Source: Psammoneis japonica
Taxonomy: Eukaryota
NCBI GenBank assembly: GCA_008632985.1
Contig: QPGO01000094.1
Span: 168,721-232,720 of the forward strand
Direction: 5' to 3'
Length of the DNA stretch: 64,000 nt
Shown here: piece after piece, positions 1 to 64,000 of the stretch
Position numbering within the stretch: position 1 is the stretch's first letter
Layout of the letters: the number at the start of each line of letters is the position of its first letter
Made by a program: the position numbers and the translations under genes
The notes under the pieces: generated by a model
What the model was told of the DNA's origin: nothing
Databases searched by the model: none
Seen by the model: the letters and a program-made list of their open reading frames with translations, nothing else

Positions 1-1854
1 CGACGACGAGCCATCAGAGGAAGATGAAGGGGATATCTTGCTCGTAGAATTCGCTAGTGGTCGGGCTACCGTGGGTTCTTCGCCCGCCTTGAAACGGACG
101 CCAGATGGCCCATCAATCATTCCCATTTTGGTTGCAGACTTGACAAAGTATTGCATCGTTGTGCCAGTGCTTCTTGTCTTTACTGCCTTCAGCTCCTCCA
201 GATGCTCCTTTAGTGACGAAGGAACAAACCGACAATGTTGAAAATGATCAAGTTTCATGTCAATCACCGTTCGATAGATGCGCTTGATTGATGAAGGATA
301 GCATACTGCTCGCTTGACACGGTCGCTGGTCCTCTCAGTATGACGACAATGGATACACCGAAGGCCAACCTGACCTACAACAACAGGATGCTTGCGCCCA
401 GGAGCAGGAGCTTCGACATCGCTTGTAGTTGCCGTAAATACTTCAATGTTTTCACGTATAACACAGAGGGTCTCGCTAAGAGATATTCGATCTTCTGCTT
501 GAGCCAGCAACAAAAGCGATTGATTTGTGGAGTTGACCTTGGCTGTTTCGTGACTTTCTTTGGAAGGGTGTGCGCCGTCCATGTATGAATACATGCCCGT
601 GCTAGTCATTGATGCCTGACGGAGCAGCTCAATCGGCGTAGGGTCACAAAGGGGTCTGGAGTGGGTGGACGTTGGCACACTTTGAACCACGTTGTGGCAC
701 ATCTTGTCTGATTCTCCACCGTTTGAATCAAACGTAACTTGACGTTGAACGGATGATTCCAGCGACAAAGAGAATGGAATCCCGCTATTGTTGTACCTTT
801 CATTTGACAGAGTCGACAATGCACCCACTTCGTCACGAGCTTGAATATCCGACCCTTGAAATGATCCACCCCAATACTCATTTCTATTTTGATAATTGGG
901 AGATGTTGGCGAAGGATACCATGGCGATGACCCCCACCCTTGGTGCCTGTCAGATTCATGCTGTCGACCGGAGATCCGCATCCGACTACCGACGGAAGGT
1001 TGTGAGCGCGCTGTAGGATAGAAGCTGTGTTCATGGGAACCCATTGATTCATCACGAGGTTTGTTCCAGGAAATGCTTGCTTCTCGATTACCTTCGCGGC
1101 GCTCTGATGTACTTGGATGAGCCCCGTGCTGGTCCCACATCGCTAAATCTTGAGGTGCACCCCCAAAATGGGTTAGATTGTACCGATTCCTCATATCTAG
1201 ATCTCCACGCGTTCCTCTGGGTATCATTGTCTTGTACTCTCGCCTGCTGTCTTCCTTAAGCTTCATTCGCTTTGGTGGAATGAACGCCGGATGAATATGT
1301 TGTGTCTGGTATTCATCTCCCGGCCGACTATGATGCCAAAAGTTACGTTTAAGCTTCTCTGGCCCTTTGTCTTTGGCTTCTTCTCCAACATATGATACTG
1401 GTGGTGCTTCGGCTGGGCTTGGGGGTATCTTAACTGGTTCGTTCCCCGTTGAGCGAGGAATCCATTCACGCCCAGACGCAACATTATGATTCTCGTAGGG
1501 ATGCCAATGATCATCTTGACGGACGGATTCGGCGAGGTGACGGCCATCACCCCTGCTCTCATAGCGATGTTCTACCGCTCTTTCTGGGCGATACGCACGT
1601 GAATTGGTATTCAAATCATCCCTTTCGTCGTCAATGCTAAAAGATGAAGTGACCACAGCTTGCAGCCGTCGCGGTGTGCTGGGTGTAGGCCTAGGATACG
1701 ACGTATCTTGCTTCTGATCAATAGGTGAAGGGTACTTTGACAAGTTTGGATATTCTGAATGCTCCCCCATCGGATAGTAAGATTCAGCAGAGCCGGCATT
1801 TCGACGCTCTGACAGATTTTCCGGCTGCGAGACGCTAGCTCTGTTCGAAGACAT
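1..1854 (-). CDS. Diatom-type uncharacterised protein with a GQVGLRCxHC domain; 3' end runs off the window
   Basis: Manual translation gives an uninterrupted minus-strand frame from ATG 1854 (MSSNRASV...) to base 1. It is absent from the ORF track because no stop falls in the window. Contains LSETLCVIRENIEVFTA...VGQVGLRCIHCRH...RAVCYPSSIKRIY...DHFQHC after a long low-complexity N-terminus. Confidence 0.85.
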   Translation of the reverse strand, partial: MSSNRASVSQPENLSERRNAGSAESYYPMGEHSEYPNLSKYPSPIDQKQDTSYPRPTPSTPRRLQAVVTSSFSIDDERDDLNTNSRAYRPERAVEHRYESRGDGRHLAESVRQDDHWHPYENHNVASGREWIPRSTGNEPVKIPPSPAEAPPVSYVGEEAKDKGPEKLKRNFWHHSRPGDEYQTQHIHPAFIPPKRMKLKEDSRREYKTMIPRGTRGDLDMRNRYNLTHFGGAPQDLAMWDQHGAHPSTSERREGNREASISWNKPRDESMGSHEHSFYPTARSQPSVGSRMRISGRQHESDRHQGWGSSPWYPSPTSPNYQNRNEYWGGSFQGSDIQARDEVGALSTLSNERYNNSGIPFSLSLESSVQRQVTFDSNGGESDKMCHNVVQSVPTSTHSRPLCDPTPIELLRQASMTSTGMYSYMDGAHPSKESHETAKVNSTNQSLLLLAQAEDRISLSETLCVIRENIEVFTATTSDVEAPAPGRKHPVVVGQVGLRCIHCRHTERTSDRVKRAVCYPSSIKRIYRTVIDMKLDHFQHCRFVPSSLKEHLEELKAVKTRSTGTTMQYFVKSATKMGMIDGPSGVRFKAGEEPTVARPLANSTSKISPSSSSDGSSS

Positions 1855-2742
1855 GGTTTTTCAACTGATGAAAGGAACGACAAGAAAACAGTAACTAACG
1901 TGTGTTAGTCACGACAACTTGAGTATCTCAAGTTAGCACGACATGAGTCTCCGACCACTTTTTTCTCTCTATGCTAGACAGAAAAAAAATCCCGCAGGTG
2001 ATCGGTCGACTGCACCGGTAGTCTAGGTCTAGACTCGTTGACGAACGAAATGTGACGACTCACCGTATCCGCGAGAAGGTCAGAAGATATTTGTGTATGC
2101 CAAAGTCGTCGAGGAAGGTTTTGCGGGGTGTGGCAGCAGAAAAAATGTAGGCCATCCAGGATAGTGAGAAGTGTGTAGGACCTTCTAGCTAGAGTAGACG
2201 CCAATGAAGATGAAGATGGCGGTCAAACATGAGCAACACACATTATCATGTGTTGTCGCTTTGGTCGCTCACTCGATTGGCGGCGATTTGCGATGAGACT
2301 TTCGTATGATATTCAGGCAAATAGATTCGGTTTTCAACGGATGTCAGCATTATGTTTTATTCAAGAAGAAAGAAAAATTAGTTACACGATTTAGGCGAGA
2401 CCGAACCCACTCCGAGGGATACTCAAAGAAATGATTTTATACATTCATAAATCACTATCACATTTTGTGAATAAAGAATTTTGAATTCATTCGTTACTAT
2501 AGATGCAGTATAATTTTTGTTTTGGCGCGTAGATCGTCTGTATTTGGTACGAGTACGTACTTGGGTCAAGTTCAACAAAATGCAGTACAATTTGTACGTG
2601 ATTCTACATACGATACGGTAGATCCACCAGCTGCAGCCAAGACACAAATCTTTTCTGTGATGTTGAACCTCCGAACCAGCTCCAATCATTTCATCATCAT
2701 TCGAACACAAAACCGAACCAACCCGAAGAAAACAAGCCTACC

Positions 2743-3503
2743 ATGATGCCGAATTCTACTGCGTGTGGGATACTGTTGCTTTTGTCTCTCGTAAGCTGTG
2801 CATCGGGATTCAGCCACGCTTTCATTAGCCACCCAGGGTATTCCACCGCACTAAACGCCCTGAAAATTGGAAAAGGATACGAACCAAAGTGGAAGAAAAA
2901 AGAAACTCTCGGAGATGGTGGCAAGAAGCTAAGTGCGGAAGAAGTAGGCTTGATCGGAAGCGTTTCTGTCGTCTTCAAGCAGGGCAACGAGACCAAAACG
3001 ACAATGGCAATCCCAGGACAGCCAATCTCGGACGTTGCTGCGCAGGCAGGCCAGTTCATCAAGTATGGCTGTGGAAAAGGCGACTGTGGCACGTGTGAAT
3101 CGCTCTGCGGTGGCAAGTATATCAGGCCTTGTGTGGCAACCGTCCCAGCAGATCTATCACCAGGAGACGAATACGTTATCAGTGTAAAGGAGGTGAAGTA
3201 AGTGGCCGCATCGGAATCGTGCCGGACAATATTAATTACCCAACGTCGTGCACTGACTTTTTTCGTTCCTTTTCATATCGCAACCTCAGGGCGAAATCCA
3301 GAAGCTCAGGCAAATTCTACTCGGCGAAATCCTTTCTAATGGGATTCTACAATAACGCTCTTGGGATGGTAGGATTTGTCAAGACGCGACGAGCTTCAAA
3401 GAAGAACTGGGAGGAGAGGCAGGAATTCGAGGATCTTGTTGCTCGGAAAGTTGCGGAAAAAAGAGCTGCTCGCGCACGTGAAAATGGCAATTTGCAGCCG
3501 TGA
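2743..3503 (+). CDS. Plastid-targeted 2Fe-2S ferredoxin-like protein, 2 exons (intron 3198-3289)
   Basis: Signal peptide ending CASG-F (ASAF-like motif). Cys motif YGCGKGDCGTC...RPC. A GTAAGT...CTCAG intron joins the two track ORFs in frame (EVK-AKSRSSGKFY). Confidence 0.85.
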
Positions 3504-4259
3504 ACTCTGCTTTAAACACAACGTCCATCGCATAGAGGAGTTTAGGTATCATTTTTTGTACAGGGATTAAACCTTTTAGGTGTACTGTCAGTATTTATTT
3601 TTCGGCATTGCCAACAGAGTTGCAGTTCAATTGATTGCATGGAGCATGGCAATGGATTCAGCAAAAACATAGAGAGTGAATCAATAGCTTTTGAGTTCGT
3701 TCTCTTTTTCCTATGGTCGAGAACCACTCCCATCACATTGCACTACAGTAGTCTTCAGGTCTTCCAAATCCAAATACAGGACGACGACTTCTGTACGTAG
3801 TAGGCCCTGGTACCGGTACTTACATCGTGGTGAACGACGGACGGACTGGACAGAATAATTTGCTGAAGATCACATCCAACTAAAAAGGATAGCATGTTTC
3901 ATATGGCGGAGGCTCGTAAGCGTGTGCGTACGTAGAGTTTGTACCGAACACCAACAGAAGACTCGCGAACGTGGCTTTCTTCGTGTTGTTTGCTTTTTGA
4001 TCAAGAAGCCGAGCGAACGCAAATAAACATGCTGCTGTGCTGCAACATTGATACACTTGCATTTGTATGTTGTAACATTCATCTCGCTGTCCCAGCCGTT
4101 CACTAAAAAATTAATCCTTTGTAGATGGGTGTCTCTGAATCACAGATAGGTGTCAAAACTGAAGTATTGAGAACCAGTCTTTGATTGAGTCTCGTTGTTC
4201 TCCGGTTGGATAATTTTCTAGGAGTAGTGTTTTGAGGGAGCACGTTGCAAGACACTCAC

Positions 4260-5949
4260 ATGACAAACTCATTCCAGCCTGTGCTAGTCGGTGTACCACA
4301 ATCGGTTACCTCTGATAAATCTCTGGAAGAGGTCGACAGAAATATTCGAACCGCATCGATGGCAATGCAATCGTCCGGGCAAGGGAACCCAAATGTTCCC
4401 TGTGAGAGAGCCGCTTCTCTGAAAGGAGAAGTCGCTAGTAATCCAGAACAGTCACTAGTGCTTCCTCTTCAACAGACGCATAACCTACCAGACACTGAAA
4501 CGCAACAAAGAATGGCGACAGGGACTCTACAGAACGATGAGAGTGTTAGCGGAAGGCGCAACCCGGGACCAGCTGTTCCTTCGGCAGAAGCAGCACTTAG
4601 AATTTCAACATCGTTAGAAAAGACGCACGTCGCAGCGCCCGCCGCTGTCATAGCGTTACCCGATCAAGCAAAAGACGCCAGAATCAGCCCTAAGCCACCT
4701 GGAAACGATGGAGCTGTAGGGCGAGATGCCGTGGCGGTAAAAGTAATTCGGCCATTTCCCGTCAAAACAATGCCGAAAACCTCCGGCCCAGGCCCAACAA
4801 GACCCTTTGACGATATATCGATCCCAGCACAGGGAAAAGAAGAAGACTCGCGCGAGAGAAAATCCTTAGCTTCAGAAGGCGACAAAACACTTTCAAGAGA
4901 GAATGAAGACAAAGGCAATGTTGCTACACGAGCTCAGGATGCGCAGAGTCAGAATCAAGGTACCAGAAAGTTGAAGGCATCTCAATGTGATTTCCCACCT
5001 CATCCTGGACATCAACAACCCATGCCATCAGGCAGTGGCGCGGCACCAGACTTCGTTATTGCCACCAATCGAAATAATCAACAAAATACCACACCGCATG
5101 CACAGCAAAAGGACGCCGGATACCATCAACAAAGGGGGGCTCAACAACCGTATCTTCAATCGACTGTTAATTTGATGTCGATGAGTGGGGCCTCTGGAGG
5201 AATACGGCAGCCTCGTTCTCGCAACCCGTCAGCGAGTGGGGCTAACATGGATATGGATGGTGGTACCCCTACTGCTGTGGGACCGACTCCACTTTTTGAA
5301 CGTCTTGTTTCAGAGGAGGTTCAAGAGATAAAGACATATGCGCGCATTGTTGAATCTCAGAATCGCCAAATCGAAGATCTTGAGCGCGTCCACGATGATT
5401 TAGAGCAGAGGCTCGAAGCACTGGCGAAAGAGCGAGCACAGCTGGAAGCTACATTAGAAGATCGAGAACGTAGCTGGTCGGCGAAATTCGCAGAAAAGGA
5501 GAAGGAACGAGCGAAGTGGGAAAAAGACGTGAAAGTCGAAAAGAAAAAGAACGAATGGCTCCAGAAAACAGTGGGACAGAAAGACAAGGATATTCATTAC
5601 ATGCTTGCAAGGAAGGTGCGTGTATTATCATCTACGACTCTTGATCGTTTTCCAACAGTTTTTTTTTTTTGGTGAACGTCGTATTCTTAGTTGTTATGTT
5701 TGTTCTTGTTTTCAGTACGACACCAAGCGCGATCAACAACACAATCCCCGGAACTTAAAGCCGCCAGCAAATCAGTCGGAGCGGTCAAGAACTCCTCCTT
5801 TACCAGTGACTACCTCCAAAACCGTTCCTTCCCTAGGCACTGCGGAGCACCACAAAAGCCCGCATGAACTCCTTTTCGCAAGTGGGTCTATTGAGGCAGT
5901 TCGGGAAGGGAACGTTGCCGACTCTCTCTTGGATTTTTTTGGAATGTAG
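4260..5949 (+). CDS. Hypothetical protein with a C-terminal coiled coil; intron ~5616-5716
   Basis: Long ORF 4245-5675 with heptad-rich FERLVSEEVQEIKTYARIVESQ..., and a GT...TTTCAG intron leading into a final exon ending LLDFFGM*. Start codon uncertain. Confidence 0.75.
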
Positions 5950-6353
5950 AAAAGCATTTTTCGACAAACTGTCGTTGTCTCCAAGATGGAGCTATCTCAG
6001 CCTGGGCACTTTCGAAGGATGGTAGGCTACATTCGCAACGACCCCTCAGGTTTTCATGGATAAAGCCAAATCACGCATTTCGTTGTACAGAATTGTATTT
6101 CGTGAAGCAAAGGACTTGTATTTGGCATACTCTTTCGTCAAACATGCAAGGGAATGAGCCATTTCTCCACTGAGAAGTTAAAGAACGGCCTGTTGAGTAT
6201 TGCATTTAGCAGGCCCACATTGAAGCGTTGAAGTCTATTGTTTAGCATTTTAAAAGTAACCCGCATAGCAGCGCTGATAGAAGAAACCGACTATAGGCAG
6301 AAGTGTCCCGAACTCTTCCCCTGAAGAGTAAAGTTGCACCCGAAAACCGCCGA

Positions 6354-7366
6354 TCATGCTGGTGCAGGTGGTTGCGAGGTGTCATTGCTAGGCAGCTGCA
6401 GATTCCACGGACTTAATGAAAGCTGCGAGGCATTAGGATCAGTGCCTTGAAGTAAGAAATTGGTATTCAACATCACACTTTGGGGTGGTGGGGCTTGAGC
6501 TATGCCTGCAGTCGCTGCAGACACATTACTAGATTGGGCATCGGTTGCAGGTTGCTGTATCATGCCAAACTGGTCTTGGATTTGTTCCTGTACTTGCGGC
6601 ATTTGGGCATACCGAGCTTCGGCATCTGATAGACTTATGGAGTTGCTTTCGCTTTCTATTCCAGGAGGAGGTGCAGGAGCATCTTGAGCTTGAGGAGCAT
6701 TAGTAGTGCTGCCAAATGAGGGCAGTGACCCGCCTCCCATAGCTTCGGCTGAAGCGCTTCCCGAGGCTGCAAAAGCTTTTTGCGCCGTTGATGAGGCTGT
6801 TGTAGTCGTTGTCGTTATACGAGGGACAATGTCAATCAAAAAGTCATACACTTCACTTTCGCCAACAGCTGCATGTACGTCTTGCTTTTGCAGTGTTCTT
6901 CGTCTGTTTCGTTCAGTATGTCGCCACGCACGTACGCTGAGTTCCTTGATCAAGAGCTCACAAGCCTTCCCCAACAAGACAGGAGCCTCGCCTGCAATCA
7001 TGAAACGAGTCGTTGGTCCACCAACAGGAATATTCGATCCGTTCGCCCGAGCTTCCTGCTCCTGACGATCCCTCTCCATTTCGGCATACACTACCTCCTC
7101 GCTCTTCATTATTTTCTTGATTCGAGCAAGAGGAAGGACTTGCGTTTTCCAGTTTTCAGTTTCTAACGTAAGTCGCGAGAAACGATTGTAAGTCGAAAGG
7201 ATAAGCAAGAACAAACTGTGAAGCAGATAAATGTTCAATACAAGTTGCGTGAAAGGATTAACTCACGCGGGACAATAGCATCAATTTCTTTCACTGAACT
7301 TTCCCACATCTCATCGATCGCAGCGTCGATGTCTTGAACGGGCGGTGGTGGAGGTGCCGGAACCAT
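6354..7366 (-). CDS. NF-YC/HAP5-like histone-fold transcription factor, 2 exons
   Basis: LPLARIKKIMK...MIAGEAPVLLGKACELLIKELSVRAW...RRTLQKQDVHAAV...YDFLIDIVP is the NF-YC histone fold. Short first exon MVPAPPPPP... from ATG 7366. Confidence 0.9.
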
Positions 7367-7935
7367 GATGCAAGTTCCAGGGAAAATTAGATAGTCCGGC
7401 TTTGCTAGGCCAGATGAAGGAAACAGGGTGTGATGACAAAACACTGTGACATCAACACGATGTGAACGCTTGATGGCGAGGGTTGATGCATGGGCGGGGT
7501 GCTGTGTTTTTCGATTTTTTGGCGTCGCGTGCGTGTTGCGTGTTGTCACCGCTGTGTTGCCTTACTACAGTACTGAACACAACGTATGTAGAGGCTCGTA
7601 TTCCCCAACGGCCCATTTCCAAATTAAAATAAACTTCTTCAAGAGTGTATACGGTATACTCTACTAGCTTGAGTGAGTGAGTGCGAGTCGCGAACACCAT
7701 GCATTTTAGATTTTAGGTCTATCTCGCTCACTCACTTGCTGACTAACCACAAAAGCCATAGCGCAGACGTGGGATAGATAGTCTCTATTCTTTCTCTCTC
7801 TCGCTCTAGAGAGATGGAAGTTTCCTTGTCTCTTAAAATTAGCTCGGCCTTCCACTACCGGCCCTGTCCCGCCGATGACCAAAAAAGAGTGTTGTATCCA
7901 GTCTAGCATTTAAACTATGACCCCATTGAATCATT

Positions 7936-9636
7936 TCATAAGGACTTAGTATCAACAACATTGCCTCCAGCAGCCCGAATGATGCTTGGCAAGGAGTAAA
8001 TAACCGTACCTCCGTCCGCCCACTCTACTGCGTATCCATAATGTCCTCTCTTTTCGACTCTCGCAGGGAAAAGCCCGGAGGCTCTTGAATCTTCGTGAAA
8101 TGAAAGCTCCACAATGCCATCACTGGATCGATTACTTCTTTTCTCTACCCCAGCTGTTTCAATCTTTTCTCCAGTCTTTGGGTCTCTGCGTTTCAACTCG
8201 TACGCCGGAATGCTCAATTGCGTCGCGCCCGTTTCAGAATATAGCCGAACCAAAAAAGATTCTTGAGCTTCATCTACAGACATGTGCAAAGACTCAATAT
8301 TATATTTCGCCGTGCTGTTCTCGAAGCTAACCATTTGTGGTCCATCCGTCACAGTGTTATGTTGAAGTAGGAGCAGCTCCGTTGACACAGCGTTTGCCAA
8401 GTTCTCAAACACGGTGAGCTCGTCAGACGCTTCTTTTGGTCGTGAGAGGCAAATTGGTGTTCCGGTGTCATTGGCCTTGTTGGTTTCGGACGATATTGGC
8501 AATTGAAAGATGTTCGAAGACTTGACACCAGTAGCGTTGACACCAGTAGCTTCTTTTGAGACAGAGCTTGCACGATCGACCTTGCCAAAAGGATAATGAC
8601 GCGTCCCTCCTTCGCAGTCAAAGTAAGCCATATTGTCGACCGTAGCTAGCGTAGGTACACCCATTGAGTCTAGAAGCTGAACACCTTTCCTGTGGTCTGT
8701 TTCTGCCACAATGGAGGGAGTTGTAACTGCTACCGCGCCACTTAGTTCTAGCTCCTGACAAACCGCTAATTGGACGTCTCCAGTCCCAGGTGGGAGATCA
8801 AGTATCAACACATCCAAATCTCCCCAGTCTGTTCCCTTCAATAGTTGCGTGACCACACGCCCTGCCATTGGGCCTCTCATCATGGCTGCACCGCCGCCTG
8901 GTCCACTCCCTGGAACACCACTGTTTGGGGAAACGAAACCGAGCGACATTATTTTTACATTAGAATGCGTGATTGGAAGTACCATTTCTCCAAGCGGAGA
9001 TCTCCGTACTGTTGGATCACTGGGATGAAGCAAAACTGGAAGAGAAGGACCATATATATCAACATCAAGTAACCCAATTCGACCACCCATTCGAGCAAGT
9101 TCGTAGGCAAGGTTAACAGCAACTGTTGACTTTCCTACACCGCCTTTGCAGCTGTAAACCGCCAGAAAATGAGCAATGTGGCAAAGACCAGGCCCGAGAC
9201 GCGCCACCAGGTCATCGTGTTGGTCTGGTCGACGCGCCGCCACTGGTTGAGGTGGAACAGCAGTCACTTGTACATCTACTTGCAGGGGAGACTTTGATTC
9301 CCACTTTCTTTCCTGCGCAATTCGGTCCAGCTCATCCTGAGCTCGATCCTTCACGTCTTGCTTCAGTCTCGAAAGCGACGGATGCAAGAGGGTAGGCAAC
9401 CGCAGTTGTAGCCTGATGCCTCTATCAGAAGAGCCAATACGGTTATCGATCCAACCGAGGCTTCGTAAGCTGGTTTTTAACAACGGATCATGCACCTGAT
9501 CGCCAACAACTGACACAAGGCGATCTTCCACAACAGCTAATTCACGAGGCGACAAATTGTGGATCAGACGTTTTCCACCATGATCCAGAACGCGTGTCAC
9601 AGCCAAAGAGACGGATTTCCGAAAGATTAGAGCCAT
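7936..9636 (-). CDS. HCF101-like Mrp/NBP35 Fe-S cluster carrier ATPase, possibly mitochondrial
   Basis: Walker A SCKGGVGKST, DVDIYGPS, MRGPM, DLPPGTGD. N-terminal FeS-assembly-like segment (DPLL..SL.SLGWI) and C-terminal DUF971-like segment (RGHYGYAVEWADG). Basic N-terminus without a signal peptide. Confidence 0.88.
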   Translation of the reverse strand: MALIFRKSVSLAVTRVLDHGGKRLIHNLSPRELAVVEDRLVSVVGDQVHDPLLKTSLRSLGWIDNRIGSSDRGIRLQLRLPTLLHPSLSRLKQDVKDRAQDELDRIAQERKWESKSPLQVDVQVTAVPPQPVAARRPDQHDDLVARLGPGLCHIAHFLAVYSCKGGVGKSTVAVNLAYELARMGGRIGLLDVDIYGPSLPVLLHPSDPTVRRSPLGEMVLPITHSNVKIMSLGFVSPNSGVPGSGPGGGAAMMRGPMAGRVVTQLLKGTDWGDLDVLILDLPPGTGDVQLAVCQELELSGAVAVTTPSIVAETDHRKGVQLLDSMGVPTLATVDNMAYFDCEGGTRHYPFGKVDRASSVSKEATGVNATGVKSSNIFQLPISSETNKANDTGTPICLSRPKEASDELTVFENLANAVSTELLLLQHNTVTDGPQMVSFENSTAKYNIESLHMSVDEAQESFLVRLYSETGATQLSIPAYELKRRDPKTGEKIETAGVEKRSNRSSDGIVELSFHEDSRASGLFPARVEKRGHYGYAVEWADGGTVIYSLPSIIRAAGGNVVDTKSL

Positions 9637-9889
9637 ACTTTTACGAAAAGAACGATATGATTCGTTTCAAAGCAATCAACGGTGATGGAGTTGTACGTAC
9701 TGTATGTTGTATGATGAATACGTCATGGTCGCTTCCAGGCTCGTTGAGATGTGCTGAGATTGAAGATGCGCAATGCGCAGATGACGCAGATGATGCGACA
9801 AGAAGCGACGAGCCGCGCGCCAAAAATTTTGGCGAGGTCTCCGAACGAGTGAGTCAATATCAAGCTTGATCAGCACATTCAGCATCATC

Positions 9890-11190
9890 TGGTGGGCTGG
9901 TGGGACGCAATCAAGAAGAGGAGAGCAGCAAGGACTACTGCTGTTGGAAGAGAAGCAAAGTCGGTACTGCACAACGCGCTTCCTGTCAACGATGCCAGTG
10001 GGTACGGTGCACTGTTGGCGGCGGCTCAGAAGAGTGCAGAAACGTGCGAAAGCATCAATACTCGCGAGGGTATAGTTCCGTGGGAACGAGACTCAAATCT
10101 CGAAAGCAAAAGTGGTGAGGGTGTCGATTGGAGTGCAGAAAAGAAGGGCGACTTGTTCCCCAAGGAACAATCCAAACGGATCGGCGGGAGTTCTTCAAAG
10201 TGGTGGACTGCTCGATTGAACACATAGAACATTGCCAAGAATGCCTCGCACAAGCATCTTGTATTTGTGCTCAGCAAGATTGACCTTGTACCCAACAAGG
10301 TAGCAAAGCGATGGATTGGTGAATTGTCCAAATCGAGACCTACCGTGGCTTTCAACGCAAATATGGCTCGCGTTCGGTGAAGGAGCACTCGTTTCTTTGC
10401 TCGGGTAGTTCGGAAAGCTTCACCAAGACAAGAAGCAAATCAGTGTAGGCGTTATTGAATATCCAAATGTTGGCAACTCTTCCGTAATCAACACGCTTAT
10501 CTCTATAAAAAGAGTGTAAGGTTGCACCCATTCCCGGAGAAACAAAAATTTGGCAGTACATTACACTTTTCAAGAGGATATCGTTAATTGATTGTCCCGG
10601 AGTCGTTGTGGATACAGCAGGAGATACGGAAATTGATTCCGTCCTCAAGGGGGTGGTTCGAGCCGAACGATTGGAAAACCCGGAAGGCTTTATCATGCAA
10701 TTCAGGAACACGTGAGACGCGAGCACATTGCAGCTCAGTATGTCCTTCCCAAGGAGGGAGATGAGACGTGGAAGAACAGCAATGAGCTAATAGAACTGAT
10801 TGCACTCATGTCGGGTCGCCTGCTCAAGAGCGGAGAAACCTGTGTTCGAAGTGCGGCAATTATGCCCGTTCATGACTTTCAACGAGGTAGGTTGCCGCAT
10901 TATGCGGCCCCTCCAGAGCTAGAAAAGGACGACAAGCCAGTACAAACTGCTTCTGTAGATGGAATCAAAGGTGTTTCTCAATACGGTATCTTGATGGTAT
11001 TCAAGTATTGGAGAAGAGGACGCAGAAGCAGTCGACCAAGCCGAAACGGAAATGGGCGGAAACGAGCAAGAGACTCTGTCAACAGACAACGACGGGGCAC
11101 AAAATGACGATGAAGAAGAGCTGCATTCTGGTTCAGACGATAGCGAATCAGAACGTCCGGCAATAGGGGGTGGCGATTGGGATGACTAAA
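9890..11190 (+). pseudogene. Pseudogene of the nucleolar GTPase NOG2/GNL2 family
   Basis: Fragments in shifting frames: [39 protein letters not shown] (G1 degraded from GYPNVGKS), [45 protein letters not shown]. Multiple frameshifts and deletions. Confidence 0.88.
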
Positions 11191-11661
11191 CTGCAGGTAA
11201 TGTACCATACGAACTGTAGCAAATCTTCGTCTACCTATTACAAAGAGTCTGAGAAGACAAAACAATACTGTCGATGCAACTGACTCGTAAAAATAATGCG
11301 GCCCAGTTAACTTGCTGCGGTTCTTATTTTTGCTCCCTGTTGTGGTATCGAATTGAGGAAAGGTTTAATCAAAGAGCTCCATGTGCACTATTTTAGAAAC
11401 TACAGAAGGAGAAGAAGAAGAAGAAGAAGCCAATGCCTCGATCGCATTTGATTTTCGACTATGTTGAACCATTTAAGAATCAACAGACCCAATGAATGCA
11501 ATGGAGGGACAAAAAGGTAGATCAGTTGACCACCGCCAAACCAAAGTTAGTACTCTGTTGGCTATTACACAAGAAACCATGGGCTACTGTGACATTTTCA
11601 AGAGATCGGTCGTGTTTTTTTAAATATATCTATTGAATAGTCTATGGTAATCGCAGGATGC

Positions 11662-12882
11662 TTACACATGCCGGACAAACGTAGTATGAAGCTCAACGTC
11701 CGTGAACCAGGCTCTCCACTCCATACACATGGGGTCAAAATAAACGTTAACCTGACTCAAAACATCTGCATTTCCCTCGAACCTTCGTGAAAAGCGCCGC
11801 GTATTTATTTCTTGCTGCGCATCGTACTGAGAGCGAATATTCTGCAAAGTGCCTGATCTCCGTGATCGACGTCCTTCGTCATCTGTTTGGGTTGTAACAC
11901 TGTCCACTGCTGGAGGGAGACCGTCTTGACTCTCCACGTTTGTTGTAGGGCGAACCCCGCAACCCGTGCCACCGTTGCGTGACACATCAACCACCCGACA
12001 CAAAGACCTTGCCGTTCTTCTTGCGCCAACAGAGTGGCCAATTTGTTCGAAGAAATCTGTAGCATCTCGGCCGGCATAAGCCATAAGTGTGTCGGGAGAG
12101 CCAGGATGTAACTGAAGAAACGGGGTCAAGTCGTAGATGTGACCATGCAAACCGACAAGGCAACAGTCTGAGGAGTTGTTTCCAGCAAGTACATAGTTCA
12201 AATATGATTCTCCAAATAAAAAGTAGAAGGTTTTGTCAAAGCGAACCTCCATTGCAGTTTCTTGGGAGCGACGCAGCGCCTTGCGTCCCACCTCCCAAGA
12301 GTGCAAGATCCACGCATAATCGCGATACCACAAATTCTTCCACAACGCCGCTGAGGTGTCCCCAGCATCAACAAGACGTTTGCACGAGCGACTTGCACAC
12401 GCAAACGAAACAACATCTCGAGGGTGCAGGTAGGAGAGTATATGGACTTGCACGTCAGGAGCGAGCTTTTTCGAAAGGAAGCCGCAGTCTTCTGTGTGAG
12501 TTGTATGTCCGTTGGTAGTCTTCGTCGTCGCCGATAATGAGTGGCAGCCAACAAACAAGCTAGCCCATATTTTCATCACGGCCGCGACCAGCAGCTCGCC
12601 CGAACAATAATTGCCAGCACCTTCAAGATCGTCCCAAACAGGGTCATCCCAGAAAGTCACAGAGGGTGGATCCTCGCCCTGACGAGGTGTTCTCCTCGCT
12701 CTCTTGAGAGCCCGACTCTCTGTTTCATCTTCGGCATAAACATGATTACAACTCATTTCCTTTCGATACACAGTGACAGCACTCAGGATTGTTAGCAGCA
12801 CTATCTGTGCGCCGTAGAGACGCGTATAGTAAACAATAACTTGCGCCCAGGGATAAGCTGGTGCACTCAAGAACTTTGTCAT
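11662..12882 (-). CDS. F-box-like plus cytochrome b5-like heme/steroid-binding domain protein
   Basis: LAPDVQVHILSYLHPRDVVSFACASR (F-box-like) and LVGLHGHIYDLTPFLQLHPGSPDTL...GRDATDFFEQIGHS (cyt-b5 HPG motif). Confidence 0.85.
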   Translation of the reverse strand: MTKFLSAPAYPWAQVIVYYTRLYGAQIVLLTILSAVTVYRKEMSCNHVYAEDETESRALKRARRTPRQGEDPPSVTFWDDPVWDDLEGAGNYCSGELLVAAVMKIWASLFVGCHSLSATTKTTNGHTTHTEDCGFLSKKLAPDVQVHILSYLHPRDVVSFACASRSCKRLVDAGDTSAALWKNLWYRDYAWILHSWEVGRKALRRSQETAMEVRFDKTFYFLFGESYLNYVLAGNNSSDCCLVGLHGHIYDLTPFLQLHPGSPDTLMAYAGRDATDFFEQIGHSVGARRTARSLCRVVDVSRNGGTGCGVRPTTNVESQDGLPPAVDSVTTQTDDEGRRSRRSGTLQNIRSQYDAQQEINTRRFSRRFEGNADVLSQVNVYFDPMCMEWRAWFTDVELHTTFVRHV

Positions 12883-13194
12883 ATTTCAAAAGTCGGAGAA
12901 AACTTTCTGCGAAGAGGTGTGTGGAGCAGAACACAAAGCGGATATTAAAGAAAATGACGTTTTCTAGAGAAAAGGATAAGAAGTTCTGCTTCGAAGCTTG
13001 AAGGATGATCGCAACACCACACAAAAGGAGACAAGAACAACGAATTGGGCACCGGTATGATGCACTTGGTGGGCAGCTTGTTGGTGTCAACACAGCGAAC
13101 CTGCTGAACACACCGCGTGTGTGCTCGCGGCTCGCGGCGAAGAACAATGTTACCGCTTGCCTGTACCGGTACCAGGTTCCCCTATGCCTACCGT

Positions 13195-13761
13195 AGGGCC
13201 CTACGTAGAAGATGTACGAGGAGTGAGATGCTATACTGTCTGATTTCAGATTGTCTGTCCTACTCTACACTCTAGAGAGCAGCAGCAGCTACGAGAGCAA
13301 GGTTACCTTCATGAGATGGAGAAGAATGCAATGGAAAATGGAAACTTAAGCTGGTAGCTGGGTCAAGGATTTATGGTAGTCCTTGAGCTGGGTCATGTGC
13401 TTTTCGATTGATGGCACGCGCAGCATCTCATGCATGTGCTTTTGGCAGCTGGGCACTCTGCTGGCTGGACCAACATGGCTGTCCCCATTCGAAATGACAA
13501 CCATCGTGCACAATTCAAAAGGAATTTGTTTACAAAATGTGGGCACACATTCCTCAAGCAAAAGCTTGTGAGTCACTGACAATTTTGGCCAAGTGTGACA
13601 AAGTCCACAATCTTGAACTCTTCACTTGAATCTTTCAGAATCGAGTCCGTTCCATCAACGCACACCAGCTCACCCTCGACACCAATGTCCGCACCACCCG
13701 TGACCAACACCACATCGTGTTCCTTCAGTGGAATGATCGCCAATTCCCCTGCGTTTGCTGA
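13195..13761. repeat. Direct duplication, copy 1 (partner 46751-47298): intergenic DNA plus the SPT5 3' end
   Basis: Alignable by eye from AGGGCCCTACGTAGAAGATGTACGAG through GGTTACCTTCATGAGAT to CAATTCCCCTGCGTTTGCTGA. Confidence 0.95.
13566..13761 (-). pseudogene. Mutated copy of the SPT5 C-terminal coding segment
   Basis: GELAIIPLKEHDVVLVTGGADIGVEGELVCVDGTDSILKDSSEEFKIVDFV matches 47104-47298. One frameshift, and the stop codon TAA has become CAA. Confidence 0.93.
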
Positions 13762-14042
13762 CAGATGATGGGCCAAACATTTGCCAAAAAGGCCACAGTC
13801 CGGCACGCTGAAGTCATCCAAAGACATGGACGTCAGTCATTTTTCCGTTGAGACGACATGCCAGCCCATTTCTTGAACTTGAACTTGAGCCTGCAGCATG
13901 GCATTTGTGTGCTCGCAGTGAAGAACACCAGGTTCCCCTGTGCAGAAGATGCACCTTGGGTGCACCAGCACGCAGCGAGCATGAGGAGTGAGATGCTGTC
14001 TGTCTGTCTGTTGTGCTGCCGCACCAAGATCAGATTTGCACC

Positions 14043-17000
14043 TGCTCCATGCTCGAAGAACAAGCACAAACAAAAGTAGAACAAAGTGCAAAAAGTGGAA
14101 ATTTTGAGATTAAATTTCACTCTGTGATTTTTGGTTTCTCCAAATGAGCTCTCAAAGGCCCAGAGAGCTTCTGCACTGCTTCTGCAGACAAAAGGCCTTT
14201 CGGAGAATGTGGTCGTGACAACAGATTGTCCGGATGCGATTGCTGTTGACACGCAAGATGTCAACATCATCTGTTGATTTCATTTGCAATTTTTGACTTC
14301 CAGTCAACTCTGTGTGATTGTTCTGTCCTTTGCACGCATCCACGATTGTGGCACGATTGTCACACATGCAACGTGCAATTGCGCACATGTGTGCAACAGT
14401 TGTGTGCTGCACTCACCTCCCCAATTGTGCACAGGAGTCACTCATCAAGTGGAGTCATTTGATGGACATTGACAGTGTCAATGATGTCTCCACGTTGACT
14501 GCATTGTGCCATCAGCAATGACTGTCATTGTTCAATGAGCCAGCGCGGGGCTGCTCCAATTTTCGTGTGTCTTTCAAGAGTGTCACATTGTTTGTCTCTC
14601 ACACTCCATGTGCACACACATGTGGTGTCACATTGAGCATTCTCTCTGATGTCATTTTGTTGATGTGGACATGTTTTGATGCCTCAGTTGTCAAGAACCA
14701 ATTGCCCTGCTGTGGCTTTCATGGCATCAGCTGCACATTGTGGCGCTTTGCCCTGTGCTTGATGTGTGCTCTTGATTGTGGTGTTCACTTGCTTGTGGAT
14801 TTTGTGTGGCTCTGGTGGGCTTGCTTCATGTGCCACATTGCTCTGCTGCACTTCCATGCATCATGAGCAATTGGCGATGGTCAAGGACATTCTCTCAACC
14901 ATTTTGTCCTTGCAGTCCTGTGACGGCAATGAACTCCTTTTTTTGTTGCTTCAACCATCTTTTTCTTTGATTTCAATTGTCACTTGGACCTTTCTTTTTG
15001 ACATGTCGGCATCATTTTGTCATTCCCGAGGCACTGCTTTTGTGCACTGAGGATGCAAATGTCCATTTTTCTCATGTGTTTTGTTTTTGAATCTTTGGCA
15101 CATCTTGTGTGTCGACGTGACACATTTTTTATGTTGTGTCTTGCCTCACACATTTTACATTGCAACCGTGTCGGTGTTGTGAGATTGTCTTTTTTGCCAG
15201 TGTGAAGTGGGTGCATGTGATGTGCGCCAATCTGTCACTGTGATTTTCCAGCCATCTTTAATGTGATGATTTTGTCCTCACAACATGAGCATTTGTCGAT
15301 CTTGCTCACCTCCATGAAAAGTGTTCACATGATGTGTCGTGTCCAACAATTTAGAGGGAATGTCTTTGTTCCATTTTAACAGTTTGGGACATTGTCGCAG
15401 GATTCAATTTTGGACAGCAGTTTGGCTGATCACTTCTGCAACAATGTTTGCCTTGCCCATGAAAAAAGACATTCAGGGATGTTTCATTGCGTGTCAACAC
15501 ATGACTGCTGTGTTCATGGAGAACAGGCAATCTGCAATGTTTGCATCTGTTGGCCAAATGGCACATTCCGGAGCCTTTCAGGTTCTCAATTGTGAGCAGG
15601 AGTTCATTTTCTGTTGGGGTGCATTGTTTTTCATTGCCCTTTTTTGACATTCGGGTGACAAAACAATGCAGTTTTTAATGTGATGTGCTCCACATTTTTG
15701 GAGACTTTTTGTTCTGCACTTGTCCTTTTGCCATTTGACCTTCATTGAGGTGAATTTGGCTGTCAGTGCACAGGAGATTGTTGAGACTGCATGTCTTGAT
15801 GGCAGTGATGCTCATTGACAAGATGTCACAATGTTCTTTGCATTTTTTCTCAGTGTTGCAATTGCCTGAATCACCTCCATTTTCTTTGTGATCAAACACA
15901 TGTTGTTGCACATGAAAGTCTTGACAGTTTGTTTCAAGTTAAGCAGCAAAGGACTTTTTGTTGTCAACCTTCAAAGCAACTGCTCCAGTCACACAAGCAC
16001 CGTTTCAAGTTTTGTTGTGCAGGCGACATTTTGAAGCGACATTTTGTCAGGCACAAACAATCATTTGCAGTCATTCTGACAACTCCAAACCTGTTGTGAA
16101 TTCACTCATGTGTTGTGTGAAAATGTCTGGGGCTCTGCAGATTCTCATTGGAGGTCTGTGGTGCTCATTTTCCTTGGCGCCATTTTTGTGTGAGCATGAC
16201 GTGTGCTTTTTTATTTGACATGGTGGCATTCCATGTTTGAATCAAGTGAGATTGCATGCATGAAATGTTTTTGCTTCAACGGCATTTCCTGAATGTTGGG
16301 CAAAGGATGCACCATGTGTGCAAACCTTTTGTTGAGCTTCTGAGTGTTGGGCGAGGTCAAACTTGACCTGTTTTCTTTGGACAATGAGTCTCAGAGCAAC
16401 TTGTTCAGGGCAACTTCATTTTTAAGACTCCAATCTTTCACAATTGGTCAAATTCCTTTCAATTGGATGCCTCCAAAGACCACGACAGGAGAAGGTTCCC
16501 ATGCGATGTGGAACCACACCAGATTTTCAACGTGAGATCTGCTGGTTCTTCCCATTCATTTGTCTGAGGAACTTTTCAAAAGGGTTTCAAACCTCTTAAG
16601 AAGAAGATTGAGTTGGCTGCACTCTTTTGGGTTGGGTGTGTTGCTGCAGCTGTCACTTCATTGGAGTCAATGGTGTGATGACATGAGTCAAGGACCATTG
16701 GTCCCATCATTGACTCCATTCACAGCATTGTGTTTTTCAATGTGATCGGCAATCAGCTGGAAAACATTGGCATCAAAGAGTGTGTGTCAACATTCTTCAC
16801 AGGTGCAGTTGCTTCTCTTCCCACTTGATTTCTTCATTTGCATGGTCCAGTGTGATTCCAAGACTGGACATTGAGTCATGTTCCATGATCACATCATGTG
16901 GACTTGAAGAAGATTGGGTGTTGTCAACATGTGCCGTTGTTTGCATCATCACATGCTTGTCAGATTCAGGTGAAGAGAACCGCGCTGAGCAGCGACTGTC

Positions 17001-17340
17001 AGTTGTGAAGAGTCCACCCTTGGTTTCCCAAGTTTTGGTGGCGGATTTCTTCATTCCCAACTTCCACATGAATTTGCACAAAATTGTGGTTGATGATGTT
17101 CTTTGTCAAGAAGAACATGCAGAAGCTTGTTTTTTGCTTTTCTCAGAGAAGCAGCCACATGAACAGCGACGGAGGGACTGGCGCTCCTTGAGTGGTGCAA
17201 ATCTTTGATGGGAATTGATCGGGGGTCCATTTTTCCAAATTGATGGTTTTGTTCACCAAGCATTTTAGAGTCACAATTTTCACTCTTGTTTTTACGTTCC
17301 TTTGTCAAGGAACTCGCTTCAACTGTTTTTGTGAACTGCC
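14043..17340 (-). mobile_element. Old hypermutated Ty3/Gypsy LTR retrotransposon (3' LTR 14043-14411, pol relics); same family as 25717-30292
   Basis: LTR aligns to 25717-26083, with an adjacent PPT-like CTCACCTCCCC. Protease relic VLLD...WETKGGLFTT...HVD...HDVIMEHD.MSSLGITLD and RT relic HPLPNIQEM. Order is protease then RT toward the 3' LTR. 5' part truncated. Confidence 0.85.
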
Positions 17341-20300
17341 TGGGTCATCATGGAGCTCAGCTCCTCACCATCGTGTCTTTCTGGTGCTTTCTGCTTTTGA
17401 CAACATTGTGAATTGCCTTGTGGTTTCTGCACAATTTCACAACAATCAAATGTGGCATGGTTTGTGTGGGGGCCTGCAAGTGTCATTCAGTGACAGCACA
17501 GTTCACAGCTTGTGTCACGGTCAGCCATGCGACGCACATGCGGACAGACTGCACCTCGTGGAGAACAGCTCGTGCTGACTCAGTGGGGATGATGTCGAAG
17601 ACACCTCTGATGTTGCTGACGTGGATGGGTCATAGACCGTAGCAGCAGTGAGCCTCTAAAGCTCACAATGTCTTCACAAGACAGCTTGCCAAAATGTGCA
17701 CTTTGCTCACAAGACCTTTCTTGCCATGCTCGGTCTCCTTGGCGGCAGGTCAAGACAGCCCTGCCACAGCACTGCAACAGGGATGCAATGAAGGACTGTG
17801 CTGTTGTGCTTTCTGTTTTGCGCTGTTGTGCTGCAAGCACATGTTGTGATAAAAAGTGCACCAAAGCGTGCATCTTGCTCACTCCCCTTTTTTTGCCTTG
17901 CTTGGCATCTGTCTTGACAGCCACTCAAGATGGCCCCGATGACAGGCAGTGTTTTGCAGGATGATTGCAGCTTGCAAAATTTGGGGTGGAAACAAGGGCA
18001 GAGCTTGAGTGCTTGCTTTTGTGTGTCATTCTGCAATTTCACATGATGATGTGTGAAAGATTGCCAAATGTGCATTTTGAAAAAGCTCAAAAAGAAGGAA
18101 ACGAATCAAAAGAAACAACAACAGAGGTGGGCTGCAGGGTGGTTGTGTGTTCAGAGAAAGTTTGCATGATCCCACTGTTGCAAAGCTGGTGAAGGCATCA
18201 AGAACAAATCCAAACGTGTCGGTCAAGAATGGCCAGATGAAGACTTCATGGTGTGTTCAACTTGTTGGCAAAAAGAAGAAAACCAACAAGTCATTTGCAG
18301 TTTGCTCCTCCTGCTCTGTTGAATGAGCCACATTGCAAACTGTTTCGATTTTGGGATCTTGGCGTTGCCAGAATGTGCTCCCACTGTGCTTTGCTCTTGT
18401 GCTCTGCACTCTGTTGATTAAGCCACATTGTGAACTGCTCGATTTTTGGGCTTTTTGTGTCACCATGGTGTGCTCCTGCCATGGCTTTGTAGTTTGTTCT
18501 TGCCACTCTGTCAACTGAGCCGACTTTTGGGCTCTTGACATTGCACCATAAAATGCTCCCACCACAGCTTTGTGGTTCACTCTTGCCCTTCTGTTGATTG
18601 AGTCATGTTGCAAACTGTCTCAACTTTTGGGCTTTTGGTGTTGCCACAGCATTCACTTTCTCTAGTGTCAGGTGTCAAAATCACCCCCGGCATGAAACAC
18701 ATGACACGTCACTTGTTGCAAAGCCAGTTTCCCTTGAGAACTGTCCTGCAAGTGTTGGTCTCAAAAAGACCAGACGGAATTTCTCTTCCTTCTTGTTGTT
18801 GCCATGCTTTGTCCCGCAAAAGCAAATCTTGCACTCCTTGTCACTGCATGAGGCACTGATGCCATCCCTTGTCCGCAAAAGTTTGGACACACCATGATCC
18901 CTTGCAAGGGCGGCAGTCTTCCCACTCTTTCACAGTTGTTGTGACTGCACCAGTCAAGCCTCCACATGCTGCATGTTTTCTCAAGGATGTCTGCAGCAAG
19001 GGACCACACTCCAGGAAGAAGATTCAGAGACACCGAGCTCACTCACAACAGAAAGCCTGTTGTCAGAGGGCAAGACAATCCAAGCCCATCTGTGTTTGAC
19101 AGACATCTTGGAAGATTCCAGTTTGGGTCATCTTTTGAATCATGTTTTGATGTGATCAAAATGGATTTGTTTGCACTGGAGTTAGACAAAATGTGGAGTT
19201 TGCCAAAAGTTCTGGATGAGATTGCAGTGCTGGGATCACTTGGACAGATCAAAACAGGTTGCAGCTTGTTTGCCAGTGGCTTGCCCTGGTCGTTCAATGT
19301 TTGAATCCATGCTCTTCCAACCTGGGGTCATTCCACACTTTCTTCTTGTGTGGTCATTGATGACCACAATTTGTTGACATGGGGTCATTGCTGGCTGGAC
19401 TGTCAAGAAGAGCCAAAAAGCAAGGACCATTTCAAGGCCCCAATTCAATTGATTCCAACAGGATGGTGACAAAAAATGCAACAAACAGTGTGAGAAACAT
19501 TTTGACAGCAACTGCAGTGCAACAACATCGCACACAACACTGGCATTGGAGTGACTTGCCAGAAGATTTTGTGACCATTTCACTTTGGTTGTCACCCTTC
19601 TGAAATCACAGTCATTCACAAGACACACTCTTGTGCAGCTCAATGCAAGCATCTGTTGCACCATTTATGAGGGGGTGAGGCATGGGCTGTTGGCATTGTG
19701 TTGTGGTTGGTTGTCTTCTTGTGCTGGTGTCCTCTTGTGTTGCAAGTTTGAGGTTTTTGATCACAAGGAAATGGTCAGCCCAAGACAAGGAAGAAGGCAA
19801 GGAAAAATCTTTGTGCACCAAGATCTGACATGGAGTGCAAGCCCAAAAGCCAAGTGCCATTGTCACATGGAGCACAACTCACCATGACAGCCATCATCAA
19901 TGATGGACAATGCGGGTGGCCAGAGAAAGCTCAATGAGCTCCTCATTGACAAGTGCATCTGTTGAATGACTCTTCTCCCAACTTGAGCTTGTTGTGGACT
20001 CAACTGGAGAAAATGTGCTGGAAGAGAACAAGGGAGTGTTGTCTCCTGCTTGTTCTCAAGTCCTCAAGACTGTGGTGGTGCCCAAGGGAGTCTGCTTTGC
20101 TTGTTGAATTTGGTGTGTTGAAGTGTGTCAGCAGCTGCGGGCTCCAGACAAGTCGACCGCTTGATGAAATGATCATGTCAGTTGCAACTGTGCAGCAAAT
20201 TGTGATGACAATCAATTTTTCCTTGTCTGGTTTCCTTGTCATTCCTTGTCAAGGAAAGTCAGGGTCAAATGAGGAATCCTCTACAATCGAAAAACCTGTG

Positions 20301-20650
20301 CAGGTTGAAAAGAATTTTCCGGGTCATTGATGCAATCGTGAGTGTCATGTGGGTCTGGCCTTTGTGTTCCACCGTGCATTGTGACTGAGACTCATCGTCC
20401 AATCTCTCTTTGCCCAGTCTCAATTGCTTCCAAGTGGCAAAACATTTGACAAAAACCCAAATGCATGGCGATCAAAAACTGCTGTTTTTGAAAATGGTCT
20501 GTTGCTTGCTCGGGTCTTTTCTCTGCACACCCAAAGGAACCCGGGTGTCTCCATGCACAACTCCCGTGCTTCCTTCCCCATTTCAAAAACTCAGCACCCA
20601 GGTGAGTGACACCTGCTGGAAGCCTTTTCATGAGGTCACTGCCCCCTTTG
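17340..20650. other. Hypermutated unclassified repeat/TE relic DNA
   Basis: Near absence of TA and CG. No motif I can assign. Confidence 0.45.
18315..18635. repeat. Degenerate ~90-95 bp tandem repeat, 3-4 units
   Basis: Recurrent CTCTGTTGAwTrAGCCACATTGyrAACTG...TTTTGGG at ~18315, ~18409 and ~18590, plus a partial unit at ~18505. Confidence 0.7.
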
Positions 20651-20655
20651 CAAGT

Positions 20656-20968
20656 GGTGCTTCTGGTGCAGGGGGTCAGAGCTTGAGATGTGGTGCCCAT
20701 GGGGGTCATTGGGGGAAAGTGCACAAGTGCCTTTCTGTGTGAACTTGACACCATGCCATGTTGGGCACTTTTGAAAGCTCTTTTCTGACCTTGAACAAAG
20801 GCCAGCAGTGCAACTCTACATGTTCATGGTGCACAGCCACCCCACAACCACACATCCCACACAACACAACACACAACAAACAACACAAGTCACTTGTTGC
20901 AGCCAACACCAAGTGAGTCTGAGAACAGCAACAGAACCCCAGCCCACTGGATCAAAGGGGGCCAACCT
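20656..20968. repeat. ~315 bp dispersed direct repeat, copy 1 (partner 23890-24208)
   Basis: CAGGGGGTCAGAGC...GATGTGGTGCCCATGGGGGTCATTGGGGGAAAGTGCACAAG...CCCAGCCCACTGGATCA.AGGGGCCAACCT shared. Confidence 0.9.
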
Positions 20969-23190
20969 TTTCATCACCTTCTCAGGCACAAGAACAACAA
21001 GTTGCAAGATTTGTCTCAGTGCCCACACAGAGCAAGTGCTCTGCTGAACATGAGTCATTCTTGAAGCTCCGCAGAGCTGCTCTGCAGAGCACCTTTTAAT
21101 TGCCACCAGCCTGATTGCTCACAAGTGTTCTGTTGCTTCTCTGTTGCAGGAGAAACGGTTCAGTGATTGTCATTGTGCAGGATGCATTCATCTCAATCTG
21201 TTGCCAAGGGACATGGCAGAGCCCCCTCTTGTGTCCCCACACTTTGGAAAGGCAGCCAAGACCAAAACAAGGGGCAACACCAAGGAAGAGATCAAGGTTT
21301 CTGCCCTTTGGTCCAAGCTGACATGCCAAACTTGTGAAGCTTCACAAGCACTGCATTGACCTGATTGAGATGGAAAACAAAGGCAGTGCAGTGCTTGGGC
21401 CCATGAACCCATCCCTTGGTTGCCACTCCAGGAAGAAAGACGTGTGTGGAGAGCTCGCACACTCTGCTGGTGCAGCCAGTTTTCTGCAGACATTCCAAGC
21501 CAGACAGGATGTTAGAAACCAGAACACCATCTTTGACCATGTTGAAGGCACGCCAAGGATGGACAGGAAGAGTGGCAAAGCAGTCAATGGTTGGAACACC
21601 AAGATTTTTGACAACAACATTTGTGGCGGCTGCCCTCCTTTGATCTCTGACATTGTGACAGAAAAGCAAAAAGTGCACAACTTTGTTTCCTTTTTGTTCT
21701 TGCACATTCACGGCCACTCCAACAGCTGTTTGGATCTCATGGCTGCTGCCTTGCTCAGGTTTTACAACAAAATGACCAATGTGATCAAGAGCAAACCACA
21801 TGGCAAGTGGTCGGAAATTTCCACCCATCCCTTGGTGAGTGTGGTGACAGATGCTTGCAGAAGAGCAAACATGTCTGAGTGCACCTTTGACGCATTCCAG
21901 AAGCAGGTGGGAATCCATGTGACATTGGGCCCATGGAATTCTGTGTGCAAACTCTGCAGCAAAATTGTCAGGCAATGAAAATGTCAATGATCGCCAACAG
22001 AAAATGAGGCAATTTTGCGAATGCACAAACTCGTCCACGATTGAAGTGCATCATTTTTGCTCAGCCAGGTGCACTCATCAGACATTGAAGGATGCAACTG
22101 GTGCATTGTTGTTCCCATAAATTTGTCATGCAAAACATCTGGGGCTTCGCAAAACAGCAAGTCTGGACCAATTTTTTGGAATGTCACATGTGGAAATGTG
22201 TGTGTGAAACATGCAATGAATGACAAAAAACAATTGTGTCACACATCAGCACTGCAAGCTCCCACCCAGGGCTGGAACAAGTCCTTTCAGGCATGGCAGG
22301 TGGAGGTGCACAGTGGTTTCATTTCAAGGAATCTTCCTTCCCTGCCTCTCAACTGCCATCCTGACTTGCAAACCCAGCTGGTTGATTGCCAGGCCCTCAT
22401 TTCTGTGCATCAGCACAGGCAAGGATCATGGGTGGACTTCTTGGTGAGTTTCGAAAATGCTCTGCAGAGTTGCTCTGCAGAAGATGCTCTCTGAAACATT
22501 GAAACCTCATTGATCTTGGTTCATTTGCCCATGTTCTGCAACTGACAACACCAGGTTGAGAGAAGAGCTGAGTGCCCTGCGTGGCACCAGTGAGCAGGAG
22601 CTGAAGAGCAAGATGGACAGGGTGGTGGATTTGTTGCTGAATGGGGGTGGCGCTGAAGGCATTCCTGCTCCAGCAAATGAGCCAGTGACACGCGGTTGCA
22701 CACGACATGCTTGGCACACAATGGAGGTGACACCAAAGGCAAGAATCCAGCAGAAATGTTTTTTGATTGGTTTGCAATCTCCACAGTGGGTGCAAATTGT
22801 GCAAGGCTTCAACAACAGGCAAGGTGAGACAAGATGTGAAAAGTGCACTCAAGTGCCACAAGGCATTGATTGATGTGCTGCTTTGTCTTGGGGGAAGGCA
22901 CCCACAACCATGTCAAAACTCTGAAGTGCCAAGCCATTTGCAACATTGGGAAAATGAGCTTGGTCAGCTTGGCTGTGATGCACTTGAGTTGGCGAAGTCA
23001 TTCTTTGCAGCCAAAGGTGCTGACAAAGATGACATCACAAATGTCTTCTTGGCAAACAAGCGTCCCCTCCATCTGCAAAAGCCAGTCCCTTCCAGATGAC
23101 ACACCAGAGAACAGCCCTTTCCAAAAAAGGTCAAAAGTGGAAGCAAGAAGAAAAGGAGCAGCAATGTTCAAATTGGTGAACCCCAATCAG
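20969..23190 (+). mobile_element. Crypton-like tyrosine-recombinase element relic, copy A (5' truncated; ~370 bp insert at ~21910-22280)
   Basis: CHSRKK (HxxR-like motif)...DVRNQNTIFDHV (expected catalytic Tyr position). Colinear with 32800-35370. Confidence 0.7.
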
Positions 23191-23889
23191 TGTTTGAGAA
23201 AGCAGGCTGCAAACTTCACCATCTCAGGGAGGACACATTCACACTCTGCACCCAGAGCACCTCTGCAGAGCACCAGCTGATTGGAGTGCTCTGCCGAGCA
23301 TCCAACGAGACACTGCAATGATCTGCAGAGCATTTGACGTCTGCAGAGTTGATCTGTGCAAGTGTGCCCTAAGATTGCACACAGCCAAGACATTGTTGCA
23401 GAGTTTCTGTCTGCACGCTGCTCAGATTGCTGCAGAGCTGCAATCTGCACACTGCTCTGATGCAAGCTGCTCAGCCTGCAGCTTGACAAGATTGTGCTTG
23501 TCAAGGATTGCAGTGCATTCTTTGTAAATTAAGCCATTGGCAGTCAGGGTTCGGGTGCTCTTGAATTCCAATGATGCACAAGGTTGAAGCCATTGCACGT
23601 GTGCCATGCCAGAGCTTGTGTTGCATGTGGATCCCACAGTGATTTCTCCAGTGCAACCCAGGTTGGCACCATGCAGGATCACATGGGGAGGCTCCTGGGG
23701 TCAGCGGGCCAAAACCAGGGGCAGCCCAGGGAGGTGCAGTTCAAAACCTCTGCACATGCGCAGAGGTGCACAAATTGTCTGTTGTCATCTGCACACGCAT
23801 TCGCACACTCAGAGTGCACACCTCTGTCTGTGCACTGCCCTTCGCGCGGGGTCACTGTCCCCTTTTTTTTGCTCCACATGCATGCACAT

Positions 23890-24208
23890 GGCACTTCCAG
23901 CACAGGGGGTCAGAGCTCAAGATGTGGTGCCCATGGGGGTCATTGGGGGAAAGTGCACAAGCACCTTTCTGCACAAACTTGACACCATGCTGTGTTGGGC
24001 AATTTTGACTTGCTTTTGAAACCTCTTTTCTGACCTTGAGCAAAGGTCAGCAGTGCAATTCCATGTGTTCCTGTTGCACAGCCATCCCACAACCACACAC
24101 ACCACACACAACACAACAAATGACACAAGTCACTTGTTGCAGCCAACACCAAGTGAGTCTGAGAACAGCAACAGAACCCCAGCCCACTGGATCAGAGGGG
24201 CCAACCTC
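23890..24208. repeat. ~315 bp dispersed direct repeat, copy 2
   Basis: Aligns with 20656-20968. Confidence 0.9.
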
Positions 24209-25716
24209 TCTCTGGGGAGTTGACCTCACCATGGTGGACATGCCACCACATCTTTTTCAGGTGAGTTCATTTGCACTGCATCACGTTCCAAGGAAGATGC
24301 TGCACCACTGCCCTTGTCTGTGTGCTGGTTTGTCAAGCTGTGTTGATCAATGCTCTGTGGAGCATCTTCAGGACTGTGCTCTCTGGAGCAGCTCTGCAGA
24401 GCACCCCTTTGCACTTGCCACATTGCCTGTCTCACCCTGCGCTGCTTTCTCATGCAATCCCTGGACTGCACCAAATCGTGCAGATGCCATCACACGTGCT
24501 GCTTGCCGTCAATGTCTCCAGTTCTTGCTGACTCTCACTTTGCCTCCAAAGTGTTGACAAAAATTCAGCAACAAGCTGTGACAGCCACATTCGCCAAATG
24601 TGGTCACAACAGGAACACAAAGCGCCTGATTGTCCTTTGTGGCCTGCAATCTCTTGGTGGTGGTGGATTTTGATCTCTTGATGTTGAGCAGGGCATTGCC
24701 CAAATGCAACAGCTGTTGAAACATTCTTGTGGTGCACAGCATCTTGTGCAAGACGACCAACCACATGCTGCGGTCCACATTGCCATTGCATGGAATCAGC
24801 TGCACTTGGGTGCGGGTGTCAGCTTCCTCAGAGATGTCAGCACTCCTCATCCACACAGCAAGTTGCTGTGGTTTGCATCAGTTTGGTCCTTTCCACAGTG
24901 CATTGGAGGACACACTGCACTGTCCCAAGATGGTGTCCTCCCCTTGCAAAGAGCCAACAATCAGTTTTTAATGGATGTTGCCCTGGAGTCACAAGAATTT
25001 TCTTCTCGAGAGCTCCAGTGGATCAATTGTTGCCGCTTGCATCTTTGGGTCCTGACAGTCTCAGACATTGCTCTGGCAAACGGGTGTTTCTCAGATGAAT
25101 CCAAAGTTTGTGGGGATCCCATGTGCCTCAGCAGCATCAGCACTCTCAACAACGTTGAACAGACAAAACTGTGCCACCGTGCATGGGGTCCTTGGATGCG
25201 GTCATGTGGGTTGTTGTGTCATCAAGACTCAGTTCGTCTGAAAGCTCCCTCAGGAGACTGGCCAGTGCCCCCATCGAAAATGAGGATGCAATGTTCTGCG
25301 CACTGGTCTCCCAAAGAGTCATGCTTGTGTGTTTGATCTCCATCAGGATTTGATGTTTTTCCAGTCCAGGACACTGTGACTGCGTTGCCACACCAGATCG
25401 AAATGGTTCCCTCCCCCTCTGACTCATCATTCCCAGTTGAGATTGTCTTCGTTGATGATGGCAGATGGAAATGCATCCCTCATTGCCTGAAACTTTTAGT
25501 TGAAACAAATCCACCCTTGCCCAATCTTTTTGCAGACCACTTGAAAGCATTGCCTTCCTGGGAGTCCTCTCTCTTTTCTGACATTGAGTTCCACATTTCC
25601 TTTTACGAACTTGTGGACCATTTTGCATCAAGTCACCTGTTGGCGGGGAGTGACAGATCTGCACTTTATCAGGACGCCACCTTTGGATGGACTGTTGCAT
25701 TCAATGGCAGACCCTT

Positions 25717-26083
25717 TGCACTATGCTCGAAGAACGAGTGTAAACGAAAGTAGAACAGTGTACGAAAAGTGGAAATTATAAGATTGAATTTTGCTCTGTG
25801 ATTTTTGGTTTCTCCGAACGAGTTCTCAATGGCCTAAAGCTTCTGTACTGCTTCTACAGACAAAAGGCCTTTCGGAGAATATATTCGTGACAACAGATTA
25901 TCCGGATACGATTGCCATTGACACGTAAGATGTCAACATCGTCAATCGATCGTATTTGCAATTCTCGACATCCGATCAACTCTGTGTGATCGTTCTGTCC
26001 TTTGTACGCATCCACGACTGTGGTACGATTGACATATAAATAATATATAATCATAAATATGTATATAACAGTCGCATACTGCA
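25717..26083 (-). repeat. 3' LTR
   Basis: TG...CA termini, adjacent PPT, near identity to 29926-30292. Confidence 0.95.
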
Positions 26084-29000
26084 TTCGCCTCCCTAATTGC
26101 ACATTAGAGTCATTTGTAAGTGGATTATTCGACGGACATCGACAGTGTCAATAATGTCTCCACTTTCACTGTATTGTGCCATTAGCAATGACTGTTGTTG
26201 TTTTGTATAGGCAATATAGGGCCGTTCCAATTTCCGAATGTCTTTTGAGAGTGACATTGTTTGTTTCTCACTTAATATGTATATATATAGTATTACGTCG
26301 AGTATTCTCATTGACGTTCTTGTTGATATGAACACAAGGACTAATTGTCCTGGAGTAAGTGTTTTTCCTGATATCGATTGTACATAGCATCGTGCCCAGT
26401 ACTTAATGTACGCTCTTAATTATGGCGTTCACTTACTTACTTGTGGATTTCATGTAGTTTGGCGGGCTTACTTTATATGCCATATTGCTCTGCTGCACTA
26501 CCACGTTTCATAAGTAATAATAAACGATGGTCAAAGATATTATGACCATTTCGTCTTGATAATCAATCCTGTGATGGTTATGAATTCCATTATGGATTTT
26601 TTTTTTTTGTACTTCAACCATCTATCAGTTGGATTTTAATCGTTATTTGGACGTTTCTTTCTGACATACCGGTGTTATTTTGTCATTCCGAAGGCACTGG
26701 TTTCGTGCACTAAGTGGATAAATGTCCATTTTTCTTTTCTTTTTTCTAGATCTTTGGCACATCTCGTGTGTCGACATGATGTATATTTTAATGTCTTGCC
26801 TCGTACATTGTACAATACAACCGTACGGGTGTTGTGAGATTGTCTTTTGCCAGTGTGAAGTGGATACGTATAATGTATACCAATCTGTCACTGTTTTTTC
26901 CTAAATCGTCCTTTAAAAAGGCGATTTTATCCTTGTGACATGAGCATTTTTCGATCTCGCTCGCCTCCACGAAAAGTGTTCGTATGATATGTCGCGTCCG
27001 ACAATTTGGAGGGTATGTCTTTATCCCGTTTTAACGGTAGGACATTGTCGTAGGATTCAATTTTCTATAGTAAGTCGGCTGATCGCGTCTATCGCGACGA
27101 TGTTCGCCTTGCCCTCGATGTATTTTATTTCGGGACTAGAATTCTGTATTCTAAGTCGTCAACGCATGACTTTGTCCGTTGTGTCTTATGATCCTTATAT
27201 GTATAAATCTGTTGGCCAAACAGTATATTTCGGAATTTTATAAGTGTTTTCACTATGGACAGAAGTTCTTTTTTCCGTTGTAACGTTTAATATTGAAATA
27301 CGTGTATGATAACAATATAGTTTTTGATTTGATACGCTCCATATTTTCGGAGACTTTTCGTTTCGTACTTGTACTTTTGCCGTTTGACCTTTATTGAGGT
27401 GGATTTGGCTAGAAATGTACAGGAGATCATTGAGACTACATGTCTTTATAGTAGTAACGTATATCGACAAGCTGTCGTAATATTCTTTACGTTTTGCTCA
27501 ATGTTGCGATTGCCGGAATCGCCTCCATTTTCTTTGTAATCGGATGTATACCGTTACGTATGGAAGTCTTGATAATTTTTTTCAAGTTAAGTAGTGAAGG
27601 ACTTTTGTTTTTAACCTTCTAAGCGACTGTTCTAGTCGTTTGAATGCCGTTTCAAGTTTTTCTTGTACAGGTGACATTTTGAAGTTATTTTCTGTCAGGT
27701 GTAAATGTTCATTCTTAGTCGTTCTGACAACTTTAAACCTGTCATGAGTTCGCTCATGTGTTGTATGAAAATATCTGGGGCTCTATAGATTCTCATTGGA
27801 AGTCTATAGTACTCAATTTCCCCCACGGCAATATTCTGAGGTGAGCACAACGTGTGCTTTTTTTGATTTTACATTGTGGTGTTCCATGTTTGAATCGTAA
27901 TTTCATTTTTAAATCTTCAATCTTTCATAATTGGTTAAATTCCTTTCAAATGGACGCCTCCAAAGACTATGATAGGAGAAGGTTCTCACACGTCGCGTAA
28001 TCGCGTCAGATTTTTCACGGTGAGATCCACTGGTTCTTCCTATTCATGTCCAATGAACTTTTTCAAAAGGATTTTAAACCTCATAAGAAGGAGACTGAGT
28101 GGTTTATCTTCTTTTGGTTTAGATGTATTGCTGTAGCTGTCACTTGATTAGAATCGACGGCGTGATAATGTGAGTCGAGAACCATCGGTCTCGTTATTAA
28201 CTCTATTCACTGTGTGATATTTTTCAATGTGATCGGTATTCAGCTGGAACATTTTGTATCGAAGAGTGCATCAACATTCTTCATAGGGTAATTGCTTCAT
28301 TCCCATTTGATTTCTTCAATTGCGTAGTCTAGTATGATTGCAAGACTGGACATTAAGTCGCGTCCCATGATCATATCATTCGACCTTGAAGGGTATTTGG
28401 TGTTATTGACATATACTGTTTGAATATCAGTAAGTCTTAAATTTCGCATAGTGAGAACTGAATTCGGTGTTTACTATCAGTCGTAAAGAGCTCACCCTTG
28501 GTTTCCCAAGTTTTTGGTGGCGGATTCTTGTGTTCTCAACTTTCGCACGAATTTGCGCAAAATTATGGTTGACGATGTTCCGTTATCGATAGGAACACGT
28601 AGATGCTTTTTTTTTTCTCCTTTCCCAAGGAAGTATTCATATAAATGATGACTCCTGGACTAGTATGAATTATTTCTGCCTTTTTTCTAGGCTTCCTAAT
28701 ATCCAGTAAAGCATATAATTCGTGAATAGACCAAAATTATTCTTCGGATTCAATCTGGATCATCCGATCAAATTGGTATTTTTCTTCACTGAGGGTATCA
28801 GAATCTGATTCTTTGCCCTTATGCTCTTTTTCTTTGTTCAAGGAACTCGCTTTGAGTGTTTTTTGAACCGCCTGATCAATCATGACGTTCATCTCTTTTT
28901 TTGCGAGCGGCATTTTCGTTATCGCGACGCGACCGCGTGCGATTGCCATTTGAACGGCGCATTTTTGGGTCTCTTTCAGAGTCACCCTTGCACTCTTTTG

Positions 29001-29925
29001 CTAGTTCATTTTTAGAATAGCTTCAATCCGTGATGTAGGTATTCTTTTTTCAAAGATAAGACCTTGCATTCACTTTGGATTGTTCTGGTACCATGTGAGA
29101 GACCATTTTTGGAACCAAATTTGGAACCTTTTTTATTTTGGAACCAACTGCGCTATCAGAGCCTGAGTTGATATGTTTTTTCGTCACGGACGTCATGAAC
29201 GACCTTTAGATGACTCAAAACTTAATCAGCTCATCAAGGATGAGTTGCAATAGTTGATTGTTTTGGACAGTAGACTGATGCTGCCATCCTTGCGGTGCGA
29301 GTGATAGCTGATAAATCAGCGCTCGGTTTCCCGCTAGATTCGACTTAGAATCCATCTGAGGGTCGTATAGACTCTCATCGTTGACCTCTTGGGTCTATCA
29401 GAGGCTTTCTTGCTGTTGAGCGGCTCTGGTTTCTTCAGGTCGTCTCGAAGATAATTTCCCTGATTCTGAAGTGCATTTCCTCGGAGGACATGAGTTATGA
29501 GACGCTTGAGGTACTTTCCAACGATTCCATCTTGCTCTTGGACTCGAGGATCATCGATTCGGTCTCAAAAAACTCTCCAATAGTCTCTCCTTGCATGGTA
29601 GACATATTTCTCGGATCTGATCGACTCGGAACTTGCATTTTCTGCAACCATGACTTGGTGTAGATTTTTTGATAATGCGGTGTACTTGAGAGCCCTTGAT
29701 CCTTGGGTGCTTGGAATAGACCGTATTAGAGCGAATCCTCTTGTTTGGTAGACGAAAAACAGCGTTCCATCTTGAGGTACTGCTCGGCTTGAGCTTCTTC
29801 CGCTCGGAAATCGATTCCAGCAGAACTGATGCGATTCGTTCCTGTTTATAGAAGAATTTGCAAAGGCACATTAGTTAAAATCTTCATTTTCCGTGCTTTT
29901 TACCTTCTGTGGTGTGTATACACAA

Positions 29926-30292
29926 TGCACTATGCTCGAAGAACGAGTGTAAACAAAAGTAGAATAGTGTACGAAAAGTGGAAATTATAAGATTGAATTT
30001 TGCTCTGTGATTTTTGGTTTCTCCGAACGAGTTCTCAATGGCCTAAAGCTTCTGTACTGCTTCTACAGACAAAAGGCCTTTCGGAGAATATATTCGTGAC
30101 AACAGATTATCCGGATACGATTGCCATTGACACGTAAGATGTCAACATCGTCAATCGATCGTATTTGCAATTCTCGACATCCGATCAACTCTGTGTGATC
30201 GTTCTGTCCTTTGTACGCATCCACGACTGTGGTACGATTGACATATAAATAATATATAATCATAAATATGTATATAACAGTCGCACACTGCA
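29926..30292 (-). repeat. 5' LTR
   Basis: TG...CA termini, followed by TSD CCTT. Confidence 0.95.
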
Positions 30293-32049
30293 CCTTGGTG
30301 GATTGTGCTGGTCTGGTGTTTGGTCAATTGCCATCATCCTGTCAAGCTGAGGCGCATGGTTTCCTTTCACTGATTCAGTTCTTCTGTTGTTTGATTGAGT
30401 TCTGCAAGATGTCAAAGTGTGAAGGAGTCAACAACTGGTGCGACAACAAGGCCTTGGTCCAAGTCCTTTCCAGACTGTCCCACACCAGCCACCCCTCCAT
30501 TGACCTGTTGGCACAAGAGCATTCTGATGGAGACTTTCATCTGCATCAGCATGATGCCAATGTTCTTTCTTCCGACTGGGATGTCATCAATGAAATGCAC
30601 CCAATGCTTGAAGTCATTTCTCAGGTTCTTAATCCCTCCTCCCCTGGTCAGGCTCCGTCAACAGCTTGGGCAAAAGGACACCAGGACAGACAGGCTCTGG
30701 TTGAAACCCTCCCACTCAATGCACAAGCAAACGTGCGTGCTGACAAGTTGGCAGGACAACACCAGGGACAATGCGACTCAGACACAATGGAGCTGATCCC
30801 CCTTCCCCATTGCCAATCATGCCTGAGCCTCACTGATGGAACGGTCACTGCAGGACTGAAATCTGTGGTCAGATGTGCTGCTGCAGCTCCCGCTCTGCTG
30901 GCATGTGTTTGGGAAAGGAACGACTGGGATGAATCGATCACAGAAAAGATTGACTTGAAGGTTCATGCAACATCAGTGTGCAGGCATTCCAAGAAACACG
31001 TTTCCACTGTGAAGCTCATCCATGAGCTCCTCCCAACAAACAAGATTGCTCATCGACACAACCCCGTTCAGCCACATCATTGTCTTGTGTGCGAATGCCC
31101 TGTGGAGGATCGAGACCATGTTCTGGGGTGTCCTGCCAATGAGGCCTGGCATCATAAATTCCTGCAAGGTCTGCGAAAATGCTGTGACAAAATTGATGCA
31201 ATGCCACCTCTTCGCGATCTGCTGTTGACTTCACTCAAAGCATGGCCAAGAGGTGAGATGCAGTGTGAATCTGACATCACCCTGATGTTGCGAGCACTGT
31301 GGAAAGCCCAGTCAGAGATGGGATGGTGACAAGAAGTGTTCAATGGAAGACACTCCACCCTTTGGAACGTTTTTCAGGAGATGCACCTTTGTAAGATGGG
31401 CCTGTTGGAGAAATGCAGGAAGGAGAATCGACCCCCTCCAGTTTGGGGAGTGCAGATGGGAACTCAAATTTGGAAGTCCTGGTGGGAACTGTGGGAAGAA
31501 CACAATGAAAAGGTTCACGGTCACAGTGCAGAGTCAAGGAAATCATCTTTGTGCTGTCAGGCAGAAGCCGAGCTCATGGCTGTTTACAACAGCAAATGAC
31601 AGGATTATTTGGCTAAAGGCAGAGAGGTGCTGATGGATTCAGTTGACGAACACATGTCCCACTCTACATTGTGGATCATGAATTGGGTTGCTGTGGTCAA
31701 ACCACGTCTAAAAGACAGCCTTAAGAAAGCGAAGCGCGAAGTGCTTCATGGCACTTGCTCAATCGCTGGCTGTTTTGGATGGGTGTCATCTCACGGTGAC
31801 ACCCCGTCCGGCTGATCCCAACAAGCTTCCGCCGCACTTAACAGTGCACTGGAAGTGTGGGCCAGCCAGCGCCAGCCTGGCTGGCAAAGGAGTGATGGCA
31901 CTTAAAACACAGATCTGGTTTTTTTTTGCTTTCTCATGCAATCCTCCAAGGACAAATGCTGCCCATTGTGATTTTGCTGGTTGGGAAGAATCCATGATTG
32001 TTGTGGAACAAGAGCAACAGTCACTGTTGGGCACTGTTTCCCTCAATGA

Positions 32050-35000
32050 CAGTGGTCAGCAGCTGACTTGGGAGGAAGCTGCGTGCTCAATGCTGCCCCA
32101 TTTCATGTGCGTTGCAACCACTGATCTGCAGAGCACCCCAATGGAGAATGGTGATTCTGCCTCAGCATGCACAAGTGATCATGGCACCTCTGGTTTGGTG
32201 CTTGCTCCCTGTGGTGAGCAGGGGGCTGAGGAGACAGAGAAAGACAAAAAGGAGAGAAAGTGCCTTGGTCACTTCAGGCGCCACTTGTTGCACTGCAGGA
32301 ACACACGTGTGGCCGCAGAAGATCTCCGCCATGAAGACATCACCCATGATCTCATGAAAGGGTTCACCAAGTGTCTTGCCAAGGATGCCAGGTTGCAGTT
32401 CAAACTGGAAGGGGACCATCTCTCTTTTGGATTGGCTGCAGGCTGTGCCAGCACTGCCAAGATGCATTTTGTGAACAAGTTCCCTGACTGTCCAACCCCG
32501 CCCACTCTGCAGGACTCAAAGTGGACCAGCACGCTCAATGGAATGAAGGGCATCATCTTGGATTGTTGCAGGATGGAAGGAACTGATGTTGTGAAACCCC
32601 ACAAAGCCTCAACTGAGGAAGACAGGGAGGCCTGTGCTGCTGTCTGCCTCCATGAAGGAGATTCGGAATCTGCCAAGTTTTGCTTTCATTCGGTGTCCAT
32701 GCAAGCCTGTGTTGGCCGGAGCACCAAAGTTGCTCTGTCACAGAAAGCCAATCTGTCTGTGGAGGTGCAGCACAAGGAGACACTCACCTGTCCTGTCATC
32801 ATTCATTGCCTTCTCAGGCACAAGAACAACAAGTTGCAAGATTTGTCTCAGCACCCGCACAGAGCAAGTGCTCTGCTGAACATGAGTTGTTCTTGAAGCT
32901 CTGCAGAGCTGCTCTGCAGAGCACCTTTTAATTGCAACCAGTCTGACTGCTCACCAGTGTTCCATTGCTTCTCTGTTGCAAGAGAAATGGCTCAGCAATT
33001 GTTGTTGTGCAGGATGCATTCATCTCATTCTGTTGCCAAGGGACATGGCAGATTCCCCTCTTGTGTTCCCATGCTTTGGAAAGGTGGCCAAGACCAAAAC
33101 AAGGGGCAACATCAAGGAAGAGAGCAAGGTCTCTGCCCTTTGGTCTGAGCTGTGTGCCAAACTTGTTGTGAAGCTTCGCGAGCATTGCATGACTTGATTG
33201 AGATGGAAAACGAAGGCCCGCCCATTTTTTTTCCCAAACGTCCATCATTTTTTTTTTGGCGGCAAGCCCAATGTTTGTGTTCAGACCTTCACACATTTTA
33301 TGACAAGCAATCAATGCTTGTGAGTTGTCGATCAATGAAGTTAAACATCCCAAAAATGCAAATGCTTTGTGTGTGTCAGATTGCATGGTGTGGACAACCC
33401 ACATGGAACAACACACCTGCAAACACAAATGTTTGACATTTCAAATTTTCCACAACTTCTCAAAATGCAACAACAATGGTGACTGCAAATGCAACACACT
33501 CCATCAACAACCACAAACTCACCATGGCACTGCCACATGTCAACAGCTTGTAATTCATTTCAAATGCATGTGCCTTGCTGTGCTTTGAAATTGATTCATT
33601 GCAGCAAAAACAGCTGAAATGTTCAATTTTCTGCCCATTGCTTTTCGACCACACACAAGTCAACAATGAGCTTGTTGCACTCTCACATGTCAATTGTGCT
33701 GCACACAAGTTGACAAGATGTGATGTGCTGTTGATTGTTGTGGCTCTTTGGGGCAATGCCATTGAGAAAATGGTGACCACAGAGTCACCATGGTGAGGTG
33801 GTTTTTGCGGTTTCCAGCTGCAGTGCACCAACGGTGAACTTGCACTGAATCTGAGTCATGCTTGTTGAGTTGGCATGGCTGCCGCTTTGCGCATCATGTG
33901 CCCACCATTCTCAGTGCTGGGGCTGGCAGCAAAAAAAAAAGGCAATTCACCAGGAAAAAAAAACAACTAAGAAATGAAGGCAAGCAGTGCAGTGCTTGGG
34001 CCCTTGAACCCATCCCTTGGTTGCCACTCTGGGAAGAAAGACATGTGCAGAGAGCTCACACTCTGCTGCAGCTGGTCTTTTGCAATGTTCTGAGCCGGCT
34101 GGGATGTTAGAAACCAGAACACCACCTTTGACTGTGTTGAAGGCATGCCAAGGATGGACAGGAGGAGTGGCAAAGCAGCCAATGGTTGGAACACCAAGAT
34201 TTTTGATGACAACATTTGTGGTGGCTGCTCTCCTTTGATCTCTGACATTGTGACAGAAAAGCAAAAAGTGCGCAACTTTGTTTGCTTTTGTTCTTGCACG
34301 TTTGCAGCTGCTCCAACAGCTGTTTGGATCTCCTGGCTGCTGCCTTGCTCAGGTTTTACAATGAAACAACCAATGTGATCAAGAGCAAACCACATGGCAA
34401 ATGGTTGGAAATTTTCACCCATCCCTTGGTGAGTGTGTTGACAGAAGCTTGCAGAAGGGCACACGTGTCCAAACGCACCTTTCAGACATGGCAGGTGGAG
34501 GTGCACAATGATTTCATTTCAAGGAATCTTCCTTCCCTGCCTCTCAACTGCCACCCTGACTTGCAAACCCAGCTGGTTGATTGCTGGACCCTAATTTCTG
34601 TGCATCAGGCACAACCAAGGATCATGGGTGGACTTCTTGGTGAGTTTTGAAAATGCTCTGTGGAGCAGCTCTGCAGAAGATGCTCTCCGGAGCATCAAAA
34701 CTGCACTGATCTTGGTTCACTCACCCACATGTTCTGCAGCTGACAATGCCAGGTTGAGAGAAGAACTGAGTGCCCTGCATGGCACCAGTGAACAGCTGAA
34801 CAGCAAGATGGACAGGGTGGTGGATTTGTTGCTGAATGGGGGCGGCGCTGAAGGCACCCCTGCTCCAGCAAATGAGCCAGTGACATGCAGTTGTGCATGA
34901 CATGCTTGGCACACAATGGAGGTGACACCAAAGGCAAGAATCTAGCAGAAATGTTTTTTGATTGGCTCCAGTGCAATCTCCACAGTGGGTGCAAATTGTG

Positions 35001-35370
35001 CAAGGCTTTGACAACAGGCAAGATGAGACAAGATGTGAAAAGTGCACTCAAGCACCACAAGGCATTGATTGATGTGCTGCTTTGTCTTGGGGAAGGCACC
35101 CACAACAGAGTCAAAACCCTGAAATGCCAAGCCATTTGCAACATTTGGAAAATGAGCTTGGTCAGCTTGGCTGTGATGCTCTTGAGTTGGCAAAGTTGTT
35201 CTTTGCAGCCAAAGGCACAACAAAGACATCACAAAGACCTTCTTGGCAAACAAGCACCCCTTCCATCTGCAAAAGCCAACCTCTTCCAGACAACACACCA
35301 CAGAACAGCTCTTTCCAAAAAGGTCAAAAGTGGAAGCAAGAGGAAAAGGAGCAGCAACGTGTTTCAATGA
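32050..35370 (+). mobile_element. Crypton-like tyrosine-recombinase element relic, copy B (insert at ~33210-33975)
   Basis: LSFGLAAGCASTAKMHF, VGRSTKVA (GRxxE-like first Arg), HSGKK, RAGWDVRNQNTTFDCV. Colinear with copy A. Confidence 0.7.
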
Positions 35371-38300
35371 GCAGTGATCACCTCCATTTTGTGGGGAAAA
35401 AACCATCAAATGATGAAGTGGATGGATGTGTTTCAATGATCATGTCTCTCCCTGAAACACTGTCATCCGAACAAACTCTTGGTGTCTTGCTTTCCTTTTC
35501 ATGCACAAGGAATTTGGTTCTGCTGTTCCTTTTCTCCAAAAATGTGATTTGAGAAAAAAGCCGTGAAGCTCATTTGTGGGTGCACGTGTTCAACAGTTGT
35601 TTCTCAAATCATGTTTTTGGAGAAAAGGAACAGCAGAAGCAAATTCCTCACATGCAAAAAGGGGAGCAAGACACTGATTAAATGTCCCCCCATGTGCCCA
35701 ACTCAGACAGTTTGCACGTTCAGTCAAAAAGACAAACAAAGGGGTCCTGGGCAGCCTTTCATCAGCTTCAGACCCTGGATTGCCCCCATGTGTGTTCAAC
35801 GGACACCTTTGCTTGAACACAGTGTCCAACAGGTGTCACAAAGCTGTTGGCACACAGGGACATTTAATCAAAAGATGAATGAAGGTTGGGGTCAGAGTCC
35901 CTGTGATGACCTTTCTTTGTGCAAACATCCTTGGAGCCATGTGCATGATGGACCACATCAGGTGGGATGCCATGCACGCAAGCAAGGGATGAAACACACT
36001 GTGACATCATCCAGTCAACAACAAACCCTGACAAATTGAGCAGCCAACTGGACTTGCGAGAGATGGCAGGAACCTTTCTCCTCCATGGAACTTTGTGTGG
36101 TGTTGCTCTCCCATTGGGCATCATCACATGTTGTTGTCAAAAGTGAAGGCAGTTTGTGGCAAGAGAACATGTCTTGGGACATGCAGGAAGCAGAGCCAAG
36201 CAGAGGCTTTCTTCTCCAGTGTCCCAACTTGACATGTCTCATGCTGCTTCCAAGGGATCTCGCCATGACCACCTTGGGGATGACTTTGACACAACCATTG
36301 CACTGCACACCAAAACAAAGGTTCTTCACAAGCAAAACAAGAGCCTTCAGAAACAACAAATGGACCAGCTCTCTTGTCCATTGTCACCAATGGTCAGGCA
36401 AAGAAGGAGCCAGACACTGAGACAACCCACAATGGCAAGATCTGCACTTGCAGCATGTTTGCAAGCCAAGACTTTGACTTGGAGTTAAATCAAGAATGCC
36501 CAAGAGACTGGTGGGTTGGAAGCTGAAAAAGGTCCCATTGCAAGCTGTTTGTTCCCATGGCAGCACAGCAGCGTGCTTTCAGCTGTGATGTCAAGAAGGG
36601 CCACAAATCATGCAACAGCTTGATGTCCTTTCTGAACTTTGGCACATGTCAGCAGACCATTTCTGCCACTGTTAACTGCCCACAGCTTGGCAGTGCTTCA
36701 TTCAACATCTGCTGGTGCAGTCTCCTCATCTTGCTCCCTTCAAGCAACCACATTGGCAGTGGCGGGAGGCAGCAATCTTCCCCATGCCCTTGACTGCCAT
36801 CCTGTCTCATGGCAGTGCACAACACACGCATCATGGCAGACCATGCTGCCATTGCTGTGGGCTTCCAAATGTCTGCCTTGATGGCACCACTTTTGTCAGC
36901 TGGTGTCAGCAGCACACATTTTGTCAGCATTCATTGGCATTGTTGCTTTCACAGCAACTCAAAGTCATGGCAGACACAAACTGACAACAAGTGGCAGAAG
37001 GGATGGCAGCCCTCAGCCATGCAGACCTGATGCCACTCTGCTCTGCCCTGCTTGCCAAGTGACTCTGCATCCAACACAACAAGCACTGACATCACTCTGT
37101 CTTCTTTTTTCACTTGAGCTCTCTTTTTCAACTGATCAACTAACTCGCAAAACCAAGCATCGCGGCTGTTCATTCTGGCGAGCACATGAACTTGACACAG
37201 TGGCAGACCAACCCAACATGATGCAAGCAGCAGCAAAAGGATTGGCCCTGTTGAGAATGGATGGCACTTTGCATCTGTCCAGGCAGACAGGTGCCACAGA
37301 TGCTGTGACACATTGGCGATGAGTTGCCGCAGGTTGGTTGGGGTGTCCGCAGCAGCGCAGGTTGCTTTCCACTGGCACTGGTGCCAGATGGTTCATGTGG
37401 ATGTGCACTGAAATGGACCCCAGCTGCTGGACTGTTTGCCTGTTGTGTGGCCCTTGTCACCTTTGTCACGTTGATTGTGTGGCACTGAAGTGTTCATTTC
37501 TCACCCTTTCTTGGAAGCCCCACATGTGTTGAGGCTGCTTCTGCTTCTGTTGTGGTGTGGACCGACTGACCAGCACAAGAAACTGACAACAATTCACAAT
37601 TTACAAGGAGCCGCTGCATGGCCATGTTGGGTGGTGCTGAAAAAGGATGCCCCCTCCTCCACAGCTGAGTGATTTGCCTCAAAGCCAACAACCAACCGCA
37701 CACTCAGGACCACAGACCAAAGTCAACACTGCAGAGGACAATCCACAAAGCTGCCAGCACCTTTTCATGGCTCTTTTGAGTGCTGCAGTGCAGCATTGGT
37801 GCATCAGCAGAACTGCAGAACTGGAGTTGTAGATGACAACACTGTCATGTGCACTCAGATCACAATGCAAACATGCTGCCAAATGCGCGAAATGCGCTGC
37901 GTGTGTGCTTTCTTGCCACTCTGCCGCGTGCACTTTGTGGGGTCTTGGCCAGGGTGGGGCCAGTTGGTTGTGCACATTTGGGTTCGATGTGGCCACCCAA
38001 CTTGGTGGTTGGTGCGAGCAGAAGTTTCAAAAAGCAAAAAACACGCGATGGTCAAAATGTTGTAAAATGACACAAAACAACAAACAATGAGAAGAAACCC
38101 AACTTTGCTTGGGAGTGCAGCACACAAACATTGTCCAATCACATTGATCTTCTCTGGCACAATGCCGGCAAGCAGATCAGTGAACAATGCTCGAGTTGCT
38201 CGCCATGGTGTTGTTGTGTGTTGCCGTCATGCTGCTGTTGCACGCGAAGGGCTGGGTTGCACATTGTCTTTTTCGGCAGCGGCAGATGTTTTGCCACATT

Positions 38301-38440
38301 CAATCTGCAAACATTTTGAGAAGTGCTTTGGGGCGACCCTTGAACGGCATGTTTCGGGGTGTCCCTCACTTTTTTGAATTTGGGCATGCATCTCTGCAAG
38401 ATCAAAGAAAGAGTTTGATGACATGTAAAAACCTTGAGAG
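35370..38440. other. Hypermutated unclassified relic DNA
   Basis: TA/CG depleted, with overlapping Cys/His-rich spurious ORFs. No assignable motif. Confidence 0.45.
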
Positions 38441-38605
38441 ACATGCATAAATTTATCTTCCATGTTGTAGGCCACGTAGATTGTGTGCCGGCGGAAAATC
38501 CACCGCATGTCAACCCACTCAGTAGGAATTTTTCGTGTACTCTACTTACACCTCATACACGTACACACCCCTACATAGTCTAATAACCGCGCACACGTGC
38601 GCGAG

Positions 38606-38733
38606 ATTACCATTCCGTGTACTTTATTACCATTCTGTGTACTTTATTACCATTCTGTGTACTTTATTACCATTCTGTGTACTTTATTACCATTTTGCGT
38701 ACTTTATTACCATTTTGCGTACTTTAATACCAT
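38606..38733. repeat. 20 bp tandem repeat (ATTACCATTCTGTGTACTTT), 6 full units plus a partial unit
   Basis: Units start at 38606, 38626, 38646, 38666, 38686 and 38706. No spacers. Confidence 0.97.
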
Positions 38734-38981
38734 ATGCATTGTGCGTGCGTACTTTGAGTAGTGGATGAGCCGCCTAGCCTCGATAAACAATGCCATCACC
38801 GCGTTTCTCGATGGCAAATGGCAACAAAAAGAACAGCAGCAACGCTTGATCGAACGTAATCATACGACAACAGCACATACGGAACATTTTACATTGCCAT
38901 TGGCTGTACGAGCACAAAAAGCGCCAGTACAACAGCTCGCGTCCTCCGTTGTAGCAGCACAGTACAAAACAAAACCTCAAA

Positions 38982-41900
38982 ATGCCGAGAAAGAAGGCTT
39001 CCGAAAAGATGGTTCGCCTTGACGAGCTTGCACCGGATGGGGATGTTTCCAAGTTGGGAACTGTGTCTTCTATTCTTGCCATTGGAGGTGTCACTCAAGA
39101 TATGTACGATACAATGGAAGATCTTTTTCGTTGCGATGTCAGTGTGAAAGAGAAGAGTAGAATCTATGACAGTCGGAAACAGGAAAGTTGGCCGGTGCAG
39201 TCGTGGGCTTCGGTGGAAGCACACTACAAGCTCAACATGACTGGAGATCTTGTTCACCGATTCAGCGGAAAGCCTGTGTTGTCCCCCAAGGACACCCATG
39301 GTGCTCTGAAAGATCTCTTTGTGGACGACGAGGGAAAACCGATTCAAGACATGTCGATGGAGGATGTCAAAAACAAGCTTGCTGCCGTAAAACAAGTCCC
39401 AAAACTCGCGCTTCTCCCGGAGCTGTGGCCATCTACACGATCCAGAACTATGAAGCGGAGCATTGAAGATGCCGTCAACAACACAAACAACAACCCCAAT
39501 GCCAGCGATAACAACAATGCGGACGGTTCCGTGGGAACTTCGATCAACAATACAACAAACAAAAATACAGAAGACGATCGCAAGCCGGCACCGTCTGCCA
39601 AGGCAAGTCACAGCAACAATAGCAACAATCACAATCAGAATCACAACAACAATTCCAGTGACAATCGGAAATCTGCACCACCCAACAACTACAATGCCGG
39701 TGCTAACAACACCGGGTCGTCGAAATACGCGAACGGATGGAATTCACATGGATCATGGAACAATGGCGAGAACAATAATTTCTCGCATCCACCGCCGCCA
39801 CCGCAAGGGTCGTCGAATCGCCCGCAGCTGCAAGAACACGAGCACGTGGATGGTGAATTTGAAGGCGGTCGCCGTGGCGGAGGTCAACCCATGTACGGAA
39901 TGCCTGGAATGGTCATGTCGACGGCCTATTTCCACCAACAGCAGCAACAACAGACCGAGAAGGACTTGGCCAAGGCGCGATCTGAAGAGAACCAATCTTC
40001 TGCGCTGAATAAACTGGCAGGCCTTGCGGTCAGTGCGAACGAAAAAGCAGAGCAGGAAAAAAACACGAGCGGCAGGAAAAGGAACGCGAATGTCAAGCGA
40101 AGGAGCACGAGCGGCTAAAGAAGGAAGAAGCGGAAGAAAAGCTCGCCAAAGCCGAAAAAGAACTTGCAGAATTGCGAGCCAAGGAAGCTGCCAAGCAGGC
40201 CGCCGAGAAGAAAGAAAGAGACGTTGATACCATGTTGGATGACAAGTTTGCATCCATGGGCCACAAAATCAAGACTGACCTCAAGGATGTTGGCGAAGAC
40301 ATCAAGACCGGTGTGAACAACAAGGTGGAATCAGCGATGGAACGATCCACCAAGAAAATCATTCAGGCGCAAACTCCTCACAAGCAGAAAGCACCACCCA
40401 TGAGCTCGAGTGGTTTTCACCGGGAGTGCCCCGCAATTTGTATGCCTCCGGAGAGAACGCCATGAGTCCCTTGGGCGACGAAACAGATGCTCAAAAGCGG
40501 TCGCGAATGTCCGCGAATGATATTCGGCACGTTATTTTGGCGGAACTGCTCCAAAATTTGCAATCCTTGCTGGAGGACCCCCACTCCATCACCAACTATG
40601 CTGTTGCGAATCAACTTCTCAACATGATGCAGAATTTCACGAATGTACACTGCCGGACCTCGTACTTATACCCCAATGAAGGCGGGGAGGACGTGTGGTC
40701 TCATCTTATTCCGCCTGAGTTGCCAATGAACGCAATCAAGGAGACTAAACATGAATTCTTTGCCGACAAGAGCTGCACGGTTCCTCTCACTGCCGAGATG
40801 GTCACCATGGACAATATCCGACTTTGTTTGGCCTTGGGAGACCAACCAACGGACACCTCCAAGGACTTGATCGTGCCACCAGTTCATGAAGCTACTTCCG
40901 CTGCTGCTGTAGCCGCAATTGCCAACTGCTTGGGTGCAGCAACCAGTGGAGACTCTCCGCTGCCAGTACAGGCCTGTTTCAATGCGGATGGTTCTCTTGA
41001 TATGCTTCTTGGACTTGCTGTCTCTCCCAAGGATGCAGCTATGTCTGCGTCAATGTCCCAAGCCAGTAGTAATGCATCATCTTCGTCGAGTTGGATCAGT
41101 GGCATGGACGAGTCAACCGTGTTTGACTGCCCTCGGAAGAAGACGGCAGCCGGCAGAGAACAATTCATCACCAATGTTGCTCCAGCCATTGGATTGAAAG
41201 GGTTCTTGTCTCTTAGTGGAGATTCTGCAAACCACGCTTTTCAATTGGATATTGCGTGCCGGGATGCCAGTGCAGCATCTGATCTGCTCCGGCATTTGAT
41301 TCCACGCTTGGCTGTGCTCAATCTTACAGCTTTGACCTTTGCGACATCAGCACGGGGTTCCCGGGGGTACGGAACATTGAGCATGCCGCATGATGGTCTT
41401 ATCGAACTCATGTCCAGCAAGTCGTTGCAGCAGTTTGAGATATAGCGCGCCGCAATTGGCAAGGATGAGATTCTCATTCTCAAGATGTGCCGATTCCGAT
41501 TGTGCTTTACGAATTGCCTTCTTCTCGGCAACTCCTGCTTTTTTGCCAAGGATGACGATGATTCGGAACGCAGTTCCAGTGACCAAGCCCCGCTGTCTAT
41601 TGTCGTCAAGGATCAGGAGGAACACCTGTCTTTTCTTTTGGCAGATCTTGCTCGAGCTGTCAACGCGGGAAAGATTGCTGTTGTTGAGTTGTCGAGTTGC
41701 AAAGCCGACGGCAAAGATGCAGGCTTTGCAGAGAATTTGTACGAGCTCTACAAGCCTTTGGCGCCGAACAACCTTGTGATTTCTGGGTTGACTGCCGACA
41801 ATGTCACCCTTGAAGGTGTCACTGGCAACTTCAAGGATGGTAACATTGTCCAGTACCTTGCCAAGCGGCTGATTGGAGAACTCCTATCGCAGGATCCGTT

Positions 41901-43014
41901 GGATATTAAGAAGGCGTCAGCCATTTACAACAAGGAGAAAAAGCGCTTCACAACGACCGCTATGAAGGCTTCGTTGGGAAAATTGCTTGGACCCGCCATT
42001 GACTACGACAAGACGATCGCCAAGGACAAGTTTCCTGGGTTGGAAGACGCATTTGAAAAGCCGCAAGCAAAATCGGCGCCAGTTTCGGACGAGAACGAGA
42101 ACGAAAACAAGTCGATCAAGTCCGGAACCAGCACGCAGTCGTCTGGCACAAAGGCCCACTCTACATTCAAATCAGCTGATCACGACGCCAACAAGCCGTT
42201 GAAGAGCGACTCACTTTCCACCTCCAAAGAATCTAGTCCCTCTGGTGCAGAATCTGGTACCAAGGCCGCGGCTAAGATGATGCCGTGTGGTCCAAAGGCA
42301 AGCGAGTCCAAGAAAGAATCATCGACGACTCTCCTCAGCGAGTCTCAATTGTCTATCAACAAACCCGACGCGAAGACGCTGGAGACCAAACCCGGCAAGG
42401 CGGAAAAGACAGCCGACTGCAAGTCGGAGGTGTCAGTCGAAAAGGAAAATGTCGAGAACAAATCCGATTCCAAGGATGGAAAGTCGGATGCAAACAACAA
42501 AATGCGAGCCACGAAGTCGACGGACGAAACTGAGAATGAGAACAAGCCCCCCTTCAAGGATGGAAAAGGGTCTGGAAAGGACGTCGCGAATGGTGGATCG
42601 GAGGAGCAATCCGATTTGATGGGTGTGAACAACCTAAACGACGACACCCGTTCGGAGACTGCCAGCGCACCTGCTCCCGTGGCAGCCTTGCCGGATCTGA
42701 ACAATCCCGATTTCAAATTCTTTCCACGAGGGTTTCTCCCCGAAAAGGTTTATTACGGTGCCGGCACGAAGAAGAAAAAGCCAGTGGCCAGTCGAGCTCT
42801 AACCCCCGAATGCTTGATTGACATGGGTGGGAACCAAGTTGCCATTCGTATCCCGTATGTCAACAAGAATCGCTCCAAGGGAAAGACAGCGAAAGAGGAT
42901 TGGCAGCGCTGCATTAATTGTGACCGACTGTTGGTGCAAGCGGAGAATGGACGCTACTGCGCCACGCACAACGATGCCGCTACGGAGCTCAAGTTTGAAA
43001 TGAAGAATGATTGA
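38982..43014 (+). pseudogene. Intronless ~1340-codon ORF broken by two -1 frameshifts and one in-frame TAG; unknown protein
   Basis: Track ORFs 38982-40118, 40172-40465, 40426-41445 and 41485-43014 join via shifts at the A7 run 40057-40063 and probably the T4 run 40414-40417. TAG 41443-41445 is followed in frame by the 41485 ORF. Asn-rich, coiled-coil and K/S/E-rich segments, with a terminal CxxC...CxxH. Confidence 0.7.
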
Positions 43015-43279
43015 GCAGTACGGCACAGGGCCGATGTCACTTTTGTTGCGGTGACTGGGAGAATAGTTGCAGATCATGTTTGTTGGCCACAGAAGAAGGG
43101 TCAATAGCGGTAGAAGTAATATTGCATTATTGTTGCACATGTTGCAACGAATGAAACAGCTCAAAATATTAGGAAATCAAAATTGTTGGCACGTAGCTTT
43201 TCTTTGCTGTCCTAAACCATTAGCTAGTAGCATGTGTGCTTTCGCTGGAGTACAAGTCAAACTGATCTACAGCATTACG

Positions 43280-44090
43280 CTACTGATAGGAGCATAGGAA
43301 GATCGTCTCATAGCCTTCCGCATGTCGCACACTCTGCCGGACAAAGTAGTATTCCATGAATTCCGCCATCAGCGTTGCGCTGACAATGAGAATCAACGCG
43401 ACGGCAGCCCATCCGTAGGCCCAACCAATATTCCCTTGCGGGAGGATGTTGTTGTTATACGACCTCGTGGTAGAGTCCTCTTTCTTTTGATAATGTGTTT
43501 GCTGGTGCACTACTAGGCTACGAATGTGATATAGCGGCACGGCAATTCCAAATCCCAAAAGGACAGTCACCCCAATCTGAAGTACTAATCCCACTGTTGG
43601 GGATGATGTTACGTTGAGCAATAGAACTGCCAAGCCATAGCATGCGACAATCGTTACGGCATACAATCGTATCACAAGCCGTTTCCGTTGTCGTTCTGTA
43701 CTCGCAGGATGCGAGTACCATTGGCCACCAGCCAGCACCAGTCCGAGAATTGTACCAATCGACAAGAACACCGTCAAACCACCCGCTCGGTTTTCTGGCG
43801 GTGTCCCTTGGGATGCGTCACGATAATAAGCTCCCAAGATCCGTTCCAAGGTTCGGACACAATATGAACTCGTGTGTGCCAACGCCACCATCCAAAAGGT
43901 GCCACTTTTCAAAACATGCCGCAACGACGGAACCAAGTGCGTGTGAATGAGCAATAATATTGTCTGTACCAATGTTTGCAACACTCGTCGTGTGGATTGT
44001 TGTGGTCGCCGTTGTCCTTGTGGTTGTAAAATATGTTGCAATGCCATCCAATGTTGAGGATCTACAGGATTGGCAGGACAATTCATGGCA
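43280..44090 (-). pseudogene. Fragment of an MFS-like membrane transporter gene
   Basis: Hydrophobic helices (GGLTVFLSIGTILGLVLAGG; IGVTVLLGFGIAVPLY; GWAYGWAAVALILIVSATLM). No N-terminal half; apparent internal deletions. Confidence 0.6.
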
Positions 44091-44119
44091 TGCGGGGCAT
44101 CGGCAGTCCAATGTCCATT

Positions 44120-44240
44120 GCATTGTAAGCACTGCTAAAGTACTTTCCACTAAGAATACCTCCCGCCAATGGATTGTAGGAATAAAATTGAATAGTGCAT
44201 TTTCTCAGAGCCGTAAAGAGGTCGGAGAAATAGACATTGT
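44120..44240 (-). pseudogene. Short aldo-keto reductase (AKR7-like) fragment
   Basis: DLFTALRKCTIQFYSYNPLAGGILSGKY motif only. Confidence 0.7.
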
Positions 44241-44479
44241 CGACCGGACGAGGCCTGGGGGTAGGCTTTACGACTGAGTATATTAGGAGTGCAGCTTCCT
44301 GTAGCAATGAAGGGACGGGGGTTAGGACGACCAGCGTTGAATATTCTTATACTTTCTTCCTTCCCTCCTTTGCAAATAGATAAGCGCGTGACTTACCCAG
44401 GCGATAGCGGGAGCACATGTAGAATTCAAGAGCCAACAGAAAAAAAGATAAATACCAAACAGGTCCTCTATCATTTTGT

Positions 44480-45300
44480 ATCACACAAGAGAGCGACGCA
44501 TCTGTCTGAATCATATATTGGACACTGGTCTTCCGGTGGGCGATCGCACTTCTCTCCCAAGACCAGAAATCGCACCCACAGTCAGGCTGTGATCTAAACC
44601 AAAAGGATTGCCCATGCACTCCACCGACTGCCCACGGCAATGGAAACAATTCTGACACGGGTGCGTCCACCTTGAGCACCGCTACATCTTTGCCGGGATC
44701 AACCATTGGCCTTGAAACACTACGTTTGTAATCCAATTTGCCTGCTACTGGAAACATGGATATATAATGTAAAACATCATTATCCGATACATCGCTTGGC
44801 TTGTACCCCCAAGATTCTGCTGCCTTTCGCCGCTCCCTCGCTAGTTTGCCCTTGATTATACTTTTTGGTTTTAGAATGGCAACCTGCGCTGTTTGTGCGT
44901 TCCGGACAACGTGATAATTTGTTACGATATGCCCTTTTTCATCCCAGACAAAGCCACTTCCAGCTCCTAATGGAACTTCCATCCTGAGAGTGTTGCATCC
45001 GAGTGCGAATAGAGAGATGATGTACCGGCAAGGTTTTTGCCAATACAAGCTTGCGTTACATTTCCTCAACTCAAAGTAGCAATCCAGAATAAGCGCAATA
45101 CACTCTTACACATTGGGAGAAAAGGCATCTCGTTTTTCCGAAAATGTATCAATGTAAACAACAGACGGCGGCGTTCGCTCAAAGAGTTCAACACGTTGCT
45201 CTTCTCCGGTGTCACAAACAGCCGATGATGATGGTAACGCTGCATTCCGTTGCGGGTCATTTTCGACACACGTCTGTAGAACAACCTTATCATCTGCTTT
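44480..45300 (-). pseudogene. Deg/HtrA serine protease pseudogene fragment
   Basis: EEQRVELFERTPPS...[53 protein letters not shown], frameshifted [19 protein letters not shown]. Truncated before the catalytic GNSGG. Confidence 0.85.
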
Positions 45301-45719
45301 TTGCGTGATGGTGCCGCAATGAGAATTGATTCCAAAATGGATATAGAATACATTTCATTCATAAAGTGCTTGTAGTAGTTCTTGGAAACGATGCCCCATA
45401 CACTTTGCAAGTTTAACTCGTTGTCGATCGTGGTGAATTGAAACAAAACACGACACAGGCGTTGCTTGCAGCTGTGAAGTGACTGCAAGCGCCGAAAGCA
45501 GCACCAAATTAAATTTGCACCCTTTCATCATTCGTTTGTTGATTTTGTGAATGCTTGAGCGCCAACGTGGAGATACATAGAGACTTTTAAAGCAGCAATC
45601 ACCTTCGATCTTCGAAGATAGACTGAAGACAAGGCCGTGATGATGATATGAATACTGTATTAATACAAGTGCGATTTCCGCGAGTAGGAGAAGGCGTCGT
45701 CAGATCACAAAACTGACCC

Positions 45720-46750
45720 GGATGTTAAAGTGTGAAGAACTGACAACTGCACAAGCACCCAATCACTCAATGAGGACAAGGAACATCAGAAGCAAAGTGC
45801 AACATGCTGACAAGGAGCTTGTGCAGAAACAGAGTGTCCAGCCACAGCACCAGTGGCTGCAAGAGGCACACCAGAGCAAGGACAAGCAAGACAAAAAACA
45901 GAGAGCACCTCTGGCTGTGTTTTAGAGCAGCAAGCAACCAGAGCAACAACAAAAAGAAAAGAGGAAAAGAGGAACAGAAAGAAGAGCAAAATTCAGGCGT
46001 TTTGTGTTGGCAAAAAGTTTGGGAAGGTGCAGCATCTGAGGCAGCCAGACATGATCTCTAAAGGCTCATGTTTGTGACATGATGACATGACGAGCGAAAT
46101 CATCAAGAAGCTGCGTGAAGAGAAGCAAGTTAACTTGGCACAACCTTGGCCAGGGTGGCAGCTTGAGAATGCACACAGTTGCCTGCAAGGCATGAAGCAG
46201 CACAGAAAAAGCAACATGGATTTTAAAGTGGGGTGAGCTGATGACTTTTCACAAGCGCCACAACCACGAAAGGCAGCTGTGTAGAAAAAGCCACGGTGGT
46301 GCCACACGCCAGCTCTCACAGAGAGCACTGTGTGCTGCATCTTGAAGAAACAGGTGGGAGGGATGAACAACAAGATGATGCCAAAAAGGAAAATTGCAAT
46401 GCTGTTTCAGGTGACAAAAGCAAGCAGTTGAGATGTTCTGCAGCACAACCCAACAAGAGCTCATTGCTGCTCCCACAGGCCAGCCAAGAAATCTCTGCAC
46501 GATGTTGTCCATGACCAAGCAGCACCCTGCAAAGTGTTTTCAGCACCAATTTGGGGTGTGGCCCAGTTGTTGTGTTAAGAGCTGCCTCAGCAGAAAGAGC
46601 TGCTTCAATGCTTTGCTGAATCTCCAAGCATGTGAAAGGGCTGGACCTTGCTGAGGATGTTTCTCTGCTGCTGTGTTCAGCTTCTGTCAAATGAGAGCAC
46701 AAGCATGTGCTCCATGACCTCTTCACAGAGCTGGAAAATCATCTTACAGC
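45720..46750. other. Second TA/CG-depleted island, unclassified relic
   Basis: Abrupt switch to CA/TG-rich sequence at ~45720. Confidence 0.6.
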
Positions 46751-47298
46751 AGGGCCCTGCACAGAAGATGTGCGAGGCAGGAGGCAAGGAGTGAGATGCT
46801 GTCTGACTGCATGTTGCACTTTAGCTCTAGCTAGAAAAGGTTACCTTCATGAGATAGAGAAGAATGCAATGGAAAATGGAAACTGCAGCTGGTGGCTGGG
46901 TCAAGGATTTATGGCAGTCCTTGAGCTGGGTCATGTGCTTTTCGATTGATGGTACGCGCAGCGTCTCGTGCATGTGCTTTTGGCAGCTAAAGGTACTCTT
47001 CTGGCTAACATGGCTATCCCCATTCGAAAAGATGATCATCGTGCATAATTCAAAATGAATTTGTTTAGCCTACAAAATATAGGTACACATTCCTCCAAAA
47101 ACCTTATGAGTCACTAACAATTTTGGCCAAGTGGACAAAGTCCACAATCTTGAACTCTTCACTTGAATCTTTCAGAATCGCATCCGTTCCATCAACGCAC
47201 ACTAGTTCACCCTCGACACCAACGTCCGCACCACCCGTGACCAATACCATATCGTGTTCCTTCGGTGGAATCATCGCCAATTCCCCTACGTTTACCGA
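46751..47298. repeat. Direct duplication, copy 2 (partner 13195-13761)
   Basis: See copy 1. Includes the functional SPT5 stop codon. Confidence 0.95.
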
Positions 47299-50200
47299 TC
47301 TTGTTGTCTTGTCCTCCAATTCAACTACGGCCGTCTTCTCCGAGGTAATTTCCTTTATGACAGACACTGCACCACCATCTTTGATCTCCACGCAAACGCG
47401 CTCCATGAACCAAACAACAGTTTCGACAGGTTCGCTAATGCCTTCAGTTTCCATCTGGTTGTCCTCTTGCTTCAAGTTAGATGCGACAGAGCGACCCGTG
47501 GAGAAAGCGTCCTGAGTATCGGCTCCTGCATTAATCGGTGTCGCAGATATCTCCTGGTTGTTGTGTGCAGGAGAAGGAGCCCACGTGCTTTCGGACTGGG
47601 CATTGGAGCCCCACGCACCGGCTTTGAAACAAGATGAATAATGATTACGAATGAGTTCAACCCGTCACTGGCACAAACGCAACGACAAAATAGAAAAGGT
47701 GCATTCTCAAACGCAACGACAAAATAGAAAAGGTGCATTCTCACCATTATCCGTTCCTGCTGGCGGAGACGCCCCAAATGGATCAGACTTGCCTGCCGTA
47801 TCCGAAGATCCCCATGGATCGTTCCCGGTGTCAGATTCATTCAAGGAAGTTTGATCTTGGTCGCCCGGTCTCCATACTTCCTCGCCTCTGAATTATAGTT
47901 TCACGCAAAAATCGTTAAAAAGAGTGAGAAAAGAAAACAATTACCCTTGGATACAAGAGGGGAGATAATGAACACGTACCCAACACCATCATGCATAGGT
48001 GTAGCGCCTCCGTGCATTGGAGTTGCACCCCCGTGCATTGGTGTGGCGCCACCGTGCATTGGGGTTGCTCCGCCTCCAATAAATGGCGTCGTTGGAGCCA
48101 TCGAAGAGGTGACGCCGCCCATGTTCGTGCTAGTCGGGTCTTCGGTCGCACCAAACTTGTCGCCGACAACCATCACACGTTCGCGGACCACCATCACCTT
48201 CTTTAGTCGGGAGTGCAGCTCAACCTGGACATGGGTGGCTGTTGTATCTGAAACCGCACCGATGTATCCCTTCCACTGTCCAGCCTTGATACGAACCGTC
48301 TTCCCAACAAGAACGTCATCTCGTTTACCTGTAGAAACAAAACCAACAGGTGAGAATCGCCAGCACACGCATCGTAAGGTTTACATGCACCGCGGCATAT
48401 CTTACCTCGGCCTCCCATAGGCCCACTGCTAGCGCCAAAAGAGCTCGTGCTATTCATATTCTGATTGCCTGGTCGATTCTGAGACCCGGAACCAGCTAGC
48501 ACACAACTTCGGCTGCGGACCACAAAAATCCCAGCGTGTTCTGAACGCGTCTGCGAGTACAGGAACAGCTGGGCACGATTCATGCGCTTGATGGTGGCAG
48601 TCTTCCCCTTATGAGGGCCTTCTGCGACATTAACGGCATCGCCAACTCGGATTTGATTGCCCTGCACGTCGAGAGCGACACCACGGTTTGAGCTTGTGTT
48701 TCGTTTGCCACGCAGTTCTTCCGGTCGGACTTCTCTGATAATGCCATGGTTGTTCATCACAGTGAAATCTTCGCGTCCAACACGAACAATAACACCAACT
48801 TCATTGGCAGATCCGCCACCACTCAGGACAACGAGATCGTGAAGCTCGTATCCTGCTAGTTTATCTTGGCCCGAAGCCACCTCTGCAGACTCTCGCAGCT
48901 GCGAAATTCGCACTACAGCGGAAGAGATAAACAAAGGATCAGCGGATGCACGGCACACCCACAAATTGACGACACCAAAGTCGGAAGCTTACCTGACACT
49001 TCCTTGTTTGTTACGTCGGTAAGAATTACAGCGGTGGAATCCAGTTCACCCTCCAGCTGCTCCACGGCAACGACAGTGCCAGTTTCGTTTGCGTAACGAC
49101 CGTCTGTCACCTTTACATGCGCGCCTACAGGGATGTGTTTGCGCACCTGGGAGGCGAGAAACTCTACCTCATTCGTGTCACCAAGATCGATAGTATTGTT
49201 GGTTGGCATGACCTTCAAGGTAGAGCCTTCGATACTAACAAGCTTGCCTTGCATGCCAACCAAATCACCCTCAATGACTTCCACTTTATCTCCAATCATA
49301 AGTCCACCGCCTTGGGTTTCCGTTGCCGCAGTCTTGCCCTGCAAGTCTGACAATTCGTCTAATAACGATGCAGCCATCTTCGACCCTTCGTTTTCGTTTC
49401 CGTCATCATAGCGATCCAGCTGCTGTCGCCGGAACCGCTGGAGCTCATCAAGCGTGGGAGGGTCTTCCTCTGAGCACGGTTTAATCATGGATCCCACAGT
49501 TACTTCCTTGAGGAGATATCCGTCATGGTAATAGTTTCCCTCAAAGTAGTCACAAAACAAATCCAGCGAACGCAAGCGTTGACGTGTGGCTGGGATATTA
49601 GCTGCAGCCAAATCCTGAGGATTGAAAAACTTTTGAGGTGGGCGCACAGTCCTGCGTCTAACCCTAGCCTCTTCGGGCGACAAGTCAGACAAGGTCAAAT
49701 CCAATCGAGGAACGCATTGTATGATACACTTGAGACCTGAGCTCAGAACAGTTCGTACTAGAGCCAGGTCACCCTTGTAGTGTCCTCGGGTCATTCGTAC
49801 CCATTCGTTGCTCTTGACTACAGCACGCAAACAGAGTAGTGCAAGGTCGAAGTCAGGAGAGCGATCAGATGACAACAAAAATACCGCGCGAGTAGCCAAT
49901 AAAAATTCATACCTGGTTTCTTCTTCGGAACGACGGTCATTACTGTAGTCATGTCCGTAATTGGTACAAGAGTCATCGTGTACTGCATCAGCCCACGGAT
50001 GCCTTGAATGGCTTCCAGAACAGCAGGTTCACTGTATGATTCAATGTAGATTTTGCCTTTGGTTTGTACCGCGATTGCCGCTGTGATACCAAGAACCCGT
50101 TCCGCCCTTGCGAACGAAGTGCATTTGTTCATAATCTGGAACACTAATTCATCCTCTTTTCCATTCGCGCAAGATACCATCCAGAGACTTGGATCCGAGA

Positions 50201-50974
50201 CTGAGGGGACGAGGCTTTGCTGAGATACAGCTGAGTGACTCGCATCAATTGGTCCCTCGACCACGTCTTCAGCATGATCAATGACCGATGTGTGGACAGT
50301 TCTTCTAGCCATTCTGTGTCTTTCTTCGATCTCCCTTGCCATTTCAGCGACCGATCGCTGCGAAGAACCAAACCTCCCACCCGCTTGAGCACGGCGGCGA
50401 TCCTGGAGTCGAATAAGTTCCTGTGCATCTTCGTCAAGCTGCTCTCTCTGAATATCTTCTTCTGTGTAATGTTTGCGCACCACGTCGTCTGGATCGTGAT
50501 GCGTACCATACGGTTCGTCGTCCTCTTCTTCACTTCCAGATGCTTCTGCTTCCTCGTCGAAAAAGGAACTGGTTTTCGCTTTCTTTCGCTGTGAGCCACC
50601 GCTATCCGACGCTTTTCTTTTTTGTTGGGAAGACTTGTCCTCCTCCTCCTCTTCGTCCTCCTCATCGTCCTCGTCGTCTGAAGAAGACAGCGTCGCCCCA
50701 ATTCCCTCCGGAGCAACCTGCTGTTTTTCCTTTTCCTCCTCGTCGGAAGAGTCGTCTTCGTCCGACGAATCAAAGAGTTCTTGTTGATCGGGACGCAAAA
50801 ACTTTCCCGGACGTAGGAATTTTCCTGTAGCACTGTCCCAAGAAAAGAAAATTGAAGGAGTGGAAACGAAGCGTGAGGAAAAACATGCTGTGCAAGTCAA
50901 CCGGTGGTGAATGAAAGCCCTCGACACACATGCAAGCTTTCTTGAAGAGCCTTTGACCCATCTACTTACGACAT
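47104..50974 (-). CDS. SPT5: Transcription elongation factor SPT5, multi-exon
   Basis: Acidic N-terminus with FFDEEAE, NGN domain (LVPSVSDPSLWMVSC..GKEDEL), KOW domains (WVRMTRGHYKGDLA; GKTVRIKAGQWKGYIG), and CTR repeats GGATPMH. Inferred micro first exon ATGTC|GTAAG at 50974. Confidence 0.95.
47990..48075 (-). repeat. SPT5 CTR coding repeat, 4 x GGATPMH (21 bp)
   Basis: Translated repeat in track ORF 47901-48368. Confidence 0.9.
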
Positions 50975-51462
50975 AATGAGTAGCTCCTAGCTCTCTCAAC
51001 CAGTTTCACGCTCACAACACAAGTCTTGCGACACACGACGTCTGGTTAGTTGTGGTTGTGGTATTACAGTTGCGAGTAAGTGTTGGGTGACGCGGGTGTG
51101 CTGGGTGCTGGGTGCGGTGTGTCGCCTTTCGCTTCCATTTTTTATGTTTCTGCATGATTTTTGCAGTTTTCCCGCATTTTGTTATCTTCGGTCTGTTTTC
51201 TACCGGTACGGTAGGAGCCAATCAGAATCGTTATTATTTTATACCTATCAAAACTCGTACCGCTGTAGGGGAGATCGTGTAAAACTTTACAGATCGAACT
51301 TGAGAAGAATTCAGACCTCGCGAGTCGGGGGGGGAAGATATTCTTTCCATCACGCACCCAACACATCACAATGACACAAAACAAACTCGCGGTGCAAAGC
51401 CATCGTGTTTGCAATCTCATTCACTCTATAACCTTCCTCCCATTCGACACGTTCGCGCAACA

Positions 51463-52893
51463 ATGCCTTCTGGAGGTATCGGCCGCTTTGCAAACAGGAC
51501 CAAATCACCCGCCTGCTCTCAGACGGCTCCGTCGAGTCCGGATTCTTCAATCGCTTCGAAATCCACGAAAGGCCAAGCACAAATCGAGATCACCCACGGC
51601 GATTACTCTGAACTCGCTCGTGAGCTTGATGAATTCGAAGAGACATATCAGAACGCATTCAATGATGAGTCTCCTCCGTCTTCGCCTCGTTTCGGTGCCG
51701 CAGATTTCGGTGCAGACGTCGATTCTCCCGCGCCGAGTAACAAGGTCGCGGAAACAGTACTTTTACGGAGCGGCTCTGGTCCACTAGGAAAACTCAAGTC
51801 CAAGCAGCTCAACAATGTCGTCGACAAGCCTACGGCCGGTAACATGACCAAAAAAGATTTGCCGATTGAGGAAGATTCCGCCGTGGAACCAGGTGCTTCT
51901 GGGACCAAGCTCGCCGTTCCCAATGACAGCGACGCATTCCGGTCCAAAGGCAATCTATCAAGCTCGAAAGGACCCCGTTCGCAAGATCTGGCTGCTCCCA
52001 TTCACACCATGGGGCAGCAGGTACGCGGAGGCGCGACTACAAATGGCAGAGCCTCTCAATTCTCCTCGGAACGTGCCGGTACCTCCGCTGCCGAACTGCA
52101 AGGCCAGAACGGATCGCCTTCCAAGAATGCTCAAAACGAAAGCGATTTGGTAACAAAGAAGACGTATGCACGCAATAGTGACACTGACATTGTTGAGAAA
52201 CGCCGTGGTCTCGTGACTCCTTCAGAGATGGGTACTCGTCAAGATTTGAATACCAACGGCGGAATCGTAGAGGAAGCGGTTGCGCATGAGAATTCCAAGA
52301 CTCCCAAGAATCTCATCCAGCAGTTCGATTCGACTTCAAGCAATGCTCAAGCGCCGACTACTGCCGTCGGGTGCGGGTGGAACAACCGCAAAATTGTTGT
52401 GGACGAAGTTAGCAAGCTTCGCCAGTCTCGGAACGCGGCCGGTCCGGGCGATGAAGTGAGTAACGTGCTACAGTCTCGGAATGAGCTTGCTCCGGATGAC
52501 TCACCTCCCAACAACGGTGACTCGATCCCTCCGTCCGTACCTAACGACGCACCCGCCAAGGATGACCAAGTTACGTTGCAGGACGATTCCACCGACAAGG
52601 ATCAAAATACGGAGGAGCCAATCTCCACTTCGCCCAAAGCCGACGAGGAAAAGGAGAACGGAGAATCCATCGAGACGTCCTTTGACGACATGTTTTCGCA
52701 GTTTCTGGTCGACTTGCGTGACTCGAATGATATCAATGAGCGTGGTGAGGCTACGCTTATTGATCGCAACGTTCAACTTGCATCTGTCTATTCGCTAGCC
52801 CTTCAACGTCAGGGAGAAATGTTGGACTTGCTCGACGAGTTTGACGAAATTGACGCCATGGTGGAGGCCGCGTGCAATGCTGCCGTGTATTGA
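51463..52893 (+). CDS. Hypothetical low-complexity protein with a C-terminal acidic helix
   Basis: Long intact ORF (track 51409-52893); first ATG at 51463. No recognisable domain. Confidence 0.75.
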   Translation: MPSGGIGRFANRTKSPACSQTAPSSPDSSIASKSTKGQAQIEITHGDYSELARELDEFEETYQNAFNDESPPSSPRFGAADFGADVDSPAPSNKVAETVLLRSGSGPLGKLKSKQLNNVVDKPTAGNMTKKDLPIEEDSAVEPGASGTKLAVPNDSDAFRSKGNLSSSKGPRSQDLAAPIHTMGQQVRGGATTNGRASQFSSERAGTSAAELQGQNGSPSKNAQNESDLVTKKTYARNSDTDIVEKRRGLVTPSEMGTRQDLNTNGGIVEEAVAHENSKTPKNLIQQFDSTSSNAQAPTTAVGCGWNNRKIVVDEVSKLRQSRNAAGPGDEVSNVLQSRNELAPDDSPPNNGDSIPPSVPNDAPAKDDQVTLQDDSTDKDQNTEEPISTSPKADEEKENGESIETSFDDMFSQFLVDLRDSNDINERGEATLIDRNVQLASVYSLALQRQGEMLDLLDEFDEIDAMVEAACNAAVY

Positions 52894-54151
52894 AGAATCA
52901 ATGTGCAGTCGACAGAGTAGTTTCAAAGCGGGAGTTTTCGAAATGGTGAGACATGATGTATGTGCGTCGATTGATCCTTGTGTTTGCATATTGTTTGCTC
53001 ACGACTTGAGGGGCCTTTGAACGTAGGCAAATGTTTTGTTTGATATTCCGTGCGTTGTTTCTCCGGGTTGAGCTCAATCACAAAGACCAAAGAATGGGGT
53101 ATGGGGATGGATCAACAGCTACCAAGCTGATCGCAAGCTACTATTGAGGCCAGCTGTCTGTAGTTCTGCGTTGAATACAAGGGACGTTGAGGATGTGTGC
53201 GATATCTTACTCTGAAACTATGATGGTTTCTGTACGGGATTTCAACCTCTATTCTTCCTCGAATGTCTGTAGCTTGGATCCTCATAGAATCATTAGATAA
53301 TCAAAATTCCCAACATTTGCTATCTAGTTTTTTTCTAGGAAGAAGGCACTAGCTAGCTAGCTAGTTAGAGTACTAGCTAGAGTAATGAAGCATCAAAGTT
53401 GTGAATCGCAGATCTCTTAAACGCCGTTCTTGCAGGTTGCCAAGTATCTGAAGCGAGCCTCAACAGGGCACAAGGATACTGTACGGCAAAGAAAGGGCAA
53501 GGGACAGGGGACAGGGGGGGACTCCTCCTACTTAAGAGTGTGCGGATTAGGCGCGCGAGCTATCAACTTGTAGGGCACAAGCTTAGCTAAGCTAGCTAGA
53601 GTAGGGCCCTCTACTAGAGTAGTAGTAGGGCCTACTAGCTAGTAGCTACTAGTAGCGAGCGCTCCGCGCGCACGCGTCTGTTGGGTTGATCTGCACTGGA
53701 GTGCTCGACGTTTTACATATTAAAATATGTAGCTTGTATACCGAAGTCTACGCGGGCAAACAAACCTCATTCATCTCACAGCTTCCCACCATTTCAATGG
53801 CGGCGATAGGTATCATACTCGTATTGCACTATCAGATCTGCCCGCACTTGCTTTTGATCCCAACATATCTTGAGGTGAAAGAGTAAGGAAACTGACCGAC
53901 ACCCACACAGATCTACTACCACGATAGACAGACTCACTCTTCCAGAGAGGCAACTGGTTGGAAGCGCGGACAAACCGAGGCGTCGCTTGACAGGAGGTAG
54001 GTGGAGCTGGAGGCAGTACGGAGACTGTCGTAGATTTCTACGTGGAAAGTTGAACCATCAAAAAGAATCCCGTGACAGTTGAAAGGGGGAAGAAGTGCGC
54101 CCTGAACGACTTGGTTTGGGAAGATTTTGGGACGCAAATCGGTATTTCCAG

Positions 54152-57100
54152 ATGGAGGGTTCAGGTTTAGGCGATGGGAGCCTTTTATCTCCTGAGAACG
54201 GCGTTTCGTACGAAGATATAATGGGAATATCACCCCCCACTGCAGATGATTCTGGTGAAGGGGGTGGAGCGTCGGCACTCTCATCTCGTTTGGTTCACTT
54301 CCGTGAATGGTTGAAAACCGAGGCAAAAGTGGTTGTTCATCCTTCTGTCTGCATTGTTAATGGAGAAGCAACGGATGGAACAAAGAATGCTCCGGTACTT
54401 ACGTTTGGTCCTCCGATTCCAACAGCTGCTCCTACTGGCACGTCGGGGGCTGCGACGGCGGGGACCGGACGTTGTGGTGCAGTGGACAGGGAACTCGATC
54501 AAGCATTGTACGATAGAACAATTGGATGCCAGGTTCGAGTCGCTCGGGAGATGAAGAAACAAGACGTGTTCATGACTATGCCTCGGGGTGCTATGGTGAC
54601 GCCAGACTTGATAGCTTCAAGTGATGCGGGCAGGGCAGTACTGGCATGCTGTGAAATGAGGGGACGGGGATTTTGGGGTGCATTTGAGAATACAGCCGTC
54701 TGTGAGAAGAATTTTGCGGACAAAATAGGACGAAATAGTGGGACACAGCTGCTGGTGAAGATTCTGCAGGAGAGAAAAAAAGCAGAAACCGCCATTCCAA
54801 AGTCAGCGCGTGAGCAGAAAAATGGGGAATGCAACCGAGCTAGCTATGGGATAGTTTCCACCCGAGCGCCATATTTGGCTTTTCTAATTCACCAGCGATT
54901 CTCCAATGAAGTTACACCTCTTGTTACAGCAAACGCATCAAAATCTTCAATTGAACGTGAGGATCCAGAGCTCTCCAGTCGCAGAATAGACAAGCCCCCA
55001 GGAACACCAGACACGTTCGCTCCGTATGTCCGCACGTTACCATCAGTAGTACCATTGCCTTTCTGTTGGAAAAGAAATGAGCTCGCGCTTCTTGCTGGTT
55101 GCATTCCGGGGATCACACCCCTGCTGGAAGTGGCGTCTCGAACTTGTCAGCTTGCGTCCGAGTTTGTGGCGCTGGTGGAAGCTGGGTTGTGTCGTCGTTT
55201 TCCAGACACTTTCCCTCCCGGGGTAATAACGTGGGAAAGATGGGTATGGGCGGCATCTGTATTCTCTTCACGGGCACTTCCTGTTTCTTGCTATTTAAAC
55301 AAAGGGGAGCAATCAGCAGCCGATCACGTGCAAAACAAAAACTTGCTTCTACAGTCACCGCCGGATGTTTGGGACGAATTGGGTGTAATGATTCCTTTAT
55401 TAGACATGCTAAACCATGAAGGAGAGACCTCGCAGGTAACTTGGGAGCCATCTGAGCCGGTCGAGGATGTAACCACCCTCGCGAATGGGACAGCAAATGC
55501 GTCGGGTGAGTCGCCGCAAAGTCAGGAGGGGTCGTCTAATGTCACGTTCCGCCCTCCTCGAGCAGTCCTGAACAAGAGGGTGAAGAAGGGATCGCAAGTC
55601 TATTGCAGCTATGGTCAACTAAGTAACCAGATTCTGATGGTTCAATATGGGTTCGCCCAGATAAACAACCCGCTTGATGAGGTGAAGATTGGCTGGGGTT
55701 TGTCGGACGCTATAGGCAACGTAGATCCTCCGAGCGACTACGTTTCAATATTCTCTGATGCCGACAACGACGACGGGACGTCTACTGGCGGTGACTCTTT
55801 CAAGAACATCAAGGGTTTGGTGTACGAATCTACCGAATCCTCTTTTATGGACTCATGGTGGTCAGATGACCGCTTAGCCCTTCTTGAGAAAGAGGCCTTA
55901 TTATCCGACTCATTCATTTCATCGTTGAAAGCCGGCAGAAAAATGACGGTTGCTGCGTTCAACAACGGTACATATCATCCTATCTTGCTTACTTTGGCCG
56001 TCATAGGGACAATGCCCGCGGGAAGTGTCGCAAAGCAGGTTTCTCGAGAACGAGGTGCTAGCATCATTATATCAAAACGGCACCAAGCCATTCTGCGGAA
56101 CTACCTTGCTTTTTTTTACACTCGTAAGCTTGAGAAACTGTTGCAGAACCTCAACACCGGCCTGAAAGACCATTTCAACAATGTTCAGTTGTGGACGAAG
56201 ATGACAGAAGGTGGTTTGAACTACAGCACGGAGGACAAAGACGACCAGGCCTGCGCTGGGTGGCAGACATTCTTTGATCTTCATGCTTACTCGGCCACAA
56301 TGGAACTAGAGAGAAAGTACTATGCTGTTGGACCAGATAGCTGCGTCCTTGCTTTGTACGATGGCCACCTGCGTTCATTACGCGCTTCTCTGGATGGATT
56401 GTTGTCCCAAGAAAAGTTCGAAGAAGGAGTTCTTCGGCAACTCTCCGACCTTGACTTTTCAATTGGGACGGACGATCAAGAAGAGTCTGCGTCTGATGGG
56501 GAACAAAAGGGTGAGAAAGCGAAGTCAGGAGGCAAGGAGCAGCTATCGACGTCTTCAGGGAAGGAAAGTGGTGGAGAGAAAAGCAGTAGGCGGCGAAACA
56601 GGAAGAAAGGTGATCGACCTCCGGCGTTAAAACTTCATATTGGTAATCTTTCGTACACGACAAAACCTCCTGATTTGTTTGAATTTTTCGCTGGGTTGTA
56701 CGGGAGAGAAAACATCTTGGAGTGTCACATTCCGACGGAGCGAGGAAGCGGCAGGTCACGAGGCTTCGGGTTCGTGACCATGCCCGAGGCGGTGGCCATG
56801 AAAGCACTCAATTCTGGTCGAAAGTATGAAATTGCTGGCCGTTTGTTGAAGGTTGCACAAAGTAACTCAGCTGGTGCGGGAAAGACCAGCTCAAAGATTT
56901 CGGCCCAACCTGCGTCAATGCCAAGCGATCGGTGCGCAAAATGTGGATACAGACCGAAGTATTGTACATGTCCCATGCCAATGATTTCCGGGAATAATGG
57001 AGATTCAAACAGGCGTGGGGATGATTTGAGGCCCCCGCCTATGGACAACGCTGGCCCGTACGGACACTACGGCCGAAGCAGCGATGCGGGCTTCTATGAC

Positions 57101-57721
57101 CCAAGCGGTAGACACCGACCCCCTGGGCGGCGGGGCTCTTACAGCCGAAGTCCGTCCCCGCGTGGTCGTGGGAGCAGCCGATCGAATCGCAATGATAGGG
57201 ACAGACTTGAGTATGACCGTGGATATCGGGACTATCGGCGTGGCCGAAGTCGGTCACGCAGTTTCAGTTTTGATGAAGATCGTGATAGGGGGAGGAGTCG
57301 AAGCGGACGCGACCGGTCAAGGGATAAGAGGAAGTCGCGTGACAGCGTGGGATCGGGCAGTCGCAGTAGCCGTGGTGGTAGCTCAGGTTGGGACAGACGT
57401 TTGTCACGTGATCGGAGTCCAAGTGAAGGAAGGGGTAGAAGTAGCAGAAGCTATGCGGATTCTCGGCGCGACCGTCGCAGTCTCAGTGCAGAACGTCAAG
57501 GTGGGTCGAGAGAGAGAGGTCTGAGTCGCAGTGTTTCTCCACATAGATCAAGGAGCAATAAAGGTATGCCTGAAACTGGACGAAAACGGGAAGGGCACCA
57601 CAGAAGGCGTAGCAGAAGCAGAAGTCGCGGTCGAAGTGGCCGGAGAAAACGACGAAGGCAGGCGAGAAGTAGGAGTTTGAGTCTCCCACGTAGCCGTTCT
57701 CGTAGTGCTAGCAAGGAATAG
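54152..57721 (+). CDS. SET-domain (Rubisco-LSMT/SETD3-like) protein fused to an RRM and an RS-rich tail
   Basis: WAASVFSSRA, MIPLLDMLNH, QVYCSYGQLSNQILMVQYGF (SET). LHIGNLSY and RSRGFGFVTM (RNP2/RNP1). CAKCGYRPKYCTC, then a long RS domain. Confidence 0.9.
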   Translation: MEGSGLGDGSLLSPENGVSYEDIMGISPPTADDSGEGGGASALSSRLVHFREWLKTEAKVVVHPSVCIVNGEATDGTKNAPVLTFGPPIPTAAPTGTSGAATAGTGRCGAVDRELDQALYDRTIGCQVRVAREMKKQDVFMTMPRGAMVTPDLIASSDAGRAVLACCEMRGRGFWGAFENTAVCEKNFADKIGRNSGTQLLVKILQERKKAETAIPKSAREQKNGECNRASYGIVSTRAPYLAFLIHQRFSNEVTPLVTANASKSSIEREDPELSSRRIDKPPGTPDTFAPYVRTLPSVVPLPFCWKRNELALLAGCIPGITPLLEVASRTCQLASEFVALVEAGLCRRFPDTFPPGVITWERWVWAASVFSSRALPVSCYLNKGEQSAADHVQNKNLLLQSPPDVWDELGVMIPLLDMLNHEGETSQVTWEPSEPVEDVTTLANGTANASGESPQSQEGSSNVTFRPPRAVLNKRVKKGSQVYCSYGQLSNQILMVQYGFAQINNPLDEVKIGWGLSDAIGNVDPPSDYVSIFSDADNDDGTSTGGDSFKNIKGLVYESTESSFMDSWWSDDRLALLEKEALLSDSFISSLKAGRKMTVAAFNNGTYHPILLTLAVIGTMPAGSVAKQVSRERGASIIISKRHQAILRNYLAFFYTRKLEKLLQNLNTGLKDHFNNVQLWTKMTEGGLNYSTEDKDDQACAGWQTFFDLHAYSATMELERKYYAVGPDSCVLALYDGHLRSLRASLDGLLSQEKFEEGVLRQLSDLDFSIGTDDQEESASDGEQKGEKAKSGGKEQLSTSSGKESGGEKSSRRRNRKKGDRPPALKLHIGNLSYTTKPPDLFEFFAGLYGRENILECHIPTERGSGRSRGFGFVTMPEAVAMKALNSGRKYEIAGRLLKVAQSNSAGAGKTSSKISAQPASMPSDRCAKCGYRPKYCTCPMPMISGNNGDSNRRGDDLRPPPMDNAGPYGHYGRSSDAGFYDPSGRHRPPGRRGSYSRSPSPRGRGSSRSNRNDRDRLEYDRGYRDYRRGRSRSRSFSFDEDRDRGRSRSGRDRSRDKRKSRDSVGSGSRSSRGGSSGWDRRLSRDRSPSEGRGRSSRSYADSRRDRRSLSAERQGGSRERGLSRSVSPHRSRSNKGMPETGRKREGHHRRRSRSRSRGRSGRRKRRRQARSRSLSLPRSRSRSASKE

Positions 57722-57939
57722 AGCAGTGCAAGTACGGCGCCATACTTTCAATAACAATGGGTTTGGGAATTTACTGCCTAGAGTCGTTACTAATTCACAC
57801 CACGTGCTTTGCGTTTACCTTTATTTTGCAAACGTTACCGGTAGTGGTGTTGCTGGACCGCAATTTCAAGCAGCTCTCTACTTTCCGCCATGGAAAGTGT
57901 TCTGTATGGCGCAACTTTGTTTCACTCACCGGGAGTTGT

Positions 57940-58105
57940 CACTGCGAGATAACGAAGTGGGTACTATCCCACTCGGGCAGCCGCAGCAGGCGTGGCGGAA
58001 GCTCAGGTTGGGACAGACGGCTGCCACGCAAGATTTTCCAAGTGAATGAAGCAGGAGAAGCAGTACTGTAGAAGCTATGCGGATGAGTCTTGGAGCGACC
58101 GTCAG
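57940..58105 (+). repeat. Diverged partial duplicate of the RS-tail coding segment ~57340-57480
   Basis: Shared AGCTCAGGTTGGGACAGACG, TCCAAGTGAA, AGAAGCTATGCGGAT and GCGACCGTC in the same order. Confidence 0.85.
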
Positions 58106-58943
58106 AACATCGTCATTCTGCTTACTCATGGGAACATCTTCTTGAAGCAGTTTCAACTAATCTCAGTTGTCACTTATTTTGCTTGCAAAGTTTCACAAAT
58201 TCGTAGGGGCACAGTCACTTCCAACTTCGTGCCGCTGTGTTTTTTGAACCTTCGACTTCATTGCTATCTACCGGTATTGGGCTTCTGTACTGTATCTCTT
58301 CAACAGTTCTTGCTTTACAAACATTCACATATTTTAAAATACATAATAATGAGAGAAATATATTCAAGAATATACATAAAAGATACGTTGAGTTCGTTAC
58401 GCATGATTACCGTACATACATCTTCTCAATTCTGTCAGACGTTTAAAAGAGGTGTTTACGCGTATCCAACAGCTTATAAATATATAAAGATTATCAATGA
58501 ATTGTATCTAACACTGAATGATAAAAAAGTCATATGGTTACGAAAAGTAAGTTATAAAACAGTTGCATACAAGATTAGCGTGGCGCGCGACACTGTATGT
58601 CACTCTTCTTCTTCTGCAAAAATACCGTGCTTTCGGCATGTTGCTGTCGTCGTCAATGGAAAAACCGATAGGGGCGACGGAAAGAAAGACAAGAGCAAGT
58701 TGACAGTCGTTTCGGAACAAAACGATCTCGCACAGTGTCATTCTTCTAAACGTGCTGGTGGGGAGACGTTGGAACTGAACAGAACTCTGACTCATCAAGG
58801 CAATTTCAAGTTTCATCAAGGAAGCTTTCTCTTCCGACTTCTGCCCGAGAAACGGAACTTGAATGAATGGAACGCACCTACGTTCATGCTTAGTTGTGGG
58901 GAGTCATGAGATATGATTTGGCTTTCTTCCTTTGCTGCTGCAG

Positions 58944-60867
58944 GTCGTTTCTGGGTTCTGATGATGCTGAAAACGGAGAGAACTTTTATTCTTTATTGGG
59001 CTTAGATCAAGATGCATCCTCGGAAGAGATCAAACGTGCCTACAAGCGCCAGAGCCTCCAGATGCATCCCGACAAATTAGCGCAGAAAGGGAAGGTTGTC
59101 ACCGAAGAAGACCAGGCGCGATTCACCCGAATGAAAGAGGCCTATGAGGTATGTCTGAAAGCGGCCGTTTAGTTTTCATTACTGTTTACTTATCCTCACT
59201 TCTTTCGGCACCACGCAACGTGCAACGTCGTCGCATCGTAATGGACAGGTACTATCCGACCCACATAAGCGGGAAACGTATGATGCCATTGGTGAACGAG
59301 GGATGAAATGGCTTGAGGAGCCATTCAGTTTGGACCCGCAGGAGTTGGCGCATAACTTTGCCACATCTTCAGCATTAGACCGCTCCAAAATATTCGCAAT
59401 ATTCGTCGGCATTGCAGTTTCAGTATTTCTGCTTCCAATTCTGGTTTGTCTGCAAGTAGATGGCCATTTCGGAAGCAGTACGAAATGGTCTGGTATTTTA
59501 ATTCCATTGTGGATATGGAATGCTTTCATTTTGTTTTATCACAGTCGAGTCATCATGATGGGACCAATTGCTCGTCCGGAACATGTGGCACCAGAAGAAT
59601 GGGTAGACCCGCTTCCTATGAAAAAACGGATATTTTCACTTGTCAGATTCCTTCTCATTGTGCTATTCGAAGTACTTGCGGCTCTCAAACTTGACGGAGT
59701 GTTGAATTGGAATTGGTGGGTCGTTTTCTTCCCACTGTACATATGGGAAGCGACCACATTGTACAAGAAATTTCCACTGGCCCGCATGCGGATCGTCACT
59801 GTGGAAGACCTCGAAATAGCACTCGGAAAACCTTTTTCGGAGTTTACAGTATCAGAAAAAGAGCTGATTAGCAAGCGGTATTCCGTAGTGCCATCTACCA
59901 CAAGTCCGGAGTTCGAAGCGGCACAGAAAATAAAGACAAGAGCGCGACAAGATATGGTCAAGAGTGCCTTTCGAATTGCATTTGTCCTTCTTCTGATTTT
60001 GCAGCTGGACGGCAATCTTCATTGGAACTGGTGGCTTGTCTTTGCTCCTTTTTGGATAATGACGTTTCTTGTTTGCTATGCAAACTACCAGGCATTTGCT
60101 GAGGTGCAGGCAATGGCAGTTGAGAAAGACCCGACCCTGTTTGGACTGAAGAAAGAAGGGGAGGCAGAATTCACTGCCAGTTACGGAGCTGTAGGTAAAG
60201 ACGGAGATGCGACTCCAGCGACAGCAAACGAAGTCACAGGTACGGGGGAGCTTTCCGAGGAAGAGCGTGAGGAACTCAAAGCACAAGTAATGGCCAGTGG
60301 GTCTCGTTTGTGCAGTAAATGCTGCTCGCAGGGGTTCCTATTGTTGATTGTTGTTCTCTTCGTCGGAAAGATTCAGGGTGCGCCCTACTCCTCTTTATGG
60401 ATCATTTCCCCTCTGCTGATAGTGGTACGTATTTGTGTGCAGACTCATAAGTTGCTGTGTAATAACCGTTTCTCAATGCTGTAGTTGCCAATCTATCGGT
60501 CTCTGCCTTCTTGCAGGCAAGCACAATACTTTGTTGCCTGGCGTGTGCGATATTTGGTATTACGGAGGTGCCAACAGACGGCGTAGAATTTGACACTGGC
60601 AGTAGCACGGATGTAGGCACGCAGGAATCATCTGGAATTGGGACTGGTGCACACGAATATGTTGCACCTGGGATGCCACAGGACGACCACGCACCGACAT
60701 CCACATGGGACCCAGAGACGGGACAGACATGGAAGAAAGAGCAGGTCGACCACACTTCTGTTGCACTGAGTCATGAAGCAACCGTTCCGGGCCCACCAGC
60801 AGATTTGTTAGACGATGACGCAGCGAAGCCCCTTGCGGGAGTGAGCGAAATTCATGAACTCGATTAG
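58944..60867 (+). CDS. DnaJ-domain multi-pass membrane protein (TMEM185/TMEM203-like repeats); first exon not resolved
   Basis: J domain YSLLGL...IKRAYKRQSLQMHPDK...AYE|VLSDPHKRETYD, and three repeats of LxLDG...WxWWxVFxPxWI. Introns at ~59149-59248 and ~60426-60516. Confidence 0.88.
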
Positions 60868-61167
60868 CGCCATACATCGTCGTTTCGGGGCGCTGTCCGC
60901 ACAACATACTATTATTCATTTTTTATAAGAGGGAGTTAAGTCAAATCCACTGAGAAGTTACGTATTAATTGTGAAACCATCTTCGATAATATTCGTTCGT
61001 TGTCAACCACAATACACACTACCAGCGACGCGGCAACAAAACGTTCTGCTCCTTGCACACATCACGAAAAGTATCGTTGACCATCTCTTTCATTGCACTG
61101 CAAGAAAACAGAAAAAAATAGTGATAAGAAACAGTAAACGGAGCGTGACGGGAAAGGGAGCAGCTTC

Positions 61168-64000
61168 TTACGTGGCAATCTTCCCAATTTGAGAGTTAGG
61201 TTTGTTGAACTTGATGCAATTGTCGAATACAAGCAACAAGTCATCTTGCAGTTCGACAATGTGCTGGTAAGCGGGGATTCGGTCTTCCAATATTGTTCGA
61301 TAATCCATTGGAGTTTCGATAGCCTCAAGGTACTCCGGAGCAATGTCAGGATAGGTCTCGGCAACTGGAGCTGCAAAGATGCCATCTTCGTCAGCTGTCA
61401 TCATACGCTCGAGAAAAGCGTTTGCCACAGGTGTTATGGCACGAATATCAATCTCCGGCCATCTCTTTAATTCAGACTGAGTTGGTTTTGGCGGTTGCCG
61501 TTTAGTTCTAAGCTCTGAGACTTTACGCCTCTTTGCTGCGTTCGTTTGAGCACTCACAGCTAAAGAAAAAAGCCACGAGGCAAGCAGGGTGAGAAGGTAC
61601 GTAACCGCTGTAAAACGAAACTATTTACAGATCATACCTTTGCGCTTGACTGGCGCACGGCTGGCACTGCGAGGGGACGATCGAATCACAGCGGTGCGAG
61701 TACGCATGCTACGCCTGGGAGAAGCGGCGGCTGGGGATTCCGAGGTGTCGGTTTCCCCTCCCTCCAGCATCTCTGGCTCCTCTTCCGACAATTCTTCGCC
61801 ATTGCTGGCGCTTTCGTATTCTTCGTCGTCACTGGCTACCTCGACGTAAGAATAATTCTTCATCGCTCGTCGCCTTGGCGAGCTTCGCACTGCGACGGGT
61901 TGTGCAATTCGGCCCTGTCGTGCTCTGCTGCGACTTCGCAACCTCTCGGCGGAAGTTTTTTCTTCAACGCTGGGGGGGTTGTCACCGCTACGATGACTAC
62001 CTTCATCTGAAAACTGACCGGTCTCACCATCCGATATCTGATCATCTTCACATGAGGAATCGACAAATGAACTATTATCGGAGTGCGAGGGTTCATCCTC
62101 TACAACAACGTCCTGCGAAAGTCCACTAGATCGAGTGCTTCGACCTGACACGGCAAGTACCGATTCTCTCGACAAGGCTTGAGATGAACGTGTTGTACGA
62201 CGGCTTTCATGAGAGGGACCTGCCTGAGACGAACTTTGCGAAACTGACACCGCGCCCACGGACACTGGAGGCGGTAAATTCTCGAGTGACGTAGCTCCTC
62301 CCAAACCACTTGGCAATCTTGACCGGGTGGAACGCGAACGCCTCGAGCTACGCGCATCCTCGTGGAGCTGGTGACTCTGGTTTCCCTCTAATGATGCCTC
62401 TTGGTCAGAGTCGTTGAGTTTGTATATTTCGCATTTCGCGTATTCATACATTTCCATCGCACTCTGTGATACCTCACTCGCGGCACCGTTGTATTTGATG
62501 CAATTGTCGCGAATAAGCTTAACATCTGAAAGAACGCTCAACTTGTTCGAGTAATAGCCTGTTTCTAGTCGATGCCTGATAAACGACATGTCCATTGGAA
62601 CCTCGACTCTATTCGGGTAATCTGCAGTTCGAAACAAATGACGCGGATAGAAGGTGATGTGAGACAAGAAAATAAGAAGACGCGGCAGCATAATAAAACC
62701 GGGTCTTACCCGAGTACCGACGCTCATCCACAGGATGCAAAAACCAATTTTGAACCCCATCACGCTCTTCTAAACTCCTGAGGATGCCCTTTATGTTTTT
62801 TTTACCTGCTTCGCTTATGCAAGGTGGAGGAGGGCACAGTTTTGCTCTCTCTTCCACTACCATTTCCCAGGGGCTCATAAAGGAAGTTTCGCTATCCGGC
62901 CATTGTACCTCTAACGCATCGTATCCGCTCCCACGGACATTATCACTGACATTTTCTCTCTTATTTGCGACACGAACAAGCTGTGCTCTGTACCTTTCCA
63001 TCGTCGAGTCCTCGCCCGCAGAATCGTCCGGCTGAAAATAAGTTAGAACTGGCAGTCCTTCAAATGCTTCGCCTCTATCCTTGATTGCACTTTCTAGCGT
63101 TTCCAATCTCCATCGATACAGTTGCTCCGGTATCACAAAGTCCGCGTCTAATCCTTCAAATAGACTAACCTGGAAATATCCAGAGTTTCCGTCACGGAGT
63201 GAGTGGTAAAGAAAGCAAAAGAAAATGGCGAAGCAAAGAATCATTGTACGACATACCTCGAACGTTATATTGGAAGAACGCGTGTTTGAGTTGCGCGCTA
63301 CGAAACGTGGCTTAGGCCACGGAAACATGCGATCCTGCGATATCTCTGGTATTCCCGTCACGTCAAGCGTCAAAATCGCAACAATAGAGATACATTGCGC
63401 ACCCCCGCCACTCTTATAATAGGACTCAAACGGAAACCTGTAGCGAATTTTTCGAATGGAACATCTTACGACAGGCCACGCGGAACTCCGCGGCCATTCC
63501 TGCCAAGGAGGCTTCAGCGAAGGGAAACTTTTAATCGTATCGCAATGTGCCCGAGGAATATATACCACTGAATCCCCGACTTGTGGTACATAGGTTTTTG
63601 TTCCCATGTAAGAGCTTCTACTCTCAACCCGCCGCAGCCACAGCCGCTTCACGATCCCAGAGTCGGGCAATCGAAAGAAGTGACCTGCCGAAGAATAATC
63701 TTCAACGTAAGGGCCAGAAGGGGTGTTGTTGGTACTCAGAAACTCATCGATGTCGTCATCCGATTCTGACTCATGATAAGGACCACTTAATGTATCTCGT
63801 CGTTGCTGCCTTGAAGAAGATCGCGTTGCCTGACTCACTGTTTGTCGATCATATTCCAACGAATGCTCTCGATCCCGTCGACGCCTCTCCATGCGTCTGG
63901 ACCGCGCCGATACGCGAAGTCTGGCAGATGGAGAATATTCTCTCGAGTCCTCGGAGGCGTCGTCCACGCCATCAAGACTCGAATCATCGTCACTTGAACC
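61168..64000 (-). CDS. BRWD/PHIP-like bromodomain protein, 3' part, multi-exon
   Basis: YVPQVGDSVVYIPRAH (BRWD-type motif). Two bromodomains: WFLHPVD...DYPNRVEVPMD...LIRDNCIKYN and GIFAAPV...YLEAIETPMD...VFDNCIKFN. Confidence 0.88.

Follow-up and report, generated by a model that had tools for sequence, protein, structure and literature searches.

TA-free islands in the diatom Psammoneis japonica point to a regional, TpA-directed mutation process

Results

Genes and repeats at the locus

The window analysed here is the whole 64-kb stretch of Psammoneis japonica DNA, in which the host gene Spt5 and several transposable elements (TEs) lie in or beside three islands nearly free of the dinucleotide TA. 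Its features are the following, with the strand in brackets where one applies:

13299..13836 (-): duplicated Spt5 3'-end pseudogene fragment, 89% identical to 46837-47293, with a KOW7_SPT5 match (E=1.1e-5)
13390..25716: island 1, TA-free, CG-poor and CA/TG-rich, ending on the right where the young LTR element inserted
14043..17151 (+): old mutated copy of the young element's LTR family, 73-75% identical to the element at 25717-30292
20669..24207: island-internal repeats, 20669-20968 matching 23903-24207 and 20970-23167 matching island 2 at 32802-35360
24380..25716 (+): upstream part of a 5'-truncated LINE of the APE endonuclease and RT type, cut by the young LTR insertion
25717..30292 (+): young, AT-rich LTR-type element with LTRs at 25717-26083 and 29926-30292, TG..CA termini and a 4-bp target duplication, CCTT
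30293..31797 (+): C-terminal part and 3' end of the LINE, one copy with 24380..25716
30293..38425: island 2, which is island 1 resumed past the young insertion, as judged from composition and LINE continuity
45700..46900: island 3, a small TA-free domain adjoining the Spt5 3' end
46837..47293 (-): genuine Spt5 3' end and downstream DNA, used as unmutated reference sequence for 13299-13836

The host Spt5 gene was recognised by KOW7_SPT5 in 47104-47664 on the minus strand (E=3.4e-8) and by other Spt5 domains at 48203-51005 on the same strand. For the LINE, residues 654-1074 of protein P0121 aligned with the upstream part at 24416-25729 (E=4e-52) and residues 1070-1560 with the downstream part at 30295-31797 (E=4e-79); 1004 homologues were found, and Exo_endo_phos and RVT_1 domains are present in homologues. 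As the LINE runs on as one copy from one side of the young insertion to the other, the latter must have landed in a single pre-existing domain. The young element that now divides this domain has LTRs 99.2% identical to each other, is normal in TA (observed/expected ratio, o/e, 0.76; CG o/e 1.19) and reaches a summed depth of 6,000-15,000 as compared with about 60 for a single copy; it served as an unmutated reference, and no coding capacity could be recognised within 25717-30292.

According to the initial annotation, the affected DNA, as far as it could be identified, consists of TEs or duplicated sequence. This applies to the identified parts, namely the LINE, the old LTR-type copy, the Spt5 fragment and the island duplicates, while much of the islands (island 3 and the stretches at about 17-24 kb and 32-38 kb) is unclassified. 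In all island bins, the summed depth at 80% likeness or more exceeded single-copy depth. Among 176 ORFs of at least 70 aa, one weak zf-RVT match was the sole TE Pfam match, and no viral genes were seen.

Composition and extent of the islands

Dinucleotides were counted in the pooled islands (21,558 bp) and the pooled flanks (37,302 bp) of the window. The islands contain 76 TA (o/e 0.05) and 304 CG (0.24) along with 2400 CA (1.83) and 2462 TG (1.78), and the flanks 1455 TA (0.59) and 2187 CG (0.99), with CA and TG at o/e 1.14 and 1.13. From the flank frequency, 841 TA would be expected in the islands (Poisson log10 P about -254), and their GC content of 0.481 is not AT-rich. At a resolution of 1 kb, windows between 14001 and 25000 hold 1-7 TA (o/e 0.01-0.09), 4-22 CG (0.08-0.38), 95-130 CA and 104-138 TG (1.56-2.41 for the latter two), and those between 32001 and 38000 hold 1-4 TA, as compared with 15-89 TA (o/e 0.29-1.08) in flanking windows. 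TA is also retained in flanks of non-coding appearance, at o/e 0.74-1.08 over several kb.

The borders are abrupt at 100-bp resolution, with 0-2 TA per 100 bp in island 1 and 4-15 outside. They lie at about 13,390, at 25,716 and 30,293 (the two ends of the young insertion), and at about 38,425, 45,700 and 46,820-46,915. These counts bear out the earlier description of TA-poor, CG-poor and CA/TG-rich islands between normal flanks, and the 100-bp scan showed its coordinates to be right to about 100 bp.

Direction and specificity of substitution

Three independent polarity tests gave TA to CA or TG as the direction of change in the islands. In the LTR-element pair, the old copy (14043-17151) was compared with the young copy as reference over 2851 aligned columns. 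Among the 205 TA of the young copy, 78 read CA and 77 read TG in the old one and 8 were kept, so that loss is 96% complete. Substitution spectra by dinucleotide context, run on this pair, concentrate T>C at TpA (167/404, 0.413) as compared with 0.075-0.114 in the remaining contexts; TpC, at 0.075, shows no excess, and T>C outside TpA equals C>T outside CpG (0.074-0.114). Background divergence is 15%, and the GC content of the old copy (0.435) is higher than that of the young copy (0.377).

The island part of the Spt5 fragment has 13 of 14 TA mutated (7 to CA, 6 to TG), as compared with 4 of 18 CG (P=8e-5) and a background of 12/274 (4.4%). Expressed as relative divergence, the TpA rate is about 29 times the background in this fragment, which is a lower bound, and about 10 times the CpG rate; in the saturated LTR pair it is about 10 times the background, again a lower bound. 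The word hypermutation is used here in a qualified sense, for divergence ratios obtained from 14 and 205 TA sites. With near-equal CA:TG outcomes in both comparisons (78:77 and 7:6), these direct tests uphold the core proposal of the initial annotation that T:A becomes C:G at TpA on either strand.

The island copy of the LINE was compared with 11 intact homologues at conserved columns. It has kept 1 of 14 conserved Tyr, as compared with 186 of 266 other conserved positions (P=3e-6), and 9 of the 13 replaced Tyr are now His (CAY, 5) or Cys (TGY, 4). With its Tyr codons destroyed and 4 in-frame TGA stops, this copy is dead.

Motif and strand

The susceptibility of TA depends on its neighbours, RTAY being the most susceptible tetranucleotide and YTAR the least. 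Among the 76 TA surviving in the islands of the window, 44 are YTAR (15.9% in the reference) and none is RTAY (33% in the reference), and polarised retention is 1/86 for RTAY as compared with 4/30 for YTAR (P=0.016). Both strands are used equally, and CA and TG outcomes showed no strand clustering (z=-1.5). A test of strand choice in asymmetric contexts went in the predicted direction, at a non-significant P=0.17.

Timing, regional spread and trigger

The mutation process acts on DNA after integration or duplication and passes TE borders into adjoining DNA. Between island duplicates, CA versus TG is the commonest or joint-commonest class of discordant dinucleotide (10, 13, 10 and 7 sites), a sign that the copies were hit independently once they had been duplicated. 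The Spt5 fragment, which is not a TE, is mutated solely from about 13,400 rightward, i.e. over its island 1 part. At the other locus, the depletion of island 3 reaches about 70-80 bp into the DNA downstream of Spt5, and at three sites within 46837-46915 the Spt5-side copy reads TG, CA or GC where the duplicate retains TA.

Duplication is not the trigger: the original Spt5 3' end retains its TA, whereas the copy of it in island 1 has been mutated, and the young element is spared despite its high copy number. The near-absence of mutation in this abundant element fits its youth and fits equally an escape from targeting. Its two LTRs differ at 3 positions, 2 at TA and 1 at CG, the TA differences being the sole hint of recent activity.

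Environmental loci with the same signature

Relatives of the LINE are encoded at 80 environmental loci that were examined; in 12 of these the TA o/e does not exceed 0.25, CG lies at 0.26-0.54 and CA/TG at 1.5-1.75, and the signature is present in contigs from several unrelated metagenome assemblies. One such contig (L037) carries a diatom gene; it is the only contig placed, comes from another diatom, and is the basis on which a diatom origin of the environmental loci may be proposed. In a 17-copy environmental family, TA, CA and TG all occur at 30 of 60 TA sites, and the control, change of CA and TG sites to TA, is almost never seen. The TA survivors of environmental copies repeat the tetranucleotide preference, with 58/102 in YTAR (as compared with 16.8%) and 2/102 in RTAY (as compared with 28%).

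TA loss per environmental copy ranges from 12% to 100%. In a close subfamily (12-83%), it correlates neither with transversion divergence (rho -0.23, P=0.44) nor with CG loss (rho 0.06), and CG loss does correlate with divergence (rho 0.61, P=0.01). Judged from TE copies as a proxy for experimental lines, activity is episodic or heterogeneous and not constitutive. Several heavily mutated environmental copies share most of their outcomes (20 the same and 3 different in the pair L022/L015) and are therefore not independent events.

CpG decay in the islands

CG sites decay in the same islands. In the LTR pair, 47 of 127 CG now read TG and 42 read CA (89/127 together), with 26 kept, and in the LINE copy CAR, CAY, TGG or TGY has taken the place of conserved Arg CGN codons. 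Diatom TEs carry CG methylation via DNMT5a, according to the accessible part of the source (PMC9998398), and the CG to TG/CA pattern is that expected of 5mC deamination. Such deamination is nevertheless unable to remove TA and accounts only for the CG losses of the islands; in the Spt5 fragment the TpA process runs about 10 times faster, and CG loss follows copy age in the environmental subfamily, whereas TA loss does not. The view of the initial annotation that CpG decay is a separate process is thereby upheld by both data sets.

Discussion

Proposed process and its alternatives

We favour, at a probability of about 0.8 that leaves the identity of the enzyme aside, a genuine mutation process that is regional, specific to TpA and active after integration, of the kind described for Bigelowiella natans. 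The islands would be old inactive repeats (the 5'-truncated LINE, the LTR-type element, unclassified repeats and the captured Spt5 fragment) in which, after integration, a regional process at the DNA level would turn T:A into C:G at TpA. The domain concerned would be silenced, CG-methylated chromatin, and the process would probably be enzymatic and targeted, akin to the TpA hypermutation of B. natans mutation-accumulation lines. Mobile or foreign DNA may be inactivated in this way, with Tyr and other TA-containing codons lost and most TA sites of each copy changed.

Because TA is its own reverse complement, adenine deamination and thymine modification are inseparable by sequence. The most likely chemistry, held at slightly under even odds, is that adenine in T-A-Y on either strand is deaminated to inosine and then read as G. 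The main alternative to it, which we consider rather unlikely, is a TET/JBP-type dioxygenase acting on silenced repeats, where it would oxidise the T of R-T-A; the resulting 5hmU or 5-formyl-U would mispair with G at replication and lead from T to C. Mispairing with G is a property of 5-substituted uracils, and equal CA:TG outcomes with a palindromic RTAY suit a pyrimidine-centred as well as a purine-centred enzyme. As far as the accessible parts of the reports go, a dinoflagellate TET/JBP homologue makes 5hmU, which is concentrated on repeats and has a silencing effect on TEs (PMC11572971), and early work quoted in PMC11071213 placed 5hmU preferentially in TA and TC contexts; the Breviolum 5hmU of the latter report has, however, no sequence preference, T>C is not in excess at TpC here, and a limited literature search gave no evidence for 5hmU in diatoms.

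A process without any targeting would combine a genome-wide TpA to TpG/CpA bias with great age, neutral DNA being emptied of TA and selection keeping it in genes. TA is already low in the flanking genes (o/e about 0.59) and heavily depleted sequences such as the LTR pair are old, but this explanation is made very improbable by the Spt5 fragment, which lost nearly all its TA at a background divergence of just 4.4%, by the abrupt borders, by the TA kept in the young element and in non-coding-looking flanks, and by the environmental subfamily, in which CG loss is related to transversion divergence and TA loss is not. Contexts also decide against selection or biased gene conversion, whether UpA/TpA was avoided as a nuclease target, stop codon or TATA-like site or repeats underwent GC-biased conversion; this explanation, which we rate as the least probable, is contradicted by the specificity of the change. 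In its favour, most genomes are short of TA and AT-richness is not a feature of the islands; yet the sequences are dead, GC-biased conversion should lift T>C in every context, whereas T>C outside TpA matches C>T outside CpG, and TA loss is almost complete and tetranucleotide-specific.

Two further explanations are both highly improbable. An artefact of sequencing or assembly would mean that 5mC, or a modified A or T at TpA, had been miscalled in heterochromatin whose true DNA still has TA and CG. On some long-read platforms, modified bases can be a source of systematic transition errors, and a CA:TG split near 50:50 could also result from strand-specific miscalls. Contigs assembled from exact 31-mers of a public run (X1; one sample from one study, possibly the assembly's own source, platform not on record) nonetheless match 904, 859 and 744 bp of island without a single difference, at a k-mer depth of 69-77, as compared with 60 in a flanking gene, which implies low-error reads. 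The recurrence of the signature in unrelated metagenome assemblies speaks against an artefact as well, as do the transversions and indels of island copies, which real age predicts, and the calling of the B. natans events on Illumina NovaSeq data (10.64898/2026.01.13.699255). A-to-I editing of TE transcripts or dsRNA, fixed by reverse transcription before integration, would agree with A to G change after a 5' U, the preference of ADAR (10.64898/2026.01.13.699255), and with the fact that two of the identified elements are retroelements. The island borders and the duplicates contradict such editing: mutation has reached a host-gene fragment, and solely its part within the island, the DNA downstream of Spt5 is depleted, strands are symmetric (78:77), CA and TG outcomes are independent in duplicates, and TA sites are among the differences between the LTRs of a single element.

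Relation to known systems

Localised mutators that cripple mobile DNA comprise RIP in fungi and APOBEC and ADAR in animals. Like ascomycete RIP, the process favoured here makes context-specific transitions on both strands in repeated or mobile DNA, with sharply bounded islands and leakage into neighbouring DNA. RIP, however, changes C to T mainly at CpA, which creates TpA and lowers GC, whereas here TpA is destroyed, CpA/TpG are created (LTR pair) and the old copy is higher in GC, as the initial annotation had supposed in calling the two opposite in direction. RIP is moreover triggered by duplication and hits both copies, whereas here the original Spt5 and the high-copy young element were spared. 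Neither the direction (CA/TG almost never giving TA) nor the spared copies agree with RIP. With ADAR and APOBEC the process would share enzyme-driven, context-biased clusters of transitions that inactivate mobile or viral sequences, but these enzymes act on RNA or single-stranded cDNA before integration and with strand asymmetry, whereas the changes described here are post-integration and strand-symmetric and include non-retroelement DNA. The APOBEC contexts (C to T in TC/CC) are not enriched; C>T at TpC is 0.196 by 5' neighbour, a value confounded by CpG.

The closest system is that of Mettrop et al. (bioRxiv 10.64898/2026.01.13.699255), who reported that integrated NCLDV and virophage DNA undergoes TpA to TpG/CpA hypermutation in mutation-accumulation lines of B. 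natans, so that the mutator which the initial annotation put forward as a candidate undescribed one already has a 2026 precedent. In the accessible text of that preprint, the rate per generation is orders of magnitude above background and only some lines are affected. Both systems show near-exclusive A:T to G:C change at TpA, giving TpG or CpA by strand and, as judged here from relative divergence, far above background, limited to discrete regions of foreign or mobile origin (including one host-gene fragment here). Both are heterogeneous, between lines there and between copies here, and have TpA-depleted, CpA- and TpG-enriched clusters, which in B. natans are enriched in RT and DDE domains. 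The hosts are a chlorarachniophyte (rhizarian) and a diatom (stramenopile), respectively, and the targets are viral insertions there, those identified here being LINE, LTR-type and unclassified repeats together with a piece of a host gene. De novo events there contrast with divergence between copies here, and a TA o/e of 0.45 in the NCLDV region with the saturated 0.05 of the islands. CpG depletion co-occurs here; the accessible preprint text mentions CpG 0 times, and the preference of RTAY over YTAR and the spread into adjoining DNA are likewise unmentioned in it. Relative to the preprint, the diatom host group and several properties of the process are new, and a literature search found no report of TpA hypermutation in diatoms.

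A broader reading is possible, though we hold it as doubtful: TpA-directed hypermutation might be an ancient SAR-wide defence guided by chromatin or small RNA, with an RTAY motif, coexisting with CpG methylation yet independent of it and a functional mirror of RIP, carried out by a DNA-acting enzyme, either a thymine dioxygenase or a DNA adenine deaminase of the TadA/ADAT kind. The lineages it would cover so far are one rhizarian and at least two diatom lineages. To our knowledge, this enzyme class has not yet been linked to eukaryotic genome defence.

Meaning for diatoms and for genome analysis

A TpA-directed mutator has been seen once before, in the 2026 chlorarachniophyte preprint (10.64898/2026.01.13.699255). 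Its signature in diatom transposon graveyards and in environmental contigs, at least one of them from a diatom, suggests that the process is widespread and long-acting, and the mechanism is constrained to one that works on DNA after integration, symmetrically on both strands, with a preference for RTAY, with spread past TE borders and separably from CpG decay. Diatoms contribute a large share of ocean primary production and are transformable and CRISPR-editable. They offer a genetic route to the enzyme and, should the SAR-wide reading be true, a tractable system for it.

The islands also affect routine analyses. They confound TE annotation, Tyr codons and TAA/TAG stops being absent and long spurious ORFs present, and they distort both the divergence dating of TE copies and composition-based tests for foreign DNA.

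Composition and content of the islands

Dinucleotides were counted per kb along the window. Between 14-25 kb and 32-38 kb, TA was reduced to 1-7 per kb with an observed/expected ratio (o/e) of 0.01-0.09, together with a CG o/e of 0.08-0.38 and a CA and TG o/e of 1.56-2.41, while the flanking windows held 15-89 TA per kb. At the flank frequency, 841 TA would be expected in the pooled islands and 76 were observed. At 100-bp resolution the island edges are sharp (~13,390; 25,716 and 30,293; ~38,425; ~45,700; ~46,820-46,915). The per-kb counts, the pooled counts and these edges bear out the initial annotation in its description of TA-free, CG-poor and CA/TG-rich islands.

Pooled dinucleotide counts, with o/e in brackets
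Islands, 21,558 bp: TA 76 (0.05), CG 304 (0.24), CA 2400 (1.83), TG 2462 (1.78)
Flanks, 37,302 bp: TA 1455 (0.59), CG 2187 (0.99), CA 2732 (1.14), TG 2566 (1.13)

The features on which the comparisons below were based are as follows.

13299-13756 (minus strand): duplicate of 46837-47293, the true Spt5 3' end, with a KOW7 domain
14043-17151: old copy of the LTR family of the young element, inside island 1
24416-25729 and 30295-31797: 5'-truncated LINE copy, corresponding to residues 654-1074 and 1070-1560 of P0121, an intact homologue (tblastn with intact homologues)
25717-30292 (4,576 bp): young LTR-type element, TA-normal and AT-rich (GC 0.39)

Two LTRs of 367 bp, 99.2% identical to each other, bound the young element, which has TG..CA termini and is flanked by a CCTT target duplication; Pfam revealed no coding capacity in it, and it contains no recognisable ORF. 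Its summed depth in a public run, 6,000-15,000 vs ~60 for single-copy DNA, suggests a very high copy number. It probably represents a non-autonomous LTR retroelement with current or recent activity. The LINE copy is continuous across this insertion; islands 1 and 2 were therefore originally one domain, later split by insertion of the young element. An island ORF at 30301-31326 had no near-length homologues in a word-index search, and its 1004 homologues (best E=6e-54) emerged only by exhaustive HMMER search. They align through the C-terminal part of proteins of 1,200-1,950 aa with Exo_endo_phos and RVT_1 domains; these are LINE-type elements. No Tyr-free homologue was present in the top 150 representatives, the minimum being 3 Tyr in 388 aa.

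Among 176 island ORFs of at least 70 aa searched against Pfam for TE domains, only a weak zf-RVT match and the KOW7 remnant were found. Self-comparison showed parts of island 1 to be present again in island 2, and depth indicates that the rest of the island sequence has further copies in the genome. Short tandem-like repeats were also seen in island 1 at 18315-18646 (18327-18460 vs 18502-18641, 72% identity). The flanking genes are ordinary and encode Spt5, a NUBPL-type ATPase, an NF-YB-like histone fold protein, an F-box/cytochrome b5 protein and a bromodomain protein; for the NUBPL-type protein, every homologue with a name is from a diatom, and the best hit of all, which has none, is only 68% identical. 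Between the islands, at 38955-43014 (plus strand), lie three collinear long ORFs of 387, 388 and 522 aa without a Pfam match, with an AT skew of +0.21 to +0.29 (A over T), a TA o/e of 0.29-0.35 and normal CG, which may form one large low-complexity gene. Elsewhere in the window, a direct repeat of ~130 bp (57353-57476 vs 57973-58103, 76% identical) flanks the end of a 1212-aa RRM-containing ORF.

Direction and dinucleotide context of the changes

Internal controls (the LTR pair, the Spt5 pair and island duplicates) were obtained by self-comparison of the window. For the old and young LTR elements, 2851 columns were aligned at 77.6% identity. Where the young element has TA (205 sites), the island copy has CA at 78, TG at 77 and still TA at 8; where it has CG (127 sites), the island copy has TG at 47, CA at 42 and still CG at 26. 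With strands folded, T>C changes reached 167/404 (0.413) at TpA vs 0.075 at TpC, 0.114 at TpG and 0.100 at TpT, and C>T changes reached 92/252 (0.365) at CpG vs 0.074-0.114 in other contexts. The net compositional effect is a GC content of 0.435 in the old copy vs 0.377 in the young one.

The Spt5 fragment provided a comparison with a real gene. Within island 1, 13 of the 14 TA of that gene were mutated (7 to CA, 6 to TG), along with 4/18 CG and 12/274 other sites (TA vs CG, P=8e-5), and these divergence counts imply a TA rate ~29x background and ~10x CpG decay. The LINE copy was compared with outgroups at 14 columns with Tyr in at least 60% of 11 intact homologues. Tyr was kept in 1/14 (the others being 5 His (CAY), 4 Cys (TGY) and 4 further residues), in contrast to 186/266 of the other conserved residues (P=3e-6). 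Conserved Arg (CGN) residues are now Gln, His, Trp or Cys, replacements that carry the signature of CpG change, and all four in-frame stops inside the copy are TGA. The three independent polarity tests agree. The one conserved Tyr codon still present (TAC at 31585) lies in a less-mutated stretch at the LINE 3' end (31585-31903), where 8 TA are kept in ~320 bp and CG is above that of the rest of the island.

Extent, strand and flanking motif

The first ~90 bp of the Spt5 duplicate are unmutated and the changes run from ~13,400 on, while the original Spt5 3' end is mutated only in the ~70-80 bp adjoining island 3 and intact beyond. Therefore, duplication is not the trigger and the process extends past TE sequence. 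TA loss follows the domain, and not the element or homology.

Outcomes were symmetric between strands, with CA:TG ratios of 78:77 in the LTR pair and 7:6 in the Spt5 fragment. Along the LTR element no clustering of the 155 CA/TG outcomes was detected (69 runs vs 78.5 expected, z=-1.53), saturated sites carrying no information in this respect, and strand choice as predicted from the flanks went in the predicted direction with P=0.17. In four pairs of island duplicates, CA<->TG was the commonest or joint-commonest discordance, at 10, 13, 10 and 7 sites, and the LTRs of the young element differ at three sites in all, two TA<->CA and one CG<->CA. The changes were accordingly made in place, after integration. 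Allelic TA/CA polymorphism would be a trace of ongoing activity; among the variants listed, those near single-copy depth were CG/TG differences.

The few TA that survive are biased in their flanks. In the islands (n=76), 44 are YTAR, 25 of these being TTAA, and none is RTAY, compared with 15.9% YTAR and 33% RTAY for the 1766 TA of unmutated window DNA. In the polarised pairs, TA was retained at 1/86 RTAY vs 4/30 YTAR sites (P=0.016) and at 4/15 TTAA vs 2/127 VTAB sites (P=0.001).

Support from sequencing reads

The island sequence was compared with contigs built from one run of a single public study (X1), which contains 87% of sampled 31-mers, whose platform is not on record and which may be the assembly's own source. 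There were 0 differences at 14829-15732, 17654-18512 and 19972-20715, and 2 at 24165-24690. The k-mer depth of these island contigs was 69-77, the same as that of a flanking gene (60); contigs of exact 31-mers at this depth imply that the reads were accurate, with calls unaffected by base modifications. Independent support for a real loss of TA is provided by the environmental contigs described below and by the Illumina-based B. natans data, as presented in the available text of the preprint (10.64898/2026.01.13.699255). Apparent TA loss as a sequencing artefact is contradicted by specific results here.

The same signature in environmental contigs

Metagenome contigs were scanned with a four-sequence alignment of the LINE C-terminal domain, a first alignment having been too diverse, and 80 loci were recovered, of which 0/80 had DNA similarity to the window. 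Their TA o/e is continuous from 0.06 to 0.89. In 12/80 it is at most 0.25, with a CG o/e of 0.26-0.54 and CA/TG of 1.5-1.75, two of these loci (L015 and L016) being near-identical. Several contigs, such as L080, L018 and L037, have sharp internal composition edges; their TA-free domains (L018 1001-2250, L080 1-2250, L037 1-3300) are sharply bounded and lie beside normal or AT-rich DNA. Since L018 and L080 are 97% identical across 2.2 kb, they represent one mutated locus recovered in two assemblies. Pfam searches of the environmental contigs returned only zf-MYND and RVT_1. Taxonomy was taken from one ORF of normal composition beside the depleted domain of L037, whose named homologues are only from diatoms (best, Seminavis robusta, 61%).

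Because a spectrum of private changes leaves out recurrent hits, it came down to 21 TpA half-site columns and lacked power; a site-pattern analysis was used in its place, on 17 copies without redundancy (L003 and its relatives) and at sites with TA in at least two of them. Among 60 such sites, 30 showed TA, CA and TG, 13 TA/TG and 11 TA/CA, and 3 were invariant; at CA or TG sites, TA was almost never found in depleted copies. TA loss per copy ranged from 12% to 100%. Within a close subfamily of 13 copies it showed no correlation with either transversion divergence (rho -0.23, P=0.44) or CG loss (rho 0.06); over all 17 copies, CG loss tracked divergence (rho 0.61, P=0.01). Consequently, TpA loss is a property of the individual copy or locus and can be separated from CpG decay. 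Specific results here contradict a global bias that depends purely on age. Some depleted copies shared outcomes (20 same vs 3 different) and others did not (8 vs 7), indicating both inheritance and independent events, so that copies which share are not independent. In depleted 1-kb environmental blocks, the surviving TA were biased just as they are in the window (YTAR 58/102 vs 16.8%, RTAY 2/102 vs 28%).

Interpretation and relation to known systems

The best-supported reading is a regional, TpA-specific and RTAY-preferring T:A->C:G hypermutation that acts on DNA in inactive repeat domains of a diatom, alongside ordinary CpG decay and independently of it. RNA-level editing, selection and biased gene conversion are each contradicted by specific results here. 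The mechanistic proposal of the initial annotation has largely held, the polarised TpA->CpA/TpG changes having been found on both strands and in bounded domains.

The process had also been called undescribed, a claim overtaken by a 2026 preprint (Mettrop et al., 10.64898/2026.01.13.699255), the sole description of TpA->TpG/CpA hypermutation found in a literature search that was thin in full text on subscription journals; none was found for diatoms. According to the available text of that preprint, 231/302 nuclear single-nucleotide mutations in B. natans mutation-accumulation lines lay in integrated NCLDV and virophage regions, 230 of the 231 being A->G or T->C and all 230 on TpA, at rates of ~6e-7 in those regions vs 3.5e-10 elsewhere and in some lines only. 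The same text reports 124 TpA-depleted, CpA+TpG-enriched clusters in the genome, with RT and DDE domains enriched, and makes no mention of CpG, diatoms or TTAA. The process described here and that of B. natans are of one kind, now extended to diatoms; new properties are saturation, the RTAY motif, extension past TE borders and its independence of CpG decay.

The tRNA substrates of TadA/ADAT have an invariant U before the edited A. Adenine deamination in T-A-Y would fit this context, and would also fit the ADAT2-like DNA adenine deaminase proposed by the B. natans authors in the text available (10.64898/2026.01.13.699255). Oxidation of thymine in R-T-A is a live rival as chemistry, and because TA is palindromic, the two are inseparable by sequence alone. 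As regards thymine modification, dinoflagellate TEs are reported to be marked and silenced by 5hmU made by TET/JBP (PMC11572971, in the part available), and PMC11071213 cites early work that placed 5hmU at TA and TC, a preference that the study itself did not recover. As for cytosine, the accessible part of PMC9998398 describes CG methylation of diatom TEs via DNMT5a and the presence in many diatoms of DNMT4, related to the RIP enzyme RID. A role of the TpA process in defence is plausible, since Tyr and other TA-containing codons are destroyed and the sequence of each copy is altered.

Across 13.3-38.5 kb, 81 overlapping ORFs of at least 100 aa, rich in Cys, His, Gln and Trp, were seen on both strands and are spurious, their length arising because TA-free DNA is without TAA and TAG stops and without Tyr codons. 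Such islands are a trap for gene prediction.

Follow-up and report, generated by a model that had tools for sequence, protein, structure and literature searches.

Probable position-targeted hypermutation at TpA in a repeat island of the diatom Psammoneis japonica

We analysed a window of 64,000 nt of nuclear DNA from the diatom Psammoneis japonica (contig QPGO01000094.1) and find that a repeat-rich island of 20 kb within it has lost nearly all of its TA dinucleotides and most of its CG, with a matching surplus of CA and TG. This composition is probably the product of a position-targeted A:T→G:C hypermutation at TpA, acting in silenced, repeat-rich DNA and accompanied by CpG decay. A dead fragment of the host gene SPT5 lies astride the island boundary and provides a natural experiment, from which the direction of change, its relative rate and its positional targeting can be read. 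The loss of TA in this SPT5 copy, which a sequence-only reading of the window had singled out, is the edge of the larger feature. In the searchable literature, we found one prior description of TpA-specific A:T→G:C hypermutation that affects selected DNA, a 2026 preprint on a chlorarachniophyte; the window shows the same signature in a diatom, near completion over 20 kb.

The island is flanked by ordinary host genes, encoding a 2Fe-2S protein, a histone-fold NF-Y-like protein, a NUBPL-type ATPase, an F-box/cytochrome-b5 protein, a trypsin-like peptidase, an RRM protein and a bromodomain protein. Using tblastn with two diatom orthologues (P0011 and P0001), we located an intact SPT5 gene of about 5 exons at 47104-50825 on the minus strand. 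Residues 6 to the end of both orthologues are covered over 50825-47107, so that this SPT5 is full length. A search with its last exon (47107-47520, minus strand) recovers 149 homologues (E ≤ 0.001). The top-ranked ones are diatom SPT5 proteins, 69-76% identical, and those with names are from Seminavis, Nitzschia, Thalassiosira and Fistulifera. Tandem GGATPMH heptads at 47901-48380 (minus strand) form the C-terminal repeat region of SPT5, and a 36-bp perfect direct repeat is found at 47674-47743, 5' of the last exon.

Self-BLAST places the dead fragment copied from the SPT5 3' end at 13299-13761 (minus strand), with 89% identity to 46837-47298, a segment that comprises the last SPT5 exon and its 3' flank and represents the source-like state of the duplicate. 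The duplicate is made up of about 265 bp of 3' flank and 195 bp of coding sequence. Specifically, 13566-13761 corresponds to the final 64 codons plus the former stop, and 13299-13565 to the former 3' flank. The copy contains one frameshift, its stop is turned into CAA, and in tblastn searches it matches orthologue residues 998-1052 only, i.e., the last ~55 residues. The duplicate possibly starts at 13189/46745, where the alignment is poor, and this leftward stretch is excluded from our counts. A further match of 30 bp, 90% identical, connects 13984-14013, on the right side of the SPT5 copy, with 46787-46816, on the left side of the segment at the gene locus, and the same link also appears as a Logan contig joint. 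Too short to interpret, it hints at a duplication with a more complex origin, possibly circular or template-switch.

The sequence-only reading had claimed that all seven TA in the coding part of the copy are converted, four to TG and three to CA, that the stop has changed from TAA to CAA, that three of 12 CG are changed, and that about four other substitutions and one indel complete the differences. A MAFFT alignment of 13566-13761 with 47104-47298 (196 columns) reproduces every one of these counts. TA is replaced by TG at gene coordinates 47105, 47115, 47287 and 47293 and by CA at 47203, 47245 and 47250; the TTA at 47104-47106 is the minus-strand stop TAA, which reads CAA in the copy. The changed CG sites are 47223, 47263 and 47296, and the remaining differences are four substitutions (a CA/AG double, one T/C and one C/G) and one single-base indel. 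The contrast between TA (7/7) and CG (3/12) is significant by Fisher test (p=0.0031). Counted by base, change at TA (7/14) also exceeds that at bases outside TA and CG (4/157, p=1.3e-6), and a comparison of CG bases (3/24) with the other bases gives p=0.05.

Over the whole duplicate, 15 of the 18 TA at the gene locus are altered in the copy, all 15 to TG or CA, while 5/19 CG are changed. TA is retained in the copy up to 13377, and from 13405 on, 14/15 are converted. Inside the island, changes thus affect 14/15 TA, 5/19 CG and 13/283 other bases. The corresponding survivors (1/15, 14/19 and 270/283) indicate that TA is lost ~9x as fast as CpG and ~30x as fast as background per dinucleotide, both being rough rates from small counts. 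The earlier claim that TA conversion outpaces CpG decay is therefore upheld in this young copy. The contrast in rate is clear here, whereas the older repeats are near saturation for both dinucleotides.

We polarised these changes with the SPT5 C-termini of other diatoms, using 118 of 120 proteins and leaving out two (P0110 and P0119) whose C-termini do not align. Four of the seven TA sites can be polarised by protein. At 47293, where the gene encodes V and the copy A, 98 outgroups have V and one has A. At 47250 (gene M, copy V), M is found in 66 and V in none, and at 47287 (gene V, copy A), a variable site that carries less weight, V is found in 43 and A in 13. The gene shows the commonest outgroup state at all three of these non-synonymous sites. 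As for the stop (TAA in the gene, CAA in the copy), 86 of the 118 proteins end at the same residue and none is more than two residues longer. The other three TA sites are synonymous, so that proteins cannot polarise them; by analogy, TA is probably ancestral there as well. The differences that do not involve TA are likewise derived in the copy, the outgroups being uniform for P and for A (118/118 each) and having V in 113/118. The direction assumed at the outset, loss of TA from an ancestral state preserved in the functional gene, is thus borne out wherever proteins can test it, with the gene's residues and stop, rather than those that TG or CA would encode, prevailing among the outgroups.

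The left boundary of the island, at about 13380-13405, falls within the SPT5 duplicate. The erased DNA extends from there in a left part (13400-25716) and a right part (30293-38300), which together cover 20,326 bp. The last dense TA lies at 13377, and TA density is back at 38426. Each 500 bp of the left part holds 0-5 TA, 2-18 CG and 99-126 CA+TG. Across the island, we observed 66 TA where 1370 are expected (observed/expected, o/e, 0.048) and 290 CG where 1173 are expected (o/e 0.25), together with 2257 CA (expected 1224, o/e 1.85) and 2340 TG (expected 1313, o/e 1.78). The combined deficit of TA and CG (2187) and the combined excess of CA and TG (2060) are near balance. In the genic flanks outside the island, o/e is 0.60 for TA and 0.99 for CG. 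Windows of 1 kb with TA below 0.25 and CA/TG above 1.5 make up 79 of 253 in this stretch and 0 of 1143 in other diatoms (335 kb on 56 metagenome contigs around SPT5), a composition baseline rather than proof that other diatoms are without the process; as these contigs are gene-rich, they are only weak evidence against a process universal in diatoms. Just beyond the right boundary, a tandem array at 38606-38733 contains 6.4 copies of a 20-bp TA-containing unit with 96% matches, and its TA are intact.

A second, small erased patch is located at 45750-46800 (o/e 0.11 for TA, 0.16 for CG, 1.71 for CA and 1.90 for TG). It adjoins the 3' flank of SPT5, downstream of the intact gene, and has no similarity to the other repeats of the window. 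At 46893 and 46915, two TA retained in the copy are TG/CA in the gene-locus flank, and erasure from this patch seems to leak ~100 bp into the SPT5 3' flank.

Without TA, the stop codons TAA and TAG are impossible, and erased DNA is consequently full of long spurious open reading frames (e.g., 13346-13621, minus strand). We count 59 of at least 110 aa in ~20 kb, four of which reach at least 220 aa, and none of the 59 has a Pfam match above the curated cut-off. Two candidate domains, zf-UBP and the KIB1-4 beta-propeller, appeared in island frames as sub-threshold, chance-level hits only. Gene finders could mistake such frames for genes.

Self-BLAST reveals several repeat families in the island, which we call LTR-type by structure alone. 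Nested between the two parts of the island is a young, unmutated LTR element (25717-30292, plus strand), whose 367-bp LTRs (25717-26083 and 29926-30292) are 99.2% identical and which has TG..CA ends and a 4-bp target-site duplication, CCTT. It is structurally complete and non-coding, with no ORF of at least 150 aa, and its composition is ordinary, with 311 TA still intact (GC 37%; o/e 0.76 for TA, 1.19 for CG, 1.10 for CA and 1.09 for TG). Normal TA density starts and stops exactly at the termini of the element and its CCTT duplication; the element inserted into DNA that was already erased. Its two LTRs differ at three positions, CG/CA, CA/TA and TA/CA, all of the CG/TA↔CA type expected of the process, which is a hint of de novo action. 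The otherwise untouched state of the element is consistent with its youth and also with a process that acts intermittently or has ceased.

An old, hypermutated copy of the same LTR family (14043-17135, plus strand) is 76-79% identical to 25717-28615. It keeps eight of the 176 TA of the young copy, and 141 of the 168 changed sites are TG (73) or CA (68). It also keeps 22 of the 113 CG, 83 having become TG/CA, and retains CA at 82% and TG at 74%. Transitions in this pair affect 43% of T in TpA and 38% of C in CpG, compared with 7-12% of bases in other contexts; specifically, T→C reaches 6.8% at TpC, 11.9% at TpG and 9.9% at TpT. Since AA and TT are untargeted, TA alone is hit, rather than the broader WA. 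The sequence-only reading had also held that both strands are affected, and the near-equal numbers of TG and CA, in this pair as in the SPT5 copy, agree with it. The strand clustering that would mark processive single-strand editing was not found in the retroelement pair (69 runs vs 71.5 expected). At about 14024-14391, summed word depths in Logan contigs of the public run X1 reach 24,000-29,000, against ~60-79 for single-copy sequence, indicating that this LTR-element family is very abundant in the genome.

Another erased repeat (20669-23164, plus strand) has a second erased copy at 32802-35357 and a short copy at 23903-24207, with 88-90% identity. Between the two long copies, 40 CA↔TG doublets account for 80 of the 203 mismatches, whereas adjacent double mismatches of all kinds together should number only ~20 by chance. 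These doublets indicate that the same ancestral sites were converted independently after the duplication, and thus that the process acted in situ over a long time.

We propose that a duplication carried 460 bp or more of the SPT5 3' end to the repeat island's left edge, where part of the copy came under a local mutational regime. The in-island part of the copy has lost all but one of its 15 TA, whereas the part outside and the parental gene have kept theirs, which argues that targeting is by position, independently of sequence origin, foreign composition and repeat homology. In each event, the A of a 5'-TA-3' on one or the other strand would undergo an A:T→G:C transition, turning TpA into TpG or CpA in silenced, repeat-rich DNA, with hits falling as independent single events that build up with time, before and after the repeats duplicated. 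The positional signal may be a chromatin or methylation state that spreads to a sharp boundary. A silent-chromatin or methylation signal is suggested by the CpG decay in the same island, as this decay is the expected footprint of 5mC; the conversion of CpG to TpG/CpA would arise most simply through 5mC deamination. Because TA loss and CpG loss are limited to the same island, they may share a targeting signal. A:T→G:C changes cannot arise from cytosine deamination, so the claim that TA loss is not a by-product of 5mC deamination holds on chemical grounds.

For the TpA component, the most likely route would be an ADAT/TadA-like deaminase that converts adenine in DNA to hypoxanthine. Such an enzyme would produce A→I, read as G, and its natural target, A34, always follows U33, which matches TpA. 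TadA's own substrate reads U-A-C-G. In our data, TAC is favoured, the A followed by C having been chosen at 34/46 informative head-to-head sites (p=0.0016), a weak preference given that only 46 sites are informative and the data are near saturation. The TAC bias resembles the ACG anticodon of tRNA-Arg, a resemblance that serves as a mechanistic lead rather than a test.

Several other explanations have to be weighed. A near-total and region-specific erasure could mimic modification-dependent miscalling, in which modified bases in repeats are misread during base calling or assembly and TA and CG are really present. We consider this artefact highly improbable, and it is largely refuted by the Logan contigs of run X1 (31-mer, word depth 60-79, longest record 315 kb), which show 0 differences from the assembly over eight stretches within 12000-17459, the SPT5 copy and erased DNA among them. 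Noisy long reads would not match in this way, which makes modification-dependent miscalling unlikely, although X1 bears the same organism label, is possibly the assembly's own sample and hence not fully independent, and has no library type on record. Two further runs add little: X2 contributes contigs only for genic DNA and for SPT5, and X3 contributes none. Moreover, the repeat copies also differ by transversions and indels, and the TA→CG doubles expected of mixed-strand miscalls are rare (5/176). Reversing the polarity, so that RIP-like C→T changes at CpA/TpG made TA and the TA-free state is ancestral, could appeal to the diatom DNMT4 enzymes, which the text of Hoguin et al. (2023, PMC9998398) describes as related to fungal RID and of unknown function. 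As a cytosine enzyme, DNMT4 cannot explain the TA changes of the island. The reversal is itself refuted, and next to impossible in our view, since the outgroups support the gene's residues and stop as ancestral and the young element has a normal rather than a RIP-type composition; the erased composition of the island, moreover, is matched by no window of the other diatom DNA. An RNA route, in which an ADAR-like enzyme edits A to I in transcripts that are then reverse-transcribed and inserted, would gain some appeal from the 5' U that ADARs prefer. It is contradicted by strand symmetry: A→G would be expected on the transcribed strand only, and the two strands are equal and interspersed (73:68), with a runs test that is not significant. 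Erasure also runs continuously over different repeats, spacers and the host-gene fragment and ends inside that fragment, the copies kept diverging in situ, and the 3' preference is for C, not G. This RNA route is therefore extremely improbable.

Two alternatives concern the chemistry at the DNA level. T at TpA in silenced DNA might be enzymatically modified, for example by TET/JBP-type hydroxylation to 5-hydroxymethyluracil, and then mispair with G or be misrepaired, giving T→C. Because T→C on one strand is indistinguishable from A→G on the other, thymine-based chemistry would fit the sequence equally well, and the regional confinement suits chromatin-directed base modification. In dinoflagellate DNA, 5-hydroxymethyluracil is found preferentially at TpA and TpC. 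TpC is not hypermutable here, with 6.8% transitions vs 43% at TpA, and the sole experimental precedent, in Bigelowiella natans, is read by its authors as adenine deamination in the available text (Mettrop et al., bioRxiv 10.64898/2026.01.13.699255, 2026). On balance, we regard the thymine route as unlikely. Error-prone repair after cytosine methylation would have frequent repair of T:G mismatches, in repeats with heavy CpG methylation, recruit a low-fidelity polymerase whose repair patches carry A→G errors. In its favour, the TA-depleted and the CpG-depleted stretches coincide exactly, CG being at 0.99 of expectation outside the island. However, in the datable SPT5 copy TA loss outpaces that of CG, and only TA is affected, with AA→AG/GA at background, unlike the WA motif of polymerase eta. 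In addition, CpG goes without mention in the available B. natans text. We judge error-prone repair very unlikely.

Position-targeted hypermutation at TpA alongside CpG decay thus remains the reading we prefer, and the diatom feature is best classed as a further, diatom member of the TpA-targeted hypermutation lately described in B. natans. In mutation-accumulation lines of that organism, two integrated viral regions, of NCLDV and virophage DNA, mutate ~1000x as fast as the rest of the genome, with changes nearly confined to A→G/T→C and all at TpA (10.64898/2026.01.13.699255). The text of the same preprint describes clustered TpA-poor, CpA+TpG-rich windows in the B. natans genome that are enriched for transposon and viral domains, proposes an ADAT2-like deaminase as candidate enzyme, and cites reported DNA activity of amphioxus BjADAT2 and Trypanosoma TbADAT2. 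The two systems have in common A→G/T→C transitions restricted to TpA, on both strands and yielding TpG or CpA by strand, confinement to particular regions (here the repeat region), and TpA depletion with CpA/TpG gain. They differ in lineage, Rhizaria as opposed to a stramenopile diatom, and in the kind of record, as de novo mutations were seen in cultured B. natans whereas the diatom process is known here from its fossil footprint alone. TpA persists in the B. natans NCLDV region (Rho 0.45), and its loss is near-total in the diatom island (0.048). The diatom targets are non-coding LTR-type repeats and a host gene fragment, marked by position rather than as foreign sequence. Finally, the diatom island shows a separate CpG component; the available B. 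natans text contains no mention of CpG, of diatoms or of a flanking-base preference. In our full-text literature search, with subscription journals outside its coverage, no paper turned up that describes TpA-directed or RIP-like mutation in a diatom. Rho for TA plotted against Rho for CA+TG offers a simple scan for the process in other genomes. If it proves general, it would add a second major form of mutational genome defence in eukaryotes, one that biases genome composition, and would point to a natural DNA adenine-editing activity.

Decay of CpG driven by 5mC would account for the CG→TG/CA half of the signature: 83/113 CG of the young LTR copy are TG/CA in the old one, and CG o/e is 0.25 inside the island vs 0.99 outside. 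CpG methylation of transposons is documented in P. tricornutum (PMC9998398). Such decay produces no A:T→G:C change at TpA, however, and is slower than TA loss in the datable copy.

RIP of ascomycete fungi turns CpA/TpG into TpA by C→T. It is a functional analogue of the diatom process: in both, defence-like hypermutation by transitions at particular dinucleotides destroys repeats and produces a marked dinucleotide skew that is sharply bounded by region. The two run in opposite directions and by opposite chemistry, however: in the diatom, TpA is lost to CpA/TpG rather than gained, and existing CA and TG are largely kept. RIP also hits both members of a duplicate, whereas the parental SPT5 segment is spared, the gene-locus copy keeping 18 TA, and the limits of erasure do not follow homology, the boundary lying inside the duplicate. 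More tentatively, and with some doubt on our part, diatoms may possess an active, chromatin- or position-guided DNA-editing defence that deaminates the adenine of TpA, is homologous to that of Bigelowiella, and is old and widespread in SAR. If so, it would act as an 'anti-RIP', removing TA, and hence the stops TAA and TAG as well as TATA-like signals, both from transposons and from whatever host DNA comes to lie in such an island.

Follow-up and report, generated by a model that had tools for sequence, protein, structure and literature searches.

Two decayed copies of a Crypton-like element in TA-erased DNA

The window, a 64,000-nt stretch of the genome of the diatom Psammoneis japonica, holds two copies (A and B) of a Crypton-like tyrosine-recombinase element, each within a block from which TA dinucleotides have largely been erased. 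The relevant features are as follows.

13380–25716, unstranded: TA-erased block 1, holding copy A (between 13501 and 25500, each 500 bp contains 0–5 TA)
14043–17151, unstranded: old, TA-erased relative of the young LTR element
20970–23167, plus strand: copy A (self-BLAST with copy B, profile matches)
21032–21149, plus strand: putative phase-0 intron of copy A
21171–21173 (A) and 33003 (B), plus strand: second conserved Tyr codon, now the His codon CAT in A and the Cys codon TGT in B
21424–21438, plus strand: H-S-R-K-K motif of copy A, which corresponds to the recombinase HxxR box in an HxxK version
21496–21498, plus strand: conserved Arg codon, read as CAA in copy A and as TGA at 34091 in copy B; profile Arg 0.47
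21538–21540, plus strand: CAT (His) in the catalytic-Tyr column of copy A, TA → CA (sequence and family alignment)
21886–22283, unstranded: insertion in copy A of a high-copy repeat (∼400 bp) that copy B lacks
25717–30292, unstranded: young LTR-bounded element between the erased blocks, almost untouched
30293–38425, unstranded: TA-erased block 2, holding copy B (TA counts, edge positions)
32231–35360, plus strand: copy B, near full length (profile matches, self-BLAST)
33218–33983, unstranded: ∼770-bp insertion in copy B (gap between self-BLAST pieces)
34133–34135, plus strand: TGT (Cys) in the catalytic-Tyr column of copy B, TA → TG (sequence and family alignment)

A profile of intact relatives matched copy A at 21334–21909 (E 1.7e-45), with more pieces up to 23159, and copy B with E values of 1.5e-42, 8e-24 and 7e-31. 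Copy A lacks its 5' half, carries a frameshift and is interrupted by the repeat, whose joint (21875–22283) is present in sequencing run X1. Copy B retains the first catalytic Arg (GRS, ∼32717) and carries stops and frameshifts. At the catalytic column, where the family profile gives Tyr a probability of 0.79 and Arg 0.02, copy A reads TTT GAC CAT GTT (CAT at 21538) and copy B TTT GAC TGT GTT (TGT at 34133), just as the preliminary description had it. The five genome copies that cover this site have His (three) or Cys (two) and never Tyr; across profile Tyr positions in the copies (n = 52), Cys is found at 20, His at 9 and Tyr at 2. With His or Cys at the active site, plus stops, frameshifts and insertions, neither window copy qualifies as an active recombinase. 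Both are dead members of a family of DNA transposons of the Crypton type, with a tyrosine recombinase.

HSxKK and GW motifs had been placed upstream of the codon in both copies. HSRKK in A and HSGKK in B are indeed there, and AGW is present in B, where an in-frame TGA separates it from HSGKK; copy A has no GW, reading RQD where the family shows xGW. The second conserved Tyr column is Tyr in 69 of 81 family members (P0017 position 292), the register being inferred across the putative intron. The donor of that intron reads GCAAGT in A and B and GTGAGT in copy C233, and would have been lost by TA → CA.

Aligned over 1785 columns, A and B differ by 171 mismatches. Where two neighbouring columns both mismatch (47 cases), 33 pair TG with CA and the second class, AC/GT, numbers 4, so TG/CA discordance is far above chance. 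The earlier observation that many sites read TG in one copy and CA in the other is thus sound, except that some of these sites derive from CpG, not TA: the 21496/34091 pair fits a CGA ancestor and appears CpG-derived.

The recombinase family and the ancestral codon

The tyrosine-recombinase homology on which the preliminary description staked its reading was found by both profile and structure. Queries with copy A's own ORF gave nothing useful from Pfam, a homolog search or the Atlas (below 0.9), because mutations and the inserted repeat mask the relationship; its 150 genome matches were mostly to the 400-bp repeat. An intact relative, P0002, was matched (E 2.8e-16). PDB sequence searches yielded no recombinase match for P0002 and only coiled-coil noise for the family profile, and in none of 42 relatives did a recombinase domain pass the Pfam cut-off; in the PDB, the identity was recovered by structure alone. 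The AlphaFold model of relative P0017 (pLDDT 88.7) has the Cre/lambda-Int catalytic fold and an N-terminal core-binding domain. It was matched best by Cre (Foldseek E 3.3e-5; Z 16.0 with 263 aligned, rmsd 4.0) and by Flp (Z 15.1 with 221 aligned, rmsd 4.2).

Tyrosine recombinases carry R...HxxR...H/W...Y, the R-H-R-Y tetrad. In the family, the first Arg is conserved in 104/107 proteins, His in 108/122 and Trp in 106/125, and intact members have the Tyr nucleophile after H/W. The order is R, H, W, Y. The residue at H+3, called from sequence alignment columns, is mostly Lys (K 95/121, R 25/121). The catalytic column is Tyr in 111 of 123 relatives (76/81 in alignment A4); among the 12 exceptions, 10 carry His or Cys and none carries Arg. 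Structural alignment with Tn1549 Int ends at model residue 390 (chain residue 375), four residues short of Y379, so that equating Y379 (taken from the entry title) with model Tyr 396 is an extrapolation.

The prevalence of Tyr (111/123) shows that the ancestral codon was TAT, not CGT. The intact genomic copy sought in searches of this genome, which give lower bounds only, was not found; the evidence for TAT thus comes from relatives ∼30–43% identical. Metagenome relatives tell a similar story: loci with His or Cys are TA-poor in 11/11 cases (TA o/e 0.06–0.37), versus 0/27 for Tyr loci (0.43–0.76; one locus with a gap).

Loss of TA in the window

In ∼19.7 kb of sequence from the two blocks, 62 TAs remain, and 21 of these lie within TTAA. 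In 2-kb bins of the blocks (18001–24000 and 32001–38000), TpA o/e is 0.03–0.06 and CpG o/e 0.13–0.21; most of the gene-rich bins show ∼0.5–0.7 and ∼1.0, respectively.

The young LTR element has 367-bp LTRs that are 99% alike, TGCA ends and a CCTT target duplication. This near-intact copy sits inside erased DNA, a position we count against an explanation by the TA process. Its 207 TA sites correspond in the old relative to 79 CA, 78 TG and 8 TA, and other bases differ at 190/1229.

TA conversion in a young LTR family

The young LTR family served as a yardstick. We scored 40 of 379 candidates and fetched 34; dropping 6 that lacked two full LTRs left 28 for analysis, a selection that biases the sample towards young copies. 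Tracts of altered DNA, mostly 1–3.6 kb, were called from TA state, so the contrast between 3648/5179 TA sites changed inside (70%) and 161/3410 outside (4.7%) is partly circular; this does not affect the tests on CpG, on other bases and by shuffling. Inside tracts, 147/3675 CpG (4%) and 588/64090 other bases (0.9%) were changed; outside, 19/2260 and 195/34341. CpG loss was five-fold higher in tracts (p 1e-14), and TA clumping beat all 500 shuffles of both kinds. The in-tract background (0.9% versus 0.57% outside) consisted mostly of T>C and A>G.

Comparison of paired LTRs in 29 elements revealed 349 differing TA sites (103 of them TG versus CA), 13 CpG sites and 43/7679 other bases. The TA process therefore acts on DNA, after insertion. 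Often-hit sites showed both outcomes, TG and CA, at 253/270 positions. Given these outcomes and the Tyr of intact relatives, the proposal that an ancestral TAT was hit independently on opposite strands in A and B is well founded. A>G rates within tracts were 0.46 for TAC, 0.44 for TAT, 0.22 for TAG and 0.18 for TAA; hence the process is about twice as fast at TAY, the Tyr codons, as at TAR. Adenines outside TA changed at 0.000–0.015.

Strand runs were not detected (0.511 versus 0.501, a value reached by 56/500 shuffles), nor was overdispersion of strand ratio among 40 tracts. Strand-coordinated bursts, which the strand-run test did not support, were dropped as a candidate. The TA content of flanks did not differ between mutated and unmutated LTRs (p 0.37), leaving both spreading into flanks and homology-dependence without support. 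Tracts disregard element boundaries, cover parts of a repeat, and have sharp edges at recurrent positions; they also strike duplicated methyltransferase-like genes.

Sharp, recurrent edges would suit tracts imported from old erased copies by recombination or gene conversion, or assembly chimeras, as would the agreement of outcome between copies (60.5%, against 54.1% expected from 4-mer context), which means that some changes may be inherited. Yet other bases in tracts differ by 0.9%, compared with 190/1229 in the old copy, both outcomes occur at most often-hit sites, and 4-bp target duplications match in 26/28 listed loci, making import very unlikely. Base-calling artefacts caused by modified bases, or editing of RNA in the course of retrotransposition, are still harder to credit: contigs from X1 agree with the erased block over 859, 744, 513, 297 and 287 bases with 0 substitutions (runs X2 and X3 contributed next to nothing), and independent metagenome contigs show the signature, while RNA editing is excluded by the action on both strands, the LTR-pair discordance and a DNA transposon target.

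Could the catalytic codons have arisen instead from CGT (Arg), with methyl-CpG deamination giving CAT and TGT and no TA process at all? CpG is also depleted in the blocks, and the 21496/34091 pair would have just such an origin, but the relatives mostly have Tyr and never Arg at this column, and TA changes ∼17 times as often as CpG inside tracts. We regard a CpG origin as almost certainly wrong. TA loss is much faster than CpG decay, which follows it and finishes the old blocks.

Damage to the recombinase

The preliminary description held that such a process would reliably kill Tyr-dependent enzymes. TAY is indeed preferred, but the damage is general missense and not Tyr-specific. Applied to an intact relative, in-tract rates predict ∼20–31 amino-acid changes and no new stop, with ∼4–6 of 15–18 Tyr kept. 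The Tyr codon was lost because the process rewrites TA to TG or CA; since insertions, frameshifts and truncation have wrecked the copies as well, Tyr loss is not demonstrable as the lethal event.

Interpretation and mechanism

The CAT/TGT pair is very probably one case of TpA → TpG/CpA conversion of inserted DNA, on both strands and in sharply bounded tracts. CAT in A and TGT in B would each reflect a single hit, one per strand, on the palindromic TA, the process acting site by site on either strand. In the chemistry we favour, at about even confidence, a TadA/ADAT- or ADAT1/ADAR-type adenine deaminase would be drawn to silenced, probably CG-methylated chromatin domains and would turn the A of TpA into inosine, with G fixed by replication over many rounds. 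The genome has candidate deaminase genes, an ADAT2-like gene and two PF02137 genes. These resemble ordinary housekeeping genes, and their presence says nothing on DNA activity.

Oxidised or O4-alkylated T mispairs with G. Modified thymine in TpA could therefore yield T>C with a palindromic footprint, and the strand-symmetric spectrum is equally readable as RTA → RCA; indeed, A deamination and T modification look alike at the sequence level. The TAY preference resembles TadA-type enzymes, and we consider thymine chemistry unlikely. A search of the genome for Tet_JBP found no match, and the control search was equally silent, making the result uninformative. For ABE7.10, a TadA-derived editor, TA and TAC are described as preferred contexts, with little effect of the 3' base (PMC8065034); the two-fold effect of the 3' base seen here goes against a match to ABE7.10.

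An error-prone, Pol eta-like polymerase might instead resynthesise kilobase patches in methylated repeats and misread T in TA. Kilobase tracts and the slightly raised in-tract background are in keeping with this idea. The Pol eta motif is WA, however, and AA adenines are not raised (0.002–0.009 versus 0.07–0.16 at TA); the absence of strand runs and of strand-ratio overdispersion is also unlike single-strand patch synthesis. We judge this source improbable.

The TA process would serve genome defence by disabling elements through dense missense, lost Tyr codons and lost splice signals, not stop codons, a role we think somewhat probable. TA loss may otherwise follow passively from a base modification or chromatin mark that silent DNA carries, as suggested by tracts that disregard element boundaries, make no stops, coincide with raised CpG loss and reach duplicated methyltransferase-like genes. 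Extreme specificity and speed, and line-to-line on/off behaviour in Bigelowiella natans, argue the other way, and we hold a by-product possible but rather doubtful. A bolder version of the defence reading is a dedicated inverse RIP, common to diatoms and rhizarians, in which a natural DNA adenine deaminase aimed at kilobase chromatin domains over mobile DNA rewrites TAY on both strands, so that splice donors and TA target sites would be destroyed along with Tyr codons. We offer this tentatively, as a distinct possibility. If this is true, the mutator, being common to both groups, would be ancient and widespread among eukaryotes, and nature would have its own adenine base editor acting on double-stranded DNA.

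In the His/Cys pair, a mutator that works against the direction of RIP and of the usual AT-biased mutation has left a clean footprint at the level of a codon. If confirmed, a process so far measured in one rhizarian preprint would reach diatom transposons, its geometry revealed as post-insertion tracts on both strands with a TAY preference, and would point to a natural enzyme turning A:T into G:C in DNA. LTR-divergence dating of transposons would be skewed, transposon families would escape homology searches, and long Tyr-free false ORFs would arise. The young LTR family is a ready test substrate.

Comparison with known systems

With Cre and Flp, the intact family shares its fold and the R...H...W...Y order; it differs in its 10–14% identity, and the window copies are pseudogenes. 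Membership in CryptonS is likely. This group is described from oomycetes and Phaeodactylum tricornutum, with termini of 5–6 bp direct repeats, mostly TATGG (Kojima and Jurka 2011, PMC3212892). In line with that account, the window element has a stramenopile host (named relatives of a window host gene are all diatoms), a single tyrosine-recombinase gene and low copy number, and its nearest Atlas clusters comprise oomycete and diatom proteins. None of 42 relatives matches GCR1_C, a domain that CryptonS lacks, but Pfam missed their recombinase domain as well; one diatom Atlas cluster of similar fold has GCR1_C in 71%. Nine CATGG/TGTGG words upstream of copy B set no end, the ends being truncated or mutated. 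Unlike the R-H-R-Y of CryptonS, compared here from its description, the second Arg of the window family is mostly Lys.

In the literature searched, the TpA process is in print only for one unrelated alga, B. natans, and none was found for a diatom, subscription papers being thinly covered. The preprint describes TpA hypermutation in NCLDV and virophage DNA that has integrated into the genome, enrichment of transposon domains in TpA-poor CDS, a measured rate raised ∼1000-fold and on in some lines only, and an ADAT2-type deaminase that is proposed, not shown (Mettrop et al., bioRxiv 10.64898/2026.01.13.699255). Shared with it are regional TpA → TpG/CpA conversion on both strands and the aim at foreign DNA; here too, transitions are confined to TpA and fall regionally on mobile DNA, with host genes spared. 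The hosts differ (rhizarian versus diatom), as do the targets reported in that text (viral inserts versus DNA transposons and LTR elements) and the depth of loss (TpA o/e 0.45 in the NCLDV region versus down to 0.03 here). Kilobase tracts within single young elements, the preference for TAY, the absence of strand runs and the higher CpG loss in tracts do not appear in the available part of the B. natans text.

Fungal RIP offers the other comparison: it likewise strikes both strands of repeated mobile DNA with a high density of transitions at particular dinucleotides, and diatoms are described as having DNMT4 enzymes related to RID (PMC9998398). The trigger of RIP is the pairing of duplicates ahead of meiosis. 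Its C:G → T:A changes were not what we found, the direction being reversed: RIP turns C to T and creates TpA, whereas here A:T becomes G:C and TA is destroyed, no stop codons are made, and tracts span only parts of repeats.

Catalytic tyrosine codons in two Crypton-like copies

Two dead copies of a Crypton-like tyrosine-recombinase transposon lie in TA-erased DNA:
13380..25716, erased block holding copy A
20970..23167, + strand, copy A
30293..38425, erased block holding copy B
32231..35360, + strand, copy B

The preliminary description had read TTT GAC CAT GTT in copy A (CAT at 21538) and TTT GAC TGT GTT in copy B (TGT at 34133), and both readings are real. The copies are 87–90% identical, in three pieces; their alignment (1785 columns) has 171 mismatches, and TG faces CA at 33 of 47 adjacent double mismatches, as had been noticed for many sites. 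The upstream motifs HSxKK and GW hold for copy B (HSGKK, AGW) and in part for copy A, which has HSRKK but RQD for the family xGW. Copy B also has a TGA between HSGKK and AGW and a 770-bp insertion. In copy A the 5′ half is missing, and a 400-bp high-copy repeat interrupts what is left; Tyr loss need not have been the first lethal lesion of either copy. This repeat (21886–22283) has >140 protein-level matches and a depth >10,000 in sequencing run X1. The genome containing the window is 91 Mb, and one of the window's host genes has relatives that, where named, are diatoms.

As a query alone, the copy A ORF gave no useful match in Pfam, a homologue search or Atlas. Contig C233 has a more distantly related copy, which led to an intact 659-aa relative, P0002 (E 2.8e-16), with GRGSE, HSQKK, RSGW and LLEY in register. 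Searching with P0002 at E 0.001 gave 485 proteins; column counts use the 150 of these that were listed, plus P0002. A second relative, P0017, was modeled with AlphaFold from an 81-sequence alignment (pLDDT 88.7). Its best structural match was Cre (Foldseek E 3.3e-5; Z 16.0, rmsd 4.0, 263 aligned), followed by Flp, Xer, and the Tn1549 and lambda integrases. The profile of the 81 sequences matched copy A (E 1.7e-45) and copy B (E 1.5e-42, 8e-24 and 7e-31), bearing out homology to tyrosine recombinases. Atlas neighbors of P0002 were clusters from oomycetes and diatoms; Ndc10-like and phage-integrase families appeared lower down. We file the element as Crypton-like; compared by description, termini and tree aside, it fits the CryptonS of Kojima and Jurka (PMC3212892). 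The expected order R...HxxR...H/W...Y is kept in the family, but the second Arg is Lys in 95 of 121 proteins (among 150 of 485 matches listed, plus P0002). In the alignment of the diatom-type family, HxxK mostly replaces HxxR (65 K and 15 R of 81); judging by sequence, HxxK is possibly a catalytic variant.

CAT and TGT are both derivable from TAT, and equally from CGT (Arg). The ancestral codon was Tyr, as first proposed, because the intact family has Tyr at this column: 111 of the 123 proteins covering the site (among the 150 matches listed of 485, plus P0002), the remainder being His (6), Cys (4), Ser (1) and Asn (1). The profile gives Tyr 0.79 versus 0.02 for Arg. In the nine proteins whose Tyr content is <0.8%, the column reads His in four, Cys in three and Asn in one, and one has a gap. 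All five genome copies covering the site lack Tyr, with His in copy A and on contigs C233 and C4, and Cys in copy B and on C61; a sixth, on C1, ends ahead of it. Assuming a short intron, a second conserved Tyr would also have become His in copy A (CAT, 21171) and Cys in copy B (TGT, 33003). The broader rule that TG/CA discordance marks a former TA works for the Tyr site but fails for a conserved upstream Arg, which reads CAA/TGA and fits CGA. For the Trp/Gln pair at 21505/34100, no simple origin from TA or from CpG fits.

TA depletion in the window

In the blocks holding copies A and B, TpA o/e is 0.03–0.06 and CpG o/e 0.13–0.21; gene-rich DNA has values of about 0.6 and 1.0, respectively. Two LTR elements offer a comparison:
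25717..30292, young LTR element between the erased blocks, TA content normal
14043..17151, old relative
Relative to the young element, the old one has TG or CA at 157 of 207 TA sites and keeps 8.

A 457-bp duplicate (13299–13756 and 46837–47293) lies at an erased-block edge; 14 of the 17 TAs of the 46.8-kb copy are TG/CA in the 13.3-kb copy, and only 4 of 18 CpGs changed. Erased DNA also has long, almost Tyr-free open frames at 30253–31329 and 24674–25336, one with a weak zf-RVT match (E 0.017). They are probably non-LTR retrotransposon remains, open since TA loss deletes stop codons.

Hypermutation tracts in a young LTR family

At least 40 copies make up the young LTR family, whose elements measure about 4.7 kb and have TGCA ends and a 4-bp target duplication. 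It is a non-autonomous element, and even its unmutated copy, L076, has no ORF >158 aa. Forty of 379 genome candidates were scored; 34 were fetched, 6 without two full LTRs were dropped and the window copy was added. With L076 as reference, 28 copies were compared. TA changes were clustered in 42 tracts: 7 short, 32 of 988–3620 bp and 3 covering the whole element. Inside tracts, changes affected 3648/5179 TAs, 147/3675 CpGs and 588/64090 other bases; outside, 161/3410, 19/2260 and 195/34341, respectively, so that CpG loss was five-fold higher inside. CpG and other-base changes common to at least three copies were left out of these rates. Tracts were called from the TA state itself, and clumping was tested separately: block variance (0.088) exceeded that of 500/500 shuffles, whether shuffling was done within copies (0.010) or within sites (0.023).

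Comparing the two LTRs within each of 29 elements gave differences at 349 TA sites (246 one-sided, 103 TG versus CA), 13 CpG sites and 43/7679 other bases. Because LTR partners of one element differ at TA, the changes post-date insertion. Both outcomes, TG and CA, were seen at 253 of 270 often-hit sites. Tracts showed no strand runs (0.511 versus 0.501, reached by 56/500 shuffles) and no overdispersion, a pattern that favors many independent events over a single processive pass. Counting against this reading, outcomes agreed among copies at 60.5% versus 54.1% expected, and flank TA content was unrelated to the state of the adjoining LTR (p 0.37).

Reference positions about 1000–1900 were least hit (in-tract share 0.32–0.53 versus 0.8–0.9 at 2250–4250), and several tracts share end points (about 1060–1160 and 1910–1980). 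This suggests a protected stretch or a fixed chromatin boundary.

Other genomes and other targets

To check for artefacts, X1 contigs were compared with the assembly; among matches listed, they had no substitutions against the erased block over 859, 744, 513, 297 and 287 bases, and 1–2 over three further pieces; X1 may itself be the source of the assembly, and the comparison covered the erased block alone. Of 39 metagenome family loci, 27 have a Tyr codon (TA o/e 0.43–0.76), 11 have CAT, CAC, TGT or TGC (0.06–0.37) and 1 has a gap. At 97% clustering there are 14 Tyr and 8 His/Cys clusters, several loci coming from shared assemblies. These loci show spread of the process beyond this genome, but not its range.

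Duplicated C5-methyltransferase-like genes are also TA-erased, on G000:C301 and C297 (L123, L124, L125, L129) and on C28 (L132), with 6–23 TAs per 3.5 kb versus 98–168 in other methyltransferase loci. The genome has 27 PF00145 matches.

Effect on encoded proteins

The idea that TA loss reliably kills Tyr-dependent enzymes suits the old blocks, where 62 TAs are left in about 19.7 kb, but not in-tract rates, at which Tyr is partly kept. Simulating these rates on three intact relatives kept about 4–6 of 15–18 Tyr and produced about 20–31 missense changes and no stops. Tyr codons are the preferred sequence context, and disabling is by general missense change. Splice-donor loss would also disable elements.

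Possible mechanism

Within tracts, the A>G rate was 0.46 at TAC, 0.44 at TAT, 0.22 at TAG and 0.18 at TAA; adenines not in TA changed at 0.000–0.015. Pol eta has a WA motif, and an error-prone polymerase seems a quite improbable source of this pattern. Modified thymine mispairs, and thymine modification in TpA is an unlikely source. With roughly even confidence, we favor deamination of the A of TpA by a TadA/ADAT-type enzyme, which would act in silenced chromatin. The enzyme type is favored because the genome encodes candidate deaminases (ADAT2-like, TadA-like and two PF02137 genes) and because PMC8065034 reports a TA and TAC preference for ABE7.10 and TadA, the 3′ base having little effect. 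The chromatin setting is favored because of the five-fold higher CpG loss in tracts and because, according to PMC9998398, DNMT5 loss in Phaeodactylum abolishes DNA methylation and de-represses young transposons.

The PF02137 adenosine-deaminase genes are two, not one (G000:C40, L172; C79, L173), the second a candidate ADAT1 paralogue or ADAR-like gene. G000:C41 and C317 (L109, L110) each carry a gene for a protein with two dCMP-deaminase domains in tandem; the two are nearly identical, not TA-erased and possibly allelic haplotigs.

Comparison with known systems

The original observation is confirmed, and its interpretation is supported with the corrections described. In the literature searched, there was no report of TpA hypermutation in a diatom. 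New here are proof of the catalytic Tyr at family level, the arrangement of changes into tracts across 28 LTR copies together with matched rates for CpG and background bases, and, for metagenome loci, the association between the Tyr codon and TA content. For integrated viral DNA of Bigelowiella natans, Mettrop et al. (bioRxiv 10.64898/2026.01.13.699255) measured a TpA-only spectrum at about 1000-fold rate and proposed ADAT2 as the enzyme; the spectrum of those inserts is the same as in the diatom elements analyzed here.

Follow-up and report, generated by a model that had tools for sequence, protein, structure and literature searches.

To our knowledge, fungi are in practice the only organisms for which point mutation directed at repeats has been described. 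RIP is triggered there by the recognition of repeats before meiosis and needs a RID-type methyltransferase. Editing of the ADAR/APOBEC type marks one strand and precedes insertion, and somatic hypermutation combines the action of AID at C with polymerase-eta errors at WA motifs. The dating of LTR retrotransposons makes use of the identity of the two LTRs at insertion and of a divergence between them which grows with age.

In ascomycete fungi, RIP changes CpA to TpA by C:G to T:A only, with TA becoming enriched and the GC content lowered (PMC2621366, PMC7296669). Many diatoms carry RID-related DNMT4 genes of unknown function, and methylation of transposable elements (TEs) in diatoms has been reported (PMC9998398). 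Retroelements are also edited before integration, by ADAR (A-to-I, in RNA) or APOBEC (C-to-U, in cDNA; see PMC4866542). In the literature searched, no account was found of repeats, whether of diatoms or of other organisms, in which TA had been converted to CA/TG. Such a conversion is described here for a window of 64,000 nucleotides from the diatom Psammoneis japonica (GCA_008632985.1, contig QPGO01000094.1, positions 168,721–232,720). A previous sequence-only reading of this window had proposed that the differences between the LTRs of one young element record the activity of a mutator.

The Converted Block and Its LINE

The converted block was delimited by dinucleotide counts and consists of a left part (13450–25716) and a right part (30293–38400). 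Over both parts (20,425 bp), it contains 68 TA and 290 CG compared with 2263 CA and 2350 TG, and its GC content stays near 0.46–0.52. The observed/expected (o/e) ratios of the 1-kb windows flanking the young element are 0.01–0.09 for TA, 0.08–0.38 for CG and 1.7–2.0 for CA/TG. The residue shares of the block ORFs also deviate from those of genic ORFs, namely Tyr at 0.1% vs. 2.6%, Cys at 6.0% vs. 1.7% and His at 5.3% vs. 2.4%.

The young element interrupts ORF2 of a converted LINE on the plus strand, of which the upstream part (24674–25716) continues in a C-terminal part (30297–31329). Over the empty site, the frame has 692 codons with one internal stop and only two Tyr. The C-terminal part gave the only Pfam match of the window copy (zf-RVT, E 0.016). 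As no RT or endonuclease domain was found by Pfam in the converted ORFs, the host was identified as a LINE only via its relatives. These number 1007 at E ≤ 1e-3 (best E 5e-54) and include proteins of 1347–1951 aa with an AP-endonuclease domain (Exo_endo_phos; P0123, P0154) or RVT_1 (P0165), with three of the six scanned having no family. None of the five Tyr columns conserved in the relatives is kept in the window copy, which has H, H, C, V, and L instead, and 4 of 11 conserved Arg columns are kept, the others including Q, Q, H, H, and C. The median Tyr content of the relatives is 3.3%, with none of the 150 best lying below 0.7%.

A converted LINE-like repeat is present in the block as copy 1 (20669–23167), with partners at 32802–35360 and 23903–24207, and copy 2 (32802–35360), which was aligned with copy 1. 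At the block edge lies a duplicated Spt5 3′ end with downstream DNA (13299–13756, minus strand), identified by its ORFs and by alignment with 46837–47293, in which conversion is partial to ~13450 and full beyond. A second, small converted block (45750–46980) has a graded edge near the intact Spt5 gene, ending ~125 bp short of its stop codon. Alignment of the Spt5 fragment copies indicates that conversion is graded at the block edges, with a boundary which cuts through the duplicated fragment. The 13299/46837 pair was also considered as LTRs bounding a giant element whose conversion would have been transcript-limited; this was rejected, as the pair is the duplicated Spt5 3′ end. TG..CA ends are absent from it, and both copies show partial conversion of the left part. 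A TA cluster at 31585–31722, considered as an unconverted island, was rejected as consisting of residues in TTA/TAA context.

The Young LTR Element

The LTR retrotransposon occupies 25717–30292 on the minus strand and is flanked at both ends by a 4-bp target-site duplication, CCTT (left 25713–25716, right 30293–30296). Its 367-bp LTRs, the 3′ LTR at 25717–26083 and the 5′ LTR at 29926–30292 in the element's own orientation, form a direct repeat with 364 of 367 bases identical (99.2%) and possess TG..CA ends (TGCA...TGCA). The orientation was assigned on the basis of a polypurine-like tract read from the sequence, AGGGAGGCGAA on the minus strand (26084–26100), which abuts the LTR. No TGG-type primer-binding site was recognized by eye beside the LTRs. 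The internal region of 3.8 kb (26084–29925, minus strand) has stops in all six frames, with longest ORFs of ~100 aa, and gag-pol ORFs are absent. A six-frame scan gave RT_RNaseH (E 0.013, minus strand) as the sole Pfam match in the element, which was read as the weak trace of an RNase H of Ty3/gypsy type. Given the stops in six frames and this single match, the element was filed as a non-autonomous derivative.

Excision of 4580 bp, comprising the element and one CCTT, restores the reading frame of the host LINE. At the left edge, 3 TA in the 517 bp outside are followed by 12 in the element's first 184 bp; at the right edge, the final 143 bp of the element hold 14 TA and the 608 bp beyond it 1. 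These counts, together with LINE relatives reaching E 5e-54, bear out the sequence-only reading in its description of a TA/CG-rich element with base-sharp edges inside a converted LINE. The element's o/e ratio for TA is 0.76, close to the 0.45–0.7 of genic windows, and that for CG is 1.19. The left LTR has kept 4 of 5 TA and 4 of 4 CG in its first 50 bp. It is possible that the young element is no target of conversion at all. A conserved 22-base word of the family's LTR gave 0 matches in the metagenome contigs scanned.

Spectrum and Course of the Conversion

An older member of this LTR family, itself converted, was located at 14043–17363 on the minus strand (BLAST identity 73–84%). It is truncated, with one LTR and ~2.9 kb of internal sequence. 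The young copy has 217 TA at aligned positions, of which 169 are converted in the old copy (85 to CA and 84 to TG) and 8 are kept; of its 128 CG, 91 are converted (47 to TG and 44 to CA) and 24 persist. The old copy retains CA at 117 of 146 sites and TG at 166 of 232. Losses in the old copy relative to the young one amount to 96% for TA and 81% for CG. The changes between the two copies depend strongly on the adjoining base: T>C reaches 44% before A vs. 9–13% elsewhere, A>G 42% after T vs. 11–16%, C>T 40% before G vs. 9–15%, and G>A 35% after C vs. 5–12%. A polymerase-eta-like WA motif was dropped from consideration, since AA/TT contexts are not elevated; A after A, with strands pooled, is changed at 64 of 586 positions (11%), like other contexts. 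Strand symmetry is evident from the equal yields of TA to CA (85) and TA to TG (84), and likewise from the CA and TG counts of the block.

CA/TG doublets account for 20/41, 26/64, 20/77, and 14/26 of the mismatch columns between the converted LINE-like copies, and 10, 13, 10, and 7 CA-vs-TG doublet differences were found in the four aligned segments. As the copies differ by such doublets, the conversion took place in place, after duplication. The data support that a strand-symmetric conversion of TA and CG to CA/TG had affected the host DNA before the young element was inserted.

Environmental assemblies from other sources contain related LINEs with the same TA/CG to CA/TG signature. For one LINE family, 13 environmental copies were scored over 30 robust TA sites and had 0, 3, 7, 7, 10, 33, 36, 36, 60, 64, 64, 71, and 79% of TA converted, at an equal private background divergence of ~2%. 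Conversion is therefore dependent on the locus and not on age alone and, ranging from 0 to 79% per copy, is gradual and copy-dependent. A gradual process had been suggested previously, and both the graded block edges and these environmental copies agree with it. At three environmental loci (L069, L026, and L071), CG is depleted without TA loss. These comparisons demonstrate the direction, context and symmetry of the conversion, its in-place nature and its gradual, copy-dependent course.

Differences Between the LTRs

The positions of the three LTR differences given in the sequence-only reading were recovered exactly in the 367-bp LTRs: site 1, 25746 G/29955 A (CG vs. CA); site 2, 25756 C/29965 T (CA vs. 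TA); and site 3, 26077 T/30286 C (TA vs. CA). All three are transitions within pyrimidine-purine (Y-R) steps, with 0 transversions. As had been noted, the distance to the outer junction is 40 bases for position 25756 and 7 for 30286; the site 1 change is found 30 bp from the inner LTR edge, and sites 1 and 2 are only 10 bp apart.

The polarity of site 1 is CG to CA by read majority, with family contigs having G for 74% and A for 26% of depth at 29955. Site 3 is polarized as TA to CA by the old converted LTR, which retains T. Site 2 is without polarity, as the family has ~55% C and 45% T, and the old LTR has CA; were T the derived base, the change would oppose the signature (CA to TA). Of the two TA to CA changes claimed near the junctions, that at site 3 is polarized as claimed and that at site 2 is not polarized. 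Y-R steps hold 54.5% of the LTR bases, and the chance that three of three random substitutions would be compatible with the signature is 0.02–0.16 (0.05 if transitions make up 0.67 of substitutions), which renders the pattern suggestive, but not significant. By arithmetic, three of three Y-R transitions would be expected with a probability of ~0.6–0.9 if TA and CG mutate 15–60x faster. The proposal that the mutator is still active gains weak support from sites 1 and 3, polarized as expected, and is held back by the unpolarized site 2, the 2–16% chance and the number of differences, three being too few to show a process that is still running. An invasion from the flanks was not upheld, as it relied on two near-junction sites, one of them unpolarized, and the left LTR is mostly intact over its first 50 bp. 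The post-hoc probability of at least two of three sites lying within 40 bp of a junction is 0.03.

The sites were compared with k-mer contigs of run X1, which may derive from the very sample used for the assembly. Their depths are sums over family members and good for rough copy number only. Depth was 8,000–39,000 for the family vs. ~58 for unique flank contigs, and the LTR family was accordingly taken to have hundreds of copies (roughly 500 LTR copies by depth). Sites 1 and 2 are polymorphic across this family by contig depth, whereas site 3 is absent from the 40 variant places listed for the contigs (462 more lie beyond this list), and the whole LTR haplotype is on none of the contigs listed. 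A contig spanning the left junction (25558–25744), with 28 letters inside the LTR, shows no differences and ends 2 bp before site 1; the right junction is bridged by no contig listed. Because the window's base never appears in the contigs at 25900/30109 and several internal places, run X1 reproduces the young copy incompletely. A joint of 25566 to 30295 was rejected as the empty site, as it skips 4728 compared with the expected 4580 and its shorter side has 22 letters. The likeness of family contigs to the window forms a continuum (636 at ≥99%, 1060 at 95–99%, 1435 at 90–95%, and 750 at <90%), which again agrees with a gradual course. Among the variant places, A>G (137) and T>C (153) predominate over C>T (56), G>A (49) and transversions (101). 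Wherever, among the sites listed, the young copy has TA and the family majority TG/CA (7 of 7), the old copy sides with the majority. This fits conversions inherited from the transposing lineage, and equally CA/TG to TA changes in the lineage of the young copy.

Alternative Explanations

The most likely explanation, although well short of certain, is that a non-autonomous element arrived late in an already converted LINE and that its three LTR differences stem from a continuing low-dose process. Had the mutator instead stopped before the insertion, or did it spare the young element, the differences would be ordinary transitions, one of them CpG decay. The persistence of at least 56 of 58 TA in the LTR and of 311 TA in the whole element is in keeping with this, as are environmental copies ~2% diverged with 0–10% TA conversion, which indicate that unconverted copies need not be new; the 54.5% share of Y-R steps and the chance of 0.02–0.16 likewise leave room for ordinary transitions. 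However, no difference is found in the ~45% of bases outside Y-R steps, there is no transversion, two sites are polarized along the signature direction, and the 290 CG left in 20.4 kb, with CG-vs-CA/TG differences between copies, mark the CpG arm as unfinished and recent. This explanation is unlikely, though it deserves serious consideration. It is rather improbable that some or all of the differences were taken over from family members, be it as polishing or consensus errors or through short tracts of ectopic gene conversion. With hundreds of copies by depth (8,000–39,000 vs. ~58) and both alleles common at 29955 and 25756/29965, the family could supply either, and one tract could produce both sites 1 and 2, 10 bp apart; yet the rest of both LTRs is identical. 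As regards polishing, all three sites lie ≤40 bp from a unique junction, which allows reads to be assigned there without ambiguity, and the difference-free contig at 25558–25744 spans the left junction, though stopping 2 bp before site 1.

Base modifications give systematic miscalls in some long-read consensus sequences, and it might be asked whether the TA/CG-to-CA/TG pattern as a whole reflects nothing but the miscalling of modified heterochromatin bases in a long-read assembly, as miscalls on both strands could imitate the CA/TG mix. This is very improbable: X1 contigs at a depth of ~58–62 match the converted flanks (25558–25744 and 30296–30675) with 0 other letters, although possibly from the same sample; the signature also appears in environmental assemblies of other origin; the converted copies have diverged from one another like real sequences; and protein homology extends to E 5e-54 with His or Cys in place of Tyr. 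A reversed polarity, with a near-ancestral block and a young lineage mutated from CA/TG to TA as in fungal RIP, would suit the AT-rich composition of the young element (GC 0.37–0.42), its stops in all frames and the 7 of 7 listed sites where its TA faces TG/CA in the family majority and the old copy. It would, however, leave the 91 of 128 young CG facing CA/TG in the old copy unexplained, and a Tyr-free LINE ORF2 cannot be the ancestral state when its relatives have a median Tyr of 3.3%. Heavy mutation after insertion would also have split the LTRs, of which only 3/367 bases differ, and the element's TA ratio (0.76) is near that of genic DNA (0.45–0.7). Reversed polarity is already contradicted for the block, and overall there is hardly any likelihood left to it.

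Proposed Course of Events and Significance

According to the preferred explanation, that of a late arrival in converted DNA, the LINE would have sat in a TE-rich block and would already have been rewritten near completion before a non-autonomous LTR retrotransposon of a family of hundreds of copies inserted into its ORF2 with a 4-bp target duplication. The process is strand-symmetric and dinucleotide-specific and works in place on DNA, with TpA becoming CpA or TpG (A:T to G:C) and CpG becoming TpG or CpA (C:G to T:A), so that CA/TG are the sole Y-R steps to remain. The young element would be essentially unconverted because it arrived after the block's conversion, and since then the process would have converted at most ~3% of TA and 2% of CG per LTR. 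The three LTR differences were presumably made by this process. The CpG arm probably reflects deamination of 5-methylcytosine in methylated TEs, and the TpA arm may be the work of an enzyme that modifies or deaminates bases in silenced chromatin only.

A wider and more tentative proposal, which we regard as possible rather than probable, is that a living mutator, confined to chromatin domains in diatoms and environmental eukaryotes, rewrites TpA and CpG, the two self-complementary Y-R steps, to CA/TG in silenced repeats at ~15–60x background per TA and creeps tens to hundreds of bases over domain edges into new insertions. Its TpA arm would be without a known counterpart, and young LTR pairs could time it.

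The diatom process is opposite to the fungal C to T change, as TA is erased by A:T-to-G:C, along with CpG. It has sharp domain edges, leaves GC content unchanged and is present in the diatom and in independent environmental assemblies. An unknown silencing-linked DNA-modifying or DNA-editing activity is implied. We know of no counterpart to an A:T to G:C arm at TpA in DNA among known genome defenses. The process would account for old diatom repeats evading homology searches, with Pfam missing the converted RT, and both dinucleotide statistics and LTR-divergence dating would be distorted in such genomes. The young insertion serves as a natural internal control, offering one family in one block before and after conversion, and many such LTR pairs would yield the rate, present activity and spreading behavior of the process.

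Comparison with Known Systems

LTR dating applied to this element, with 3/367 differences, indicates a young insertion. Unlike in standard dating, the rate here is strongly context- and locus-dependent, and for this reason LTR divergence cannot be read as time unless TA/CG sites are separated. The use of this LTR pair as a clock, as had been suggested, is consequently shaky, given an environmental TA conversion of 0–79% at the same ~2% divergence.

The conversion resembles somatic hypermutation in having C:G to T:A and A:T to G:C in one system, the latter with a TA hotspot. It differs in that A after A is not elevated (11%), the cytosine changes are specific for CpG and not WRC, and no transcribed immune locus is involved. 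An ADAR-like trait is seen in A>G with a preference for 5′ U/T and in transition clusters within retroelement copies; unlike in ADAR/APOBEC editing, however, TA to CA (85) equals TA to TG (84), the boundary runs through a duplicated gene fragment and divergence followed duplication. The CpG arm and 5-methylcytosine decay are alike in changing CG to TG/CA symmetrically and gradually in silenced repeats. That decay affects CpG only, whereas in the diatom TpA is lost more fully than CG (96% vs. 81% in the old copy).

RIP and the diatom conversion share a restriction to transitions, dinucleotide specificity, action on both strands and on repeats in place after duplication, independent mutation of copies, a short leak past the repeat and the destruction of ORFs. 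Unlike under RIP, the diatom block loses TpA by A:T to G:C, and CpG too, at a GC content near 0.46–0.52. RIP gives an excess of TpA, whereas the TA o/e of the diatom block is 0.01–0.09, with 169 of 217 TA changed to CA/TG. The young element, too, has stayed untouched although its family numbers hundreds of copies; RIP would not have spared it after a cross.

Composition of the converted block

The DNA surrounding the young LTR retrotransposon (25717–30292) was confirmed to be converted, that is, to have had TA and CG rewritten to CA or TG. In 1-kb windows over ~13.45–38.4 kb, minus the element, observed/expected ratios were 0.01–0.09 for TA and 0.08–0.38 for CG, with CA/TG raised to 1.7–2.0 and GC unchanged at 0.42–0.52. 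Counts in 20,425 bp of the block were 68 TA, 290 CG, 2263 CA and 2350 TG. A second small converted block lies at 45.75–46.75 kb.

A converted copy of this LTR family, older and truncated (14043–17363, the old copy), was aligned to the young copy as an internal control. Among 217 TA dinucleotides of the young copy, 85 correspond to CA and 84 to TG in the old copy, with 8 kept; the 128 CG correspond to 47 TG and 44 CA, with 24 kept; 117 of 146 CA and 166 of 232 TG were kept. Read from young to old, T>C was found at 44% before A vs. 9–13% in other contexts, A>G at 42% after T vs. 11–16%, C>T at 40% before G vs. 9–15%, and G>A at 35% after C vs. 5–12%. The TA remaining in the block (13450–38450) are non-random, 21 of the 68 lying in TTAA and 58 having T before or A after. 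In the old copy TTAA was kept at 4 of 16 places vs. 4 of ~200 for other TA, so that this motif looks refractory to conversion, being comparatively spared.

The direction of conversion is fixed independently by predicted protein sequences. Tyr makes up 0.1% of residues in block ORFs vs. 2.6% in genic ORFs, Cys and His are up two- to three-fold and Arg is halved. Five Tyr columns conserved in relatives of the host LINE read H, H, C, V, and L in the window copy, which keeps four of eleven conserved Arg columns, with Q, Q, H, H, and C among the rest. A Tyr content below 0.7% was found in none of the 150 best LINE relatives.

The right edge of the block coincides exactly with a TA-rich, unconverted tandem array (38586–38745) of ~8 copies of the 20-bp unit ATTACCATTCTGTGTACTTT. 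Between the two converted blocks, three successive long plus-strand ORFs of 387, 388, and 522 aa (38955–43014) gave no Pfam family; TA observed/expected is ~0.3 here with CG normal, and the ORFs may have been inserted later or may represent an unknown mobile element.

The host LINE and the young element

Excision of the element together with one CCTT joins 24674–25716 to 30297–31329 in a single frame of 692 codons with one internal stop. Pfam gave zf-RVT alone on this joined frame, weakly (E 0.016). An exhaustive HMMER search with the residues from 30298–31329 returned 1007 relatives at E ≤ 1e-3 (best 5e-54), and in a domain scan of six long relatives two had an AP-type endonuclease, one RVT_1 and three neither of these nor any other domain. 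On the basis of these domains the host is a predicted LINE ORF2, the sequence-only reading having held it to be a LINE. Other genes in the window encode a NUBPL-type ATPase, Spt5, and bromodomain and RRM proteins; by these predicted genes and by the named ATPase relatives, the window is diatom DNA.

The element is a complete LTR retrotransposon, with 367-bp direct repeats (25717–26083 and 29926–30292) that each start with TG and end with CA, and the tetranucleotide CCTT on either side (25713–25716 and 30293–30296). Next to the LTR, at 26084, lies a minus-strand tract rich in purines, indicating that the element reads on that strand, and a faint RT_RNaseH match in a six-frame Pfam search (E 0.013, minus strand) agrees with this orientation. 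All six frames of the 3.8-kb interior contain stops, and no family beyond RT_RNaseH was matched, which marks the young copy as a predicted non-autonomous derivative.

Read data consisted of three contig sets from one sample, possibly that of the assembly itself; contigs of run X1 placed on the window were 3881 of 3896 over three runs, with all likeness classes represented. Contigs at a depth of ~58–62 match the converted flanks without difference (25558–25744 and 30296–30675), which argues against a base-calling artefact (the library type of the run is unrecorded). Depth summed over the element is 8,000–39,000, implying hundreds of family copies. Places at which the X1 contigs depart from the young copy are mainly A>G (137) and T>C (153), vs. 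56 C>T and 49 G>A, with 101 transversions.

Conversion in place and domain edges

Converted LINE-like repeat copies (20970–23167 vs. 32802–35360, plus a third pair at 20669/23903) are 88–91% identical. CA in one copy stands against TG in the other at 10, 13, 10, and 7 dinucleotides, and such doublets account for between a third and a half of the mismatch columns. This is expected if one ancestral TA or CG was converted independently in each copy, and hence in place and after duplication. By our own estimate from the composition of the young element, full independence would give more doublets than are seen, so some of the conversion took place before the duplication.

The block's left edge falls within a duplicated piece of the 3′ end of Spt5, which is converted at 13450–13756 and unconverted in the functional gene copy (46980–47293). 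This shows that the process is limited to domains, is not tied to transposon boundaries and was not acquired before integration. Over the 150 bp beyond the edge point both copies show partial conversion (4 and 2 sites), so the domain edges are graded over roughly 150 bp.

The fragment at this edge (13450–13836) is a converted pseudogene piece of the Spt5 C-terminal KOW region, with its counterpart at 46980–47664. The intact minus-strand Spt5 gene (~47.1–51.0 kb) directly adjoins the second converted block, whose conversion ends ~125 bp before the stop codon of the gene, and its CDS lies in two overlapping minus-strand frames (48913–50028 and 49818–51005), a split that indicates a putative intron or frameshift.

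Environmental relatives of the LINE

Among 79 metagenome loci encoding relatives of the LINE ORF, seven had observed/expected ratios of 0.07–0.26 for TA, 0.37–0.58 for CG and 1.5–1.7 for CA/TG, and four more had TA at 0.39–0.47. TA and CG depletion are correlated across the 79 loci (Spearman 0.68). Four loci (L069, L026, L071, and L013) combine CG at 0.38–0.48 with near-normal TA (0.52–0.61), so that CpG loss is possible without the TpA arm; TpA loss without CpG loss was not seen among the 79, none having TA < 0.3 with CG > 0.6. Sharp edges of converted domains were found in L049 (~position 2000) and L022 (~position 5500).

One family of 13 copies (L022, L034, L044, L046, L047, L049, L050, L053, L059, L066, L073, L075, and L077; 86–98% identity to the reference L034) was scored at 30 robustly ancestral TA sites. 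Conversion per copy was 0, 3, 7, 7, 10, 33, 36, 36, 60, 64, 64, 71, and 79%, values which are rough and safe in their ordering alone, as the choice of sites is biased toward TA that several copies retain. Sites went to CA and to TG about equally often. This gradation bears out the earlier claim of a gradual (or partial) process. Private background divergence is ~2–4% in most copies, little or heavily converted alike (6.6–7.0% in L075 and L044, two of the 33–36% copies), which shows dependence on the location of a copy and not on its age alone.

Differences between the LTRs

The LTRs are identical at 364 of 367 positions, and the differences are exactly those claimed: G/A at 25746/29955, C/T at 25756/29965 and T/C at 26077/30286. 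Base states in the family were taken from 40 listed variant places, which include the first two sites and not the third. G has 74% of the depth at 29955, which makes A the derived base in that LTR (CG to CA). The second site is ~55% C and ~45% T in the family. The old LTR has CA at both, which is uninformative for polarity; at the third it has T followed by G, from which the ancestral state would be TA and the C at 30286 derived.

Each LTR has 29 TA, 20–21 CG, 22–23 CA and 28 TG, placing 54.5% of its bases within pyrimidine–purine (Y-R) steps, and any transition within such a step links TA or CG with CA or TG. The probability that three random substitutions are all compatible with the signature is thus 0.02–0.16 (0.05 at a transition share of 0.67); it would be 0.003–0.02 if all three were polarized from TA/CG to CA/TG. 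By our own arithmetic TA/CG sites mutate 15–60 times faster than others, based on TA survival of 8/217 at ~20% background divergence in the old copy and on environmental TA conversion of 60–79% at ~2% private divergence. Rates of this size predict the observed pattern, with ~0.3–1 ordinary differences expected and none seen. The likelihood ratio for continued activity is then of the order of ten, which is worth stating but is not proof.

The earlier claim that the mutator is still active is weakly supported: the first and third sites are derived in the signature direction, but the second is unpolarized and there are three sites only. The first two sites are moreover 10 bp apart and polymorphic in a very large family, which makes a polishing error or a gene-conversion tract a realistic alternative for them, and the environmental series shows that a copy can be unconverted without being recent. 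Seven listed sites (25780, 25900, 26877, 27489, 27734, 28041, and 28476) pair TA in the young copy with a family majority of TG or CA, and at all seven the old copy has the majority dinucleotide. The simplest reading suggests that conversions accumulated and were inherited in a lineage still transposing; the reverse change, CA/TG to TA in the lineage of the young copy, is possible at these sites.

Spreading from the flanks, also proposed, is plausible in principle given the graded block edges. Two or more of three changes would fall no further than 40 bp from an outer junction with a probability of 0.03, at a threshold chosen post hoc. However, the case consists of two sites, one of which is the unpolarized one, the third change is near the inner edge of its LTR, and 4/5 TA and 4/4 CG are still present in the first 50 bp of the left LTR. 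The claim of invasion was not supported. That the LTR pair shows a mutator alive and invading is a hypothesis with modest support.

Mechanism and comparison with known systems

The process makes transitions only, at two self-complementary Y-R steps and symmetrically on both strands; it acts in place, gradually and confined to domains, and has gone further at TA than at CG. RNA or cDNA editing before insertion is excluded by the strand symmetry and the in-place evidence. The TpA arm would need A to G (or T to C) change in DNA, for which the candidates would be enzymatic adenine deamination or, at symmetric TpA sites of silenced chromatin, a T or A modification that is mutagenic. The young-vs.-old context spectrum did not show a polymerase-eta-like WA pattern. 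The CpG arm would be deamination of 5-methylcytosine, because diatom transposable elements are described as CpG-methylated in passages of PMC9998398. The same passages place DNMT4 genes, related to fungal RID and of unknown function, in many diatoms; a link to the present process would be a lead, not evidence.

In full-text literature searches, no account of repeats undergoing TA-to-CA/TG conversion turned up. The process resembles RIP in its logic but fails the defining chemistry of RIP, and is classed here as a novel form of targeted repeat mutation.
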